A DNA stretch of 64,000 nt from Oculina patagonica (Eukaryota), in the NCBI RefSeq assembly GCF_052425735.1, contig NC_135758.1:38502001-38566000 (forward strand). Direction: 5' to 3'. How positions within the stretch are numbered: the stretch's first letter is position 1; each line of letters opens with the position of its first letter. The notes below the pieces were generated by a model. The model was given only the letters and a program-made list of their open reading frames with translations. It did not search any database and was not told the DNA's origin. Made by a program: the position numbers and the translations under genes. This document shows positions 1 through 64,000 of the stretch, piece by piece.

Positions 1-1112
1 GATAAAAGATCAATCGGAAAGTGGTTTGAAAAAATTGGAGGAAGCGTTTACGTGGATAGAATTATAAATGGTTGGAGACAAAAAAACTTGATGGCGTTGG
101 TTATTAATTGTGTATCTCAATATCGGAACTCGCATGTGTTTATAATAATGGTCGAAAAAGTTACAAAAATAAGGGCAACAGGAAGTTTCGCCGACGTTGA
201 AGAAAAGCCAGTTTAAATTGAGATATATTAATGAACTAAATGGTTTTCGTTAGCACTAATTTACCACTGCTGTTGCTCGTGTTATATAAATTTGTTTAAA
301 TTCTTTATCACGGATTGAAAAAGCGATTGATTCGCATCTCGCCTTATGCAGCGTCGCAAAAAGGAGCAACTCGAAAGGAAAACTTTACTTTCGAATTTTG
401 AAGAAATAAGGATCACGCACGATGGTTTAAAAACAACACGATGCAATTTGTGACAGTATTTTTCCTCCTATATTTCAGCCCAGCTTCTGTGCCTTTCTTC
501 AAAATAGGAAAAATCCTTCAAAAATTAGGACATCGCAATTGCGATTTAATTCCAGCAGTTTTAACCTACTTTTTAATACATCAATGCTCAGATTTACGAA
601 GGAAAAAATACCGCTAGGAGGACACAAATAAACACAACAAAAAGAAAACGAATCAATGTTAAACTCAGCGCATCAAAACCTGTTAGGTGTGTTCGGTTAT
701 TTTGCTGCCGCTTCTTGAAACACCAATGAAACATAATACTTTGAATTCATTCGTGCTGTTCTCTTATTGGCAATATCTCCATACTTTTAAAGGTGGAAAA
801 AAAGAAATTCAATTATGCCCAAATTCACTAAGCTTGAAGGTATATCGTCCATCACACAATTTTCACTAGTAATATAATATTGCTCGGCGTCGTAATACAA
901 TTATGACCCCACTATTACACAAGGCTATCGCTAACGACCACACCCGATTATTTTATATATTAGGTTTTTTTTTTCTCTCACAACATCACGAATTTTAAAG
1001 ATCCGCTTTTATATCTTTTCTTTGTAGTCAACATAAAAACAACATCTACAATTTGAAAACTTTCGCAGTTTCACGCATTAAGAGCAAGAAGGGTGTTTTT
1101 AATTTTTGTTAC

Positions 1113-1583
1113 CTGGATTCGCGCCTCGCTGATGTTGATCTTCGCGGCAAGCTCCTCTCTCAGAGCGATATCGGGGTAATGCTTTTTCTCAAAAACTTTC
1201 TCCAGTTCCTGTAGCTGCTGTTTTGTGAATGTAGTGCGGTTTCGACGCTGTTTTCTCCTAACTGTGGCGGAGCTTTCCCCATCTACGTGTCCTTGGGATT
1301 CTGGAGGTGGTGGCAGATCTGCTGATGAAGACTGATAGCTTCTGTACACCAGTGAAGGAACTATTGAGGCAATTTAAAAAGAGAGTTAAAATCGGTTCTT
1401 GTCTTTGATGGCATGTTTAGTAAGAACTTTTAGGATTTTCCAGGCTTAAACTAATATCATTTCTAACAAGAGGATAGATAAAATGTGCTTACACTTGGAA
1501 GATGAGCTTGCCAAGGTCTCTATTCCTAGTACATCGCTGACTACATACTGGCTATGAGGCTTTCCCAGAAGAGACGGCTCCAT
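1113..1583 (-). CDS. PRD-class (paired-like, DRGX/PRRX/aristaless-type) homeobox gene, exons 1-2; the exon encoding helix 3 (WFxN) was not found in the window
   Basis: Exon 1 is 1493-1583 ([30 protein letters not shown], eh1/octapeptide-like YVVSDVLG, phase-1 GTAAG donor). Exon 2 is 1113-1360 ([49 protein letters not shown]) and ends at the classic PRD-class intron between Q46 and V47. No WFQN exon seen in 1-1110. Confidence 0.9.
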
Positions 1584-4500
1584 GATTTGTTCGATGACCC
1601 GATCAGACTGCTAGATCCTTAGTGGCGTGTGTGAAGTTTGAGGTCAGTGCAAAACTGATCCTTCCAACTCGCTCTATTTGAACTTATTAGCTGCCCGAGC
1701 TGATTAGGGCCTCGGCGCTAATTGTTTTTAGCCGAGCAGCTGCAGAGAGTTCACCCTCCTAGCCACAGCGCTCGAGAAAATTGAAAATTAATATAAGCCC
1801 TGTTTGAATGCATACAATGGTAAATTTCATTACTAATGCCAAAAACTAGGCCCCGTGCACCTGCCACACGCGTGGCAAAGAAATCCCCTTCGAGGTTATT
1901 TGTACCATCTAACATAAAGGACACCAATATCAATGCTAATGTTCTTTGAATAATAAGACAATTTTACTAATGATAAAACGACCGGTTATAAGATATCTTA
2001 ACACTGTTTTGCGTACTTCCTGTAAAACAGGCCGCCTCTTGCCCTCTTCTGTACGCTTGAACAAGCACTTGTAACATTTTGCGAGCGCGGGAAAGAATAA
2101 TGATGAAAGGAATGCGAGTGAACTTCGGTGACTTAAAAGACTGCTTCTTGTTTCATAACTGAGTGGGCTTCAGCATTTTTAATTAATCAGTATGAATATT
2201 GTTTAGAACCGTGCGCTCAATTTGATTTGGTTTTCAGCTATAGCTCACAGCTAAATTGGGATGGTTCGGTAAACATGATCAATAAACATGGACTGTCTTG
2301 AATCAGAACAATTTTAGCTTTTCTCGCTAATGGACATTGTAATTTGCGAAATTAAAAAGAGCATCATTTCATTTATTAAAATGGTCCCTACTTTGTCCTT
2401 GAGATCATTAAAACCGTTAATAGATATGAGCTGCGAAAAATGAAATTGCATGGCAGTTCATTTTCAAATATCGCCCGCCGTAATGATAAAATTTAAATAA
2501 AGATCTCAATAGCGATATTAATGTCTCGGCGCCAAAAAATTTAAGTCTGTTAAAAGATAAAAACATTGGGAAAAAAATGCCATTAAAAATTACTAATATC
2601 ATTGAAAAAGAAAAACCGACCCATTTTCGGGATAAGACATGAAAATTAAGTATTAGAAAAAGTGATGTAGAACTGCGTTTTTGTAGATTTCAGGTGTCCC
2701 CCCGTATAACGTCCTTCCACAAATCGACCAATGTAAACGTGAGATCATAACAAGAGTGTTAAAAAGGGCTTCTGAGAAGAAAGTCCGCCTACAACGTAGT
2801 TTAATAAGCAGATGTTTGGTTCGACTCCGGCCTTTTTTCAGTGAATTACTAACCAGTACGCCTTTAAAGAGAAGGGTCTTTCTTTATTGATTTTTAGGCG
2901 GTGGTTCGAGATAAATTATCGTTATGATATTCGTGTACGATGAATATTATTTATTTTTCATGTTACGTTCTTATTTCACATTCATGCAGTTCGGTTATGT
3001 AGGGGATTGCACTAACATAATAACGTATTAGCATAAAGTGGTATGAAAAATTGATTAACTTCGGTTTAAACTTTCAGTTTGAAATTAAAATATTTACCTT
3101 GCTATTAATATCGAATCTGTTTAAAAAAGACTTAAATATTTAAAAATTATAGTTGAATTTGCCAATTGGTTCAGACAGAGCTCAAAAAATCGTTAAGATG
3201 AAAAATTCTTTTCAGTTTTAATTGATGCACGCAACCTTGTGTAAAAGATGAAGTTTTGCATGAATCTCTCCTGTTTCAGAGCACCCGGCCTAGCTAAGGT
3301 CATCTTAAAATTACCCCGAAACAATGCTAAACCAATTCGAAGCCAATCAGCGACACTTTGATAAATAATTTACAGTTTCGTGTAGCTTATTGTGGAGAAC
3401 AGAGGGCATTCATGTTGCTATTAGTACATCCAACCAATGGACCATGGAGACGGGATGAATGCTAACAGCTTACGTACATGATTGGTAAAAATGTTAACCT
3501 TGTTTATTTTAAAGGCAATAGTTTTTAAATTGGACCAGCTTCGACCGAATGCTATTGTTCAGACTATATCTTATCGATATGATATTGTCGTTCATTGAAT
3601 AGTCGCTAGTTAGGTTATTTGGTTTATGGTTGTCAGTGTTTATACGCTTGTGCTCATAAGGGGAACGTGCAGAGCGGATTGGCGTCATCTTACCGACTAT
3701 CGTAAAGGACATTTTCGCCTTTCAGTGGTTAATAACGCGGTCTCTTATTGAAGAAAACCGAAGCATTCAACACCACAGAAAACAACCGGCGAGTTGAAAC
3801 ACAAAAATTGTACTTATAAGTTTTATTCCGCTGCAAGACAGCTTCATGTTACGCCCCCTGGCAGATTTTTAATTTTCATCTGTTGGTACGAAAAAAGGAG
3901 AAATTATCTGAAATATATATAATTTTTTAACATCTGATACCAGTCTTAACTGTTTAACCGGACGCAAGTTTAAAACATTCAACGACAGTTTTGTTTACGG
4001 TAAAAAATCGATTTTTTATTATGTTGAAAGGCATATCCACCCTCGACACTTGTTTTTTAACCATCTCAATGCATGTTTTTAAAACGGTCTATAAAAAAGT
4101 GCCCACAGCGGAAATACAGAGTTTATAAGAAACAAAGCGCTTTAATTGAGACGAATATTGACATTACATTACTGATTAAATGTGCGATTCTCGGTGAATT
4201 AAAAAGTACTCGTAGAAAACAAATGTACGTTTGATCGCTTTTGTCAGAAAATGTTTTCGTTGGGCCTGATTGTAAAGAGTTGAGCTAAAATGGAAAATCT
4301 TTACGTGCACTCGTGGATTAAGTTACACAGATTTCCAGTGGATTTCTTAATTATCCATCGCTTTTGTCTGCGCAATGTTTTAGTTTTTAGTAAGCGATAA
4401 ACACAGCATTTTTATTTAAGTCTTGGACAAAAGCCATTGTTGCTTTATTCGGCTGAGGGTTCCTGCAGAGACTAGTTAAAACAAGATTCTTCTGAGTAAA

Positions 4501-7444
4501 AACCTAGCCAAGGTCGATTTTATTAAACATAAATTTATTTTGCTTTCATGAAAACGCGTGCAGTGGGCCGTTTGAAAATACTTCTACTACTAGTCTACCA
4601 AATCGAAATGTTAATTTTCTATCCCTCTTTGTTTCATCAGTTGATAAGTGAAACCTTCGCAGCGGACCATAAGTGACTGAACCCTACCAAGGAGCTAGCA
4701 CTTGATCAAGCAATTCATTTGTGATAAGCTTGGGATTTCTTGAAGAAGCCACGGACAATTGCGGAAGTGAGTCAGGAACAACACTGCCTCGGGTACTGCA
4801 GGTACATTACACCCACGCTTAAAAGTGTGTTAACTGTCAGGTGCCAAGCCGAGTATGGGTGGCCAACTGATAAGATCTTCGATTTCTTTTTCAGATTAGT
4901 GACTTGTCCTTAAAACGCCATCATCCTTTGTTAAACGTCGATCTGTCTTGTTATAATGTTACGTTAAATGGACGTGCAGATTGCATCAGTGACATCTTCA
5001 CGAATGTATTTAGAGAATTGTAATTTTAAGATGAAGGAAAAGCAGCGACACCCTTTCAACACCCAACGTTTTAGAAAGGCTACCTGTAGTGTAGTTTTAC
5101 TGAGTGAAAAATGTTGGTGTTTTTTCTCTTTTTTGTAAGAGCGTTGCATGGATTGAAATGGTTTGAAAATTGAAATTCAATCGTTACGACTCATTTGAAT
5201 TAAGTTGTCTTACACATTTTAATAGGACAAATGTTGTACTGTGAATAATAAAGTTATTTTTCGCATTAGGCATTACTACTTCTTTTGCCGCAATACCTAC
5301 AAACTGAAAATTCAAATAAATTGTGTACGTTTGCACACTGTTCACGTACTATCGAAGAAGACCTGAAAACGGAGAGCTGTAGACAAAGTCGAACAAACAA
5401 TTCAGTTGAATCCTCTATAACGATGCATGTTAAACGAAGTTAATTGGAGTAAGCATAAAAGAAATTATTTATGATTATAGTATTTCTATTGAAAACCATT
5501 CAGATAAACGGCTTTTACAAAGTTAATTATGTTAACTCCTAGACAATTCCATTATGATATGAACATAACGTATTGGACCCTGAAGAGTTTCATTTCCCCA
5601 TTAAATTCGTTAAGATTTTATCATTTACAACGACTTCGAAACTACCTGCTTTGTTGGTAGTTCCTGATAGCATCTTGAAAACGTACGCATGAAAACACAA
5701 AACTGGTTATCGATAAATGTCAACAAAAAGCCCAAAATACATACATTTATAAGGAGAACATGCATCTTTTCTTTCAATTACCAGCCCTATTATCACTGTC
5801 GTAGTTTGTTAAGTAGTTTAACTTGTAAAACAAAGCAAAAAAGATTGCCGCAACTTTCAAGGCAGGTCAAAGACGGTAACCTGTGTCGTCAGATAGTTAC
5901 AAGAATCTGCCCGAAATTTGTTACCAAAATAGAAGCAGTTTTATTATATCTCGTCTCACAAAACTCGTACTGAGCACCTGAGTGAATAAAGCCAAAACAA
6001 AATTAACATCTACTCTACGAGTCGTTTTCACAAGAAATGGTAAATATTTAACAGTTTGCTTTAATATCAATACATTTCTATGAATTAAAATTAGAAGTCC
6101 TTTTGATGACTAAATTTAATAACAAAGTCTTCCAAAACCTGCATTTGATTAGATTGAAGTCAGCTATATTTTATGGGTGGCTGATATCGCGAAAATGTTC
6201 TTCTCGAGTTTCTCGGGAGATTCTTCGCGTAAAGTAAGCGAAACGGCTGCCTCAAATTCGTATGCTGTGCGCGAAATCTTAGAATCACGGTTGTATGGGA
6301 ATAGTATTACCTTCGACAAGATAGGGATTGACGAATTCAGTTTCTTCAAAAGAATTTCCAGTTTATAGCTTAAGACTTAAGAGTGACTTTATTACAAATA
6401 GCATTCTAACCGAAAATAAATAAATAAATGATCTTTATAGGAACCAAGGTCTCAGTCAGATCTGATTATAGCTGTACGTGATTCTGAAAGACGAAAGAAA
6501 CTTAATCAACATTTTTGACAATGAAAAAAGGGATGACATTTGACATGGCCAAATTACAATCCATGAAAGAAAATAGATAAGAAGAAGTCATAGTATGACT
6601 CAATTATTTAATTAGTAATTAGAGAATATTAGCACGTTTGGTATACCTCAGGTTTCTTTTTCGCGATTTCATGAAAAAATGCAAAATTTACTAAATATAA
6701 AAATCGCTTAGTTGTTTCAGCTGATTTCACCAAAATCAGACTAGAAATCGAAGAAATCGCTAACTTTAAGAGTCACTTAATCTTGGGGAAAAAAAACCCC
6801 GCTAAATTTAGTTGTCGCTGAAAACTTTAAGCCTTAAACGAGGCCTCCGTAAACGAGAATAATTGTCGCGAAAGCTTGTTTCTTGGCGTATAAAGCTGCG
6901 AAAGCAAATCGGGAATTCCTGACTCGACCTGAATCATTTCAGGAACACAAAGTTTGCTTTCGCAACAAATGTTGCGTGAGTGCACCAAAGGGGAAAATTT
7001 TAGGGAAACAATGTTTCGTCGTTTTGCGGAGGCGTTAATGTACGTGGGCCGACTTGCGTGATAAAAAAGCTCTCGAGCTGTGATGATGTGAGCACGTGCA
7101 GCTCTGTGTCATTCAAGCCAGGTACGGTTACTTTTGCTATTGAGTAGTTTTGTGACAATCACGACTAAATAGACCGCCATTTGACAAGACTAAGTGCTGG
7201 TATGAAGTTTCTAACTTGCATTTAAAGGTTGAACTGTAAAGCCTGTCAGTAGACATGTGCCTATTGTCCAAAACCCTGATTGTTAACTCTCGAAATTTGA
7301 CGTATGTCCTGAAATTGACTGCAATTTGTTAAGTAAGCCCAAGCATACTGATGGGGTAACCAACTTTCTTTGAAAGATCGTGCACTAAACTCTGACAATA
7401 AACATGTGCACCAACTGTTTTCTCTCGAGTCTTGATGGCTAATT

Positions 7445-7800
7445 AACAATTGGTTCTATCGAGTTATGGTGCACGCGGGAAGTTTGGAGAGCACGAAAAA
7501 AGCGTAAAAATTGCTCGAGGCGATAGTCGAGAGCAACTCTAGCTTCTTGAGTGCTCTCCAAACTTCCCAAGTGCATCATAACTCATAGTGCACAGCTAAA
7601 AGCATGAATCAATTGTTTTATAACATTGCCGATGGAAATGTAGATTTAAACCCGCGCCTGAAAAACTTGCGCAAGAGAAAAAATTCTGGCGAGGCGATTT
7701 GCTCACGCCATCCCACGCTATCAGCGTGCACTTTTGGATTTTGTGCACGCTCACGTATACTGAATTTGATTGCGCGGCTTTTCTAGTTATGTTATAATAG
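7445..7800. mobile_element. Non-autonomous repeat with internal hairpin
   Basis: Inverted arms gagttatggtgcacgcgggaagtttggagagcac (~7460) and gtgctctccaaacttcccaagtgcatcataactc (~7550-7585). Boundaries approximate. Confidence 0.55.
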
Positions 7801-8862
7801 CTTTTTTAAAAGATGCAGAAGGATTTTTATCCCACAAGGCCAGCCGGCGGGTAAAAACCTCCATTGGAAATGTCCACTGTGTCCTTTGTACCTTAACCTT
7901 TTCACTTCCAGAGTCAGGATGTGTAGTTGTAACTTAGAGTCTATGCATGAAACCACCGAATAGTACTTAACTTTGGTGCTATTCGTAGAAGAAATTGCGA
8001 AAAAAAGGTTTACTCCGTATATTGGCATCTTCAGCATCTATAAAACGGTTAAATCTTAATTCGTTTGTTAAAGGTGATATGAAAAGCTTTCTTAACAATT
8101 GCACCTGCTAATTTAAGGTCAGTTTACCTTAATGGCCTTTATATCTGCAATTCGTCTTGGAATTGATAATTTTAAGGAGATAAATTTGCCCTGAATAGGC
8201 CGAAATGGTCCTAATGGCTTAGTGGTTACCCTGTTTATGACGGTTGAGGTTTTGAATATAGTTCTAATGATTATTAAAATTCAATCTGGGATTACTGAAA
8301 ATCGACTACGTGCATTCAATTTTCTTTTCTCTTTGGGAAGGCGCGTAGTGAGATTTTAAACCAAGAACTTCACACGTTGTTCAGCAGCCGGCTTTGTACT
8401 CAGAAATCACTCCACTGATGCCTTTGCGAATTTCTCCGTAGCCTATTGTAGCAGACTTTCTGAGTGCGTCCGCTTTCTCTCTTTGTAAGAGAGAACGGCG
8501 ACCACGGACTGTCTAATAAACTTGGTTAAGTTCTTTTGTGTTTGTATACAAAGCATTTTAATAAAACGTATTCATGTTATTGCTTATACAATGGATGCCG
8601 AAGAAACGACTCAAGTTGTTATCTGATTCACTGTTGGAATATTTCCTTTGACGTGAAAGGTTTGAAGGGCTCCAAGATGAAGAAAAGTTGGATTTCAGAG
8701 CCAATGGTTTTTTGTACATCTAATGCGTTTCAAATTTGATTACTAGCTTTCGTGTAGTTCCTATGTTCAATTGACCATGTCCACGGCTTCTGTAAGTGCG
8801 AGATGTCGCCCGCTCACAGATGAGGCCTTACCACTTACGCAGCGCTTAGTTCTTCGCGTGAA

Positions 8863-9100
8863 TCAATACAGTACAATACAATCTTTATTTAACGTGGTCC
8901 GCAACACTTAGCTAAAAAGCTAGTTTTCAGGTGCGCCACGAAACAAAAATACAAAATAGAAAAATAAAAACTTCTTGGACGTGTATAAAAATAAGTTAAG
9001 CTACAATTAAGAATAACTACGAATTACAATATTGTCTAACTAAGATTAAAAATATAATATAAATATCATTAATAATATAAATATAAATCAGAAATTAAAA
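8863..9100 (-). mobile_element. 3' tail of an L2/CR1-like LINE
   Basis: On the minus strand: AT-rich UTR, stem-loop (ctagctttttagctaag), AATAAA, then an (ATTGT)n tail. Same layout as the LINE end at 33050-33130. Confidence 0.45.
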
Positions 9101-9179
9101 TCACAGCGAACTGGTTTCAATATACACGAAGGTCTTTACTATTTTCACGTGTGCCAATTAGTTTAAAAACTTCAACAAG

Positions 9180-9445
9180 TGCTGTTCAATAGCTTTCGAC
9201 TAAATGGTCACACAAACGAACACTTGGGTTTCACCCACGCACAAGACTTCAAAGTTAAAGCCACCGCCTTTGCAGCACAACAAACAACTCCACATGAACG
9301 CTGTATTGCACGATCTTTCATTTGAATGGTCACATGCTAGGGTTTATCCACAGCCGTGAAGCACAACAAACAGCACAACATGAACGTACTGCTCAATAGC
9401 ATTTATATGAATGGTCACACACTAGGGTTTCATCCAGAAACCCAT
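9180..9445. repeat. Three degenerate ~85-125 bp tandem units (…aatggtcaca…gggttt…cca)
   Basis: The motif aatggtcaca followed by (t/a)gggttt recurs near 9205, 9325 and 9410. Confidence 0.55.
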
Positions 9446-9529
9446 TGCGCCGCATAAAAAGCACGTACTACTAAAAGCTTTCTCTAGCCTAGAGTTTCTA
9501 CTGAGAGTTTCTCGTTGTTTCTTGTCATG

Positions 9530-9812
9530 TTTCCTAGGTGGCTACATTAGAGGAAAGCAAGCAAAATGTTTTACTTACCGGGTGGCTAAATGAGGAAACA
9601 ATGTTCCGGGAACAAAAGTGTCACGCATGCGCATAAACTAGTCAACATTGCTTTCATGGTGGCTAAACTGGGCAACATGTTTCGGAAGCAAAATTTGTGT
9701 CCGGCAAGCAAAAATGTTTTTGACCAGAGGTAGAAACATTTTTTGTTTCCGCAACATATGTTACCCGCGTGGCTAAACTGGGAAACATTTGTCTCTGCAA
9801 CAATGTTTCCCC
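9530..9812. mobile_element. MITE-like repeat with recurring GGCTAAACTGGGAAACA subrepeats
   Basis: gtggcta…gg(a/c)aaca recurs at ~9538, 9582, 9658 and 9769. A related fragment lies at ~6935-7035. Confidence 0.5.
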
Positions 9813-10835
9813 TAAAATTACGCCAACATGGGAGTGTTACGCAAGGGTTCTGTGTATCAGAAAGAAACTCCCTTCAAATCTAGCTGAGTCACGGTTTTGA
9901 TTACCATTACTTTGATTCCCATTGCACATTAATTGAAAACTCTCTATTTTAAGTCAGTCTAGACACTATTAACATTGCTTTTAATTTACTTTTCAGTCTA
10001 TATAGATACAGCAATTATTTACATTTCAAAAACTAAATGTGTACAACATTTTCTGTGTTTGCAATATTGAAATTATATTGGCTTTCCATTTCGAGTTTTA
10101 GTCGACCTAAAATAAACACATTGTTTCTTCAACGCTAACGAAACTTAGATTCACCGACCTTTTCTCACGAAGAAGGCTTGAGCTGTTTAAGAGAAAACCG
10201 AACGAAACACGACAGCAAGTCGAATTTTTCCGAACACTGGGCAAGATGACGTCTTTGTTACGTCAATAGTCAACTTCCATCATCTACCCTCAAACCACGG
10301 TTGGCTTTGACTAGAATATACACTGTATTCATTCTTAATTTACCAAAACGTTTAACGAACGATACTTAAAGATTTAAAACTTTCTGGTGTTGTATAAAAC
10401 TCTTATTTACTATTTGAATTGAATTATTTACAATAGAAAAGACCTGTCAAACTACTCGACTTTACGAAACGATCCCTGTTTAAAAACAGCGAAATATCTA
10501 CCGAAAATCTGGCGTTAAATTAAACGACTGAGAAAATTGTGACATTTAACTTGACAAAATGACCTAAAATTGGCTCATGTAAGCACACGAAACCATATCA
10601 TTCCCAAGTGATCGAAGTCCAGTTTCCTCTTATTATATTAATACAGTGCCAAGATGACAGATGATGGGAATAAAGACAATAATCAACTGGTGGATATTGC
10701 CTGCATCACCAAACTCTTAGAACTGTTCATGCTTGGGACTGAAACGGTTATGATGGCTAACAGCCAATTAAACGGATACAAACTGCTTTTTATTCTTGAA
10801 AATATGTTAAATACTTGTGTATGAAGTCCGTTTCT

Positions 10836-12261
10836 CTATGAAGCGCCAGAGGTTTCGGTATTTGTAGAATGTTCGGCGTTTTCTGAGAGCCATTGCAGCA
10901 AGGTTTTTAATTTATTTGTCCGATTTGTTGGATCAGGACCCAGTCCTAGCACATTTCCAACATTTAACTTTTCTTGAAAATACTCCATGAGCTTACAATC
11001 CACGACGTATTCATCTGTTTGTAGGCGAGCCACAGCCTCCCTACGGAACTCGTCTAGCTGTTGTGTGAGAGTGCGCCCAGAGTCCAAGTGCGCTACAATG
11101 ATCTCTAACCCGAGGTCCGCCTCAGCATGCGCCCAGTCGTTGAGAATTTCATCTGGTGTCATTTCCATGTACCTTACCAATGGTACAATGTAAGGAAGGC
11201 ACACTCCTGGAAAAGGGCTGGGAGCTCCCGAGCTAAGGAGTCCAGCTAATGGTTTGAGGGTGCTGTGGTAGAGAATAGCTGTTGAGCAACACTGGTGATG
11301 GAGACATGACCATGTGTGGTGAAGCCGTGTTACCTGACAAGAGAGACCATAGATCAGTCCCGTGCACACATATAACTTGCGCGGAATTTGCGCCGAAATT
11401 TAACGCGGAAGGAAGAGAAACCGACAGGGTATAACAAACTATGCCATCCTCACGGAAATAGTCTTTCTTAATTGGTATATTTTATCTACATGATTTCTAT
11501 GATGTTTCAAATAACGTTTTTCAAATCTAACAACCAGAGAGTGATTTTCTAAATTCAGGAAGTTGTGTTATTTGCGTTTCGAACTACAAAATATCTGAGG
11601 TACACGGTAAAATCGTATTTTCAACATGACAAAGGTTGGTTTTCACTAGCAATGTTGTATAATGTGGGACAGGAATTATTCAGACAAATATTCTAAATGA
11701 CAAGCACTTCACGCATGAGGGTAAGAGCTATATAACGCATAACGCACAAGCTGAACAAGTCCTTTCTCGATAATTCTTTTCTCAGATAGGCCTCTGTTCA
11801 AACCCAACGCACTCGAACACGATCATTGATATATTCTTCTGTTGCACAAAAAGGATAGAAGAGAAAGAAGTAGTACCTGTGGTAAAGCGAGCCCTTCCAT
11901 GATAGCCATGAACGAGATGAGGTTGCCAAGTTTATCGCTCAGTACATCAGCCAGTTCGATGAGTTTACTGAGCACTTTACCCCTCTTACCCAGGTCACCT
12001 GCAGCCACAACTAGGGTCGCTACCCAGTGTGTCACGTTAGCAAATCTACAAAGGGAAAAAACGTTCATTTAATTATCACTGACGAGATGCATGTATGAAT
12101 TATTATAACGCATTTGGCATCTTACGCTTTTGTCCAAGTAATGGATGCAACCCCTTAGGAAGTCAATTTCTAAATCGCTAAATGACATGTAGAACTGTTG
12201 TCTTGAAACATTTGTCCCATGCTGGCGACGTCCCTGAAACCTGGCTTAGAAACACTCACGC

Positions 12262-12335
<74 letters not shown>

Positions 12336-15162
12336 GCTAATCATTACCAAGGAGAAGAGAAGAGGTTTGACAACAACACATCTTTAGAAAACAGTTTTTT
12401 TATATAAATGCTGACCTTGCCAGTAACTGGGCCCTTTTCTCTCTTCCTTGAGGGAGTGTCAGAATCTCCAAGCCTTTTGCTCCTCCAGTGCCGTCCTCGA
12501 TAGTCCAAGACTGGCGATGCGGCTCCTCGCCCCACTGCAATGCAAGATCCACGCGGGTCATATGTCTAGCGAGGGTAAGGCAGTCGCTCTCCAAGAAAGG
12601 CAAAAGTAGCTTTTCGCCTATTTTCTTCATCACATTTAAAAATATCCCCTTTTTGTCCATAGGCCCTACGCGCTTGGATTTGTCTTCTTTATCCTTCGGA
12701 CTCTCGACCTTGTCGCTGTCGTGGGTTGATTTTGAGGCCAGCACCTGTTCTGATGAAGAACTCGAATCGGTTGGGACGTCATATATCTCTTGGTTTGCAG
12801 GCGAGCCAAAGTCAGATCCAGAAGACGATGGACTTTTACTTTGCCTCGATGGAGGAGTAGAGTAGCACTCTTCAGACTCTAAATTGATTCCATCAGAAGA
12901 CGTATCGCGAGACGTGTCATGTCTCATCAACAACTCAGCGCCTGAATGTCTTTTCTCTGGGAGCGCGTTAAAACGTGGTTTTGAGCTGCCACCCGGTGGC
13001 AACCGTGAAGCTGCCGCGCCCACGGCGAAGGTTTGTAAGGCAGGTGCGCTGCATCTTGTTGTCAGCTGAGGACGCACCTTGCCGACTTTGTCAGACACAG
13101 TTGGATCTGAGTTTCGAAACGACTCCATCCTTTTGGGCTTGGCTGGGGGTTTGTCGTAAAGATCATCTTGGCTTCCTTTGGGTCTGTCATACAAACAGTC
13201 AGTACTGCCTCTTGGCTGGTCATAAAAAAGATTCTCTTGGCTGTCTTTGATGTTACCAGGCAGGCTAGCTTGACTAGATGGTTTGTCATAAAATTCCTCA
13301 GAACTATCCACAGTTGATGGTTTATCGTAAAAAGTTCCATTGCTACCATCTTCAGTAGGTTTGTCGTAATAGCTATCAAGGGGTTCCTCCTCGTTTAGTC
13401 CATCAGTTTTTTTGTTTACTTCATCAATTGTCATTGAAGAATTTTCATTTTCACTTGGTTTGTCATAAGTGTCATCCAAATTTTCCTTCTTATTAGGATC
13501 CTCATAAAAATGATCTTCTAAACTGTTCTTTTCCGCATGCTCTTCTTCGCTCTCTCCCAGTGGCGTCTCGTAGAACCTTTCTGAAATATTTTCATCTTTA
13601 GCGTCCTTCGGAAGGAACACGTCAGGAATTTTCTCTCGTTGTTTTGTCTGAACTGTCCATTGTAAATTTCCAGGTTTGGGCGAAAGAGAGCCGACTGTAA
13701 AGTGTCGAGTTCTATCTCCATTGTGATTGATCTCAAGATGCAATCCTGGGTCGCTATTCTTACGTCCCATTTTGTCGATTTTCTTTTGTCGCAAAGGCCC
13801 AGTACCTGGGGGTTTTGGCGGACAGAGGTTGGACGGGCCAGTATTGGAGACATACCTGTTACGATGATTTGCATTTAGACTTTTTAAGTCGTCTGAAGAT
13901 AACATAGTTGCATCCCGGCTGACGGCGTTCGTAATAACAGCTGGAGTCTTCGGAGATAACGGTTTCTTTTCGGTGATATAAAAGTTGATCAATTCGGCTA
14001 TGGAATCAAAACTGTTCGCGGAATCTTCCAGTCTATACTTTATCCTCGTCCCTTTCGACGAGTTCACTTTGCAGAGCGGTATGTGAACGGGCAGCCGTTT
14101 GTGTCGCACCACAATGAAACAGCTTCCAGGCTTTGCTGGGTCTTCACGTACCAAGAAGTTGCCGTCGCGACGCAGGTAACGCTCTGCATAGTCTGCCGTA
14201 ATCTTGCCATGATACCAAGTTTGCCTTTCTAACGGCAAGGAGTTTAGTGAGTCGGCATCTCCTTTTCCACGCCTTTTCTTCCTTTTCAAGAGGTCTGCTA
14301 ATCTGTAAAACAAAAGCAACCACACCATTTCAGTAACAGACCTTTTCACTGACTGGGATGTCACGCGACGCTAACAGACAGAAATGCAAACAGAAGCGTG
14401 ACGATCCAAAGAGACCCAGAAATATTTCGAGCTTTATGTTCAGTGTTTTACGTAATGCCTTTATCCCCAGTAGAATAAACAAGACCTATGACCCGAGGTA
14501 TACAACTCATAACAATGGAGCCATGCGCCAGCCGCCATAAACAACATCGATGTGGGCGGGAATGTTTCTAAAGTGATCTGTTTATCCCACTATGAAAGGA
14601 AACTGTGAAAGCCAGGAAAAGAAGTAAAAAAAATATTTCAAACCAAGAGCTGTTTATAAATTTCAGCAAAAAGTTTATTTATCTTACAGTGCTCATCCGA
14701 AATTTATCGCATTTCCTTGTCTGCTAAACGTATCCATTACAACTTTCTTGTTATTGCTTTGTCCAACATTAAAGTAAACAAGACCTCTGGGTTTGCGGTT
14801 TACAAGTTATGGCAGTGGGGTCTCCAGAACAACGTCAAATAACAATGATAACACCATTAGGAGCAGAGCACACAAATCAGATTGTACGCAGCGAGCAGCA
14901 AAAACGCGCGAGAGAAAAACAAAGGCGCGTGGCTTTTTCTTTCCCTCTACTCTTCGCGTTTTACACTGCTAGCAGATAATCCACGAGGCCGACCCCTTGC
15001 ATTCTACAACACATAACTACTAGAGCTAATAACTAACCTTCTGAAGGAAAGAGGCGATTTTGATCTGGATTCCTGAGAAATCTTTTTTTCGATCTTTACT
15101 TTAGCGGGTAGCGGCAGTGTCTTACTTCGGCTTCTGAAAGTACTCTGCGATGAAGACGACAT
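10836..15162 (-). CDS. BCAR3: NSP-family adaptor (BCAR3/SH2D3C/SH2D3A-like): SH2 domain, YxxP-rich linker, Cdc25/RasGEF-like domain; ~892 aa
   Basis: join(15038-15162, 12416-14302, 11877-12045, 10836-11333), all GT/AG, phases 2,2,0, 2679 nt. SH2 motif WYHGKI…DGNFLVRE…FDSIAELINFY. NSP-type GEF-like C-terminus: LARHMTRVD, GLEILTLPQG, LGNLISFMAIMEGLALPQVTRLHHTW, GLEIIVAHL. Probably co-orthologous to BCAR3/SH2D3A/SH2D3C. Confidence 0.9.
12262..12335. repeat. (ATTG)n microsatellite, ~18 units, intronic
   Basis: Directly visible perfect tetranucleotide run. Confidence 0.97.
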
Positions 15163-18100
15163 GGTTTACTTCTTGCTTTCGTTCGTAATTGTCAGCTAAC
15201 CGCCTCTCAGGAAACTGCAAACAAAGTTAAACAGAGAGTACATTCAACTAAAGATTCCAAGAAAATTCGTGTCATGTAAGAGCATAAGGTATTTCATAAA
15301 TCGCCGTAAGTAATCCTTTGTGTATGACGCTGCCAAAAATATTCGCCCTTCTTACACGGTCTAGCAACATCAATAATTCCGCCTTTAAGAAGAGTATTGA
15401 AGCAAAACAAACCACGAAATACTCTGTCTTCTAGAATCATCTAAGGCATCTTTTTCTCTCTGTGTTTTTCTCTTTTGCTTTGTTTAGTTAAATCTCCAGT
15501 GTGACTTGAGTGAACAAAGGATGATAATTTCTATGGTAACTTGCGTTCAATCATCGCGTGATGTGTTAAATACTCTGAGTACCAGTAGGAAACTTGAACG
15601 TTCTTCTGCAAATCAGAAAGGTTTTTTAAACCACTTAATTTCCAAAACCAATTAAAACAATAGATTTTTCCACACAATCGTACAATATCGATACATTGTC
15701 TAACACACAGATGATAAGACTGTTAGAAAATCATCAACCTGTATTTTAAGGGCACAACTTTTAACCAACTTCTCAGAATTACAATCAGTTCACAGTATTT
15801 TGAGCTCACATCTCAAAGTATTAGAGCAACTTATATTAAACTTTGCCAATCTGCCGTGATATTTTTACCGCTAAAGACTTTATGACGAAAACCCGACCAG
15901 ACGGCTTTGTTGTCAACGGAAGTTTTTAAATCTCAGCATAAGCTCTCTTCATATACATTATCCCTGTCATTATGTTACTTAAGCCATGAAAAAGCCAGAA
16001 ACAACATTGCATTTGTATTCTAACAAACTGACATGTTGAAAAGCCTTTAAGTTTGATTTACGAGAGTTCTGAATATAAAAATACGACAAAGGTCCGTCTA
16101 TGAAAGATTGTGCCATTAAAAACTTCACATAACTGGTTTCCACGGTGGCGTTATTTTAAGCGATTGATTTACGTGTGTAAAATATAAATATACAAAAAAG
16201 TTTGGACGGCTTGTGACCTTTCAATTTTTTTTGCAAACTCAAGCATTTTTTCTTTGTTCTCTATTTTGTTTTAACCTCCTAAATTACGCACGAAAAATAA
16301 CGCGCAGTGGAAATCAACCCGGGAAATCGCGTTGATTTCATCAAAACTTTCAGCAATCCAAACCATTCTACAGTAATCGCCGGTTGTTTCCCAATTCGTA
16401 CTTTTTGACGTAAGGAAATATTCTCGTTAATACGTCAGTTTTTCCGCTATACAAATAATATATAAGCCCTGGCCGGAACTTGGTTAAGATATAAAATGAT
16501 CATGTATCCTAAATAAGTCCCAATTACTTTATATGAAAGAAGATGGGTGAAAAATACCTGTTTGAAATGACAGTACGGTGAGAGACGCATGAGCGAATAG
16601 TCAGATCGTACTACTACCCAGCTGTGCTGACGACAAGAAAATAATTAATCACCCACACATTTTAGTTGTTAAGACAAGGCGTGAAAGCATTTCACACCCT
16701 TCCGAATACTCTCCTACAGTCATGGTTCGCTAATCCAACGCGAAATGAACGTGACATACGACAGGAGGGTTTTTCCTTTTTAGTCATCAATAATCTCTCA
16801 ACAAGGTAGGAAAGTAACACTTAAAATTACTGCGGTCGGATACCAAGCACAGTAAGAATTTATTTCTTACTTTAAGCTACCTGATGATCTTTGAAGATTT
16901 TGTGCTCATTCAGCTGTTTCTATTCTGGTAAATAATCCCTTGCTTTCAATAAAATATTCACTCTGAACTCTGATTTTTCTAACGAGCCGGCGAATTTATG
17001 AAGCACTCGGAAGTTTGAACTCCACAGATATTTGAAGAACTTGCCCCGAGGTTACACTAAGAAACTTCTTCAAACATTCCTGTCTAGACAACCTTTACAA
17101 AATCATATAACTCTACTCATATACATCTGAATAAAAGATGACACTGCTTTTATTACTTGGACTTACTACGACCGGAAGTGACGTATTCCAGCGGTTTTTT
17201 GGTTCCTTTCACTTGGTAATAAGCAGCATATGACTAAAAGTCTTGACCGAAATTTTCTTTTAACAAGGCCAGACGGCTAAATATTCTCCTGCCTGATTAA
17301 GAATTCTGCAACTGTGAAAAAGCCAAAAACTTTGCCCTGCCCTTGTATCCTATTACTGACTATTACTTCTTATCATACAAAGAATTTCAACACAAAAACC
17401 AAGCAACTAATCACATCTCAAGTGCTGACCGAAGTCGTTAGCAAGCACACGACCTTGGTTTTCTTTTGCACGACGACGTTTGTGAACCGAATCGACAATG
17501 ATTTATATCACTTCGCTTCAGAAACTGACAATTATTGATGTTCTACGAGCAATTTGCATCTAAAGTCGGCTTAATGAACCCACGCCAGTACTTACTCAAC
17601 ATTATTTATAGCCTGAAGTTAATTGCCTTAGTTTGCCCTCGCTTTCCTGAACTGAAACCAAAATCAGGCTTATAAACTTTCGTCCAAGGATACAATTATG
17701 AGTTATTTAACTACTAAATGATGTACATTAGTTAATTCCTCCAAAACAATGATTGCATACAGAATACGAAATGAACTCAATTAAAACAAAGAATATGGCA
17801 ACCTAAGTACACAATCAAAGGAGAGAGAATTCGGTTCATAACGGAGGACTGTGTAAACATGTAAACGCATCTTCTTAGAGACGAATATAAGAATTTTAAA
17901 CAGTTATAATCAAACTTATGCTCTTATATTCTACTCAATAAGAAGCGACTGGAAGGTTTTTTTGTCGTCAAAACAGAGGGTGCCGTATGGAGTATTGGCA
18001 ATCACTCTTTGTTGCATACATTTCACACGGGAGATTACAAAACGCTCAAGTTATACCGCTGTGTTTTGCATTAAACTTCCATGAACGAGCATGTGCTCGC

Positions 18101-18350
18101 GAAAATTGTGTTCTTTGCGTGTTCGAATTGTTGACAGATGATACGGAACATTCTGAAGCGATTAAAACGGACACTAAAATGTGTGATACGAACACAAGGA
18201 ACGATCATATAGTCCACGATCGATCTACTCTTGAATTCCAACACACCACCGTGTCACGACAACAAGGACTAAATTGAACATCACATCTTACGCGTTATGC
18301 CTTGAGGTTTTCTCATCGCGAAGAAAGAAACACTAAATAACATTTCTTAC

Positions 18351-18531
18351 CTTGAATATGCAACATAATCGTCTCTTTGCCAGCCGTAATAAACAGGATC
18401 GATTCAATGCAACGCACGATTGATCACATAAGAAGGTTTACGCGGTTAATAATAGAACAATAGTGATTGGTGCAATTCAATACGGCTTTGTCACTCATCA
18501 GTGATTGGTGAAATACAATACCGCTTTGTCA
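18351..18531 (-). promoter_or_regulatory. Putative non-coding first exon and twin-CCAAT promoter of the BCAR3-like gene
   Basis: Strong minus-strand donor AAG|GTAAGA at 18351/18350. Acceptor TTTGCAG just upstream of the ATG exon (~15215). Two CCAAT boxes in a 38-bp-period duplication at 18462-18531. Confidence 0.45.
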
Positions 18532-20537
18532 GCGCTATGTCTGCTCAACACGGCTGCGAGGTGCCGAAAGTTCTAGAGGGGTCGCGTCATCCCGGTAGAA
18601 AGTAAGGGAAACACAACAAACGTAAAAGTTTGACGTAACCTTCCGCGTTTCAACTTCTCGAATCCAACTCACATATCAACTGGGAGCGCCCAGAGTACAG
18701 AATCTAAACAATGCGCACAGTTTGATACTACTGCCTCGGGGAATAATTTGTTAATTTGAACTTATAGTTATCAAAGTTTTGATGCTCCCGCCTAAACACG
18801 TTTTCCGGCGTTTCTTTGCTCCGATTTTCCTTGCTTTTGTTTAGTGCTAAGCCTCATTTGGTCTCATTTACTACCACATTTGTTAAATGGCTATGCTTGG
18901 ACACTCAAAGGCAGTGCGGTTGACATACATCGAGAAATGCGACGTGACATAGTTCAGTGCTCAAAGAGCGAGACTCTTTCATTGATCGTACAGTATTAGT
19001 CGTTCATTTAGTAACACAGGGGGTCTTGGAAATTATATAAAAGCGCAAATGAGCTACAAGGTTTTCTTTATTGTGGTAATTTACGCTGTTGGGCCGATTC
19101 TTTGCAGTTCAATAGTGCACAAACACGAATTAAATTTTCTCAGGGACCTTTGCCTTAGGTGTTGCCTGCTTTCTCGGGAAGGGTGAAATTGTCGCTACTT
19201 ACGGACTTTCGTAACGTAGTCCCAGGATCTAGGAACTTACATCCCTCGGTTTCTTGTGGCTTGCAATTATGAATTAGTCGCCGCCAATGTATGGGCTGGT
19301 TTGTCGGTGTGGATCACCATTGGATTGTTTGTGGTTTTTATCGATTTTTGGACCTGCCAAAACAATAAACAAACAATAAAAATCATACACTTGCAATGAT
19401 TGATGGGAATCGTAAATTGGCTTCCTGGTTCAACGAGTTTTCACAAAATAAAAGACAAACAAAACCTTAGCGGCTTGACATCCGGCCGACGGATAAAAAT
19501 ACGTTTGAATTTTAATTTGGAACAATACAGGAAAAAAAGGTGAGGCGGTCAAGAGCCGGGATGTGTGGTCAGAAACTTGTTTTGAAATGGAGAAATGGTC
19601 TAGACACTACGCCGTGAACAACGTGAACTCCGCCAACGCAGCAAGTCCGTTCCTAGGGCCCTAGGGCCTCTGATCTTCCAAGGCTAATGGGTGATCTCCT
19701 TATGTTTTTTAGTCTACAAATTTTAAAGCATAATTTTTATTTTGGTTACAACAGCGTTCTTTTGATTCAGCTAGCAGGTAAATTCGTCACTGAAGCTGGT
19801 GATCGATGTCTACAAACTAAATCTTCCATAGCAACTAACTCACAATTCGGGCGTCTTCATTTCCTTTCGGAACAATTGAAATGTATTGAATAGTTGTAAA
19901 GCAATATATTAATCTTTGTACGTGAGAGCGGGCTTGCCTCAAAAGATAGGATCGTGATCTCTTGGTCACCTTTGTTAACAAAAACTTGATAAAAAAGACA
20001 AGTCCTTAAGAAATAGTCAACACTGAATGGTATCGCATTTTGTGAGAGATCGACGGGTAATCAGTCAGGAACACATGCTAATACCGTGTTGGCACAGACC
20101 TCAGTAGTTTTTCTTGGGAGAACTCGGATCAGATCGCGAGCAGTCGAGAGTTTGTGGCTAGTCAATCGCGCAAAAAGCGAATACCGTTAGGAAGTGAGAG
20201 AATAATGTATCCTGTGTACAGCCGTCCCACTCCGCTTAAAAAAATGGCGCGGCGCGAAAATTCGTTCCCGCCAAATTTCAACGCTTTGCATACGAACCAC
20301 CAGCGCGGTTTTTCTTTTCTCGCTCGACGGAATAGCGTATGTGTGCTGTTTATCGTCATTTCCTGTCTCTCCTTGACTCCTCAAGTGTAAAACGTGGCCT
20401 GCTAAGAATGCAAGGCCCTCTTTTGGATCCGGCAGTAGAGCTATAAAATGGGGTAGATGGGGCGCTCCATTCCCTCTGTGTTCGCAGACTCCACACACTT
20501 CGATACTACGATAACAAAGTTGACCACTTGTGCGGTC

Positions 20538-20762
20538 TTACTTGCTTAGATTCCAGGTACCGATCCTTGCTGTCACCTTCCGGCTGTCGGAAGGGGCTTT
20601 GGCCACCTGGCTTAGAGCCGGTTTACACAAAATTTCGGAAGCCTTGTAATCCCTCGGTGGCGATTGGCCAAGGAAGATTTCACCAGGTCTAAAGAAGCCC
20701 CTCTCCATGGGGCCATACTTCACTCTGGGCTTTAGGAGGCCTCCAAGCAGAGTAGCACTGTT
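20538..20762 (-). mobile_element. 5' remnant of an RTE-type non-LTR retrotransposon (5' leader plus start of the APE domain)
   Basis: The ORF ends …SQVAKAPSDSRKVTARIGTWNLSK*. IGTWN is the first motif of RTE AP-endonucleases. The leader is GC-rich and structured. Confidence 0.55.
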
Positions 20763-20763
20763 A

Positions 20764-20985
20764 GGCTGTGTTCACACGTGGTGCCACGGCACGGCGCCCG
20801 AGTACGATTCTTGGTAGGCCCTTATGTGAACACGCTATTTTTTGTGCCAGAATTCGGGCACGGGCATCCTTGCCGGCTCGGGCCCCTACGTCGACCTTTG
20901 GTTTTCTGTGTCTGAACACTACGATATTTTTTGCTGGTGCTCAGGCACAAAGTGTGAACTCGCTGAGTATCGCGTCTTGCGCATG
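20764..20985. mobile_element. Partial PIF/Harbinger-like MITE
   Basis: Begins TTA|GGCTGTGTTCACAC, with internal tgtgaacac/gtgtgaac subrepeats. Right TIR not seen. Confidence 0.45.
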
Positions 20986-21062
20986 GACACAACACGACCC
21001 CGGCACAGGGCTTCAACCGAGAGATTTCGATCCGGAATTCAACGTATCAATCATAAGTCATC
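20985..21062 (-). mobile_element. Degenerate tRNA-derived SINE head
   Basis: Minus strand reads …ttccggatcgaaatctctcggttgaagccctgtgccggggtcgtgttgtgt: a B-box-like GGTTGAAGCCC followed by TGTTGTGT. Confidence 0.4.
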
Positions 21063-22901
21063 CCAGAAGGGTCTTTGGACAAGGGAAATATTCAGCCAAG
21101 AGTAAAGAAGTAGTCGTAAACAACACACATCACACACTTTCAGGGTAAATTTTAATTACTTCTGCAATTAGATACTCAGTCGAGCTCCGACTGTTACGCC
21201 TAGCTAGCTAAGACTACATTCAATAGTGTCTATAGTGTATTTATATCCACGCAGTGAGAAAAGCTGCCGCTCTTCGCTTTCACTATAATTTCTTCTTTTT
21301 AAAAAAATCTTGTCCTTTATTTCGCGGTAAAACGTATTTACTAACCAAAATCAAACAAACACAATTACCAAACTACAAAATAAATTGCTGTAACATATTT
21401 TCATATATTGTTAGGTTATCTGGATATAAAACTTGAATTTTTCTCTATTTTCTCATATTGACGCACAGGTGCAGCAATAATTGGCTTAAGTAGACTTTGC
21501 CAGTGCGGAATATTGCAACGTGGATTTAGGCCAAACAATAAAACTTTCTTGACATCAATTCTTTGAATAGCAAACTAAACAGTAACCGAAAATTTCAGTC
21601 GTCTGACGTGCGTTTCTCGAAAGTCCCGATGACTGTTTCGGGCCCGAAAAGGTGCATTGCTCGCAAAATGTTTATCTAACAACGACCCAGTTTTTGTTGA
21701 GTTTAAAAGCGAGAAATGAAATACTACGCTCACGAAACATAAAGGGCTGTTTTTCTTCTTTTTTTTTGCCTTAAACGTCTCATTGAGGTTGGAGGTTTCG
21801 ACCCGAAATGGCTTCAGAAGGCTTGAGGAACGCACGCCTGATCTCTTCAACCCACATCTCGGGATTAGAGTCGAGCAGACAACAGTCATTCCAGGCTAAC
21901 AAAGCAGACAGAAGAAGGTAACACCGAACATATAGATATTGGTTAACACAATGCCATTACTTTACTACACCCAATAAATTTAACAATGTTGAATAAAACT
22001 ACTAATTGGTGACATGGAAATAAAATATTCTCGTTAATTATAGCCGCCGTCACAGCCGTTATAACGCATCGTTATGTAACAAAGAAGCGTCACATAACGA
22101 CGTTTTCGCGTTATCTCGCGACATAAAACTCTGCAGCGTTATTCCTTTACTAGGGTCGCAGAGGTTGTGCGCGTGACCATCCCTCTTAATATTTTTCAAG
22201 TCATCTGCACGTGAAATCCAACTTTAGGGTCTTTACGGTTAAATTTGCAATCCAACAGATATTCCCCTCACACTGCCCCTCAATCGAGGTTGAATATTGT
22301 TAGCCTACAATTCCATTCAAGCAATAACCTGAGAGACGTCTCTCTAGAGCTCCGCGCGCTCAATTCTTCCCCCATGACAGTAACATCCGAGATTCGACCC
22401 CAAAAAATCAATATTAATTATTAGTTGAGCTCGTCACTAATGACGAGTTCTACAGAAATCTGTCGTGTCTCGGATTTACTTGCGCGCCGGCGCGAACATT
22501 CAACCCGAGCAACAACCCATCAGAGACACTACAAGAAGCTACGTCATCAGTCATCCTCGTCCCCAGGTACTATTCCGCTTTAAAGATGGCAACTGGACAG
22601 TAGAACCTGGGTATCGATGGGTACGAGGTTGGTCATTAGGGAATTTTTTCGGGTCAAAACTCAAACGTCACTTAGGTCCAGCGGGACGAATTGAGCGCTG
22701 GAAGAGCAACGTCTTATTACCCAAGCTTTTCAATAAACTATTTCATATTTCTTACCTACAGGACACAGTGCCGTCTTTAATCAAGTAACAGGAGAACGGC
22801 CTTGTCCATATTGGCTTTCCTTGAAACTTTTGAACATCCAATTATTTCCCAGATTGGGCAGTGTAGTTCTATTAATTTAGTTATTAGTGATTCAGGGCTC
22901 T

Positions 22902-25900
22902 CTACATTAATTCAATATAAGCTGAAGGAACGTAGCCTTCGTCCTCGTCCTTTAACACTTTTGTCCAGCCACTGTTATCCATATCCTGCTCCAGAACAAC
23001 CAACACTTCTCCTTCATTCACTGACAGTTCACCTTCATTGGTTGCTATGAAAAGAAGTTGGTATGGCTTGAGTTTATTGTGGCAATAACAATTTTTATTG
23101 TTATATAGCTAAAAATGTTTTCCAACAGCGCGCGCTCTAGTTGGCTAATTCGAGGTCACATGACATCTAACAATAAAAACTTTTTCCCGCCAAAAGTCTC
23201 TTAGCGACGGGCAAAATTGCAGAATCTATGACGTGGGAGGGTAACATTGCAATGTCGACCGACGAGCGCCATTTTCTAAGCCTTCGTTGTGCTATATAAC
23301 AAAACAATTAATGACTGATCCCTCGGGAAACCAGTGTATAATGTAGCCTGCGCTGGATACATTGGAAGTAATATAACAAACACGAGAAACAGTGTTTCAT
23401 TGGAATATCCAAACACCGAGAAAACAGACGAAATTTGGAGTGTTTGGATAGCCGATGAAACACTGTCTCGAGTGTTTGATATATCTTCTCAATCGAAACA
23501 AAAACTACGGAGTAAACGGAGAAATAAAATAAATCTACCGGTATGCTAATAAAGACCGGGTATCCAAACCTTCCCTACGGTTATGATTGTCTTTGTTTTA
23601 ACTTGTTGAATTATTAATGAGTTGTAGAATTCTATGGCCAGTGCTCTAAAGTAGTAAAGTTATAAAGCTTATTTAGAAGAGAAAAATGAAGAAGTTTATT
23701 ACCTTGAAAATCATAAATTACTTTACATTGAAGCTCTTCCTCTTCAAACTCTTCCTCGTCATCAGGCTCCTCAGCAGGTGGGACCAGCAAAGCCGGGGGA
23801 GGGGCTGGTACGGGCGGGACCTGGGCTGGGGCCCCATCAGACATATCAGCAGCCGGTGCCGGGGGTGGTTGGGCCTTGACTGTCTTTGAGTACATTTCAG
23901 GAGCTGGTGGGGCATCCCTGTTCTCCAACGCTGCTTGGTAACACTGTCAAGGAAAGCGAAAAGGTGTTAGAGGAATATCACAATACTACAACAACAACAA
24001 CAGCAACAACAACCATTTTATTTTGCCAGAGATAAATATAAATAATTACACAAAAATAAATTAAACTAAAATAGGCCTTAAAACACTTCTCAATGCTAGC
24101 CCTCAAAATAAGTAGAAGGAAATGGAATAAAAATCTTAAGAAATACCCGGTTGATCTACGGAAATCTTCTGGACTCTTCCAATCATCTTCGGAAGTTTTC
24201 GGGAATCTCGGGCAAATTAACGAAAAATGCTCTTTGTCTAAACCATTATCAGAATTCCGTAAATTTGCCCTAGGTGTTATTTTACATTATAAATAGGACA
24301 CGAGATTGCCGAAAAAGGCACATGTAACTTCTAGTAACTAACCTGGAATTTGTGTAGGTCTTTATTAAGAGTATCAAGCTCTTTAGCATTTTCAGCAAGT
24401 TGTTGTTCAATGGTGTTTGGGTCGCCAAGAGATGGGTTCTGTCTGTAGACGTCAACCATTTTCTCCATACCTTCCCTGAAACGTAACATAATAACCCAAT
24501 CAAACTCCAAGTGGCTTTATGCCATAAATAAAAGCTCATGATATGCAGATTACTGTAATGTAGAAAAACTCAACAAGGCAGGAAACCATTCACGTTTGGC
24601 AGGAATTTCTCTCTATCGTGGGAAAAAAAAAACAAAAATAGTACAGTCAACTCTCGCCTTGCGGACACCCCGTTATTGCAGACACTCGCTATTACGGACA
24701 AAATCCAGATCCCCGGCGAAAGAGGTTTGACTGGAAATGACTCCCGCTATTTCGGACTCTCGCTATAACGGACACTAAACGACCCCCCGAGCGTGTCCGC
24801 TATAACGAGAGTTGACTGTAATAATAAAACAATTTCGAGTTGTTTTCGAGTGACTTTAACCGAGAAAGAAATCAGTTGTGTTTGCTTCATTCTGGATTTT
24901 CGTTTGGTGAGCTCTGTAATTGGTTTATAGAACTGTTGCAAAAGGCTTTCNNNNNNNNNNNNNNNNNNNNNNNNNNNNNNNNNNNNNNNNNNNNNNNNNN
25001 NNNNNNNNNNNNNNNNNNNNNNNNNNNNNNNNNNNNNNNNNNNNNNNNNNNNNNNNNNNNNNNNNNNNNNNNNNNNNNNNNNNNNNNNNNNNNNNNNNNN
25101 NNNNNNNNCCGGTCGGTTGGATGGTTCTACATGCAGCCTTCGTGACATAGCTAACTCAGCATTGAACAAATTACCTGGAGTTCTTGAGCTGCGCCACTTG
25201 TGAATCTAACTGTTGTACTTTCTTTTTAACCTGTCGAAGCTTCTGCCCAGGTGTTAAATTTTGATCATTTCCATCTAACCCAGCTTCACCATGCTGAGGA
25301 AACAATGTGTTAAGGTCATTCCATCGAAATAGAACCGACAGTAGATTTTCATTCAAATTTTGCCTATTACTTATTCATCTTAAGGGACTCTAAATATTTT
25401 AAAATAAAAGAGGGGCCCTGTATTCGTCAAGTTGCAGGAGGACCTTGTATACGTATATACCAAGAGAAAATAAATTCTTAACAATATCAGCTTCCAGAAA
25501 CATCATTATTTTAAACTCTCAATTTACGTTTCGTAGGAGCAGAGAAAATAGGGAAAGCAAAGCAAAGCAAAACGTAAAATATAAAAATAGATGTACAACA
25601 TCGACTTCAAGTAACAATTGACAGTGCACTGTAATTGAGGCAGAAAAACACCAAAAAGGAACAATGCCTACCAAAACTTTAGCTCTCCGCCAAGCTGACC
25701 CCGCCAGAGAAAAACAGATTTTAAATTATCTACATTTCAGTTAAAACGGACGTTTCACTTTAATCTTAAATTAAATGGCGCACGTTTTAAACATTTATGG
25801 GAGATTTGACTTTAATTTTTTCGAGAATGCTTTAGAATTTAATCACGGGGTCACTGAGACAAATGAACTTCGGTGAGATGTTTAAAAAAGTATATAAAAT

Positions 25901-27625
25901 GTTACCGTACGATGAGTAGGTTTTTGGTACTTAATTTTTGCACTCATTGCTTGAACTATGAGCGGAATCCATCTTAACACGCAAAAGTTTTATCCGCAGA
26001 CCTTCCATATTTCGTCCAGGCAGTTTAAGCGCGTCGCTTACAAGACGGAATCCTATGGAGTTTAAAGATATTTTCACGGCAGGAAACATGATTCCCAAAA
26101 TATTTGAACCTAGCATGTAATCATGCTTTCTAATAGGGAGCACAGGAAGAAATAAACTGTCAGCCATTCTTGCCGCTCCTTTCAGGGAACCTGTTCACAG
26201 GTTAATTTGAACCATACGGCAGCAACAGAAGGGTATTCACGAAGAAATAGCGAGATAAAACCTCGCGTTAAAATGGCTACCAATAATTACGAATGATATT
26301 CCTCTCCCCAGTAATAGTTAAACAAATGGAAATGAACCCTGATATAATGAAATCTAGTTAAAATAGCGAAAATAATTTGCCAGTCCCTTCGCCCTATCGT
26401 TATATCGAAGGTTCCACTGTATCGGGGTTTTGTTACATATATTTTACTCATAGTGGGGCAAAGAATATCGTTTGTTACACCGAGGACCGTGTTAAATCGA
26501 GGTTCCACTACAATCTTTTTCCGTTCTATCGTAGCCTGCGAGCAGGCTCTCTATTCGGGGGCAAAGTGAATATTGAACTCCTCGAGCGCCGAAGGCGCGA
26601 TACCGCGCTTTTGGCGCTTGAAGAGTTCAATTCACGTCGCCCCCGAAAAGAGAGCCTGCTCGCAGGCTATTTCTATCGTGAATGTTCTCTTCTGAACATT
26701 TCCAAGAGAGATAACGTCTGTAACTTATCCTTCTTTTGGAAAAGAGTTAATGTACTTTGTTCAAATTTACACGCACGCCAATTTCTTATTATCATAATTA
26801 TTTTCAGGGGTGGGGTGGATTGGAGTTTGGAAGCGGGAAGAACACCTGCTATATCTCACAACATAACTTAAAGAGCATCAATAAACTATACTCACTTTTT
26901 TCGCTTTTTTACTGAAAAAACCGACGCCACCTTTCTTCTTCTTGACTTTATCTACACTCACAGGTTGTCTTGTCAGAGTCTGTCCCTTACTACCATACTC
27001 CTCGAACTGAATATCCTTAGGCGGCTCATAAGCTGTTTTATTTTGTTCACAAAGTAGTTTGCTGTCCTAAGGTGGCAAAATTGGAGTTAAGTTTTCTGAA
27101 GACGGTAATATTGGCAAGCAGAACACCTGTATTACATGGCCCATTCTTCATTCACCTTAGGCGCTTAACTTACATTTCTGACGCATGAATCCAGGGGGGA
27201 GGGGGGCGACAGGAGCGGATCTTGGGGGGTGCGCACTCCCCCTGAGAGGACCTTCTCCTTAGTGATGCACCCCCTCCTAAGAAAAATCCTGGATCTGCCT
27301 CTTGAAGAGACTCCCATACAAAAGCGAAGGTGATGCTCGTCGGAAAAATAGAATTAACCCCCCAGCGGAGACCAATCTGGGCGTGGCTCAAGCTTTTTTT
27401 TGACCCCTAAAAGATACTATTTTAATGCCTTATCCGTCTAGGCCGACCAGATGCAACCCTAAACGAGATCTCGACGCGTGAAAATATTGGCGTTCTGTTC
27501 TAACACCGGAAGGGAGGCCACAATCCACAATAAAAATTTAAACCCCTAAGCAAGATGACTCTACGGGCATGAAGTTACTAGAGGTATTCTCAACTCTAGC
27601 ACCCTGTGATTTGTCAGGTTGTTCC

Positions 27626-27657
<32 letters not shown>

Positions 27658-30600
27658 GGTTCTTATTGCGCAAAATTCTCATGCGCACAGATAGGATTAA
27701 AAGGATAAAAACGATAAAAGCAAGAACGATGTTAGATACAGAAATTCAGTACTAAGAAAAAAAGAGTAAAAAATATACCTGGGTGGATTACTCCCCTATT
27801 CTGAAAACTAAAGATTGACTTCACTGCATTTTTGGATCATATCGACTTGACTCGACTTGTCTCGCCATGCCTCGCCTTATCTCGTGTCGCATCGTATCGA
27901 CTCGTCTCCTGCACTTAGTTTTCTCTTCTTTCGGGTTTACCTCGATGTAGTTAGAACCTGTGATGTTTTTCTGTTTTGGAGCTATGGTTTTCCTGCTCTG
28001 TTTTGTTTTGAGGTTCTTTGTTGTTTTGGTTGTTATTTGTTTTACCTCACCGATAAATTTCACAATCGCGTTGCAAGTTGCAACTGACATGTCACATGCA
28101 GCAACTTGTCTCGCAACGTTGCGAAAAGTAAAAGACAGCTCTTCTTTTCTTGCAACTTGCAATGCAACATTTTGTTGCGTTACAGGATGCAAAAGCGGTT
28201 GCATTGCAAGTTGCAAGTAAAATAACCAGTGTAACATGGCCTTTAATGCTGATTGTCTTTTTAAACATTTTGTCACCCAGCTTAGCTTTTACAGTTTTTC
28301 TTTGAAACTTATTAATGGCATTATCCATTATTAAATGTACATTTCAGATGAAATAATTTGATGTTCTTATTATCAGCTCACATACCTGCGGTCCATCGAC
28401 AGATTTTCCATTACCCTTAATGTTATCCAGGCATTTTTGTATTATAGGCATAATTTTTGTCTCTATATCAGCATACTCTACCAAAAGGTCACCAGTTCTC
28501 TGTATTCTGCGTTCATCCATTTTCTGTAGTTCCTGGAGATTTAGGCATGGAAAGTAAAAGTTGCATTAGGAACATGAAAAGGTTAAGTCCGTTCCTCTGG
28601 TTTCTTTAACATGAGGTGACTAGAAGCCTTGTTTCCCCCCTTGGATGGGATACTTGCCCATTGCAGGTTAACAATAAGTATGAAGTATTGCTGTACAACA
28701 GTTAAATTCATTATTTGAATTTTGACTTGCCCTTTGGGATTGCCAAAATTGTACAAGGCTTGATGATACACACAAAAATGTCCAATAAAATATACGTATT
28801 GTAAGTTGATGACAAATACTGCTGGTATACATACATCAAACACTGCTGGCATTTCATTGCTGTAGTGCAAGGTTTGTTTGCTATTTGTCTGTTCCAGCTG
28901 ATTCCTGTAATCTTCCCTTGCTCTCTCGCATGCCTGACCTTTCTCCATTGATATAGTTTTGTACTAAAATACGTAAACAAAACATTGTTATTATTTTTTG
29001 GAGTATACCCCACAGGACATTCGACAGAACAATAATTGTATTATTTCCACAAACTATATGTCTTATGTCCACTACAAAATTATTCTTGAGGACTTTCAAA
29101 AATTGAGGAAATTTCTCAGTTGTAATTCTTCCACATAATGGATGGTGAAGCAGCAACAACAGACTAACAAAGGGTGAAACTTGGAGCAGTGCGTCCCTCC
29201 AGCTTGTACCCCACATGACTTCTGTACCTACGACACAGCTGTTTCCTCCGTTGCACTTACCCCTCCTTGGAACTCATGTCTTGATTTTGGATGGACAATA
29301 TTTTGCAAACCAAGTCACTTAATTTTGATCATTTTGTGAAACTAATTAAAGATTCCACCAGCAATTTTGCAACCTTTAAGCAAAATGCAAAAATGTGATG
29401 TTGCAAAAAATACCTTCATGACAGTCTATAAATTAAATTTAAAAACACCATTTCTTTTACCTTTTCAATCTGTAATCTAGAATTAGCCATGTCTTGATCA
29501 GCTTTCTGGAAGGCCTGCAATGCTTGGTCAGCTTCTTCACTTGCCTTCATAAAAGATCTTTTACTCTAGAAGGAGCAAAAATACAACAATGAAGCTTTTC
29601 TATACCAGGAGCAGGGAGCAGGGGGAGGGGAGGGGGCGGGGGGGAGGGCCCCCCCCCCCCCCAATGGGCCGGGGGGCTTCCCCCCCCCCCGCGTTTTGGG
29701 GGGGTTTTTTTTTTTTTGTTCCCCCCCCCCCCCCGGTTTTTTCTCCCTGTTCCTCTCCTTCCCCCCCCCCAAAAAACCCTTTTTCTCCCGGGCCCCGCGG
29801 GCGGTGTCAGGAATTCCCCAAAAAAATTATCATGTCATTTATTAAAAGTGTTTGTGATGAGAAAGTTCTCAGTCAAGCTTTATTATTGCTACATTAATTA
29901 CTTGGGAGAGTTAATGTATACAAAGTTGATTAGGAGCAGTAGTTGCATAATTATCCAGTGGATAAGTCCCTTTCAGTGTATAAAATTTCAAATGATTGTA
30001 CATGTTGTGGTTTTTTTTTTAGTTCAAAATTTTTCAAACCAGTTTGATTTTCACATTTCATTGTCTCATATTCATTATCATAATCTGAAACAATGAGAAA
30101 TAAAAATCAAACTGGTTTGAAAAATTTTGAACCAAAGATAAATTTAAACCACAACATATACACCAACTTATACAATGTACAGTCAACTGCCGATAACTCG
30201 AACCTTCAAGGGAAATTGAAAATGGTTTGAGTTATCGGGAGTTCGAGTTATGGGAAGTTGAGAACAAATGAATGGAAATAAGGAAAAAGCGGTGTTGACT
30301 GATTTTCCATCCATACAGTGTTGACCAGTGTAAATTTTAAACAAATTTAATTTGAGTATAGAAAAGCCAAAAGAAAAGGGAACAATATATTTCTACATCA
30401 CTGTTTAAACCAGAACGTGACGTAACATAAAACAAAGCGAAATCAGCTGCGAACGCTGTAGGTTTCAAAAAGAACAACACTATAGGCTGCTGCTGCAGAG
30501 TTTATGCAATTTACTTTTTGGAGCAATGGTCAATTAATTCGTCCTGGCGTTTTCTAAGGTTGAATTTAAAGGAATAGGTATAAACCTCCACAAACAAACT

Positions 30601-33600
30601 GAATGTCTGTAGCATGTAAAGCTACATCAATGGCGTGGCACAGTTTGTGTTTTGAGGGGCGTTTTGGGAACGTCTCTGACACGTGTACATTTTGTATTTC
30701 AAAATAAATAACAATGTTTTGGGCTACAGTACAGTAAATGTATGAAATCGATTTTGGTTCGGGTTAGCGAAAGGTTTGAGTTAGCGAGGGTTTGAGTTAT
30801 CAGAAGTCGGCTGTACAATCATGAAATTTATGCTGAATTAAGTTATCTGCTCTTGGAATAATGATGATGATGATGACAATGGATATATATTATGAATAAT
30901 TATTAATAATTATCTATAAACTCTTTTCTTCTCAAGAGTTGGAAAACAGACTTTTTCCATGGAAACCACATTTTGCACTTCTGGAAATTCATCTTAAAAG
31001 AGTTGATATGTATTTTCTGTATTAAACAGAATAATTATTAGCTCATTCTGCTTACAGCTTCTAAAGCTTTCATTGACTGGTCTAAGAGTTCTTGAACTCT
31101 CTTGCCCTCTGAAAGATGCTGAAATGATAGAAAAAAAAAAACAGTAAGTTAACATATCATCTTTCAATATGTTGATGTTGCCAGCAAATATGATTAAAAC
31201 TATAGGTATACTAAATGGTCTGCCATTGGAGTATGCAATTGAGTAGTGAAGTGCAGGTAATCAAGTCTAACTCTTTTCTTTGTTTTGAAAACAAAGCATG
31301 GATAACACTTTTGTTAAATGTTACAAAAACCAACTGTTTCAGGTTGAAAAGAACAAAATGATGATACATTATGTATAATCTTGGTAGAAATATATTAAAG
31401 GAGATATTATTCAGTGAAATCACAGTAACCAAGCTTAAGGTCGCGCAGGACCCTTGAAATCATTATGTATGTATTTATTTAAAGAGTATGCACGAACTGC
31501 GACGACTGAAGCTGACAACAAACAAAATATTCATGAGAATTTTTTTTCTCAGAGTTCTTTGTACAAGTAATTACACGGTATTGTTCTCAGCCTCGCATCC
31601 CGTGCACTGGAACATAGTGAATTATCATAATTAGATTCACAGCTTTAAATAAAGCACACGTTGTTGTAAACATCGACTCGGAAGGTCTTCGGAAGCCTCA
31701 AAACCTGCAATTTTGTGTCCAAGTTTTCTCCGCCGATATAGAATTTCAAGAGTTGATTCGCGAGGAACATAAACTTGGTGTACTCTATTGTGTTCTGGCT
31801 AGAGCGAATTTTTAAATTTCCTTCTCAAAATGAAGAGAGCATGTTTCAAAGTTTAGATTTCACATTTTTACTCTCTTAGAAGCCATTAACTTGTAGCAGT
31901 TTTTGAAATTGAAAATTTCGTTCTAGTGGGAACACAAAAGAAGTTACGATTTATCACTAGGCTATATAATCATTTAATTTGGTGCGCTGTGCTAGCTGAA
32001 AACTTGGACACAAAATCGCATTATCTTCAGTTAAACTTTTAAGGGCTTGTAACATCACAGACAACGGTCATCTTTCAGTAAAAGGACAATCATGATGTAA
32101 TTCCATCATCCCTGGGTATCCTTATTAAATTTTAGAGGAATCGATATTCAAAATGTAGTGAATTAAAGCTTTACAAGACAGCACTCCAACAAGAAATTTG
32201 GCTAATGAATATATTAATGAGCAAGGGTCCTGCGCGACCTTAACATACATTGTACCATCTTTTCTGTCCTTCCACACAATTTCCAGTAGTAACAAAACTA
32301 ATCCTAGCAGCATTAGGGCTCAAAAAAAGTGTCGTCCAGTATTCCAGGATAAGTAGATTTAACAACTTGAAAGCATTGTATTGAAAGTACCGGTAGTCAC
32401 AACTTATCACCTTTCAGTCATCAACATTTGGAGGGTTGTTAAATAAATCTACAAAATTTCCATGCTCAAATAAGACATGCACTGTACCTTTCTCCTGTCA
32501 GCCTTCAGTTCAGTATGCAGCAAGTGCAACTCCTTCCATATCTTTTCTATTAAAGTCTCTGATATCAGCTCATGTTGACCTGCCAAATCATCTGTCTCTT
32601 TCACTACACCAATAAAAGCTTTTTGAAATGTAAATCTGGAAATGGTGACATCCATATAATCAGTAAATACTGTTACAACCAAAGGATAAAGAATATGTTA
32701 ATCACTATCTACAAATGTTTGAACTATGACAGTTTTCCTAAGTATCTTAAAGACATGCTTACTTTGCGTCAGTCTGAATACTCTTTAAGAGGAACTAATA
32801 TTTTATCACTATGTAAACCTGTTACAACTACTTATGGCCTCAACTCTTTTCGTTATTTTGCATCTAAGGCCTGGAACTCCTTACCTAATAATGTAAGATC
32901 TGAACCTACTTTAACTGGTTTTAAAAGACTCCTAAAAGGAATCTCCTTTCAGGCATAATGGTATATCTTAACATTTTTTTTTTTTTTTTTTTTCATGTAA
33001 ATAGATGTAAATAGATTTTAAATGTAAATTTTCATTTTTTCAATTTTTGTTTCTCGAAGATATTAGCCTTTTTCAGGCTACTCTACAATTCGAGTTTAAA
33101 TAAAGTTCATGTTATGTTATGTTATGTTATTTGCATCTAAAGTGGAATCCCGATTTTGCGAACCTCCCAATAACTCAACCCAAACGTTGTTTCTATTGGA
33201 TTTGCCTTATGCAATTTTATCCTGGATTTTTCAGGTGAACCTACCGGTAATCGGAAGAATAGCGACAGAAGAGCGCTATATTTCATTCAGGATTGCTTTT
33301 GGTTAGCTCTTACTTGTTGGTTAGGGTAAGCTTTCATATTGCCCAAACAAACAAATAAAAGCTGACCAAAAGCAAACCAGGGTGAAGCTAACCACAAGCA
33401 AACTGCGGTGAAAATTAGTGCCACTCAGTCATTCCTGACACCATTCCGCCGAATAGGGTCACCGGATTTTTCAAACTCTTGAATTCTCAAACCAATTTTC
33501 GTTTCCCTTGGAGTTTCGCCAAATCTAGATTCCACTTAACCACTTGGTGCAAATTTTATTATATGGCAAGCACTTCTCAAGCTGATAAATTAAGTTCTTT

Positions 33601-36600
33601 CACTGGATTTTTCATTATGGACCACAGCAATGTTGTCAGTGTACAGGAGATCAAGGAGTAGCCTAGTGTTTTTATTTAGGGATCTACAGAGGTTTCTGAA
33701 AAAGTCTTGAGACATTCTCCAGTTGTAATGTTCCCAAATTGATAAACATTCAGGTTACCTTTTGAGTATCTTTTGGAATCAGGCACAATCAACTTACTTG
33801 GGCTGCGATGATACATTTTTTCAAGATACAATGTACAATGCACAACTCGATACAAGCGCCATGATAAGATACACACATGATACATGACATGAAATTTTTT
33901 ATTTTCATTCATTATGAAGCTAGCTAGCATGCTATGAGAAGTGAAGTTGCCACAAACTGAGTTTGGTTCATGGGCACACAAGGCTGGGTCAGCTGACATT
34001 ACTTAATTATTGGAACTATACTATGCATGCATTTGTGCCACCATCTTGAAAAATTTATCGTTGAAAGCATGCAAAGCAATATGAAGCAAGGATGGAACTT
34101 TTTTAATCCTGTTGTTTAAAAAGGCTTGGATTTGGGTAAGGAGTCATTAAAGGCAGTAACTTCTGAATATTGATAAAAAAATATTTTATTGTTCACCAAT
34201 GTGTGGTACCAGAAAATGCCAATACCCCCCCCCCCCCCACAGAGGGGATTGGAAATACATGTACCTGGGGGTAAGAGGGGTCTCAAAGGCCAAAAAACTT
34301 TAAGGAAATGTATGAAGGTTAATTGGAATTTCCAGAGGGGTTTGGGGGACTTCTGTGGGGGAGGTATGAATAATTTATGAAACTACACAATATTGTGATA
34401 AATTATGTTGTTCAAATATTGAATGATATTCATATCACTGCAGTACTACAACTTACGGATATTCTTCCTCCTTTTTCTTTGGGCAAAATGTCTTGGCTAG
34501 TTTTCTGTGAAGTAACAAGAAAAGATTGAATGTAAAATGAACCTGAATGCAAGCATAATGCAAAGTGCCTCCCTCGTTTAACATACGTGCACACTTTAAG
34601 GCTGTCATTAAGTTTTTAAGCAGCTGTTACATTGAGGTTACCACCCATGGATTGCACTTCACTCTGTATGCAAATGAAACATAACAGTCGACATCTTCAC
34701 CCACAACACTGAGTGAACTCAGCCATAACAGGTGTCATGTGTTATGGCCCTTAATGACAGCCCTAAACTTGGTCCTGATTAACTGATTAACAAGTTAGGG
34801 CCCGGACGCACTGGGCAAATTTTTGTTTATTTTGCGAAAAAATCTGTCACCAGTTCCGTGAGACAAGTGCGCCCGGTGATTTTCAGATCTACCAAATTTT
34901 ATCAAGCCTTACCAAACTTCAAAGGCGCCGTCGTCCTGCCTCGGAGCAGGACAAATTTTTGTCAAGCGCCAAATCTGACAGATTTTTCAATTAACACGCC
35001 TTAATCTATAGGAAAACGTCAAACAAGTATTTTTGATCTCGCTTTTCAAGGCAGATTTCCGCCAAAATATTTTATTTTTTCTCGACAGTTCGACATGGAG
35101 GACGGCAGAGATACATACATACATACAACAACTATAATATATATATGGCTCGCAAATCTTCTTTCCATTACACCTCCGGTATGCAAGTACTCCTGGCTTG
35201 GCACAATTTTCAAACCGCCCGAGTACAAGTACCGCTGCTGATCAAAATGAAAGCGCGGCGAGTCAAGACTATTGAATTGTACTAAAAGCGAAAAATACGG
35301 CTCTTATCGGCCGGAAAGTGAGACTCTTTTTAGCGAACGGAAAGTTATCGAAGGTGTACGGTTTTAACATGATTGACACTTTGTGGTTAACAAATAATTT
35401 GGTGTTTTCAAGTGCGTCCACGATTGCCAAATTCAAAATTTGGTAGAGACAAAATTTGTCGAGATTTTTGGTAGAGCCAAACAAATTTTGTCAGTCCAGT
35501 GCGTCCGGGCCCTTACAGGAAATGTGCATTAGGCTTTAATTAATACACATATTTTGTAATTGCAGCCCTCCAAGTTAAGACCATTTTAGTCGCCACGGCG
35601 ACTAAAGTTTTGGAGCTAGCGACTAAATTTGAACCAAGGTCGCCAGCCTGGCAACTCAAATTGAGAGGAATGATTGAAAGCATCAGTTTAATTTGGTGAC
35701 TAAAATTTTTTCACTGGCGACCAAAACTTGAATAATAATTAATAATAATTAATGGACTTATATTGCGCAAGTATCAATCAAGGATTTTCACTTGCGCATT
35801 ACAATACAGTAGAACCCCGTTAACTCGAACTCGGATAACTCGAACAACCCCGCTAACTCGAACACACTTCCATTTCCCTGGGATTTGAACTCACTTTTCA
35901 GTCATTTTTACTCGGTTAACTCGAACTCGGATAACTCGAAAACCCCGCTAACTCGAACTAAATTTTGTTTCCCTTGATCAAAATTTGGGTCAAATTTACC
36001 CCGATAACTTGAATCCCGGTTCTTGCAACTCACACCGGTTGCCCATTTATTAGAGTAACAAAACAGATCACGTATTTGACAGCCTTTTTCCACTCTTATC
36101 CTAAGAATTTATGATCTTGTTAGAGTTTCTGACGAGATTTTTCTGTAAAATTAGTAAACTATCAATTATTAACTTGGCAAATTAAATATTCAATCTACCC
36201 CGATAACTCGAAACCCCGCTAACTCGAACGGTTTTTCGTTTCCCTTCAAAGTTCGAGTTACCGGGGTTCTACTGTATTTATAAAAATATAAATTACTAAC
36301 TGGCCCTAAAATTAATAAAAATACTAAAATACATGATAAGTGTAAAATTATATTCAATAAAAAATAAAAATTAGCTTAAAAACGCCTTCTGAAACAAATG
36401 AGTCTTACTAGTTGGCGGCCAAATGGCCACTAAGGAAAAAAATAAACTTGGAGGGTTGAATTGCATTTATAATGTTATTTTAATTCTTAGGCATGTACAC
36501 CGGTAGATGAAATATTTTGCACGTAACTGAGAGGAAATACATTTAAATTTTCAGGAACCAAGTAACCTTTATTTTTGGGATAACTTGTCGAATACAACAT

Positions 36601-38894
36601 GCAACAAACATTTGGTGCCACAATTCAAATGCTTGTTATATCTGAGGTGTCTGACTGCTTCAAAGCATGAAGCAGTTTTAGTTACGTTACAGTTGCACTG
36701 CTGAAACCTGTACATGTTAAACTGGATTTTAAGAGATCATGCCTTACTTCCAGAAATTGACAGTCAATACCTTAGCTGTTTTCCTTTTTTTAATTAAGTA
36801 ATGGATGAACTTAGGAAGTTGGGCGGGCTGTAGGTTTAGCTCAATGGCCCAACCCTTATGCATCTCATTACTCTCCCAAGAAAAAGAACTCAACAAGAGG
36901 TGACCATATTATCTGTTGCACTGTCTTTTTTGTTAAAGAATGATCTTGTTGTGACATGCATATCATATAGCTAAAAAAATAATAATATAAAATCACTTTT
37001 TTGGACAACATTGAGGAATACTGATCAATGCCTCAAGAAAAGTGAAAATTAAAGCAAATGGAAGAACTTGAATGTGAAACATGTACACATTTCTGTTTCC
37101 AAAGCTGCATTAACTTTCTGTTTAATTCTGTGTAACTTAAGGAGGGGGACATGGGGGCACCCTGAACAGTGACCGCAACACCACAAAAATAATACACAAA
37201 CACTGCATCACTGCAAGAAAATTTGACGAAACACTGTCGCCGCAATATAGTCAAGTTACTTTTGAATGAAAACGACTTGCTATTGGCAGCTAAAGTGTAT
37301 TAATGATCAACTAGACAGTATTTAACTGTATTTTGCCACAAATTAAACATATGGTATACAACAGCTGTATGTTGTATATGCTAGTATTATAAAGGACGGA
37401 TTAACGAAGAATAGCCGAGCTAAATTTAGTTCTGCAATTGTCAGACGAGAAACCGTAACACCGCCAATAATTTCGCTTCACTGAACACCGTAGGTTTAAA
37501 TAACAAAAACATCGCACGGTATTCTGGAAGGTCATGGGTTCGACTCCCGTTGGGAGAACTCAGAAAATCTTTTTTCCGCTTCTTCATTTACTGGTTCAAT
37601 AAATCCCTTATTTGATGGTTTAACATATAATACGAGCAGACACTTAGCTCATTGCTCGTATATATTTTCTTCGCCCCTATGGGGCGAGGAAAAATACTAC
37701 ACAACTCACAAAATATCCGCCCGTATTATATGTTAAACCATCGAATAAGGTGTATGAATTTAACATGCAAATGATGCAAAAATCAACCATGTGCAGTGTA
37801 TGAGGAAATGAACTCCCTAACACACTAAAACTCAACAGGTTAACTGGAGTCGACTGGAAAATAAATAAACAGATTTTGATCATTTTCTCCCTAAATCAGT
37901 TTACAAGGGAGGAAAAGATAAAAACATTTTTGGAGTACTGCTGGCTTGGTTGTTTATATTTTGAATATTTTAATACTACTCACTAACAAATGACACTTTG
38001 ATGTAAATTACATTAATGGATTGAATCTGTCATGTTAGTCTGTTTGTACACAAAAGTTTTATTATGTCTGGTAAATTACTATTTTCAAAGAAAGACGATT
38101 TTAAATCACAACAGGCCAAGTCGAAAAGTGAAATTTGATGACTCTTTACTATTAATTTATCATGCTAACCTATTAAAAATCAGCTTATATGTCATGCCTT
38201 AAAATTAAAATTTGTCGCTGTTTCTATCCGTTCCATTGAACACACATGGCTCCCTGGATTTTGCAGAAATAGTAAACATCCCATAAAACGGAGGATAATA
38301 TTTCTAAAGAGCTGTTACGCACATGTAAATAGAGAAATCTACGCATGTATGAACGAAAATTATGATTATTAATAACACCAATCAGCTGTCTGGGGTGAAA
38401 CATGCTCACACCGAACAATAGCAGACGTTTAGAAATCAAGTTTTGAAAACACAAAACGCGTAGTTGCAGTAAGATTTTCTAGACATTTCATTTATACTTC
38501 ATAAACGTCAAGAATGAATGAAACTGCACTTAGGCAATATACCAGCTGTTCTTGTTACGGCATGGATAATTTCGATTTCGTAAACTGAAATTCCACCAAA
38601 ACCCTGCCTTACCTTAGCTCCTTCGCATATCGCGATTCGATGTCGCTCCTTTCCTTTACGAACTTTGTTACCTTATCCACGAAATCGATTCCAGAACTCG
38701 TGTGGTTGGCTATAAGATCAAACTGGTCCTAGAAGCCAAAAGAAAACATGAGTAAGATATTCAACTCTACACTTCAACTGTGAATATCGTGCATGTCCAC
38801 TGATGTCGGATTCGAGCCAGGCGCAAGCTGCGACAAAAACAAGCGAGCAGTCAAGCTCTTGATCGCTTACCCAAAGTTCTGTTCCCCAGGTCAT
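22902..38894 (-). CDS. FNBP1L: CIP4-family F-BAR/HR1/SH3 protein (FNBP1L/FNBP1/TRIP10-like), 13 coding exons, ~528 aa
   Basis: join(38871-38894, 38613-38728, 34457-34504, 32488-32635, 31056-31118, 29461-29565, 28835-28963, 28386-28532, 26896-27066, 25175-25293, 24343-24475, 23703-23943, 22902-23044) = 1587 nt, phases consistent. Diagnostic start MTWGTELW|DQFD. Also [12 protein letters not shown]1 ([18 protein letters not shown]) and SH3 ([17 protein letters not shown]…GWTKV…EGYVPSAYI). Confidence 0.93.
23350..23483. mobile_element. Hairpin-type interspersed repeat, intronic
   Basis: Inverted arms atataacaaacacgagaaacagtgtttcat…atccaaacac and gtgtttggat…atgaaacactgtctcgagtgtttgatatat. Confidence 0.6.
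24644..24818. mobile_element. Tc1/mariner-pogo MITE
   Basis: TIR CAGTCAACTCTCG / CGAGAGTTGACTG with a TA duplication on both sides. Confidence 0.85.
24951..25108. other. Assembly gap (N run) inside an FNBP1L-like intron
   Basis: Run of n. Flanking exon phases (2/2) are compatible, so no exon needs to be missing. Confidence 0.99.
26532..26669. mobile_element. Hairpin MITE (TAGCCTGCGAGCAGGCTCTCT TIR) with ~8-9 bp TSD
   Basis: Perfect 21-bp TIR. ttctatcg occurs on both flanks. Confidence 0.8.
27835..27910. repeat. Degenerate pentamer repeat (CTCGN/ATCGN)n
   Basis: atcgacttgactcgacttgtctcgccatgcctcgcc…atcgtatcgactcgtctc. Confidence 0.6.
28066..28242. mobile_element. Right half of a Harbinger-like MITE rich in TTGCAA palindromes
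   Basis: Repeated ttgcaagttgcaa. Ends gtgtaacatggcct|tta. Confidence 0.5.
29998..30161. mobile_element. Hairpin MITE; partial second copy at ~57770-57865
   Basis: tgttgtgg…ttcaaaatttttcaaaccagtttgattt mirrored by aaatcaaactggtttgaaaaattttgaa…ccacaaca. Confidence 0.7.
30180..30813. mobile_element. pogo-like non-autonomous element, CpG-decayed
   Basis: TA|CAGTCAACT…GATAACTCGAA at the left end and TTTGAGTTATC…GTCGGCTG|TA at the right. Internal (tt)cgagtta subrepeats are partly mutated to ttgagtta. Confidence 0.75.
32670..33129 (+). mobile_element. 5'-truncated L2/CR1-group LINE (RT C-terminus, 3' UTR, (ATGTT)n tail), antisense in an FNBP1L-like intron
   Basis: IYKCLN…PKYL…YSLRG…[22 protein letters not shown]…FKRLLK is a typical LINE ORF2 C-terminus. 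It is followed by stem-loop ctcgaa…ttcgag, AATAAA and an ATGTT repeat. Confidence 0.88.
34599..34763. mobile_element. Short MITE (GGCTGTCATTAAG TIR)
   Basis: ggctgtcattaag … cttaatgacagcc. Confidence 0.6.
34798..35512. mobile_element. PIF/Harbinger non-autonomous element
   Basis: TIR GGGCCCGGACGCACTGG / CCAGTGCGTCCGGGCCC with a TTA 3-bp TSD. CpG-rich, so probably young. Confidence 0.88.
35731..36407 (-). mobile_element. L2/CR1-type LINE 3' end ([17 protein letters not shown] tail) nested in the hAT-like element
   Basis: Minus-strand AAG ACT CAT TTG TTT CAG AAG GCG TTT TTA AGC TAA from 36406. tgcgca stem-loop and (ATT)n tail at 35731-35800. Confidence 0.7.
35807..36274. mobile_element. pogo-like MITE, young, nested in the LINE tail
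   Basis: TA|CAGTAGAACCCCG…TAACTCGAAC and GTTCGAGTTA…CGGGGTTCTACTG|TA. CpGs intact. Confidence 0.9.
37515..37590 (+). mobile_element. tRNA-derived SINE fragment
   Basis: gaaggtcatGGGTTCGACTCCCgttgggagaactcagaaaa carries a B-box/T-loop but no full cloverleaf. Confidence 0.6.
37606..37750. mobile_element. Hairpin MITE
   Basis: ccttatttgatggtttaacatataatacg / cgtattatatgttaaaccatcgaataagg. Confidence 0.75.
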
Positions 38895-40324
38895 TTTAAC
38901 AATCAAAACACCACTAACTCAGGAAGTGTCTGAAAACTACAGGTCTAGAAATGAGGCCAGATTCCCTCGCTCATGATCAAAACGTACTTCTTCCAGAATG
39001 TCAGGATGCGATGGCACTTCATTTGCATATGAAGAACCGGAGGTGCAAGAATGTGCGGGCTCATACAGCTAGACGTGGGTGGAGCGAACTTGTAAACGCA
39101 CCCCGGAAAGAGGGGCCAACTTTTGCCAACATTTTCTCTTGCTACGATTATTTTTTTGACCAAGCTCTTGCCGAAAAATACAAGACACATTTATCTAAGG
39201 CTTTAATTAGAGAAAATTATTCTTTTCGTACTTTTAGAGACAGAGATTAGCAAGATAATTTCTGGTTATTGTCTCCTTAGCTCGCCTACTCGTCCGGACA
39301 CGGTGCCCGAAACTACCACCCACCGACCAACCCGGACACGCGGAAACGCGGTCGTAACCTTACGTGCCCAGAATCAGGATCGTGGAGGGAAGGAGTGGGG
39401 CGCTGTTGGGTGTCTTATGTAGTGAAAATTATTTTTTGAACGCAGTACGCGACTCTAATACAATTTCCCGTTGACGAAAGTAGTTTCAGTTTTTGAAAAT
39501 CGACCTACACCTTCGAAAAGGATGTAACCTTAGTTTGACTTTTATTGGTCTATTGTGGACAAAGAGATTTCTCACGTCCTTTCCCTATTTGCCCTCTCCA
39601 GGACACGTTAACGATATGGTAATACAGTGTTAGAATGGCTTGGCAGACTAGCCTAGCCTGAGTCAGTCCATTTAACAGCCTGACTTCCAGCGGTGGAGAT
39701 CATTCATTCTCCAGCAACCATCCCCAGAACTTGACTTCATGCAGACCTGAATTCTGAATACCTTTTGAGGCGACAAACTTTTTCTGTTTATAGCTGTTGG
39801 TGGAGATGACGACGACTGTACAAAGACGATGACGATGTTAACATAAACAATGCCGAGAGTCTCCAAAGGGCGGGGGGGGGGGGGGGGCGTACATGTTCCC
39901 ATGTTCCCAACAAAATTTTCGTTGTGTTCCCGTGTTCCCTAAGGTATTTCTTCGACTTTGGTGTTCCCTGTTCCCTAAATAATGCTTTTGGATTTTTTTT
40001 TCCGAGTTCGATGCTATTTGTTCCCCTGTTCCCAGTTTTATTCTCCTTTTGTTCCCACGTTCCCAAAAAGTTCATGGCCATGTTCCCCTGAGGGAGCCTA
40101 AATGCCGATGAAAATGGTGGTGGTGATCATGATGGCTATATTCTTGCTGTAGTGACTATTTCTGAACTGTTTCTGAGTGATTCTACCATGCCAGGAGTCC
40201 ATCACATTATTACTTTTTTTTTTATTTCAGTATCGATCTCTTTTGTCCTTGCTTTCAATGTTTTATATCTCATTCAATTTTTTTAGTCATATATTTTTCT
40301 CAACAAAAGCAGTATTAGACACTA

Positions 40325-40778
40325 CAGTACTTACCCGCTTATAAGAACCCATTTTTTTAAATTTAGCCTAAACGGGTTCTTTGTAAATGTGCTTAGTGGA
40401 TTTTAGGCACGCAGGTTCTTAAATAGGTTCTTATTTAATGATAAATATATTATACACCTGTGAATGGTAGAAAGGTGGCATGTATATTAATTAAATGCCA
40501 AAACAGGCCTGGCCTTTAGACAGTACAGTATGTGGCCATGACCCATTTTAGTAGATATTTTAATTCTCAGTATCAGGCTAAAAGTTGATTTAATGATATA
40601 TATCTAATGAACTATATGAAGATTTTTTTAGGTTAATTTCTATAAGAACCTTTCTATAAGAACCTGTTTCAAATTTTAGGCTAAATAGGTTCTTATGTAA
40701 ATGGGGTCTAAATAATAATTGATATTTTTAGGCTAACAGGTTCTTAAATTGCAGGTTCTTATAAGTGGGTAAGTACTG
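40325..40778. mobile_element. Tc1/pogo-type MITE
   Basis: TA|CAGTACTTACCCGCTTATAAGAACC … GGTTCTTATAAGTGGGTAAGTACTG|TA. Confidence 0.88.
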
Positions 40779-41372
40779 TACTTGTATTTTTACTCACAGA
40801 AACTCCGTGATTTCAATAAATCTCCCTTGATGCCTCTCATTGTCTGTAATTTTAATAAATTCACTGGATTCCTTCTTATCCTATTCTAAGCTCTCAGAAT
40901 CCGCTCTACGGATTTTATTCTAGTCCAGGTGCGGCAAAGCGCTACTGATAGACCTTTTAGAGAGAGACGTGCATAGCATTCCTATGCATCAAGGACACTT
41001 CGGTCAATTTGCTGCCACGTTTGCAGTTTGTAGTTTGCGAACTTTTCCATATCTTTGAAAGGGGTGCGAGAAAAGTGCCAAATAGTGTTTGATTAGGAAT
41101 CTGATGTCAAATAATTTCCGTGAAATTCGATGACTAGATTTCCGCGTAGCCCCATCCGGCATAACTATACATTCATTTTTTTAGAGTATCCAGCTTTTTA
41201 ACATCCTGTGATGAATGCGTTTTATGCACGTCAGGGTCTTTGTCGTCGCTTATAAAAATTAGGTTTCATTCGTTTTAAAGCAGCTAATACTCCATTTCTC
41301 GACACTGGAATATTGAGAGCTGGAATAATTATAATATCTTCTATCATTCTTGTTCGAAACTCTTTTCAAGAT

Positions 41373-41536
41373 ACTGTTGAACCCCGATTTCTCGAATGTC
41401 TAGGGAAAACGAAAATTGCTTCGAGAAATCTGAGGTTAAATTTCAGAGAAGTGCTATCCAAGGGAAATAAAAATTGGTTTGAGAAATCGTGAGCTTCGAG
41501 AAACTGGGGCTTCAAGAAATCGGGATTCCGCTACTG
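41373..41536. mobile_element. Degenerate pogo-like MITE
   Basis: ctgttgaaccccgatttctcgaa … gaaatcgggattccgctactgta, with tcgagaaatc subrepeats. Confidence 0.55.
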
Positions 41537-42827
41537 TAGTAATGCTCAAGTAATACTTTACAGTGCTCTGAAACAATATAACAATAGGAATCATATAGAG
41601 GGGAAAAAAAGAAGCCAAAAAACGTAATTATAGTCAGCACAGATTGATAGAACGGAAAATAGTAAGAGATCAGGGCCCGGTTCAAAAGACGATTAACGAT
41701 TATCCAGGATTAAAAAGCTAATCCAATTTTTATTTCTTTTTAGAAGTTACAGCTCGAGATTAGTCATACAAACTTTAAAATGAAGGACGAAACAAACAAA
41801 TTAATCATTTTTGACAACTTTCAAATCTTAATTCGTAGTTTTCAAAGAGATAAAATCACGCAAACGCGTGGCGAGCGCACGAAATCTCTCCAATCGACCA
41901 CGCCCCAGTTTTTGTAAAATTTGTCTCATCTTTCACGAAGATCTGACCTTTGCCAGTTTAAAAGAAACTATATGAATGCAAACCTTATACTTAACACTAA
42001 AGAATTTTTAAATGTTGGCAAACATGTCTTTTTTTTTTTTACAAAAGGTAGTGAAATATTTGACTAACCCACGATCAGGCAATTGTTTTCTGTGCCCTCA
42101 TTTACCCCTCGTCTATACAGGAGCGCAAAAAATTGACCTGATTGCATGGTACTTTGAAAAGGTAATATTGCTGTACCAACCTCTATTTCTCGCTTGTAAA
42201 TTAATGTTGGGGTATAAAGGAAAGTGGGCAATCTATTTTCAACTCTTTCTCTACTGAAGTCAAACCTCAAGTCAATCCCGTAAATTAAAATTCCGGTTAT
42301 AAATCTCCCCACGTCCCCCCTGGCTTAAAAGGCCGTCCTGTTATAGTCCCATCTTCTTTAGTCCCCCAGATAATAGCCATCCCATATCTAACTTTGTCAT
42401 ATTGTCATACTAACGTTTAGTTTGCAAGTAGACCAAAGATCACAACGCTTAATCAGAGTGATAAACTTAAAATTGGTATGTTGCTCAAGTCAGGGCCTTC
42501 AAGTTTTTTGTTTGCTCATTTCCAAAGGTTTTTTCTATGCTTTTTTCTCTTGATGCTACTTATAAGCCCCTCCGGATGTAAACTCATCCAAAACCCTTTA
42601 CGAGGTTGTGTAAACTTAGCGCTTATAATCTGGATTTACAGTAGGCCATTTCCGAGATGCCTTTTTCCTCTGTTTTGAAACGAGTCCTAGTGTTCAATCA
42701 TTGATATGGAAATGAATTTTACTTGCACTTGGCTTTGCCCTTTATTTCATTTCCAGATAAATGGTTGTGCACCGGGACTCGTTTGGAAATAGAGATAATA
42801 GAAGACTTGGAAATGGTTTATTAAAGT

Positions 42828-43173
42828 CAGGTTGCCACTCATTAGAACCCCCAAAACCCCCCTGACCTCGAAACAATTTTCACTGGCCTTGCATTAAGCG
42901 AATTATCATAGTAAATCAATCCACTTTCACATTTGCTTCAGCTTCATTTGCAGAGCATCGATAGTCTTCTCTTTATTTTCGATCTCTTCACGTTTTTCAA
43001 GGAATTTTGAACACATGGCATTTGACTTCACCAACAAACCAATTTTTTGCTTCAGCCAAAATTCCCTGACTTTTCACTGACTTTGACAAGAACTAAGATT
43101 TTTCATACTTTTTGCAAAATTCCTGACTTTTCCATGACCTTGAATTTTTGTTTTGTTTTCCCTGACCGTTGCA
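42828..43173 (-). mobile_element. Deleted DNA transposon retaining a transposase-like C-terminal coding relic
   Basis: Termini caggttgccac…ccctgac and ttccctgaccgttgcaa, with (cc)ctgact subterminal repeats. Minus strand reads GLLVKSNAMCSKFLEKREEIENKEKTIDALQMKLKQM* (~42926-43040). Confidence 0.5.
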
Positions 43174-44137
43174 AATGAAAGCTACTGAGCAGCCCTTTTA
43201 AGTGGTGCAACTCGTTTGGCTATATTTTTTATAGCTTTTTTCATGGTTTTGAACATGCACTTTTACTACGGTGGTGCAACCGGTTTGGGTATAATAAATG
43301 AGTGACAAATGAGAGATGGTAGATAGGCAGCTCGGTGAATAAATGAGAAAATATGAACGCGCGTTACATTTCATATTTTCTCGTTCGGATATATAATTTA
43401 TATATTTTTTTTGATTTTTTTAAGGTTTTGAACATGGTCAACAAGTTGGAGTGTAAGGCTTAAGCTATGCATCGTTTAGTTTTACAGGCTTTTATTTCAC
43501 AAAATAATTATTTTTCTCAGCCACTAAGACTGGGACAAGACCAATACAGTGACAAATCTTATCTAGCCTTAATCTACAAGAATTACAAAATATTTACCCC
43601 ACACCCCAACACCTGTAATTATTATTTTTACCTCCCTGGAAAGACAATGTATGATGTTGTCTGGAAACTACATAATAATTGTGAAAAAATTTTATGTCAT
43701 TTTGTTTACCTGTTTCAGGCTCTAGAGAAATAAACAGAGGTATATGATGATAAAAGATGCACTGATATTAGTTCCTGGACATTATCTGTTCCTCGAAGAT
43801 CATAGTTTTCCTCAAGCTTCTACTGTTGGAAAACTGATCACTTCTCAGAACAGATAATGTCTGTGGACAAATAAAAGTGCACATTTTCAAGCCAAGCGGA
43901 CGTTTTTGTTTATATAGGACATATTTTTTGGATAAAACCCCCAGCCCTCTGTAAATTCCAGTTTAACTTCATACTTTCCTTTAAAAAACTTTGGCTTTTG
44001 AATTCCCCTTCCTATAAGAATTCTGTGACCTTCTTTGGGGTGGGTATAGATATTCCCTGGAAATGCTTAATTCGATTGACAAGAAATTAATAATAATAAG
44101 AAATTAATAATAAGTTTCTTCCCAATTGGAAAGACCA

Positions 44138-45451
44138 TTAACCTTGAGAAACGCTGGCTTTTTGACTAAGAGTCCACTGCTTCAAAGCCTGAATTCCGTC
44201 TGCAGTCAATGCACAGTGCTTCTCAACAAACCCATCAGGAAGTGGGTCATCAAGACCAATAGCTTCACTAGCCTTCAATGCAATGCTGCCATCAAAGTTG
44301 ACAAAGCACAAACGCACAGTAAGCTCTGTCACTGGTCTGAGAAATGCAGGACCTCCAGGCATCAGAGCGACAGACACTTCTTCAAAAATTGCATCACACA
44401 TCTGCTGTGCAGTAGTAATACCACGATTGGCCAGAGCACATCTGATCACTTCAAAATCAGGGAACATGTAGAATCCCCCCTGTGGTTTCACAGCTTTCAC
44501 CCCAACCTCTGTAAGATGCTGATAACTGTAGTCGGCTACAGCTGCCAAAATGCGGCGCAGGTGGGCCATGTAAGCTTTGGACTCTTCGGATGGACTCATG
44601 TGAGTCACAGCAGCATACTGCATGGGTGCAGCTGCACATGAGTAGGTATGGCTGGCAGCACTTTTGACAGCATCTAACAAGGGCCTTAATTCTGGTGGGT
44701 AGATATGGTAGCCTACCCGCCACCCCCCAGCACTAGCCCACTTGGATAGCCCTGAACTCAGTATGGTGCCCTCCGGATAAAACTTGGCCAATGAACAGTG
44801 ATTTCCTGAGAAGTGTAAGCGCCCATAGATCTCATCAGACAATACAATTGCACTGTGTTTTCTCAGCACGTCGACCAATTCTTTCCAATGTCCCTCAGTG
44901 TACACAGTCCCAGTTGGATTGTCTGGGTTGACCAAAATAATGATCTTGTTTTTCGCAGATGACTGGCCAAGAGCTCGATCCAAAATGTCCGGGGTTACTC
45001 TCCAATCATGCCGGTACTCGGTCGTGATAACAATGGGATCATGATGTGTAAGTAGAGCTTGTGGTTTGAAGGTTGTCCACGTGGGAGACAATACAAAGAC
45101 GTCGCCATTGAACACGCTGAGAAGAAGAAAGATCAATTCTTTGGAGCCTGGTCCAACAATAACATTATCCGGCTTAACATCAAGACCATCAAACTCTCGG
45201 TGAAATTCGCAGATCGCTTTTCTCAGCTCTAGAATTCCAGCCACAGGCAGGTAGGCATTTTTTTCGGCGTTCTGGGTAAGGGCTGCTACAGCTGACTCCA
45301 TCACCGGGAACGGAGATTGACCAAACGCGAGATGGTAGACCGGCTTGCCGGCAGCCATTAGCTCTTTCACCTTCTCGTTCAGCAGCAAGTTAGAGGCAGG
45401 AGCATACTCGTAAAGATCGGAACGGATGAGATCTTCATGTTTTTGAGCCAT
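44138..45451 (-). CDS. Class I/II PLP-dependent aminotransferase (aspartate aminotransferase-like), 437 aa, intronless CDS
   Basis: Motifs YLPVAGILELRKAI, VGPGSKE, NPDNPTG, SDEIY, SGLSKWASAGGWRVGY (PLP lysine), PQGGFYMFPD, VRLCF. Confidence 0.95.
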   Translation of the reverse strand: MAQKHEDLIRSDLYEYAPASNLLLNEKVKELMAAGKPVYHLAFGQSPFPVMESAVAALTQNAEKNAYLPVAGILELRKAICEFHREFDGLDVKPDNVIVGPGSKELIFLLLSVFNGDVFVLSPTWTTFKPQALLTHHDPIVITTEYRHDWRVTPDILDRALGQSSAKNKIIILVNPDNPTGTVYTEGHWKELVDVLRKHSAIVLSDEIYGRLHFSGNHCSLAKFYPEGTILSSGLSKWASAGGWRVGYHIYPPELRPLLDAVKSAASHTYSCAAAPMQYAAVTHMSPSEESKAYMAHLRRILAAVADYSYQHLTEVGVKAVKPQGGFYMFPDFEVIRCALANRGITTAQQMCDAIFEEVSVALMPGGPAFLRPVTELTVRLCFVNFDGSIALKASEAIGLDDPLPDGFVEKHCALTADGIQALKQWTLSQKASVSQG

Positions 45452-46345
45452 CTTTCAAAGCTTGTCTTCACCCAGAGGAGGGGACACCGATCGAAAGACA
45501 TGAGAGGCGACGGACCGGCGACCGAACACAGCGAGAGTGGAGTGCGCGACCTGGAGCAGCGAAATGTGTGGCAATATCCCCGACTGTGAGATAGAGGAGT
45601 GATCATGCGATGTCAGATTGAAGAGCATCGAACGGTGTGAGAACGTGTAAGGACAATGAAGGAAGTCACCCGCCTCGGGAGCCGTAACAACGCAAGGGGC
45701 CCTGACACCGTCGCCCCGCGCCCCGAGTGAGAAGAGAATGCGATGTGAAGGAGTGACGAAAATGGCGGAGGTGTATCGCTGACCACGGAGACGAAAGCGG
45801 AAGTGGGTGACAACTCCGAAGGGAGAAGAGAGGGGAGACTGGAGCGGAAGAAGAAGAGCGGGAGGGAAATGATGGAGGAGGAGGAAGACGTGGTGGGAAA
45901 CGTCGCGAACAAGGAAACGGAAGATCCGACCCAAACACAACAACGCGACGAACGCCAGGGGAGAGGGAAAACAATCGTCCGGCCGAGGAAAACAACAACG
46001 AAAACGCGAAGCCCATGAGCCCAAGAAAGAAACGGAGAGAAGAAAAGAAACGGGAGGAAAATGCAAGAGATAGTGGACTGGGTGAAAGCAACGAGACGAC
46101 GGTGCGATGACTGCGTTGAAGAAGCCGAATGACGGCACTAACCTGGGGCGGGTAACCTCGGTCTTCACCAGTCTGAGTCGCGACCCGTGGGGGGTCGCGA
46201 TCGGACCCGTCCGGGTGGGAGAGGGCTGGTCCCGTGGAGGTCCCGTGAAGGAATCATCCGCGGGTCCCAGGATTCCCCGTCCCCCGTCCCATGAAGCCGT
46301 TCGGTCTATGAGTATCAACATGGCGGACGACTGTACAGTATAAAC
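45452..46345. promoter_or_regulatory. CpG-rich bidirectional promoter / long 5' leader between the aminotransferase (-) and the TMEM141-like gene (+)
   Basis: Head-to-head ATGs about 900 bp apart, dense CpG, GC box ggggcggg (~46145), YY1-like aaaatggcgg (~45759) and aacatggcgg (~46317). Confidence 0.7.
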
Positions 46346-47545
46346 ATGAGTCCTCTGAACCCTGTGATGGATTGGGTCAATCGAGAAACTGCTCATAAAC
46401 ACCCTGTAAGAGACATTCTTTGCTTTCTAAAATAACATGACATATTCCACTCAAATAATGATTTTGAGAGACTCGACTCAGTATGTATAAAAACAATATG
46501 CAAAGCTGTGACTCTCTGTTTTGCTCAGCATTGCTATTTTTTACTATCATTGGGTTTTACAAAGGTCATTTGTTAGTTTTGTTTCTTCTAAAGTGTCCCA
46601 TCTCTTTAAAGTTTTCTTGAAATTTCTTGCAAGCTTACACTGAGAATAATTTTATGGTGTAACAGAACTCCACATCTTTTTATGCGTCTGTCCTTTTATG
46701 TCACTGAATATTAGTCATCAAGACATCAGCCAACCAATAATATCCTTCCATAGAAAAATTACACAATTGTATTGCACCACACAGTGGAACCCCGCCTTAT
46801 GGACACCCACTCAAATTATACGGACACCCGCTTATTTTAGGGGTGGTGAATGGTCCTTCAAAAAATGCATGTCTCACAAAATTTTAGCCAAATTTCAGGG
46901 GTCTCGTTGTCTTGAATTTTTCTTTGACGCCTTCTTGGAGTCTTGATTTCTTTTGCAAGGCTACTAACGTCTCGGGCTCGCAGAAAAGATATCAGTCTCG
47001 CCGTCTCCCAAAGTCTCGCATTTACCATTCGATACCTCTTATTATGGACAGTTTTGTTTGCCTTGACAGAAAGCTCATACATTTTCTCCCCTTAACCTGC
47101 TTGATACGGACAATGGTGAATAGGAAAACAGACACTTTTCTGTGAGCCAAGTAAAATGCTCTTAAACAAAGTTGACCGTGCTTTACAGATACTTTTCGGT
47201 TACTGCTTATCTTTGTACCCTATATCTTCATTTGTAACCTTTATTAATTGTAGTTACAGGTACATTTTTGATCTCAACAGGATTTAGCAGAATGGAGGAA
47301 ATGTCAAGCAAAAGCTGGTTGGTATGGAACATTGTCAGTCATCATAGGTGAGTATAATATTATGCACAATGTGAAGCTGCTCTATTGGAGAAAATCTTAC
47401 GATTGTGTAAATAATTATTGGAAAAATTATTAGATATGTGGCCACACAGGGATGATTTTTTTCTAAGTTGATTTCTCTTCAAGATAAAATAAATTAAAAA
47501 CATTGACTTTAAGGTCTTTCTAATTCCTGGCATATCCCTTTTTTG

Positions 47546-47584
<39 letters not shown>

Positions 47585-49974
47585 CGGGGGGGGGGGGGGG
47601 GGGGGGGGGGGGAGGGGGGGGGGGGGGAGGCGGGGGCCGCCGGACCCCGCCCCCGGCAGCGGTGTTTGTTTATTGTATACATGTAAATTATATACTGTCA
47701 ATATTAATGGACATTTGACAATCTTTGGACCCTCTTTCCCAAGGATTCTCAAACATAGATCATGCAAACAGTTCTGAAAACTGCCAAGGAAGATCTGAAG
47801 ATGGTTTGATTATACCTCATCAGATGTAAAGGGATAATTTGATGTGTGTAATGAAAATTTGTTCACATACATCGCATAATTTACCTGCTTTCTTTTTTTG
47901 TCTGTAGGAAGTGGCGTGGCATTTGCAGGACTTTCACTTTTCCGTCAAGTACCCAAGAAATACATTCCACTTCTCTCTCTTAGTATGTATAATAACATCA
48001 GAACTACTGTTACTTCTTTAATTTATGACATTTTAGATACTCTGAGCTAGTGTTTTAGTGACTGAAAGGGTCAACAGTGAGTGACTTTCTGAGGAGTTGG
48101 GGATCTTTTTGAGGATAACCCAAGAGGGTTTATTTTCAGGGGGACCCCATTGAGAGTTATTTTTGTAAGTCAATAACAGTATACCAAAAAAGCCATGTGT
48201 CATAGGGCTACTCAGGTTTACTGCGCCTTTCAATAACACATGAATGCTGCTCAAGTCAACGCTTACATTTTTTGCTGCCTTCTATCTCAGCGGTCCTCTC
48301 AGGAAACAGAAGTTCACTTGAACCTGGCCAAAAGGTCACCTTTGTAGGTTGTGATTACTTACTACTTTTCTTCATCGGGCCCATGAGGACTCTAGGTTGT
48401 GATTGGTAGAGTTCAATCCATTTTCAAGTGTTTGTTTCTGTTTTTCAAGGTTTCTTGGCTGTCAAAGATGCAGTTGTTATTGGGTTTTGAACTTCAGAGT
48501 TTGTGTGTTATTGATAAGCACAGTAAATGATGGCAAAGCACGAAGGATTTTTGGTGGTTTGTTATTTGTCATTAGGGGATCCTTCTTTTTTTAAGGGAGA
48601 GGGATAAAACTTTGTCCAGTAGTTTTTTTAGGTAGTGTGATTTGGGGTAGTTAAAAGAATGGTATGGGATAGTTTTTTTTTTGTTTTGGTTGTTTGGGTC
48701 AATTTTTGGCCCATGGGAGATTTTTTGGGGTATTAAATTATTATGGCTTTGTTCACGCCACCCAGTCGCTTTTAAACCAAAGTACCTCTCCCAGGGGTTT
48801 GTGACGTACCACAAATAAGTATTGAATTGCTTTGTTTTATCCAATGCCTCTCTTAGCCATGCATGTAACAGTAACTTAAAAGCCTTAGTGTTTTTGTACT
48901 GTTAAACTATTTGATTTTCTTTTAGTATGTTATATCATGCTCCTATTTTTCCACGTTGCACTCTTTCAGGTGCTGGAGCTGGCTGTGGATGGTTAGTTGC
49001 AAACAGAATAGTTATGTCATACCGCAGAACTCAGATGGATCCTGCTGTTGCAGATGTCAATCAGTCTTTAGGTTAGCAACAGACTGTAGAGTTGGATAGA
49101 TTATAGTCTCCCTTTTAAGAGTTAACTGATGGCTTCTTTCAGCCAGTCTGTATATGTATGAGACAAGAAAGCAAAACGTCTATAACCTGCAATCAGGCAC
49201 TTTTTTTGTGATGACAAGTAGGGAAGAAGGGCATGATCGCAGGTTAAAACGTAGAGGGCGGCAATAGATTTTGGTGATAATTGTAACAAACAAATGAATA
49301 TTATGAACAAACTTTGTGTTCCTAATCATTTCTAAAGGCGTTGGCCAGCATTTTTTGGAGAAGGATGTTGATGGGCTTCTTTTATTTCTGGTGCGTTTCC
49401 AGGAAACATCCACACCCACACTAAGGAGGGCCATTGGAAATTCTGAGGGGGAGGGGGTCTCAAAAAGAACATATGAAGCTAAACTGGAATTTCCAGAGGG
49501 GTGGGTGCAGGGAGGCATTCAAAGATGTTTTGTGGAATAGCACATTAGCAATCTGATAAAATCTGGTTTTAAACAAAACTTTATTTTTGGTATAGCACAT
49601 GTGGTAATACCCTCTGGAACACTGGTATGGCAGTTCTCCAACCTTTTTAATTTTTGGGTGACTCTCTCCAGATATTTCTTTCCAGTCTTAGGCCATGGAT
49701 CATTTGTGCATATTTATTGGACATGAAGGTCATGTTGTGTCAGTGATTTAGAACTGTTTCTTCAGTCATGAGTTAATTTTCCTGAAGTTACAAAGTCATG
49801 TTTCTTTAACCATGAAGAATCCATGTAAAAATGGATTGATTGCACTAATAACAATATTCCATTTCGTCACATTAATTGCTTTTATCTTTTCTCTTTTGTA
49901 CAGAAAAGGAAGACAATGGTATACCTCCACTCCAGGAATCAAAGTTTGGGGACAAAAACTTCATCAAGGAATAA
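46346..49974 (+). CDS. TMEM141: TMEM141-like small membrane protein, 5 exons, 124 aa
   Basis: join(46346-46405, 47281-47347, 47908-47982, 48970-49071, 49904-49974) = 375 nt. Translation: MSPLNPVMDWVNRETAHKHP|DLAEWRKCQAKAGWYGTLSVIIG|SGVAFAGLSLF…|SAGAGCGWLVANRIV…|…ESKFGDKNFIKE*. KHP|xLxExxxCQ matches human TMEM141 as recalled. Not in the ORF track. Confidence 0.8.
46839..47039. mobile_element. Short MITE nested in a pogo-like MITE (~46781-47170); second partial copy at 51420-51510
   Basis: TIR-like aggggtggtgaatggt / accattcgatacctct. The segment ttagccaaatttcaggggtct…gttgtcttgaatttt is shared with 51460-51500. Confidence 0.55.
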
Positions 49975-50387
49975 TAAATAATAAGTTGCTGTATTTTAAA
50001 GTGCGTTTGAAACTGGATAGCTTATTGAAAAGAAATGCTTAGTTAATTATAAAACAGTGTCTTTATAGAGCTAAAAGAACACTAGTCAATGTGGCAGTTT
50101 GAAAGGAAATGAGACTGTTGGATTTATGCTCAGTAACAACTTGTGTTCTCTCTGAAAGCCTCATCTGGCTGCAAACAGGCCACAATTTGGCTGTACTAAT
50201 TGCTTGGGTGTATAATAATAAGTAGACTGAAGTTTTTGAATGAGAAAATCACTGACAGTCTGAACCAATAGACTCTGGACAAAAAATTGTGGCTACTTCA
50301 CCTGTATGACGAGTTGGCTGTACATGTATGTAATTCTAATAAAAATGCAGTGGCAACGAGGTGGGTGTTGCTACATGCTATATTTAA

Positions 50388-51173
50388 AGTGTATATGACA
50401 TGAAAAATATTTTCTGCTTATTTGAAAGGCCTTTTGAAATACAGAAGAATGGCGTTTTTCTTTTCGAAATATCTTTTTTCGTTTCAGAGATATTGACGTT
50501 TTTGTATTATGCAAATTAGATCAGTGATGACGTCACAAGATTTGACTCTAAAAATGGTAAAATACTGAATAAACAATATCTCTAAAACTATTGAAGCAGT
50601 GTTCTTGAAACTTGGCACCACAAATGTGCATCACAAAAGGAACAAAATAACACCCTTAGTATTGTTGCCATAGCAACTCTTTCAGCTCCAGTCTCTCTCT
50701 GTCAATAAGACAAATATCCCCATATCTGACCTCTAAAGTGAGACAAAGGGTCCTGCTTAGAACAGACATAGTTCCCATATTGCCTTAATTCCCACCATTG
50801 GTTTGGCTGCGCTAGATGGTTCTTGGTTTAAGACAAAAACTGGGAATTTCAGTTTTTATTGAGACAGCACCAGCGGCAAAACTGTTGTCATGGCAACAGC
50901 CCTAAGAGTAACATTTTGCTTCTTTTGTGATGCACATTTGTGGTGCCAAGTTCCGAGAACACTGCTTTAATAGTTTTAGAGATATTGTTTATTCAGTATT
51001 TTACCATTTTTAGAGTCAAATCTTGTGACGTCATCACTGATCTAATTTGCATAATACAAAAACGTCAATATCTCTGAAACGAAAAAAGATATTTCGAAAA
51101 GAAAAACGCCATTCTTCTGTATTTCAAAAGGCCTTTCAAATAAGCAGAAAATATTTTTCATGTCATATACACT
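50388..51173. mobile_element. Kolobok-like non-autonomous element with ~290-bp near-perfect TIRs
   Basis: TTAA|AGTGTATATGACATGAAAAATATTTTCTGC… mirrored by …GCAGAAAATATTTTTCATGTCATATACACT|TTAA. TTAA TSD and 5'-RR termini. Confidence 0.88.
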
Positions 51174-52915
51174 TTAATGACTATAGATCTGCTCCTCAAA
51201 TATGCACCCCTGAGAATTATGGTAAGTAGTTAAGAATCTCCTTGTAAATAGATGGTGTTTGAAATTCATTAGCATTAATTTACAGACTGTGAATAAAGTT
51301 TGAATATTTGCAAAGTTGTGTATAATAATTATTTTTCATAAGACTGATATTGACTGAGTTTTTTGAGAACGATAAAATGCTGTGGAATAACAAGCCAATA
51401 ATAATATTATAGTTTAGTTGGGGTGGTGAATAGACCTTCCAAAAATGTGTCTCTCAAAATTTTAGCCAAATTTCAGGGGTCTGGTTGTCTTGAATTTTTC
51501 TTTGATGCCTAACTGACATATGATTTGAAATGAGCGCCCTCTCTATTAAGCCCCCCCCCCCCAAGGGGGACATAATTAGACTCTAAATAGAGCTTTTTCG
51601 GTATCTGTCAAAACATGTAATGAGTGAAGTGGCGAGCTATGCACATTATACTTTTTAATATATTTTTAATATTGAGACCCCCCTGGCCCGGAATTCTTAA
51701 AAGTCTGAAATATGATTTCCCCAACCTTGTTCCCAGGACTTTTATTTTGCTAATTTGACTTAAATACCAAGAGAAAAGCCCTTGGAACGAGGTTGTGATA
51801 TCCCCAGCCTCTCCTGCCTGGGATACAAATTGTGGCCGCCTTATTACTTGAGGTCACAATTAAAACTGAAGCAGAGTGTCAGACTTATACTGCTTATTGT
51901 TTAGATTTGTCTTCTGATGAGAAATCAAGGAAGTTGATATGGGCGCGACAAGGGCGTGACTTTCTTGGAAGAGGTCAGATATGGATCATCAATCTCACTT
52001 CCGGTACTTGTTGCGCTAAGGATCATGGGATTCATCTTGACTGGAAGTCACTACACACGGACCGTGTTTTTCTCTCGGAAGCTACAGTAGTGCACGGGAA
52101 AAGCGAAGTTTCTTACGGTTTCCCATCGTCCTGCAACATAGAAAGTAAAATTCTTGGGTCTTTGGAGAAACAGTTTTTGCAAAGGTTGTCATGTGACATT
52201 GTTTTGGAGCGGGGCATGAAGCTTCATTGAAGGCGACTTGTGGTGTAGGTATGCGGTAGAGTAAACAAGTTAATGTGTGCAGCGCGTACATTTAGGACAA
52301 TTTCTTCTCCTCCGTTTTAGCTAAATATCTTGACAATCCACAACGTGTTATTGCTAAAAGGGAATTTTATTTACTGTCAAAGGAAAGCAAGTCAAATTTG
52401 GTTCTTCTTCGTACGTTTTGATTTGACTCCCAGCTGTTGGTCTCGATCGGACAGCTTGTCGTATTTGTCTGTTATGAAGTATTTCAAAGTAAATAATGGG
52501 GATTACATTCTTTCGATAAGATTCTGGTCTTGAAAACAAAACAGTACCACTTCTTGTATTGTTAAACATTTCTGTTTCGCAAAAGGGGCTTTGAGGTCAA
52601 CGGCATGAATTGTTTCTTTGTAGGTTAGGCTTATATTTGAAGCTTATAAAATGCCCGCATTTGATCGGAAATGCCTCATGTTGGCTGCTAGTATTGACAT
52701 GTTGGAATTTCTGTGTATTGAATTAGCTCTGTCATGTTTGTTCCCCTAGAAAATCGCTAATAAAAATGGCTATAACGATTCCTTAAAGAGCAAATTTTGC
52801 TTGTTTTTATTTGGGAGAAAACCCATGCAAAAGTGAGTTTGATGTTTGCGTGTCGCACGTCAAGAAATGGTCCACTCAAGTCTAGCTGTTGACTCGTTTA
52901 TAACAAACCGCGAAA

Positions 52916-52971
52916 AATTCCCGAACGGAATATATGGACGTGAATTCCCGGACGGAATATATGGATGTGGC
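52916..52971. repeat. 27-bp tandem duplication
   Basis: aattcccgaacggaatatatggacgtg / aattcccggacggaatatatggatgtg. Confidence 0.8.
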
Positions 52972-55900
52972 CATATATTTACTGTAGCTGTTGTTAAACC
53001 AGATTTATATTTGTTGATTTTCTTTGAACATAGATTTATCCATGATTAAACAGATATAATCGAAGCTTAAAACTGTTCTAGAAGGGCAGCTTATATTCGC
53101 ACGTAAACTATAAATATCGTTGTGCGAGTGATTATAAAATATTGTTTAAAACACACACCCGTGACTAAATTTGGGTCTCAAGGCGTACATCTCCGCCGTC
53201 AACTTATGTCACATAGGTGTTACGTTTTTACGTGTAAATCCAGAGAAGTCAGAGATATTTATAGTTCGTTTAGTAAGTCTCTCTGATCCGAGAAGAGGTC
53301 AAGAAAGGTGTAATGTGATTTCATGGTGTTGAAATTACATCTTTCCGACGTCTTTACAATAGAAATTGTAGTTTGGTCGCCGTCTCACCCACAATTTAAT
53401 TATAGCGATCCAGTTTACAACAATAGTAATATTTTTACCTCCGTAAAAGGAAAACGCTACAAAAGGGAGGCGTAATTCAAATAAGTTTACTTGAATTTGT
53501 TCACAAGCTCATTATTTTAGCATTCAAATTGGATGACATGACTTTCTTACTTTAGGATCATTATTGAGCCAAGCCCAGCCCCATTGGCTATAGTCAGTTG
53601 TTCCCACCTGTCAAGCACAGAAATAGTAAAATTTGAATGACAGGAAATTTTGCTAATGGGAAAATCTTTTCATTGTTTTTGGTGGTAAATTCAGGCTGAT
53701 GAAGTTTCTGTGGTTACAAAAAGTGAAAATTAATTATTTGAAGATGTGGAAATGAATAATTTGTTAATCAACATGAAATCCCATCTTTTAATGCTGTTAT
53801 AATTTTACTATGTCAAACTTCAGCTTTGGCTGGGATAAGAAAACAGGGTCATGTGGATTGAGATAATCATAAGACTAAACAGGGTTCTGTTGGGAGTTTA
53901 TGAGGATTCAGTTCTAATCTTGGGATTCAAGTATTTTGGTTTAAAATGATGTCATTTTGTGGGTGATTGTGCTTTGTCTTGGTTTTAAAAAATTAAAACT
54001 AGTTAACCAGAGTGGTAAAGAAAATACACAGCTTAAGGGACAAAATAATGCAGAGATGGAGCTGAGAAAGAACCAAGCAGGTTGATTTACCCTTTATTTA
54101 AATAATTTTTGTAAATATTTATGTAGGCCTTTTTTTAGATTAATAAAATTGTTTCCATTAAGGGGGTCCCCTTGGAAAATGTGGTGTCTGCTTAATTCAG
54201 CTTATTTTTAGTTAGAAAGATACCCAGGGTGTGGTTAAGGGTTTGTTGAAGCTAATATAATGAACACAGAGCTCATATTTTTCATTCAAAAATTTAATAG
54301 TGCCACATACTAATATACTTATATCAATATTTAGTAACAAGTAGCTTGAATGTGCTATTGTTGACTATTTTTTGACTCTTTCTAGTGTGTCCTCATAATT
54401 GGCATGTACTAAACCTGAAACAACAAAATGAAATCAGCAAAATGAAACAACCAAAATCAAAGCAGTTAGACACCTGAAATGGCCAAAATGGCCAAAATGG
54501 CAAAAACAAAACAAAATCACCATATCAAAATCACCTGAAATTGCCAAAACAAAATCACCAAAGCAAGCAAAACCCATTGCCATTATTGAGGTTAGCCTGT
54601 TTACTGTTAGTTCCCAAAATGACAGTGGATTTTGCTTGTTTCAGTTGTTTTGATGCTTCATTTTGATGTCAGCTTCTATTTTTTGGTTGTTTCATTTTGC
54701 TTGTTCAGGTTTCAGGAAAGTGTCATAATTCAGGGTTTAAAAGTGGCATCCTCTTTGATGTGTGTTTCAGTTGCGAAATTTTTATATATAGGTTTTGTCT
54801 CGTAATAGTTAAAAGTTTCAGCTGAAACTGTTATGAGTCTTCATTAGCTGACACTGTTATGAGTCTATATTTCTATTTTCTTTTAGCAATTTTAGTCAAC
54901 TTAGATGTGCTCTATTCTAAAAAACATAAGCTTGTAGTTTTACTTAGGTAAAGAGAAATCAGCAAGTAGATCTCATACAGAGAACAAAATAGCTCAAAAT
55001 TATGACAAAATCATGAGACTTGGGAGGTCTGCCGCTGCTCAAAATCATGTCCTATTGTAGCTTACTTGACTATAATAATAATTATTATATCAGACTTTCT
55101 TCTGCTTCTTCTTCCTCTGTAGTGAGATAAATGTTCTCACGTGTATGCAGTACGACAAACAAGAACTAGAGTGGACTAGAGTGATAAAAATACTACCCAC
55201 AAAGCTGTTTTTTTCCTTACTAGAATAAAAATATCATTCTTGTTTCCAAAAAATATTCATTTATTTTAATAAGTTGATTTGGTAAAAATGTGTTTGAGTA
55301 TCACAAAAAAAGTCATGTAAATAATTAAGCTGCAGTATTTGCAAAACCTGAAAGTCATCATGTTTATTCATACTGTTGTAACTGAGTCATGCACTTGGAC
55401 AGACAGGTGAAACTGTTTTAAATCATTTTTCAACCTTTTAAATGTCTTTTGATATCATTCCCCTTCAAACTGATAAGAACATAGAAGCATAACTTTCATA
55501 TTTCATAATTAATGTTTAGTTTCTGTGTTACCATTTTAGTTTACATATTATGTGGATAACATTGTATACCTTATATAATTAACAGTAGCTTTTGATTAGT
55601 GAGATAATAATCAAGGGAACTGCTTTGAATATTAGAATGTTGGCTTTTCACAAGTATAGGTGTTGATACTTGCTTGAGAAATTGTGTTGTTTTTATTCAA
55701 TTAGCAAGACAGTAATTAAATGATTAACAGAAGTATCAATGTGCAAACTGGGGTTCTAGAAGAGTCTTTGAGACACAAAACTGTGGACTTTATAACCATC
55801 TTTTCTTTTATTTCAATACATATCTTGTGCAATCTGATTCCATTGCATTTAATTGGAAGACAATACAGCACTGTTGTCTAGGAGGCAAGGAATAGGCATG

Positions 55901-56227
55901 TCTTTTATTTAGTCATGGAATGTTAATTATCTTGGCAGACATTCAAATGTTCAATTTGTCAAAATTCTATACCCCAACCTTGAACATTTAGAAGCTGGCT
56001 TGAATAAAGCTTTCTTGTGTACTTAAGAGTCACGTAAGACAGGTTTTGTAAGTCAATCACTAGGCATTTCAGTCGGTATTATCTAAAACATATTTATTTA
56101 GCAGTGGACATTGTTAATCGTAAACTGCAATAACTTTGGCTCTAACATACCAAGGAAGATTTTCTTCTTGGTGGCAAAAGACATGATATTATCTTGTGTT
56201 GATTTCTGCAGGATGTTTTGAACTACA

Positions 56228-59200
56228 ATGGCCAAGATGAATACAGGAGGTACTATCCTCCAATCTGTATGTGTGACTTTTCTTTTAGTTAGCACTTTGA
56301 TTCAGCATGGAGCTTTTGACAAAGGTAAGCTCTAATCTGTGACTTTTAATCCTAGGATTTGTAAGAAAGATTTTCTGATTAATCTTTTGATAAGATTTGA
56401 CATAGTACTGGGTTTGTTTGAAGGTATATGCTTCATGTGGCAATATCAATCATGTTATTGTGAGACCAGTTTTGCAGTGTTACGAATCCAAACTATTTTT
56501 ATTTTTATGAAATAAGTTTTAGGTTAATAAATACCTGCTAGGTGTTAACTTAAATGATCTGATATTTTTTATATAAAATTATACACTATATTATTTCTCT
56601 GGGTTGATGAGACTGACAGCCTTCTTTTGGTTAATATAATTTTTAGAATTTCAATCCAAAACAGATTTTAGGCATTTATTGTGTTAAGTGAGATTTGTGG
56701 TAAGTGTACTCAAGCAGTTATTTTGTTTAATTAACACACTACATGTACATGTTTGTGTACATTGTACAACTTGCCCTAAAGGAGACATCAGACTGAGTAT
56801 TTTTCTCTTCTCCCACTTATTGATTGTCGATATCTGACCTTTTTGGCTGTTAAAATCAACAGCTAAAGTAAGGAAATACAGACTAGAACCATTAGCAAAT
56901 AAAAATCACTTCAAAGTTTTGCATGCAGATCCCTCGTCCAACTATCTTATAAGCAACAATTTCTTTTGTAATGTCTGTATGTACATGTATGTGTAAGATA
57001 CCTTTTTCTCTTGTCAAATAACTTCATTTGAAACCTCTTGCGAGAGACCACCACAATGTTTGGTAACCAACTAACCACCTTCACTCTATTTTTGTAGTAG
57101 AGATTTGCTCCAACTAATCCCCTGGTCTTTCTTATGTACATATACACCATGTACTGTAAATGAGGGCCAACACTTCTGCCGACCCTTTTGACCCAACTGC
57201 ATTTTGGTTGTGTTACTTACAATACATGTAAAATCCATCTTATCCTTTATAGATTGTTTGTCTCCTTTGGGAATGGAAGATAAACATATCAAGGACAGTC
57301 AACTTCGTTCTACAACGGATTTAAATGGTTTAGCTGGACCTAGCCATGCAAGATTGAACAATGATGAAGGCTATGGTGGGTGGTGTCCAAACCAAACAGC
57401 CTATAGAAATAAAACAGGACCATTTTATAGAGAGTTTATTCAGGTCAAGCTAAACACACCCTTAAGAATCAAAGGCATTGCTATGCAGGGACGTGCTAAG
57501 GGAGTGGAAAAAGTGGAACGTTACTGGATTGCTTATGAGACAGACAAAAGGTGGAAGTGGATTATTGATGAACAAACAAAAAATGTGAAGGTAAAAAATT
57601 TCTAGGTTTCTTGCACTCTTGGTTTTTTAGAATATCAGGTACATGTACCCAGTGAGACAGTTGTTCTTCTTATTTGTTTTGCCAGTGAGCAAAAGAGAAT
57701 GGATCTGATGTGATGTAAATTTTTATCTTTGGCTAAATATTTTTTAAAGCAGTTTATTTTTCTTTTTTATTGCCTCATATTCATTATGATCATAATCTGA
57801 AACAAATAAAAAAAAATCAAACTGGTTTAAAAATTTTAAACCAAAAATAAGTTTAACCCACAACAGATCCATAATTGTAAAAATAAGGGACTCTAGAACT
57901 ATATATTTGTGTTCTTGATTATACATTTTGGTTTAAATATTCTCAATGCTGTTGTTTAAAAAAAAGGAAAAAGTGAGACTTTTCTATGCATTTACAAGAG
58001 AACTTTGTCCAGTATGTACTTGAAAGTGGACTTTCTCTGCAGGGCTGTCACTAACTTTTCAAGTAGGAGGGGAAAGTAAAAAAGTAGGCGGGGACAAAAT
58101 TATTTTTTGTAACCCTGATTTGGTGAGGGGGAGGGGGGGGGGTAGGTAGGTGCGGAGGTTTAGGTTTTAGCCGTTTTAGGCAACAAAAGGTTTCTCAAAA
58201 CACATTGATTTCAATACAATTTTTTTTTATACCACTCCAACTTAAATTACAAGTGTTCTCTCTCTATATGGCATTGACAAGACCTGGTCTGGCTAGTTTT
58301 CAAGAGTCATTCTTGATTCTTGTATGCTTTTATCATGACAAAACATCTCAAGGTGACTAACAAAACATTTTTGATTTGACTTGGGGTATTTATCTTTTAA
58401 CTCTCTTTTCTTCACTTCAGTCCTACGAGAAATGTAAGTCCTTGAATTAGAATATCTTGCGAAACAGGTCACAGAAATGAAAACGGCCGGCGTGACTCGT
58501 GACTCATGGCGTGACAGAAAAGAGAAGTTAAAAAAGACTGGGAATGAATGACTGGGAATGAACTCGTGACAACGAGCAGAAAACATGGCGTCGAGAACGT
58601 TTCGGGAGCGTCAAACTGGTTCAGTTTTTCTGAAGGAAAACATTGCCTTGAGAAATTAACATGTCAAAACTTTCAGCATTGATATGAAATACAAAAAGAC
58701 GAGACAATTTTTTGTCAGGCAAAGCAATAACTGGAACGCATACAAAGCATGTACGATCGACTTTAATTTATTTCTTTGTTGATGTGCAAAAAAACAAAAG
58801 TCAACAGGCGAAACGAGGTTGTAAGTATGCAGTAAACTGATGGCAGATTTTTTCTCTGGAAATTGTGCACAGTTCAACTACCACTTGGCAACATGCATCT
58901 TTTGCAAATTCATTCACGTGTCATCCCGGGTGTTCGATTCGAAGGGAAACGCTGATCGATACTTAACCCGAACTGTTATTTGTTCGGTAAATTATAACTT
59001 TACCTTGAAGTGGAGCCAGGACAGAAGAAGAAGTCCAGTCTTCTTTGGTTAACGGCCTCTGCTTTCAGTTTTCTGGATGCCATACGCAGAGCCAAAAACT
59101 CCGACAACGAATGTGAATGAAACAAACACGTTGTAAAATCGCGCGCTTTCGAAAGCAGATGACATTGTTCAACATTACGCGTTTTCACTCAGAGCCTCGC

Positions 59201-64000: not shown

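Follow-up and report, generated by a model that had tools for sequence, protein, structure and literature searches.

Proteins of the NSP (BCAR3/SH2D3) family have a closed, catalytically inactive GEF fold and bind the C-terminal domain of Cas proteins. In the human genome, we take FNBP1L-BCAR3 to be located at 1p22.1, TRIP10-SH2D3A at 19p13.3, and FNBP1 and SH2D3C at 9q34.11, the last two presumably about 2 Mb apart. The FNBP1L-BCAR3 and TRIP10-SH2D3A pairs of vertebrates are presumably convergent. The preliminary description of the DNA analyzed here had stated that the genes in these two pairs are adjacent, and papers on sheep and tetrapods agree. In sheep chromosome 1, FNBP1L is at 69,805,549-69,915,406 and BCAR3 is at 69,930,328-70,015,474 (PMC5919745). 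A second paper (bioRxiv 10.1101/2024.05.16.589954) describes RDH8, TRIP10 and SH2D3A as "immediately syntenic" in mammals, amphibians and non-avian sauropsids, where they lie between C3 and VAV1.

The window analyzed here is a stretch of 64,000 nucleotides from the coral Oculina patagonica (NC_135758.1, positions 38,502,001 to 38,566,000). In this window, a TOCA/CIP4-family gene and an NSP-family gene are arranged head-to-tail on the minus strand, with NSP downstream. As in the human pairs, the same two families adjoin and the 3′ end of the TOCA gene is toward the NSP gene. The human pairs differ in that they are presumably convergent, whereas the order is head-to-tail in coral and Nematostella. 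Furthermore, vertebrates possess three paralogues of each gene, whereas the coral has one. We consider it probable that the TOCA-NSP adjacency predates the cnidarian-bilaterian split and is the same linkage as that in the vertebrate pairs. If so, it is one clean addition to the few hundred gene pairs that have been neighbors since before this split.

The closest described class is that of the conserved ancient microsyntenic pairs (CAMPs), which are unrelated, non-paralogous genes that are neighbors in distant animals (Irimia et al. 2012, Genome Res 22:2356, PMC3514665). The TOCA-NSP pair resembles them in this respect, and also because more than one vertebrate paralogon keeps the pair and the intergenic distance is short. 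The main text of Irimia et al. (PMC3514665) does not name the pair. There, a CAMP is required to be present in at least four major lineages, whereas the TOCA-NSP pair is seen here in cnidarians and vertebrates. Moreover, the 5′-5′ class dominates the strongly constrained CAMPs described there (PMC3514665), whereas TOCA-NSP is tandem or convergent. TOCA-NSP is probably one more conserved ancient gene pair and not a new kind. No new mechanism is revealed; it is already well established that cnidarians and vertebrates share conserved microsynteny and macrosynteny. Separately, we estimate that coral and human share a few adjacencies genome-wide by chance, especially in conserved macrosyntenic chromosomes.

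The TOCA coding sequence (22902-38894, minus strand) comprises 13 exons. Position 38894 is the A of the start ATG. Exons 1-5 are at 38894-38871, 38728-38613, 34504-34457, 32635-32488 and 31118-31056; exons 6-9 are at 29565-29461, 28963-28835, 28532-28386 and 27066-26896; and exons 10-13 are at 25293-25175, 24475-24343, 23943-23703 and 23044-22902, with the stop codon within the last. Every intron has GT-AG ends, and the translated exons are exactly identical to P0161 (528 aa), which is annotated in Oculina patagonica. A motif scan found AATAAA at 22781, and a short 3′ UTR is therefore probable at 22760-22901 (minus strand).

All three domains that define the TOCA/CIP4 family, namely F-BAR, HR1_TOCA and SH3, were found in this gene. 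HR1_TOCA (PF25610), which is central and predicted to bind Cdc42, was matched by exon 11 at 4e-17 in Pfam. The last exon was matched by SH3_9, SH3_1 and SH3_2 (SH3 at 4e-9), and the protein ends three residues past the SH3 domain. FCH gave a weak Pfam match on the window exon; PF00611 is annotated on the full protein, P0161. The best structure matches of the orthologue P0084 were the F-BAR domains of FBP17 (2efl, 2e-51) and CIP4 (2efk, 6e-48), and the HR1 structures of CIP4 and TOCA1 were also matched. The locus is single-copy and is the sole HR1_TOCA locus in the 529-Mb genome. A tree was made in which FNBP1 and FNBP1L represented the vertebrate paralogues. FNBP1 and FNBP1L clustered together, amphioxus and Ciona were placed outside them (100/100), and cnidarians formed their own group. 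By this grouping of sequences, the coral gene is judged to be pro-orthologous to the sampled vertebrate paralogues, FNBP1 and FNBP1L.

The assembly contains a run of N at 24951-25108, within TOCA intron 10 (25174-24476). Exons 10 and 11, which are on either side of this gap, join in frame, and independent homologues from Actinostola and Nematostella align collinearly across their junction, with no residue absent. Because of the in-frame splice and the collinear homologues, the coding sequence appears to be complete across the gap, and it is the intron length that is uncertain.

The NSP gene encodes 892 aa in four coding exons with canonical splice sites on the minus strand. The first coding exon (15038-15214) contains the ATG at 15162 and resembles the N-terminus of Stylophora SH2D3C. 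Its splice to exon 2 was observed in runs X1, X2 and X4, where a loose end encodes ADLLKRK. Exon 2 (12416-14302) encodes the SH2 domain together with a long linker, rich in Ser and Pro, in which YxxP motifs recur; the Cdc25-like domain also begins in this exon. SH2 (PF00017) was matched at residues 52-131 of the exon 2 ORF (1.2e-11, Pfam), and this exon is 55-94% identical to coral NSP proteins. Exon 3 (11877-12045) encodes the core of the Cdc25-like (RasGEF-fold) domain and is 95% identical to P0020; RasGEF (PF00617) was matched at 1.1e-9 (Pfam). Exon 4 (10836-11333) encodes the C-terminal half of this domain and the stop codon, the final base of which is position 10836.

The only PDB matches of exon 4 were BCAR3 (3t6a, 1.3e-14) and SH2D3C (3t6g, 1.8e-11). 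Similarly, the C-terminal domain of the Stylophora NSP orthologue matched BCAR3 at 1.5e-28 and SH2D3C at 2e-25, whereas the next RasGEF, Epac2, was matched at 3e-5. Thus, both an SH2 domain and an NSP-type Cdc25-homology domain, by which the NSP family is defined, are found in the window gene. The gene is single-copy in the 529-Mb genome. This single copy and the near-equal similarity to BCAR3 and SH2D3C, rather than a tree, suggest that the coral gene may be the pro-orthologue of the vertebrate NSP paralogues. NSP adaptors are usually discussed as a vertebrate cancer-signaling family; the coral gene would date them back to the cnidarian-bilaterian ancestor at least.

Upstream of the ATG, two forms of non-coding 5′ exon were found on the minus strand. 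The major form (18351-18738) is covered by a 388-nt contig. In runs X1 (depth 426) and X4, it is joined to the first coding exon at 18351 -> 15214; the ends of this joint, CT..AC on the plus strand, read GT..AG on the minus strand. The minor, alternative form (16558 to ~17200) uses the joint 16558 -> 15206, with a GT donor after 16558 (X1, depth 11). Because spliced contigs place the non-coding 5′ exons of NSP upstream, no more than ~4.2 kb actually separates the TOCA stop codon from the start of NSP. The intergenic spacer from the TOCA 3′ end to the NSP transcription start (18739-22759) is at most ~4 kb.

The preliminary description had placed a BCAR3-like gene directly 3′ of an FNBP1L-like gene, in tandem and with no gene found between them. 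This arrangement is confirmed here, and both genes are on the minus strand. The ORFs at 15.3-22.9 kb contained no Pfam domain, and tRNA and Rfam scans between TOCA and NSP were also empty. Sequence at ~20.0-21.1 kb in the spacer is GC-rich and repeat-like, and the loose ends of the reads piled up at 20201-20249 and 20600-20800 disagree with one another, as is seen in repeats. The spacer at 18739-22759 did not align to other corals.

The tandem TOCA-NSP order was also found in a related coral (L001) and in two coral contigs (L011 and L012). The preliminary description had proposed a microsynteny check in Nematostella, and this revealed the same tandem pair: the TOCA paralogue P0166 (FCH, HR1_TOCA and SH3) is followed by the NSP gene P0275 (SH2 and RasGEF) on the same strand at 5.1 kb. 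One of the two TOCA paralogues of Nematostella has no NSP neighbor. Nematostella, which possesses both the pair and a TOCA copy without NSP, is thus a natural control for the effect of adjacency on expression. In Actinia tenebrosa and Exaiptasia, no NSP gene was found within 10 kb of TOCA; other genes (a GPCR; an MFS transporter) are found within this distance downstream. In a compact eukaryote (L010), NSP and TOCA are 3.8 kb apart and divergent, with one WD40 gene between them; in contrast, the anthozoan pairs are tandem. The adjacency described here covers scleractinians and Nematostella (both Cnidaria), vertebrates via the papers cited above, and one compact eukaryote with an intervening gene.

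These distributions bear on another explanation, in which TOCA and NSP became neighbors separately in an early hexacoral and an early vertebrate, maybe from a shared ancestral linkage group. In that case, the coral and human pairs would be alike by coincidence, having been picked from among many neighbor pairs. Anthozoa and Vertebrata are the only named clades in which the adjacency is documented, Actinia and Exaiptasia are without it, and there is no common orientation. Furthermore, our searches of main-text literature found no paper that treats this pair as conserved, and we estimate that a few coincidences are expected among the thousands of neighbor pairs per genome. However, the adjacency is old in both clades. 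It is common to corals and Nematostella, so it arose in anthozoans before their split; and because two paralogous pairs retain it in vertebrates, it precedes the duplications there. In addition, NSP and TOCA are separated by 3.8 kb in L010, a third organism that is clearly distinct, and by our estimate the chance that a given pair is adjacent in one genome with random gene order is only ~1e-4 to 1e-3. We therefore regard separate origins as possible but rather unlikely. Homology of the cnidarian and vertebrate adjacency is most likely; this homology, like the cause of retention proposed below, is inferred.

If the linkage is ancestral, one TOCA-NSP linkage would have been kept twice by vertebrates after the genome duplications, as FNBP1L-BCAR3 and TRIP10-SH2D3A. 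Its persistence would be mainly passive: in slowly rearranging genomes with a very short spacer, few breakpoints would be neutral. Shared local chromatin or cis-regulation would contribute modestly at most, with no strict regulatory lock.

The preliminary description had instead suggested a regulatory constraint, with conserved non-coding elements to be sought at 15.3-22.9 kb. In such an explanation, enhancers or a shared chromatin domain would tie TOCA to NSP, possibly serving a paired-like homeobox gene, and breaks would be selected against. Two of the three vertebrate paralogous pairs are still adjacent, and in the coral the TOCA 3′ end is within ~4 kb of the NSP promoter. Moreover, Irimia et al. 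(PMC3514665) assign many conserved pairs to such constraints. Sequence at 15.6-19.1 kb aligns with other corals at 74-77% identity. However, corals also align at similar identity in the first intron of NSP and in the downstream flank, so that there is no excess over background, and part of the alignment is the NSP 5′ exon and promoter. When coral and Nematostella DNA were compared by blastn, only coding exons and one repeat fragment aligned. Strongly constrained pairs are mostly 5′-5′ with conserved orientation, according to Irimia et al. (PMC3514665), whereas the orientation of TOCA-NSP varies. The distance of about 2 Mb between human FNBP1 and SH2D3C would also count against a constraint. 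Because orientation varies, two anemones are without the adjacency and deep non-coding conservation was not found, the suggestion of a regulatory constraint is weak, and we consider selection against breaks improbable.

The gene that directly follows NSP on the same strand is a developmental homeobox gene, which speaks for such a constraint. It is an aristaless-related paired-like gene with its homeodomain exon at 1074-1373 (minus strand; Pfam Homeodomain, 2e-15; best PDB matches ALX4, Aristaless and PRRX2). Its last exon encodes WFQNRRAKWRK and an OAR-like motif and is just beyond the window (L079, 9396-9806). The locus thus resembles genomic regulatory blocks in that a paired-like homeobox gene adjoins the pair and the two adaptor genes would be typical "bystanders". 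It differs from them in that no deeply conserved non-coding elements were obtained from the coral-Nematostella comparison and the linkage of the homeobox gene to the pair is seen in the Oculina window alone. In the old annotation of Nematostella, the gene downstream of the pair encodes Ank and ubiquitin domains and no homeobox, which argues against the constraint.

The window also contains a DDR-like receptor gene, linked to TOCA, NSP and the Prrx/Alx-like homeobox gene. In this linkage, the window is similar to the MHC paralogon group (human 1 / 6p21 / 9q33-34 / 19p13) and to conserved cnidarian-vertebrate macrosynteny, and the human relatives of these genes are presumably on chromosome 1 and at 6p21, 9q34 and 19p13. 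In contrast to immediate adjacency, on which it says nothing, the MHC paralogon is a chromosome-scale linkage that is already well known. We consider it very unlikely that homeobox (Prrx/Alx-type), NSP and TOCA genes, with a nearby DDR-type receptor gene, were an ancestral metazoan micro-block, that is, a regulatory block from before the split. In such a block, the adaptor genes would carry or flank homeobox regulatory DNA and hence be held together. Its human remnants would be in MHC-paralogon regions: PRRX2...FNBP1 and SH2D3C at 9q34.11, FNBP1L-BCAR3 at 1p22, and GPR108-TRIP10-SH2D3A at 19p13.

The next gene upstream of TOCA (44141-45451, minus strand) is an intronless class-I aminotransferase gene of bacterial/plant type (Pfam Aminotran_1_2, 1.5e-55; best PDB matches Thermus AspAT and plant prephenate aminotransferase). 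In Actinia tenebrosa, a 57% identical homologue (437 aa) is located 7 kb upstream of TOCA. Because Oculina possesses both junctions, Nematostella the TOCA-NSP junction and Actinia the aminotransferase-TOCA junction, the hexacoral ancestor probably already had the order aminotransferase - TOCA - NSP.

The sequence of the window is eukaryotic, with a G+C content of ~38%, and its minus strand carries a TOCA/CIP4-family gene (TOCA; a relative of FNBP1, FNBP1L and TRIP10) and, downstream, a BCAR3/SH2D3A/SH2D3C-family gene (NSP). The TOCA coding sequence runs from an ATG at 38894 to a stop codon at 22902. It comprises 13 exons encoding 528 residues, all introns have GT-AG ends, and translation of the 13 exons exactly reproduces P0161, the O. 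patagonica TOCA protein. An AATAAA motif lies at 22781, beyond the stop codon. Pfam searches with single exons detected HR1_TOCA, the domain specific to the family (4e-17), as well as SH3 at the C-terminus and, weakly, FCH; all three domains are present in the full-length protein. Among solved structures, the F-BAR domain of a sea-anemone orthologue was closest to those of FBP17 (2e-51) and CIP4 (6e-48), while for HR1 and SH3 the best matches were CIP4 and TOCA1. When the 529-Mb assembly was searched with the HR1_TOCA profile and with an F-BAR exon, this locus was the sole match. A run of N (24951-25108) sits within intron 10 (25174-24476). Exons 10 (25293-25175) and 11 (24475-24343) join in frame across this intron. 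Compared with the proteins of Actinostola and Nematostella, the junction (QLKNSR|EGMEKM) is collinear and lacks no residue. Judged from these sequences, the N run seems to hide no coding sequence, and the uncertainty would concern only the length of intron 10.

The NSP gene has four coding exons with canonical splice sites, encodes 892 residues on the minus strand, and is single-copy in this genome. Coding exon 1 (15214-15038) contains the ATG at 15162; exon 2 (14302-12416) encodes an SH2 domain (1e-11) and a long YxxP-rich linker; exon 3 (12045-11877) has a RasGEF match (1e-9); and the last exon, exon 4 (11333-10836), matches the BCAR3/SH2D3C C-terminal domain. Only two solved structures were matched by the last exon: BCAR3 (1.3e-14) and SH2D3C (1.8e-11), in both cases the C-terminal domain. 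For the Stylophora orthologue, the entire C-terminal domain matched BCAR3 (1.5e-28) and SH2D3C (2e-25), and the next match was the RasGEF protein Epac2 (3e-5). In the linker, the exon 2 translation contains eleven YxxP motifs (for example, FYDKP, LYDRP and IYDVP) within 12770-13575 (minus strand). Intron 2 contains a perfect (ATTG)x18.5 microsatellite (12262-12335).

The preliminary description had found no gene between TOCA and NSP, and this still holds: the ORFs of 15.3-22.9 kb gave no Pfam match, no tRNA gene or Rfam family was found in the whole window, and part of the interval consists of 5′ exons of NSP itself. These exons were recognized by comparison of contigs from public sequencing runs with window positions 14801-20800. 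The runs are presumed to be RNA runs; the presence of spliced forms shows that the contigs derive from RNA. A joint from 18351 to 15214 was present in two runs (depth 426 in one of these) and a joint from 16558 to 15206 in one run (depth 11). The GT-AG pattern expected of introns on the minus strand is seen at the 18351-15214 joint and at the donor after 16558. These contigs contain a third splice, which connects exon 1 to the start of exon 2 (ADLLKRK). Almost none of the raw polyA reads of one public run (X22) mapped to the stretch under study. The spliced contigs thus give NSP a major non-coding 5′ exon at 18738-18351 and a minor one at ~17200-16558. With these exons placed, the spacer from the TOCA stop codon to the NSP start is at most ~4 kb. 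About 1 kb of this spacer (~20.0-21.1 kb) is repeat-like, with pile-ups that have inconsistent ends and no alignment to other corals. Summed over RNA-type contigs from three runs, depth is very high at 20201-20249 and 20600-20800, where the flanks are unrelated; this points to either a dispersed repeat or an abundant element resembling a small RNA.

The same arrangement was found in other anthozoans. In a coral whose NSP exon is 85% identical (L001), the locus is collinear with the window, starting at the last TOCA exon and continuing through NSP. On two further coral contigs (L011 and L012), NSP has the last TOCA exon 8-10 kb upstream and in the same orientation. In Nematostella, the TOCA gene for P0166 (L008 10001-17292) precedes the NSP gene for P0275 (22402-26572), both on the plus strand; P0275 is a protein of 706 residues with SH2 and RasGEF domains that is recorded as a BCAR3 homologue. 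Thus, the TOCA-NSP adjacency is real and older than the coral-Nematostella split. Nematostella possesses a second TOCA paralogue, P0158, on the same chromosome, 1.6 Mb from P0166 and with no NSP gene within 10 kb. P0166 and P0158 are sisters in the TOCA tree (99/97); therefore, the duplication is specific to the Nematostella lineage. The branch of the NSP-adjoining copy is 0.61 in length, versus 0.22 for the other copy (loci L005/L006, L007/L008). In Actinia tenebrosa and Exaiptasia, no NSP sequence was found within 10 kb of TOCA, and a GPCR or MFS transporter gene lies downstream instead.

The gene order on the minus strand of the window is aminotransferase, TOCA, NSP and a paired-like homeobox gene. 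The class-I aminotransferase gene (44141-45451; counterpart at L077 1683-2993, minus strand in both) is intronless and G+C-rich (~0.50), and its closest matches are Thermus AspAT and plant prephenate aminotransferases. In A. tenebrosa, an aminotransferase gene lies 7 kb upstream of TOCA (57% identical to that of the window, 437 aa). Parsimony favors aminotransferase-TOCA-NSP, as in Oculina, as the older order, with one junction kept in each anemone lineage. The aminotransferase gene marks the ancestral locus and is a candidate for an ancient acquisition, of bacterial or plant type, by hexacorals. The next gene after NSP, likewise on the minus strand, is the homeobox gene. Its homeodomain exon occupies 1373-1074, and an OAR-like motif is found in its last exon, slightly past the low end of the window (L079 9396-9806, minus strand). 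The homeodomain has Q50, and its top PDB matches are ALX4, Aristaless and PRRX2; human PRRX2 is presumably ~0.2 Mb from FNBP1 at 9q34.11. At the other end of the window, a DDR-like receptor gene (~57200-63000, plus strand) has an F5/8 type C match (7.6e-9) and a DDR1/2 DS-like domain (1.5e-34); the kinase portion is expected outside the window. We take the human relatives of the genes in the window to belong to the chromosome 1/6p21/9q34/19p13 paralogon group. These positions fit known macrosynteny and suggest a possible larger ancestral block.

In human, as in the preliminary description, we take FNBP1L-BCAR3 and TRIP10-SH2D3A to be convergent pairs, and FNBP1 and SH2D3C presumably lie ~2 Mb apart at 9q34.11. 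On sheep chromosome 1, FNBP1L (69,805,549-69,915,406) is followed by BCAR3 (69,930,328-70,015,474) (PMC5919745), and in mammals, non-avian sauropsids and amphibians RDH8/TRIP10/SH2D3A sit in immediate synteny, flanked by C3 and VAV1 (bioRxiv 10.1101/2024.05.16.589954). The mudskipper FNBP1 locus has no neighbor gene within 10 kb. Because two paralogous pairs keep the adjacency, the vertebrate adjacency is older than the genome duplications. Vertebrate FNBP1 and FNBP1L cluster apart from amphioxus and Ciona in the tree of TOCA sequences, and cnidarians form a separate group; this topology fits a single ancestral gene that was duplicated in vertebrates. The list of TOCA homologues was dominated by fish FNBP1 isoforms, and the matches of the NSP search by C-terminal domain were confined to anthozoans.

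Close linkage of the two genes was also found in a third, different organism, a compact eukaryote represented by a 16.8-kb JGI metagenome contig (L010). Its NSP gene (2515-4924, minus strand) encodes an SH2 part and a Cdc25-like part, the latter with SH2D3C and BCAR3 as best matches, and has a coral-like exon boundary. Its TOCA gene (8736-10271, plus strand) is intronless and encodes 511 aa. The two genes are divergent, 3.8 kb apart, with one gene, of the WD40 type (7300-8364, minus strand), between them. We considered whether this WD40 gene is the PRP4 gene adjoining Nematostella TOCA and dropped the idea, since tblastn to that locus gave no match. The contig is very gene-dense (~7 genes in 17 kb), with a possible SAM-domain ORF (5763-6164) just upstream of the NSP gene. 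The metagenome scan was made by SH2 motifs, and the majority of its 65 loci were unrelated SH2 genes. In another locus (L016), a divergent NSP gene is preceded at 8.8 kb, on the same strand, by a terminal SH3 exon. This exon has the intron position and the C-terminal ending of TOCA, but its SH3 domain was not TOCA-specific in a PDB search.

The adjacency may have arisen independently in anthozoans and vertebrates by coincidence, given that our scan covers many neighbor pairs and that TOCA and NSP probably lie on one conserved linkage group. We estimate, however, that the per-pair probability of two independent origins is small (~1e-4 to 1e-3). On balance, we lean towards common ancestry of the anthozoan and vertebrate adjacencies. 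The pair is probably of the kind called conserved ancient microsyntenic pairs by Irimia et al. (PMC3514665). That paper's main text does not name it, and its supplementary lists may already include it. Our main-text literature search found no report linking these genes with synteny.

The preliminary description had also suggested that a regulatory constraint maintains the pair. While the adjacency stands, the constraint is a weaker inference: the orientation of the two genes is different in every lineage, the adjacency (within 10 kb) was lost in A. tenebrosa and Exaiptasia, and non-coding conservation is not deep. Between coral and Nematostella DNA, only exons align, plus one repeat fragment. 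Between corals, conservation at 15.6-19.1 kb is no higher than in NSP intron 1, and some of this region is 5′ exon and promoter of NSP. According to Irimia et al. (PMC3514665), pairs under tight constraint are mostly 5′-5′ and conserved in orientation. A very short spacer and slowly rearranging genomes would be sufficient for the adjacency to survive. A 57-bp match between the region upstream of Nematostella NSP and TOCA intron 3 was rejected as a conserved element, being a fragment of a G-run repeat. Copies or fragments of one repeat with long G/C runs, giving poly-Gly or poly-Pro ORFs, occur at 34197-34253, 29550-29834, 39790-40126 and 47490-47770, and one fragment has 79% identity to L008 22286-22341, just upstream of Nematostella NSP.

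Follow-up and report, generated by a model that had tools for sequence, protein, structure and literature searches.

The Cas-NSP module is a central hub of integrin and receptor signalling that has been studied almost solely in mammals, where all of the multi-site docking for Crk lies on Cas, whose YxxP tyrosines are substrates of Src and Abl and docking sites for the Crk SH2 domain, and where NSP is viewed as an activator and localiser. A locus in the stony coral Oculina patagonica raises the question of what it means when such an array is found on NSP itself. From the window (the whole stretch of 64,000 nucleotides analysed here) an initial annotation described an NSP protein with eleven YxxP motifs between its SH2 and GEF-like domains, and proposed that it may unite NSP and Cas-substrate functions in one chain, giving either a self-contained or an amplified scaffold.

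The NSP (BCAR3/SH2D3C) gene lies at 10836-15162 on the minus strand and has four coding exons, all on that strand, which encode 892 amino acids. Coding exon 1 (15038-15162, 125 nt) opens with an ATG at 15162, ends in phase 2 before a GT donor at 15037-15036, and is supported by tblastn of P0036 and by contigs from runs X1 and X6 that carry the joint 14302>15038. Coding exon 2 (12416-14302, 1887 nt) falls within a minus-strand open frame, 12400-14364, that encodes an SH2 domain and then the eleven YxxP motifs; the exon holds the SH2 domain, the entire linker that we predict to be disordered and the first part of the Cdc25-like domain, and its limits are given by the flanking AG and GT and by the joints 12045>12416 and 14302>15038. 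The core of the Cdc25/RasGEF-like domain (Pfam RasGEF, E 1.1e-9) is encoded by coding exon 3 (11874-12045, 172 nt; joints 11330>11874 and 12045>12416), and the C-terminal half of the domain, together with the stop codon, by coding exon 4 (10836-11330). All three introns are canonical and supported by spliced transcript contigs from three run sets, and the array-bearing exon of 1887 nt is thus as it had been described. The initial annotation had also raised the possibility that this part of the exon is spliced out. No splice joint within the exon was found in three transcript assemblies, where depth across it is high, even and continuous, so the array is kept in the mRNA, and in full-length transcript-derived relatives the SH2 domain, array and RasGEF domain are in a single frame. 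Expression strand and level are read mainly from the contigs, as the poly-A raw-read run X24 gave 9 reads only. A genome search for a paralogue with the last exon matched that exon alone, consistent with a single copy, and a search for a second copy of the array with the array sequence likewise matched only itself.

That the protein belongs to the NSP family, as first proposed, is borne out by its folded domains and by the tree. The SH2 domain (13978-14217, minus strand; Pfam PF00017, E 1.2e-11, aa 50-129; pLDDT 78-87) has the phosphotyrosine-binding arginine in the sequence FLVRED at 14140-14157, and the C-terminal domain is of the NSP Cdc25-like type, the only PDB chains matched by the last exon being those of BCAR3 (3t6a, E 1.1e-12) and SH2D3C (3t6g, E 5.4e-10). 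Its top homologues come from Stylophora, Porites, Montipora, Nematostella, Lingula and others and bear the annotation of SH2D3C or BCAR3 homologue, and orthology also follows from the tree. On this sequence evidence we identify the gene as the single NSP (BCAR3/SH2D3C-type) adaptor orthologue of O. patagonica.

Between the SH2 and Cdc25-like domains lies a linker of 440 amino acids with eleven YxxP motifs at 12772-13572 (minus strand), and they are exactly those first listed: YETP, YEDP, four YDKP, YDQP, YDRP, YDKP, YSTP and YDVP, with the first codon at 13572 and the last ending at 12772. The main cluster (13147-13572, minus strand) comprises the nine Y[DE]xP motifs from YETP to the last YDKP, each preceded by F, L, Y or T and by acidic residues, and is defined by enrichment and by positional conservation in stony corals. 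The tenth motif, YSTP (12853-12864, minus strand), occupies alignment column 670 and is orthologous to a sea anemone YA[VT]P, while the eleventh, IYDVP (12772-12783, minus strand; column 703), lies 42 amino acids before the Cdc25-like domain, is found in sea anemones too and is similar to the lone DYD[VI]P that other invertebrate NSPs carry. Eleven of the 13 tyrosines in the linker are inside a YxxP motif, whereas 20,000 shuffles of the linker residues gave 1.2 motifs on average and never more than 7. Several motifs had been noted as 11-13 amino acids apart, and spacings of 11 and 13 are indeed present (tyrosines at model residues 354/367/380 and 402/413/424). Tandem Repeats Finder at score 30 detected no DNA tandem repeat in 12700-13650, so this periodicity does not come from a recent DNA repeat. 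The acidic and disordered appearance of the linker also holds: its composition is acidic and rich in serine (S 58, D 41, P 41, K 39 and E 34 of 440), and AlphaFold2 gives residues 141-545 of the exon product a pLDDT below 50 with no secondary structure, as compared with about 80 for the SH2 domain, which predicts a disordered linker.

Two other short motifs lie near the array. Directly after the ninth YxxP, PPAKPKR (13129-13149, minus strand; coral alignment consensus YDKPPxKPKR) is a candidate SH3 ligand of PxxPxK/R type, and RKNSDP (13747-13764, minus strand) is a candidate R-x-x-S-x-P site for a basophilic kinase or 14-3-3, in which R179, K180, S182, D183 and P184 are invariant in cnidarian NSPs; R[KR]xS[DE]P occurs in just 5 of 97 non-anthozoan linkers. 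In both cases the function is suggested by the motif only.

Conservation of the motifs in related species and their rarity in other invertebrates had been named among the points on which the proposal would turn. Over 14 scleractinian rows, identity is 87% at the motif tyrosine, 87% at the +1 D/E and 94% at the +3 proline, as compared with 53% in the rest of the linker, 86% in the SH2 domain and 87% in the GEF part. All 11 alignment columns are common to Oculina, Desmophyllum, Stylophora, Porites and Montipora, which represent both robust and complex corals, and the motif positions are thus orthologous across stony corals. The array is therefore under purifying selection, and its positions have been kept since before the robust and complex corals split. 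Outside Anthozoa the picture is different, for among 97 non-anthozoan NSP representatives, which include named sponge, brachiopod, nemertean, annelid, chelicerate, echinoderm, hemichordate, lamprey and fish entries, the linker holds no YxxP in 48, one in 32, two in 12, three in 3 and four in 2. Arrays are therefore not common in invertebrate NSPs beyond Anthozoa, and the statement that vertebrate NSPs lack one stands too, since those of fish and lamprey have just 0-4. A single DYD[VI]P site is present in about one fifth of the other invertebrate NSPs, so that the array looks like the amplification of an older feature.

Within Anthozoa, the NSPs of the sea anemones Nematostella vectensis (XP_032240821) and Actinia tenebrosa are orthologous to the coral protein (anthozoan clade 100/100) and share three motif positions with it (YDSP, YA[VT]P and YDVP), but their linkers contain only these 3 YxxP motifs compared with 11 in the coral. 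Another actiniarian sequence, P0073, has extra YKTP-type motifs that were independently gained, for a total of 10. By these comparisons the array is a stony-coral trait, present in every stony coral sampled, with smaller or independently expanded arrays in other anthozoans. Our literature searches returned no paper on the linkers of cnidarian or other invertebrate NSPs.

It was also asked whether the genome has a Cas orthologue with an intact substrate domain. It does: Cas (P0253) is complete, at 962 amino acids, with an SH3 domain, 7 YxxP motifs, a Serine_rich bundle and CAS_C, and its motifs (7-8) are conserved across corals. The two sets of sites are of different class, [FLY]-Y-D-K-P in coral NSP and [DVI]-Y-D-V-P in coral Cas. 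At +2 the NSP motifs have a basic or polar residue (K 47%, T 17%) and the Cas sites V or I, and the -1 residue differs as well, so NSP and Cas may not share a kinase or reader. When the NSP array was compared by BLASTP with the substrate domain of coral Cas, a single comparison, the matches were at motif level only (E 0.017). We had considered that the array might have come from Cas by exon shuffling, and dropped this idea because the similarity is limited to the motif itself. With no similarity beyond the motif, and a different motif class, the resemblance looks convergent rather than inherited.

NSP also seems to have kept its means of binding Cas. In HLDSGR (11073-11090, minus strand) the Leu and Arg correspond, by alignment to 3t6a chain positions 244 and 248, to human BCAR3 L744 and R748, the Cas-binding hot spot that is altered in the BCAR3 EE mutant L744E/R748E (PMC8266394), and the two residues are invariant in nine cnidarian NSPs. 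A complex model of the GEF-like domain, taken from a relative 93% identical in the region, with the Cas FAT domain reached an ipSAE of 0.82 against 0.01 for the best control (of solved complexes 51 of 78 attained that mark, and of mismatched pairs 2 of 108), with a partner pLDDT of at least 87 and agreement between runs in at least 93% of contacts, although a similar solved complex exists and the pass may reflect likeness to it only. The predicted contacts centre on the conserved Leu and Arg. It is most likely that the coral NSP Cdc25-like domain still binds the Cas FAT-like C-terminus through the Leu/Arg surface.

Our favoured interpretation, by analogy with Cas, is that the array probably supplies the Cas-NSP adhesion scaffold with further phosphotyrosine docking sites, alongside those of Cas. 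In this scheme the NSP-Cas complex would lie beside active Src-family or Abl kinases, which would phosphorylate the array tyrosines; the phosphorylated motifs would then dock SH2 domains that recognise pY-x-x-P, of the Crk type and possibly those of Nck, RasGAP or Abl. The complex would offer about 18 sites rather than the 7 on Cas alone, and these would fall into two classes of different chemistry, the YDKP type of NSP and the YDVP type of Cas. Phosphorylation, the identity of kinase and reader, and the physiological outcome are what we infer here. A broader version, which we hold more tentatively and at just short of an even chance, is that anthozoan NSP convergently evolved a substrate-domain-like array, in stony corals and to varying degrees elsewhere, giving a module with two docking sets and possibly different kinases and SH2 readers. 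If that is true, the independent YKTP-type expansion in the sea anemone lineage would point to repeated selection for multi-site NSPs within Anthozoa.

Candidate kinases and readers are present in the genome. There is a Src-type gene (PDB E 1.4e-153), an Abl gene recognised by its SH3-SH2-kinase exon (3.2e-108), an N-terminal SH2 region of RasGAP (1.2e-60), a Nck-like SH3-SH3-SH3-SH2 frame and two frames that combine SH2 with a SOCS box (L042 and L043). A Crk exon was not identified in an exon-level scan that gave 52 SH2 matches and in which frames were read around some 45 and only the best candidates scored, SH2 domains being split by introns. One candidate, L041, was set aside because its best PDB match was the C-terminal SH2 domain of SHP2 (5.5e-9), with Crk at just 1.6e-5. 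Genome searches with Pfam STAT_bind and the Abl F_actin_bind domain were blank, as were their controls, exons having been scored singly. The preference of the Crk SH2 domain for pYxxP is older than animals, and cnidarians possess both Crk and Cas with YxxP repeats (PMC5043372).

Other readings of the same motifs have to be weighed. One is that the phosphorylated tyrosines are read by a different class of SH2 domain, either that of STAT or that of a SOCS-box protein using them as phosphodegrons. The exact sequence YDKP accounts for six of the eleven motifs, and the best-known use of pYDKP is as the STAT1 SH2 docking site of IFNGR1, pYDKPH (PMC8912257), but the +4 residue of the coral motifs is mostly P, S, R or T and in none of them His. 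For SOCS there is the precedent of SOCS6, which uses pY117 of BCAR3 as a degron and likewise pYDYV of Cas (PMC8266394), as well as the two SH2 and SOCS-box frames. Eleven degrons or STAT sites on a single adaptor would, however, be without precedent, and we regard this explanation as unlikely.

Alternatively, the array could be bound by the SH2 domain of NSP itself, giving autoinhibition if intramolecular or multivalent self-assembly and clustering if intermolecular, with no outside effectors. The same chain does carry an intact SH2 domain with the FLVR arginine, and the number and even spacing of the sites along a disordered linker would be well suited to multivalent assembly. To our knowledge, however, the ligands of vertebrate NSP SH2 domains are phosphotyrosines of receptors and phosphatases and not YxxP sites, which makes the idea improbable. 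The phosphatase PTPRA is discussed in PMC8266394.

We are equally doubtful that the motifs act unphosphorylated, as ligands of a peptide-binding domain in which the tyrosine makes a structural contact. Conservation of the Y, the +1 D/E and the +3 P points to constraint, and constraint is compatible with such a role. We know of no non-phosphorylated [FL]YDKP ligand class, though, and a full-text literature search for YDKP gave STAT-related uses only. The protein is moreover part of a phosphotyrosine signalling module, and acidic residues at +1 and at -2 to -4, a hydrophobic residue at -1, proline at +3 and a disordered setting are typical of kinase substrates and pYxxP SH2 sites (PMC5043372).

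Of the two forms of the original proposal that NSP and Cas-substrate functions are joined in one chain, the self-contained one, in which NSP took over the substrate function and works independently of Cas, fares poorly. NSP does have more YxxP motifs than coral Cas (11 and 7), but Cas is complete with conserved motifs, NSP keeps the Cas-binding Leu and Arg, and the complex model passes with its contacts there, so that the amplified scaffold fits better and a Cas-independent one is very unlikely. The notion that the array is a functionless by-product of composition or of recent repeat expansion is already effectively refuted, since, despite a linker composition high in D, P, K and S, shuffles never exceed 7 motifs, the DNA has no tandem repeat and the orthologous positions are conserved like folded domains in both major coral clades.

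An amplified Cas-NSP scaffold would matter beyond this locus. An NSP with more YxxP motifs than Cas is a natural experiment in the evolution of multivalent phosphotyrosine scaffolds, and speaks to the question of whether the number and chemistry of sites can move between Cas and NSP. For coral cell biology (adhesion, migration, tissue repair and calcifying epithelia) it provides a concrete and testable signalling component, and it adds a data point to the history of the pYxxP/Crk network, which is older than animals (PMC5043372).

How, then, does the coral protein compare with known systems? Like the vertebrate NSP family (BCAR3/AND-34, SH2D3C/SHEP1/NSP3 and SH2D3A/NSP1) it has an N-terminal SH2 domain and a C-terminal Cdc25-like domain, and the Cas-binding Leu and Arg are common to both; binding to the FAT-like domain of Cas is predicted for the coral protein. 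Vertebrate BCAR3 is itself phosphorylated on a few tyrosines, namely Y42, Y117, Y212, Y266 and Y429 (PMC8266394). The coral protein differs in its linker, where eleven regular and conserved YxxP motifs contrast with 0-4 (median 1 over the 97 cluster representatives) and no array in vertebrate and other non-anthozoan NSPs. The substrate domain in Cas-family proteins (p130Cas/BCAR1, NEDD9, EFS and CASS4) is, like the coral linker, disordered, with many Y-D-x-P motifs in an acidic context, and the eleven of coral NSP fall within the range of 6-25 YxxP motifs per species reported for Cas, which has 15 in human (PMC5043372). However, a Pfam search of the NSP exons found none of the SH3, Serine_rich bundle (PF08824) and CAS_C (PF12026) domains that are all present in the genome's own Cas. 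In the Dok family, Gab and paxillin (Y31 and Y118), phosphorylated YxxP sites recruit the SH2 domains of Crk, Nck or RasGAP, paxillin and Dok7 peptides being discussed in PMC5043372, but these proteins have unrelated architectures and fewer sites, and none is an NSP. The coral NSP array is thus not a new type of system, and its novelty is a conserved eleven-motif linker on a known adaptor.

The gene is a four-exon coding gene on the minus strand (10836-15162), with splice sites read directly. Exon 1 (15038-15162, minus strand) begins with the ATG at 15162 and ends at a donor GT at 15037-15036, exon 2 (12416-14302, minus strand) has the length of 1887 nt given in the initial annotation, and exons 3 and 4 were placed by tblastn with two full-length relatives. 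Three spliced joints (14302>15038, 12045>12416 and 11330>11874), all with GT..AG ends on the minus strand, occur in the transcript contigs of three public run sets, and since read depth is hundreds-fold on exons and near zero on introns, these contigs represent spliced transcripts. The joined exons encode an 892-amino-acid protein with its stop at 10836. Pfam identifies an SH2 domain in exon 2 (E 1.2e-11) and RasGEF in exon 3, and the last exon finds its sole PDB matches in BCAR3 (3t6a) and SH2D3C (3t6g), at their C-terminal domains. The protein is a member of the NSP family, and its nearest named homologues are stony-coral proteins of Desmophyllum, Stylophora, Porites and Montipora. Genome searches with the array and with the C-terminal exon of the NSP gene each found a single copy. 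Elsewhere in the window, 158 consecutive N (24951-25108) represent an assembly gap or masked stretch.

The linker between the SH2 and GEF-like domains (440 residues) contains 13 tyrosines, of which 11 lie in Y-x-x-P motifs, and one of the other two directly precedes a motif tyrosine. These are the eleven motifs originally listed, located at 12772-13572. When the linker residues were shuffled (20,000 permutations), the motif count averaged 1.2 and peaked at 7. AlphaFold2, using a 20-sequence alignment, predicts a folded SH2 domain (pLDDT ~80), while residues 141-545 of the exon product are predicted to be without secondary structure (pLDDT <50). No joint inside the 1887-nt exon was found in three transcript assemblies, whose contigs lose rare isoforms, which indicates that the array is kept in the mRNA rather than spliced out, and transcript-sized contigs of relatives carry SH2, array and RasGEF in a single frame. 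Two further linker motifs were observed. Right after the ninth YDKP is PPAKPKR (13129-13149, minus strand; coral consensus YDKPPxKPKR), a candidate SH3 ligand of the PxxPxK/R class, which would in principle allow an SH2-SH3 adaptor to engage both motifs. RKNSDP (R-x-x-S-x-P; 13747-13764, minus strand), a candidate site for a basophilic kinase or 14-3-3, has its R, K, S, D and P unchanged in nine of nine aligned cnidarian NSPs; R[KR]xS[DE]P is found in just 5 of 97 non-anthozoan NSP linkers.

All 73 close homologues (35-94% identity) contain the array, with 8-12 YxxP each in the scleractinians. In the 20-sequence alignment, where the named corals are Oculina and Desmophyllum (robust) and Porites and Montipora (complex), the 11 motif tyrosines occupy 11 columns, each common to 11-19 rows; the linker of Stylophora, a robust coral, has 9 motifs of the same types. 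Over 14 scleractinian rows, identity is 87% at the motif tyrosine, 87% at the +1 Asp/Glu and 94% at the +3 Pro, comparable figures being 86% for the SH2 domain and 87% for the start of the Cdc25-like domain, against 53% for the rest of the linker. No DNA-level tandem repeat was found in the array region and, together with the conservation of the motif residues, this shows that the array units are old and have been retained by selection on those residues. The array is therefore a real, expressed and selected feature of coral NSPs, and our searches of the accessible literature turned up no account of it.

A profile from nine cnidarian NSPs was compared with 1.84 billion representative sequences, and the best 150 matches include 97 non-anthozoan sequences that combine an SH2 with an NSP-type GEF-like domain. 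They include the sponges Oscarella and Sycon, Lingula, Tubulanus, Owenia, Limulus, mites, a tick, Apostichopus, Saccoglossus, lampreys and several fishes (both BCAR3 and SH2D3C). Their linkers contain no YxxP in 48 cases, one in 32, two in 12, three in 3 and four in 2, so that the array is not a general feature of invertebrate NSPs. Nineteen of the 97 do have one to three Y[DE]xP, typically DYD[VI]P, lying 20-80 residues N-terminal to the GEF-like domain (including P0080, P0106, P0134, P0140, P0180, P0193, P0201, P0205, P0216, P0217 and others), for example YDIP in Lingula, YDVP and YDTP in Owenia, and three sites in one mite. A single docking site of this kind may be ancestral; it is missing from fish and lamprey NSPs. 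Three coral motifs are common to Nematostella and Actinia, including the most C-terminal, IYDVP, and taken with the DYD[VI]P sites this makes the coral array look like an amplification of the older site. Other anthozoan NSPs carry the array in smaller or independently expanded forms. The anthozoan sequences P0070 and P0071 have 6-7 motifs, nearly all YDKP. P0073 (Logan run SRR14699977), which groups with Actinia tenebrosa in our tree, has 10 YxxP, namely the three shared anemone sites and seven extra, mostly YKTP or similar, that are not in Actinia or Nematostella, and its expansion looks independent of the coral YDKP array. The anthozoan clade is supported 100/100, with the order of its four lineages not resolved, and the array may be either ancestral to Anthozoa and reduced in sea anemones, or gained more than once.

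The consensus of the coral NSP motifs is [D/E]-x-[F/L/Y/I/V]-Y-[D/E]-[K/T/S/R]-P and that of the coral Cas motifs is [E/D]-[D/V/I]-Y-D-[V/I]-P. Acidic flanks, a hydrophobic -1 residue and a +3 Pro are typical of Src/Abl substrates, and such sites also fit Crk-, Abl-, Nck- and RasGAP-type SH2 domains (PMC5043372 and general knowledge); the NSP motif flanks would fit both. The genome contains a Src-type kinase (best PDB match c-Src, E 1.4e-153), Abl (ABL1, E 3.2e-108), RasGAP (RASA1 SH2 region, E 1.2e-60) and a frame with three SH3 domains, each of which, taken singly, best matches its counterpart in Nck, followed by the start of an SH2. Crk was not found in an exon-level scan of SH2 matches, one candidate being rejected as SHP2-like; Crk is reported in cnidarians (PMC5043372). 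We infer phosphorylation of the NSP array, its kinase and its reader. A competing lead is that the YDKP motifs could be STAT-type docking sites, as STAT1 docks on the interferon-gamma receptor at pYDKPH (PMC8912257), but the coral motifs lack its His. Among the SH2 matches, three Src-family-like exons lie within 130 kb (G000:C3:12209874-12210107, 12214309-12214536 and 12339199-12339429), two running on into a kinase domain, which suggests local clustering of Src-type kinase genes. Two identical 77-aa SH2 exon frames, Shc-like by eye and 25 kb apart (G000:C1:12380676-12380816 and 12406150-12406290), represent a recent duplication or, alternatively, a duplicate in the assembly.

A single Cas gene is present in the genome (CAS_C, E 1.1e-37). 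Its upstream exon codes for an SH3 domain and, after it, seven motifs (five YDVP and one each of YDMP and YAIP). The exon junction is confirmed by the annotated protein (P0253, 962 aa), in which SH3, Serine_rich and CAS_C domains are recognised. At G000:C4:27770456-27771547 (minus strand), the Cas substrate region contains DDDYVDYQEIYG (residues 320-335 of P0253), in which YQEI is similar to YEEI, the optimum for the Src SH2, and YVDY is reminiscent of YDYV, the Src/SOCS6 site of mammals, but is placed elsewhere in the protein. Some 35 kb upstream of the SH3 exon is a 304-aa open frame, retroelement integrase-like by eye (G000:C4:27806750-27807661, minus strand). The coral NSP retains the Leu and Arg aligned to L744 and R748 of human BCAR3, invariant in nine of nine cnidarian NSPs, and double Glu substitution of the human residues abolishes Cas binding (PMC8266394). 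We modelled the GEF-like domain of a relative (P0020, sharing 93% identity with the window's over that stretch of the protein) with the Cas C-terminus of this genome. The complex scored ipSAE 0.82 against 0.01 for the best control, a mark that 51 of 78 solved complexes and 2 of 108 mismatched pairs attained, although a similar complex is already solved and the pass therefore shows likeness, not proof. Partner pLDDT was at least 87, contact agreement between runs at least 93%, and the best-defined contacts fell on the conserved Leu and Arg. The intact Cas, the conserved residues and the model together favour an NSP that would work with Cas, not instead of it.

The initial annotation proposed that this NSP may combine NSP and Cas-substrate functions as a self-contained or amplified Crk/Nck scaffold. 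The Cas-substrate-like array stands, whereas self-sufficiency is disfavoured, given an intact Cas and retained Cas-binding residues; most likely, the array adds phosphotyrosine docking capacity to the NSP-Cas complex. The Cas of this genome is intact with fewer YxxP sites than its NSP, and coral Cas proteins, with 7-8 substrate-domain motifs (9 in sea anemones), lie inside the range of 6-25 reported for Cas across animals (PMC5043372). The likeness of the NSP array to the Cas substrate domain lies in the motifs, and beyond the motif itself the NSP linker has no similarity to the coral Cas substrate region.
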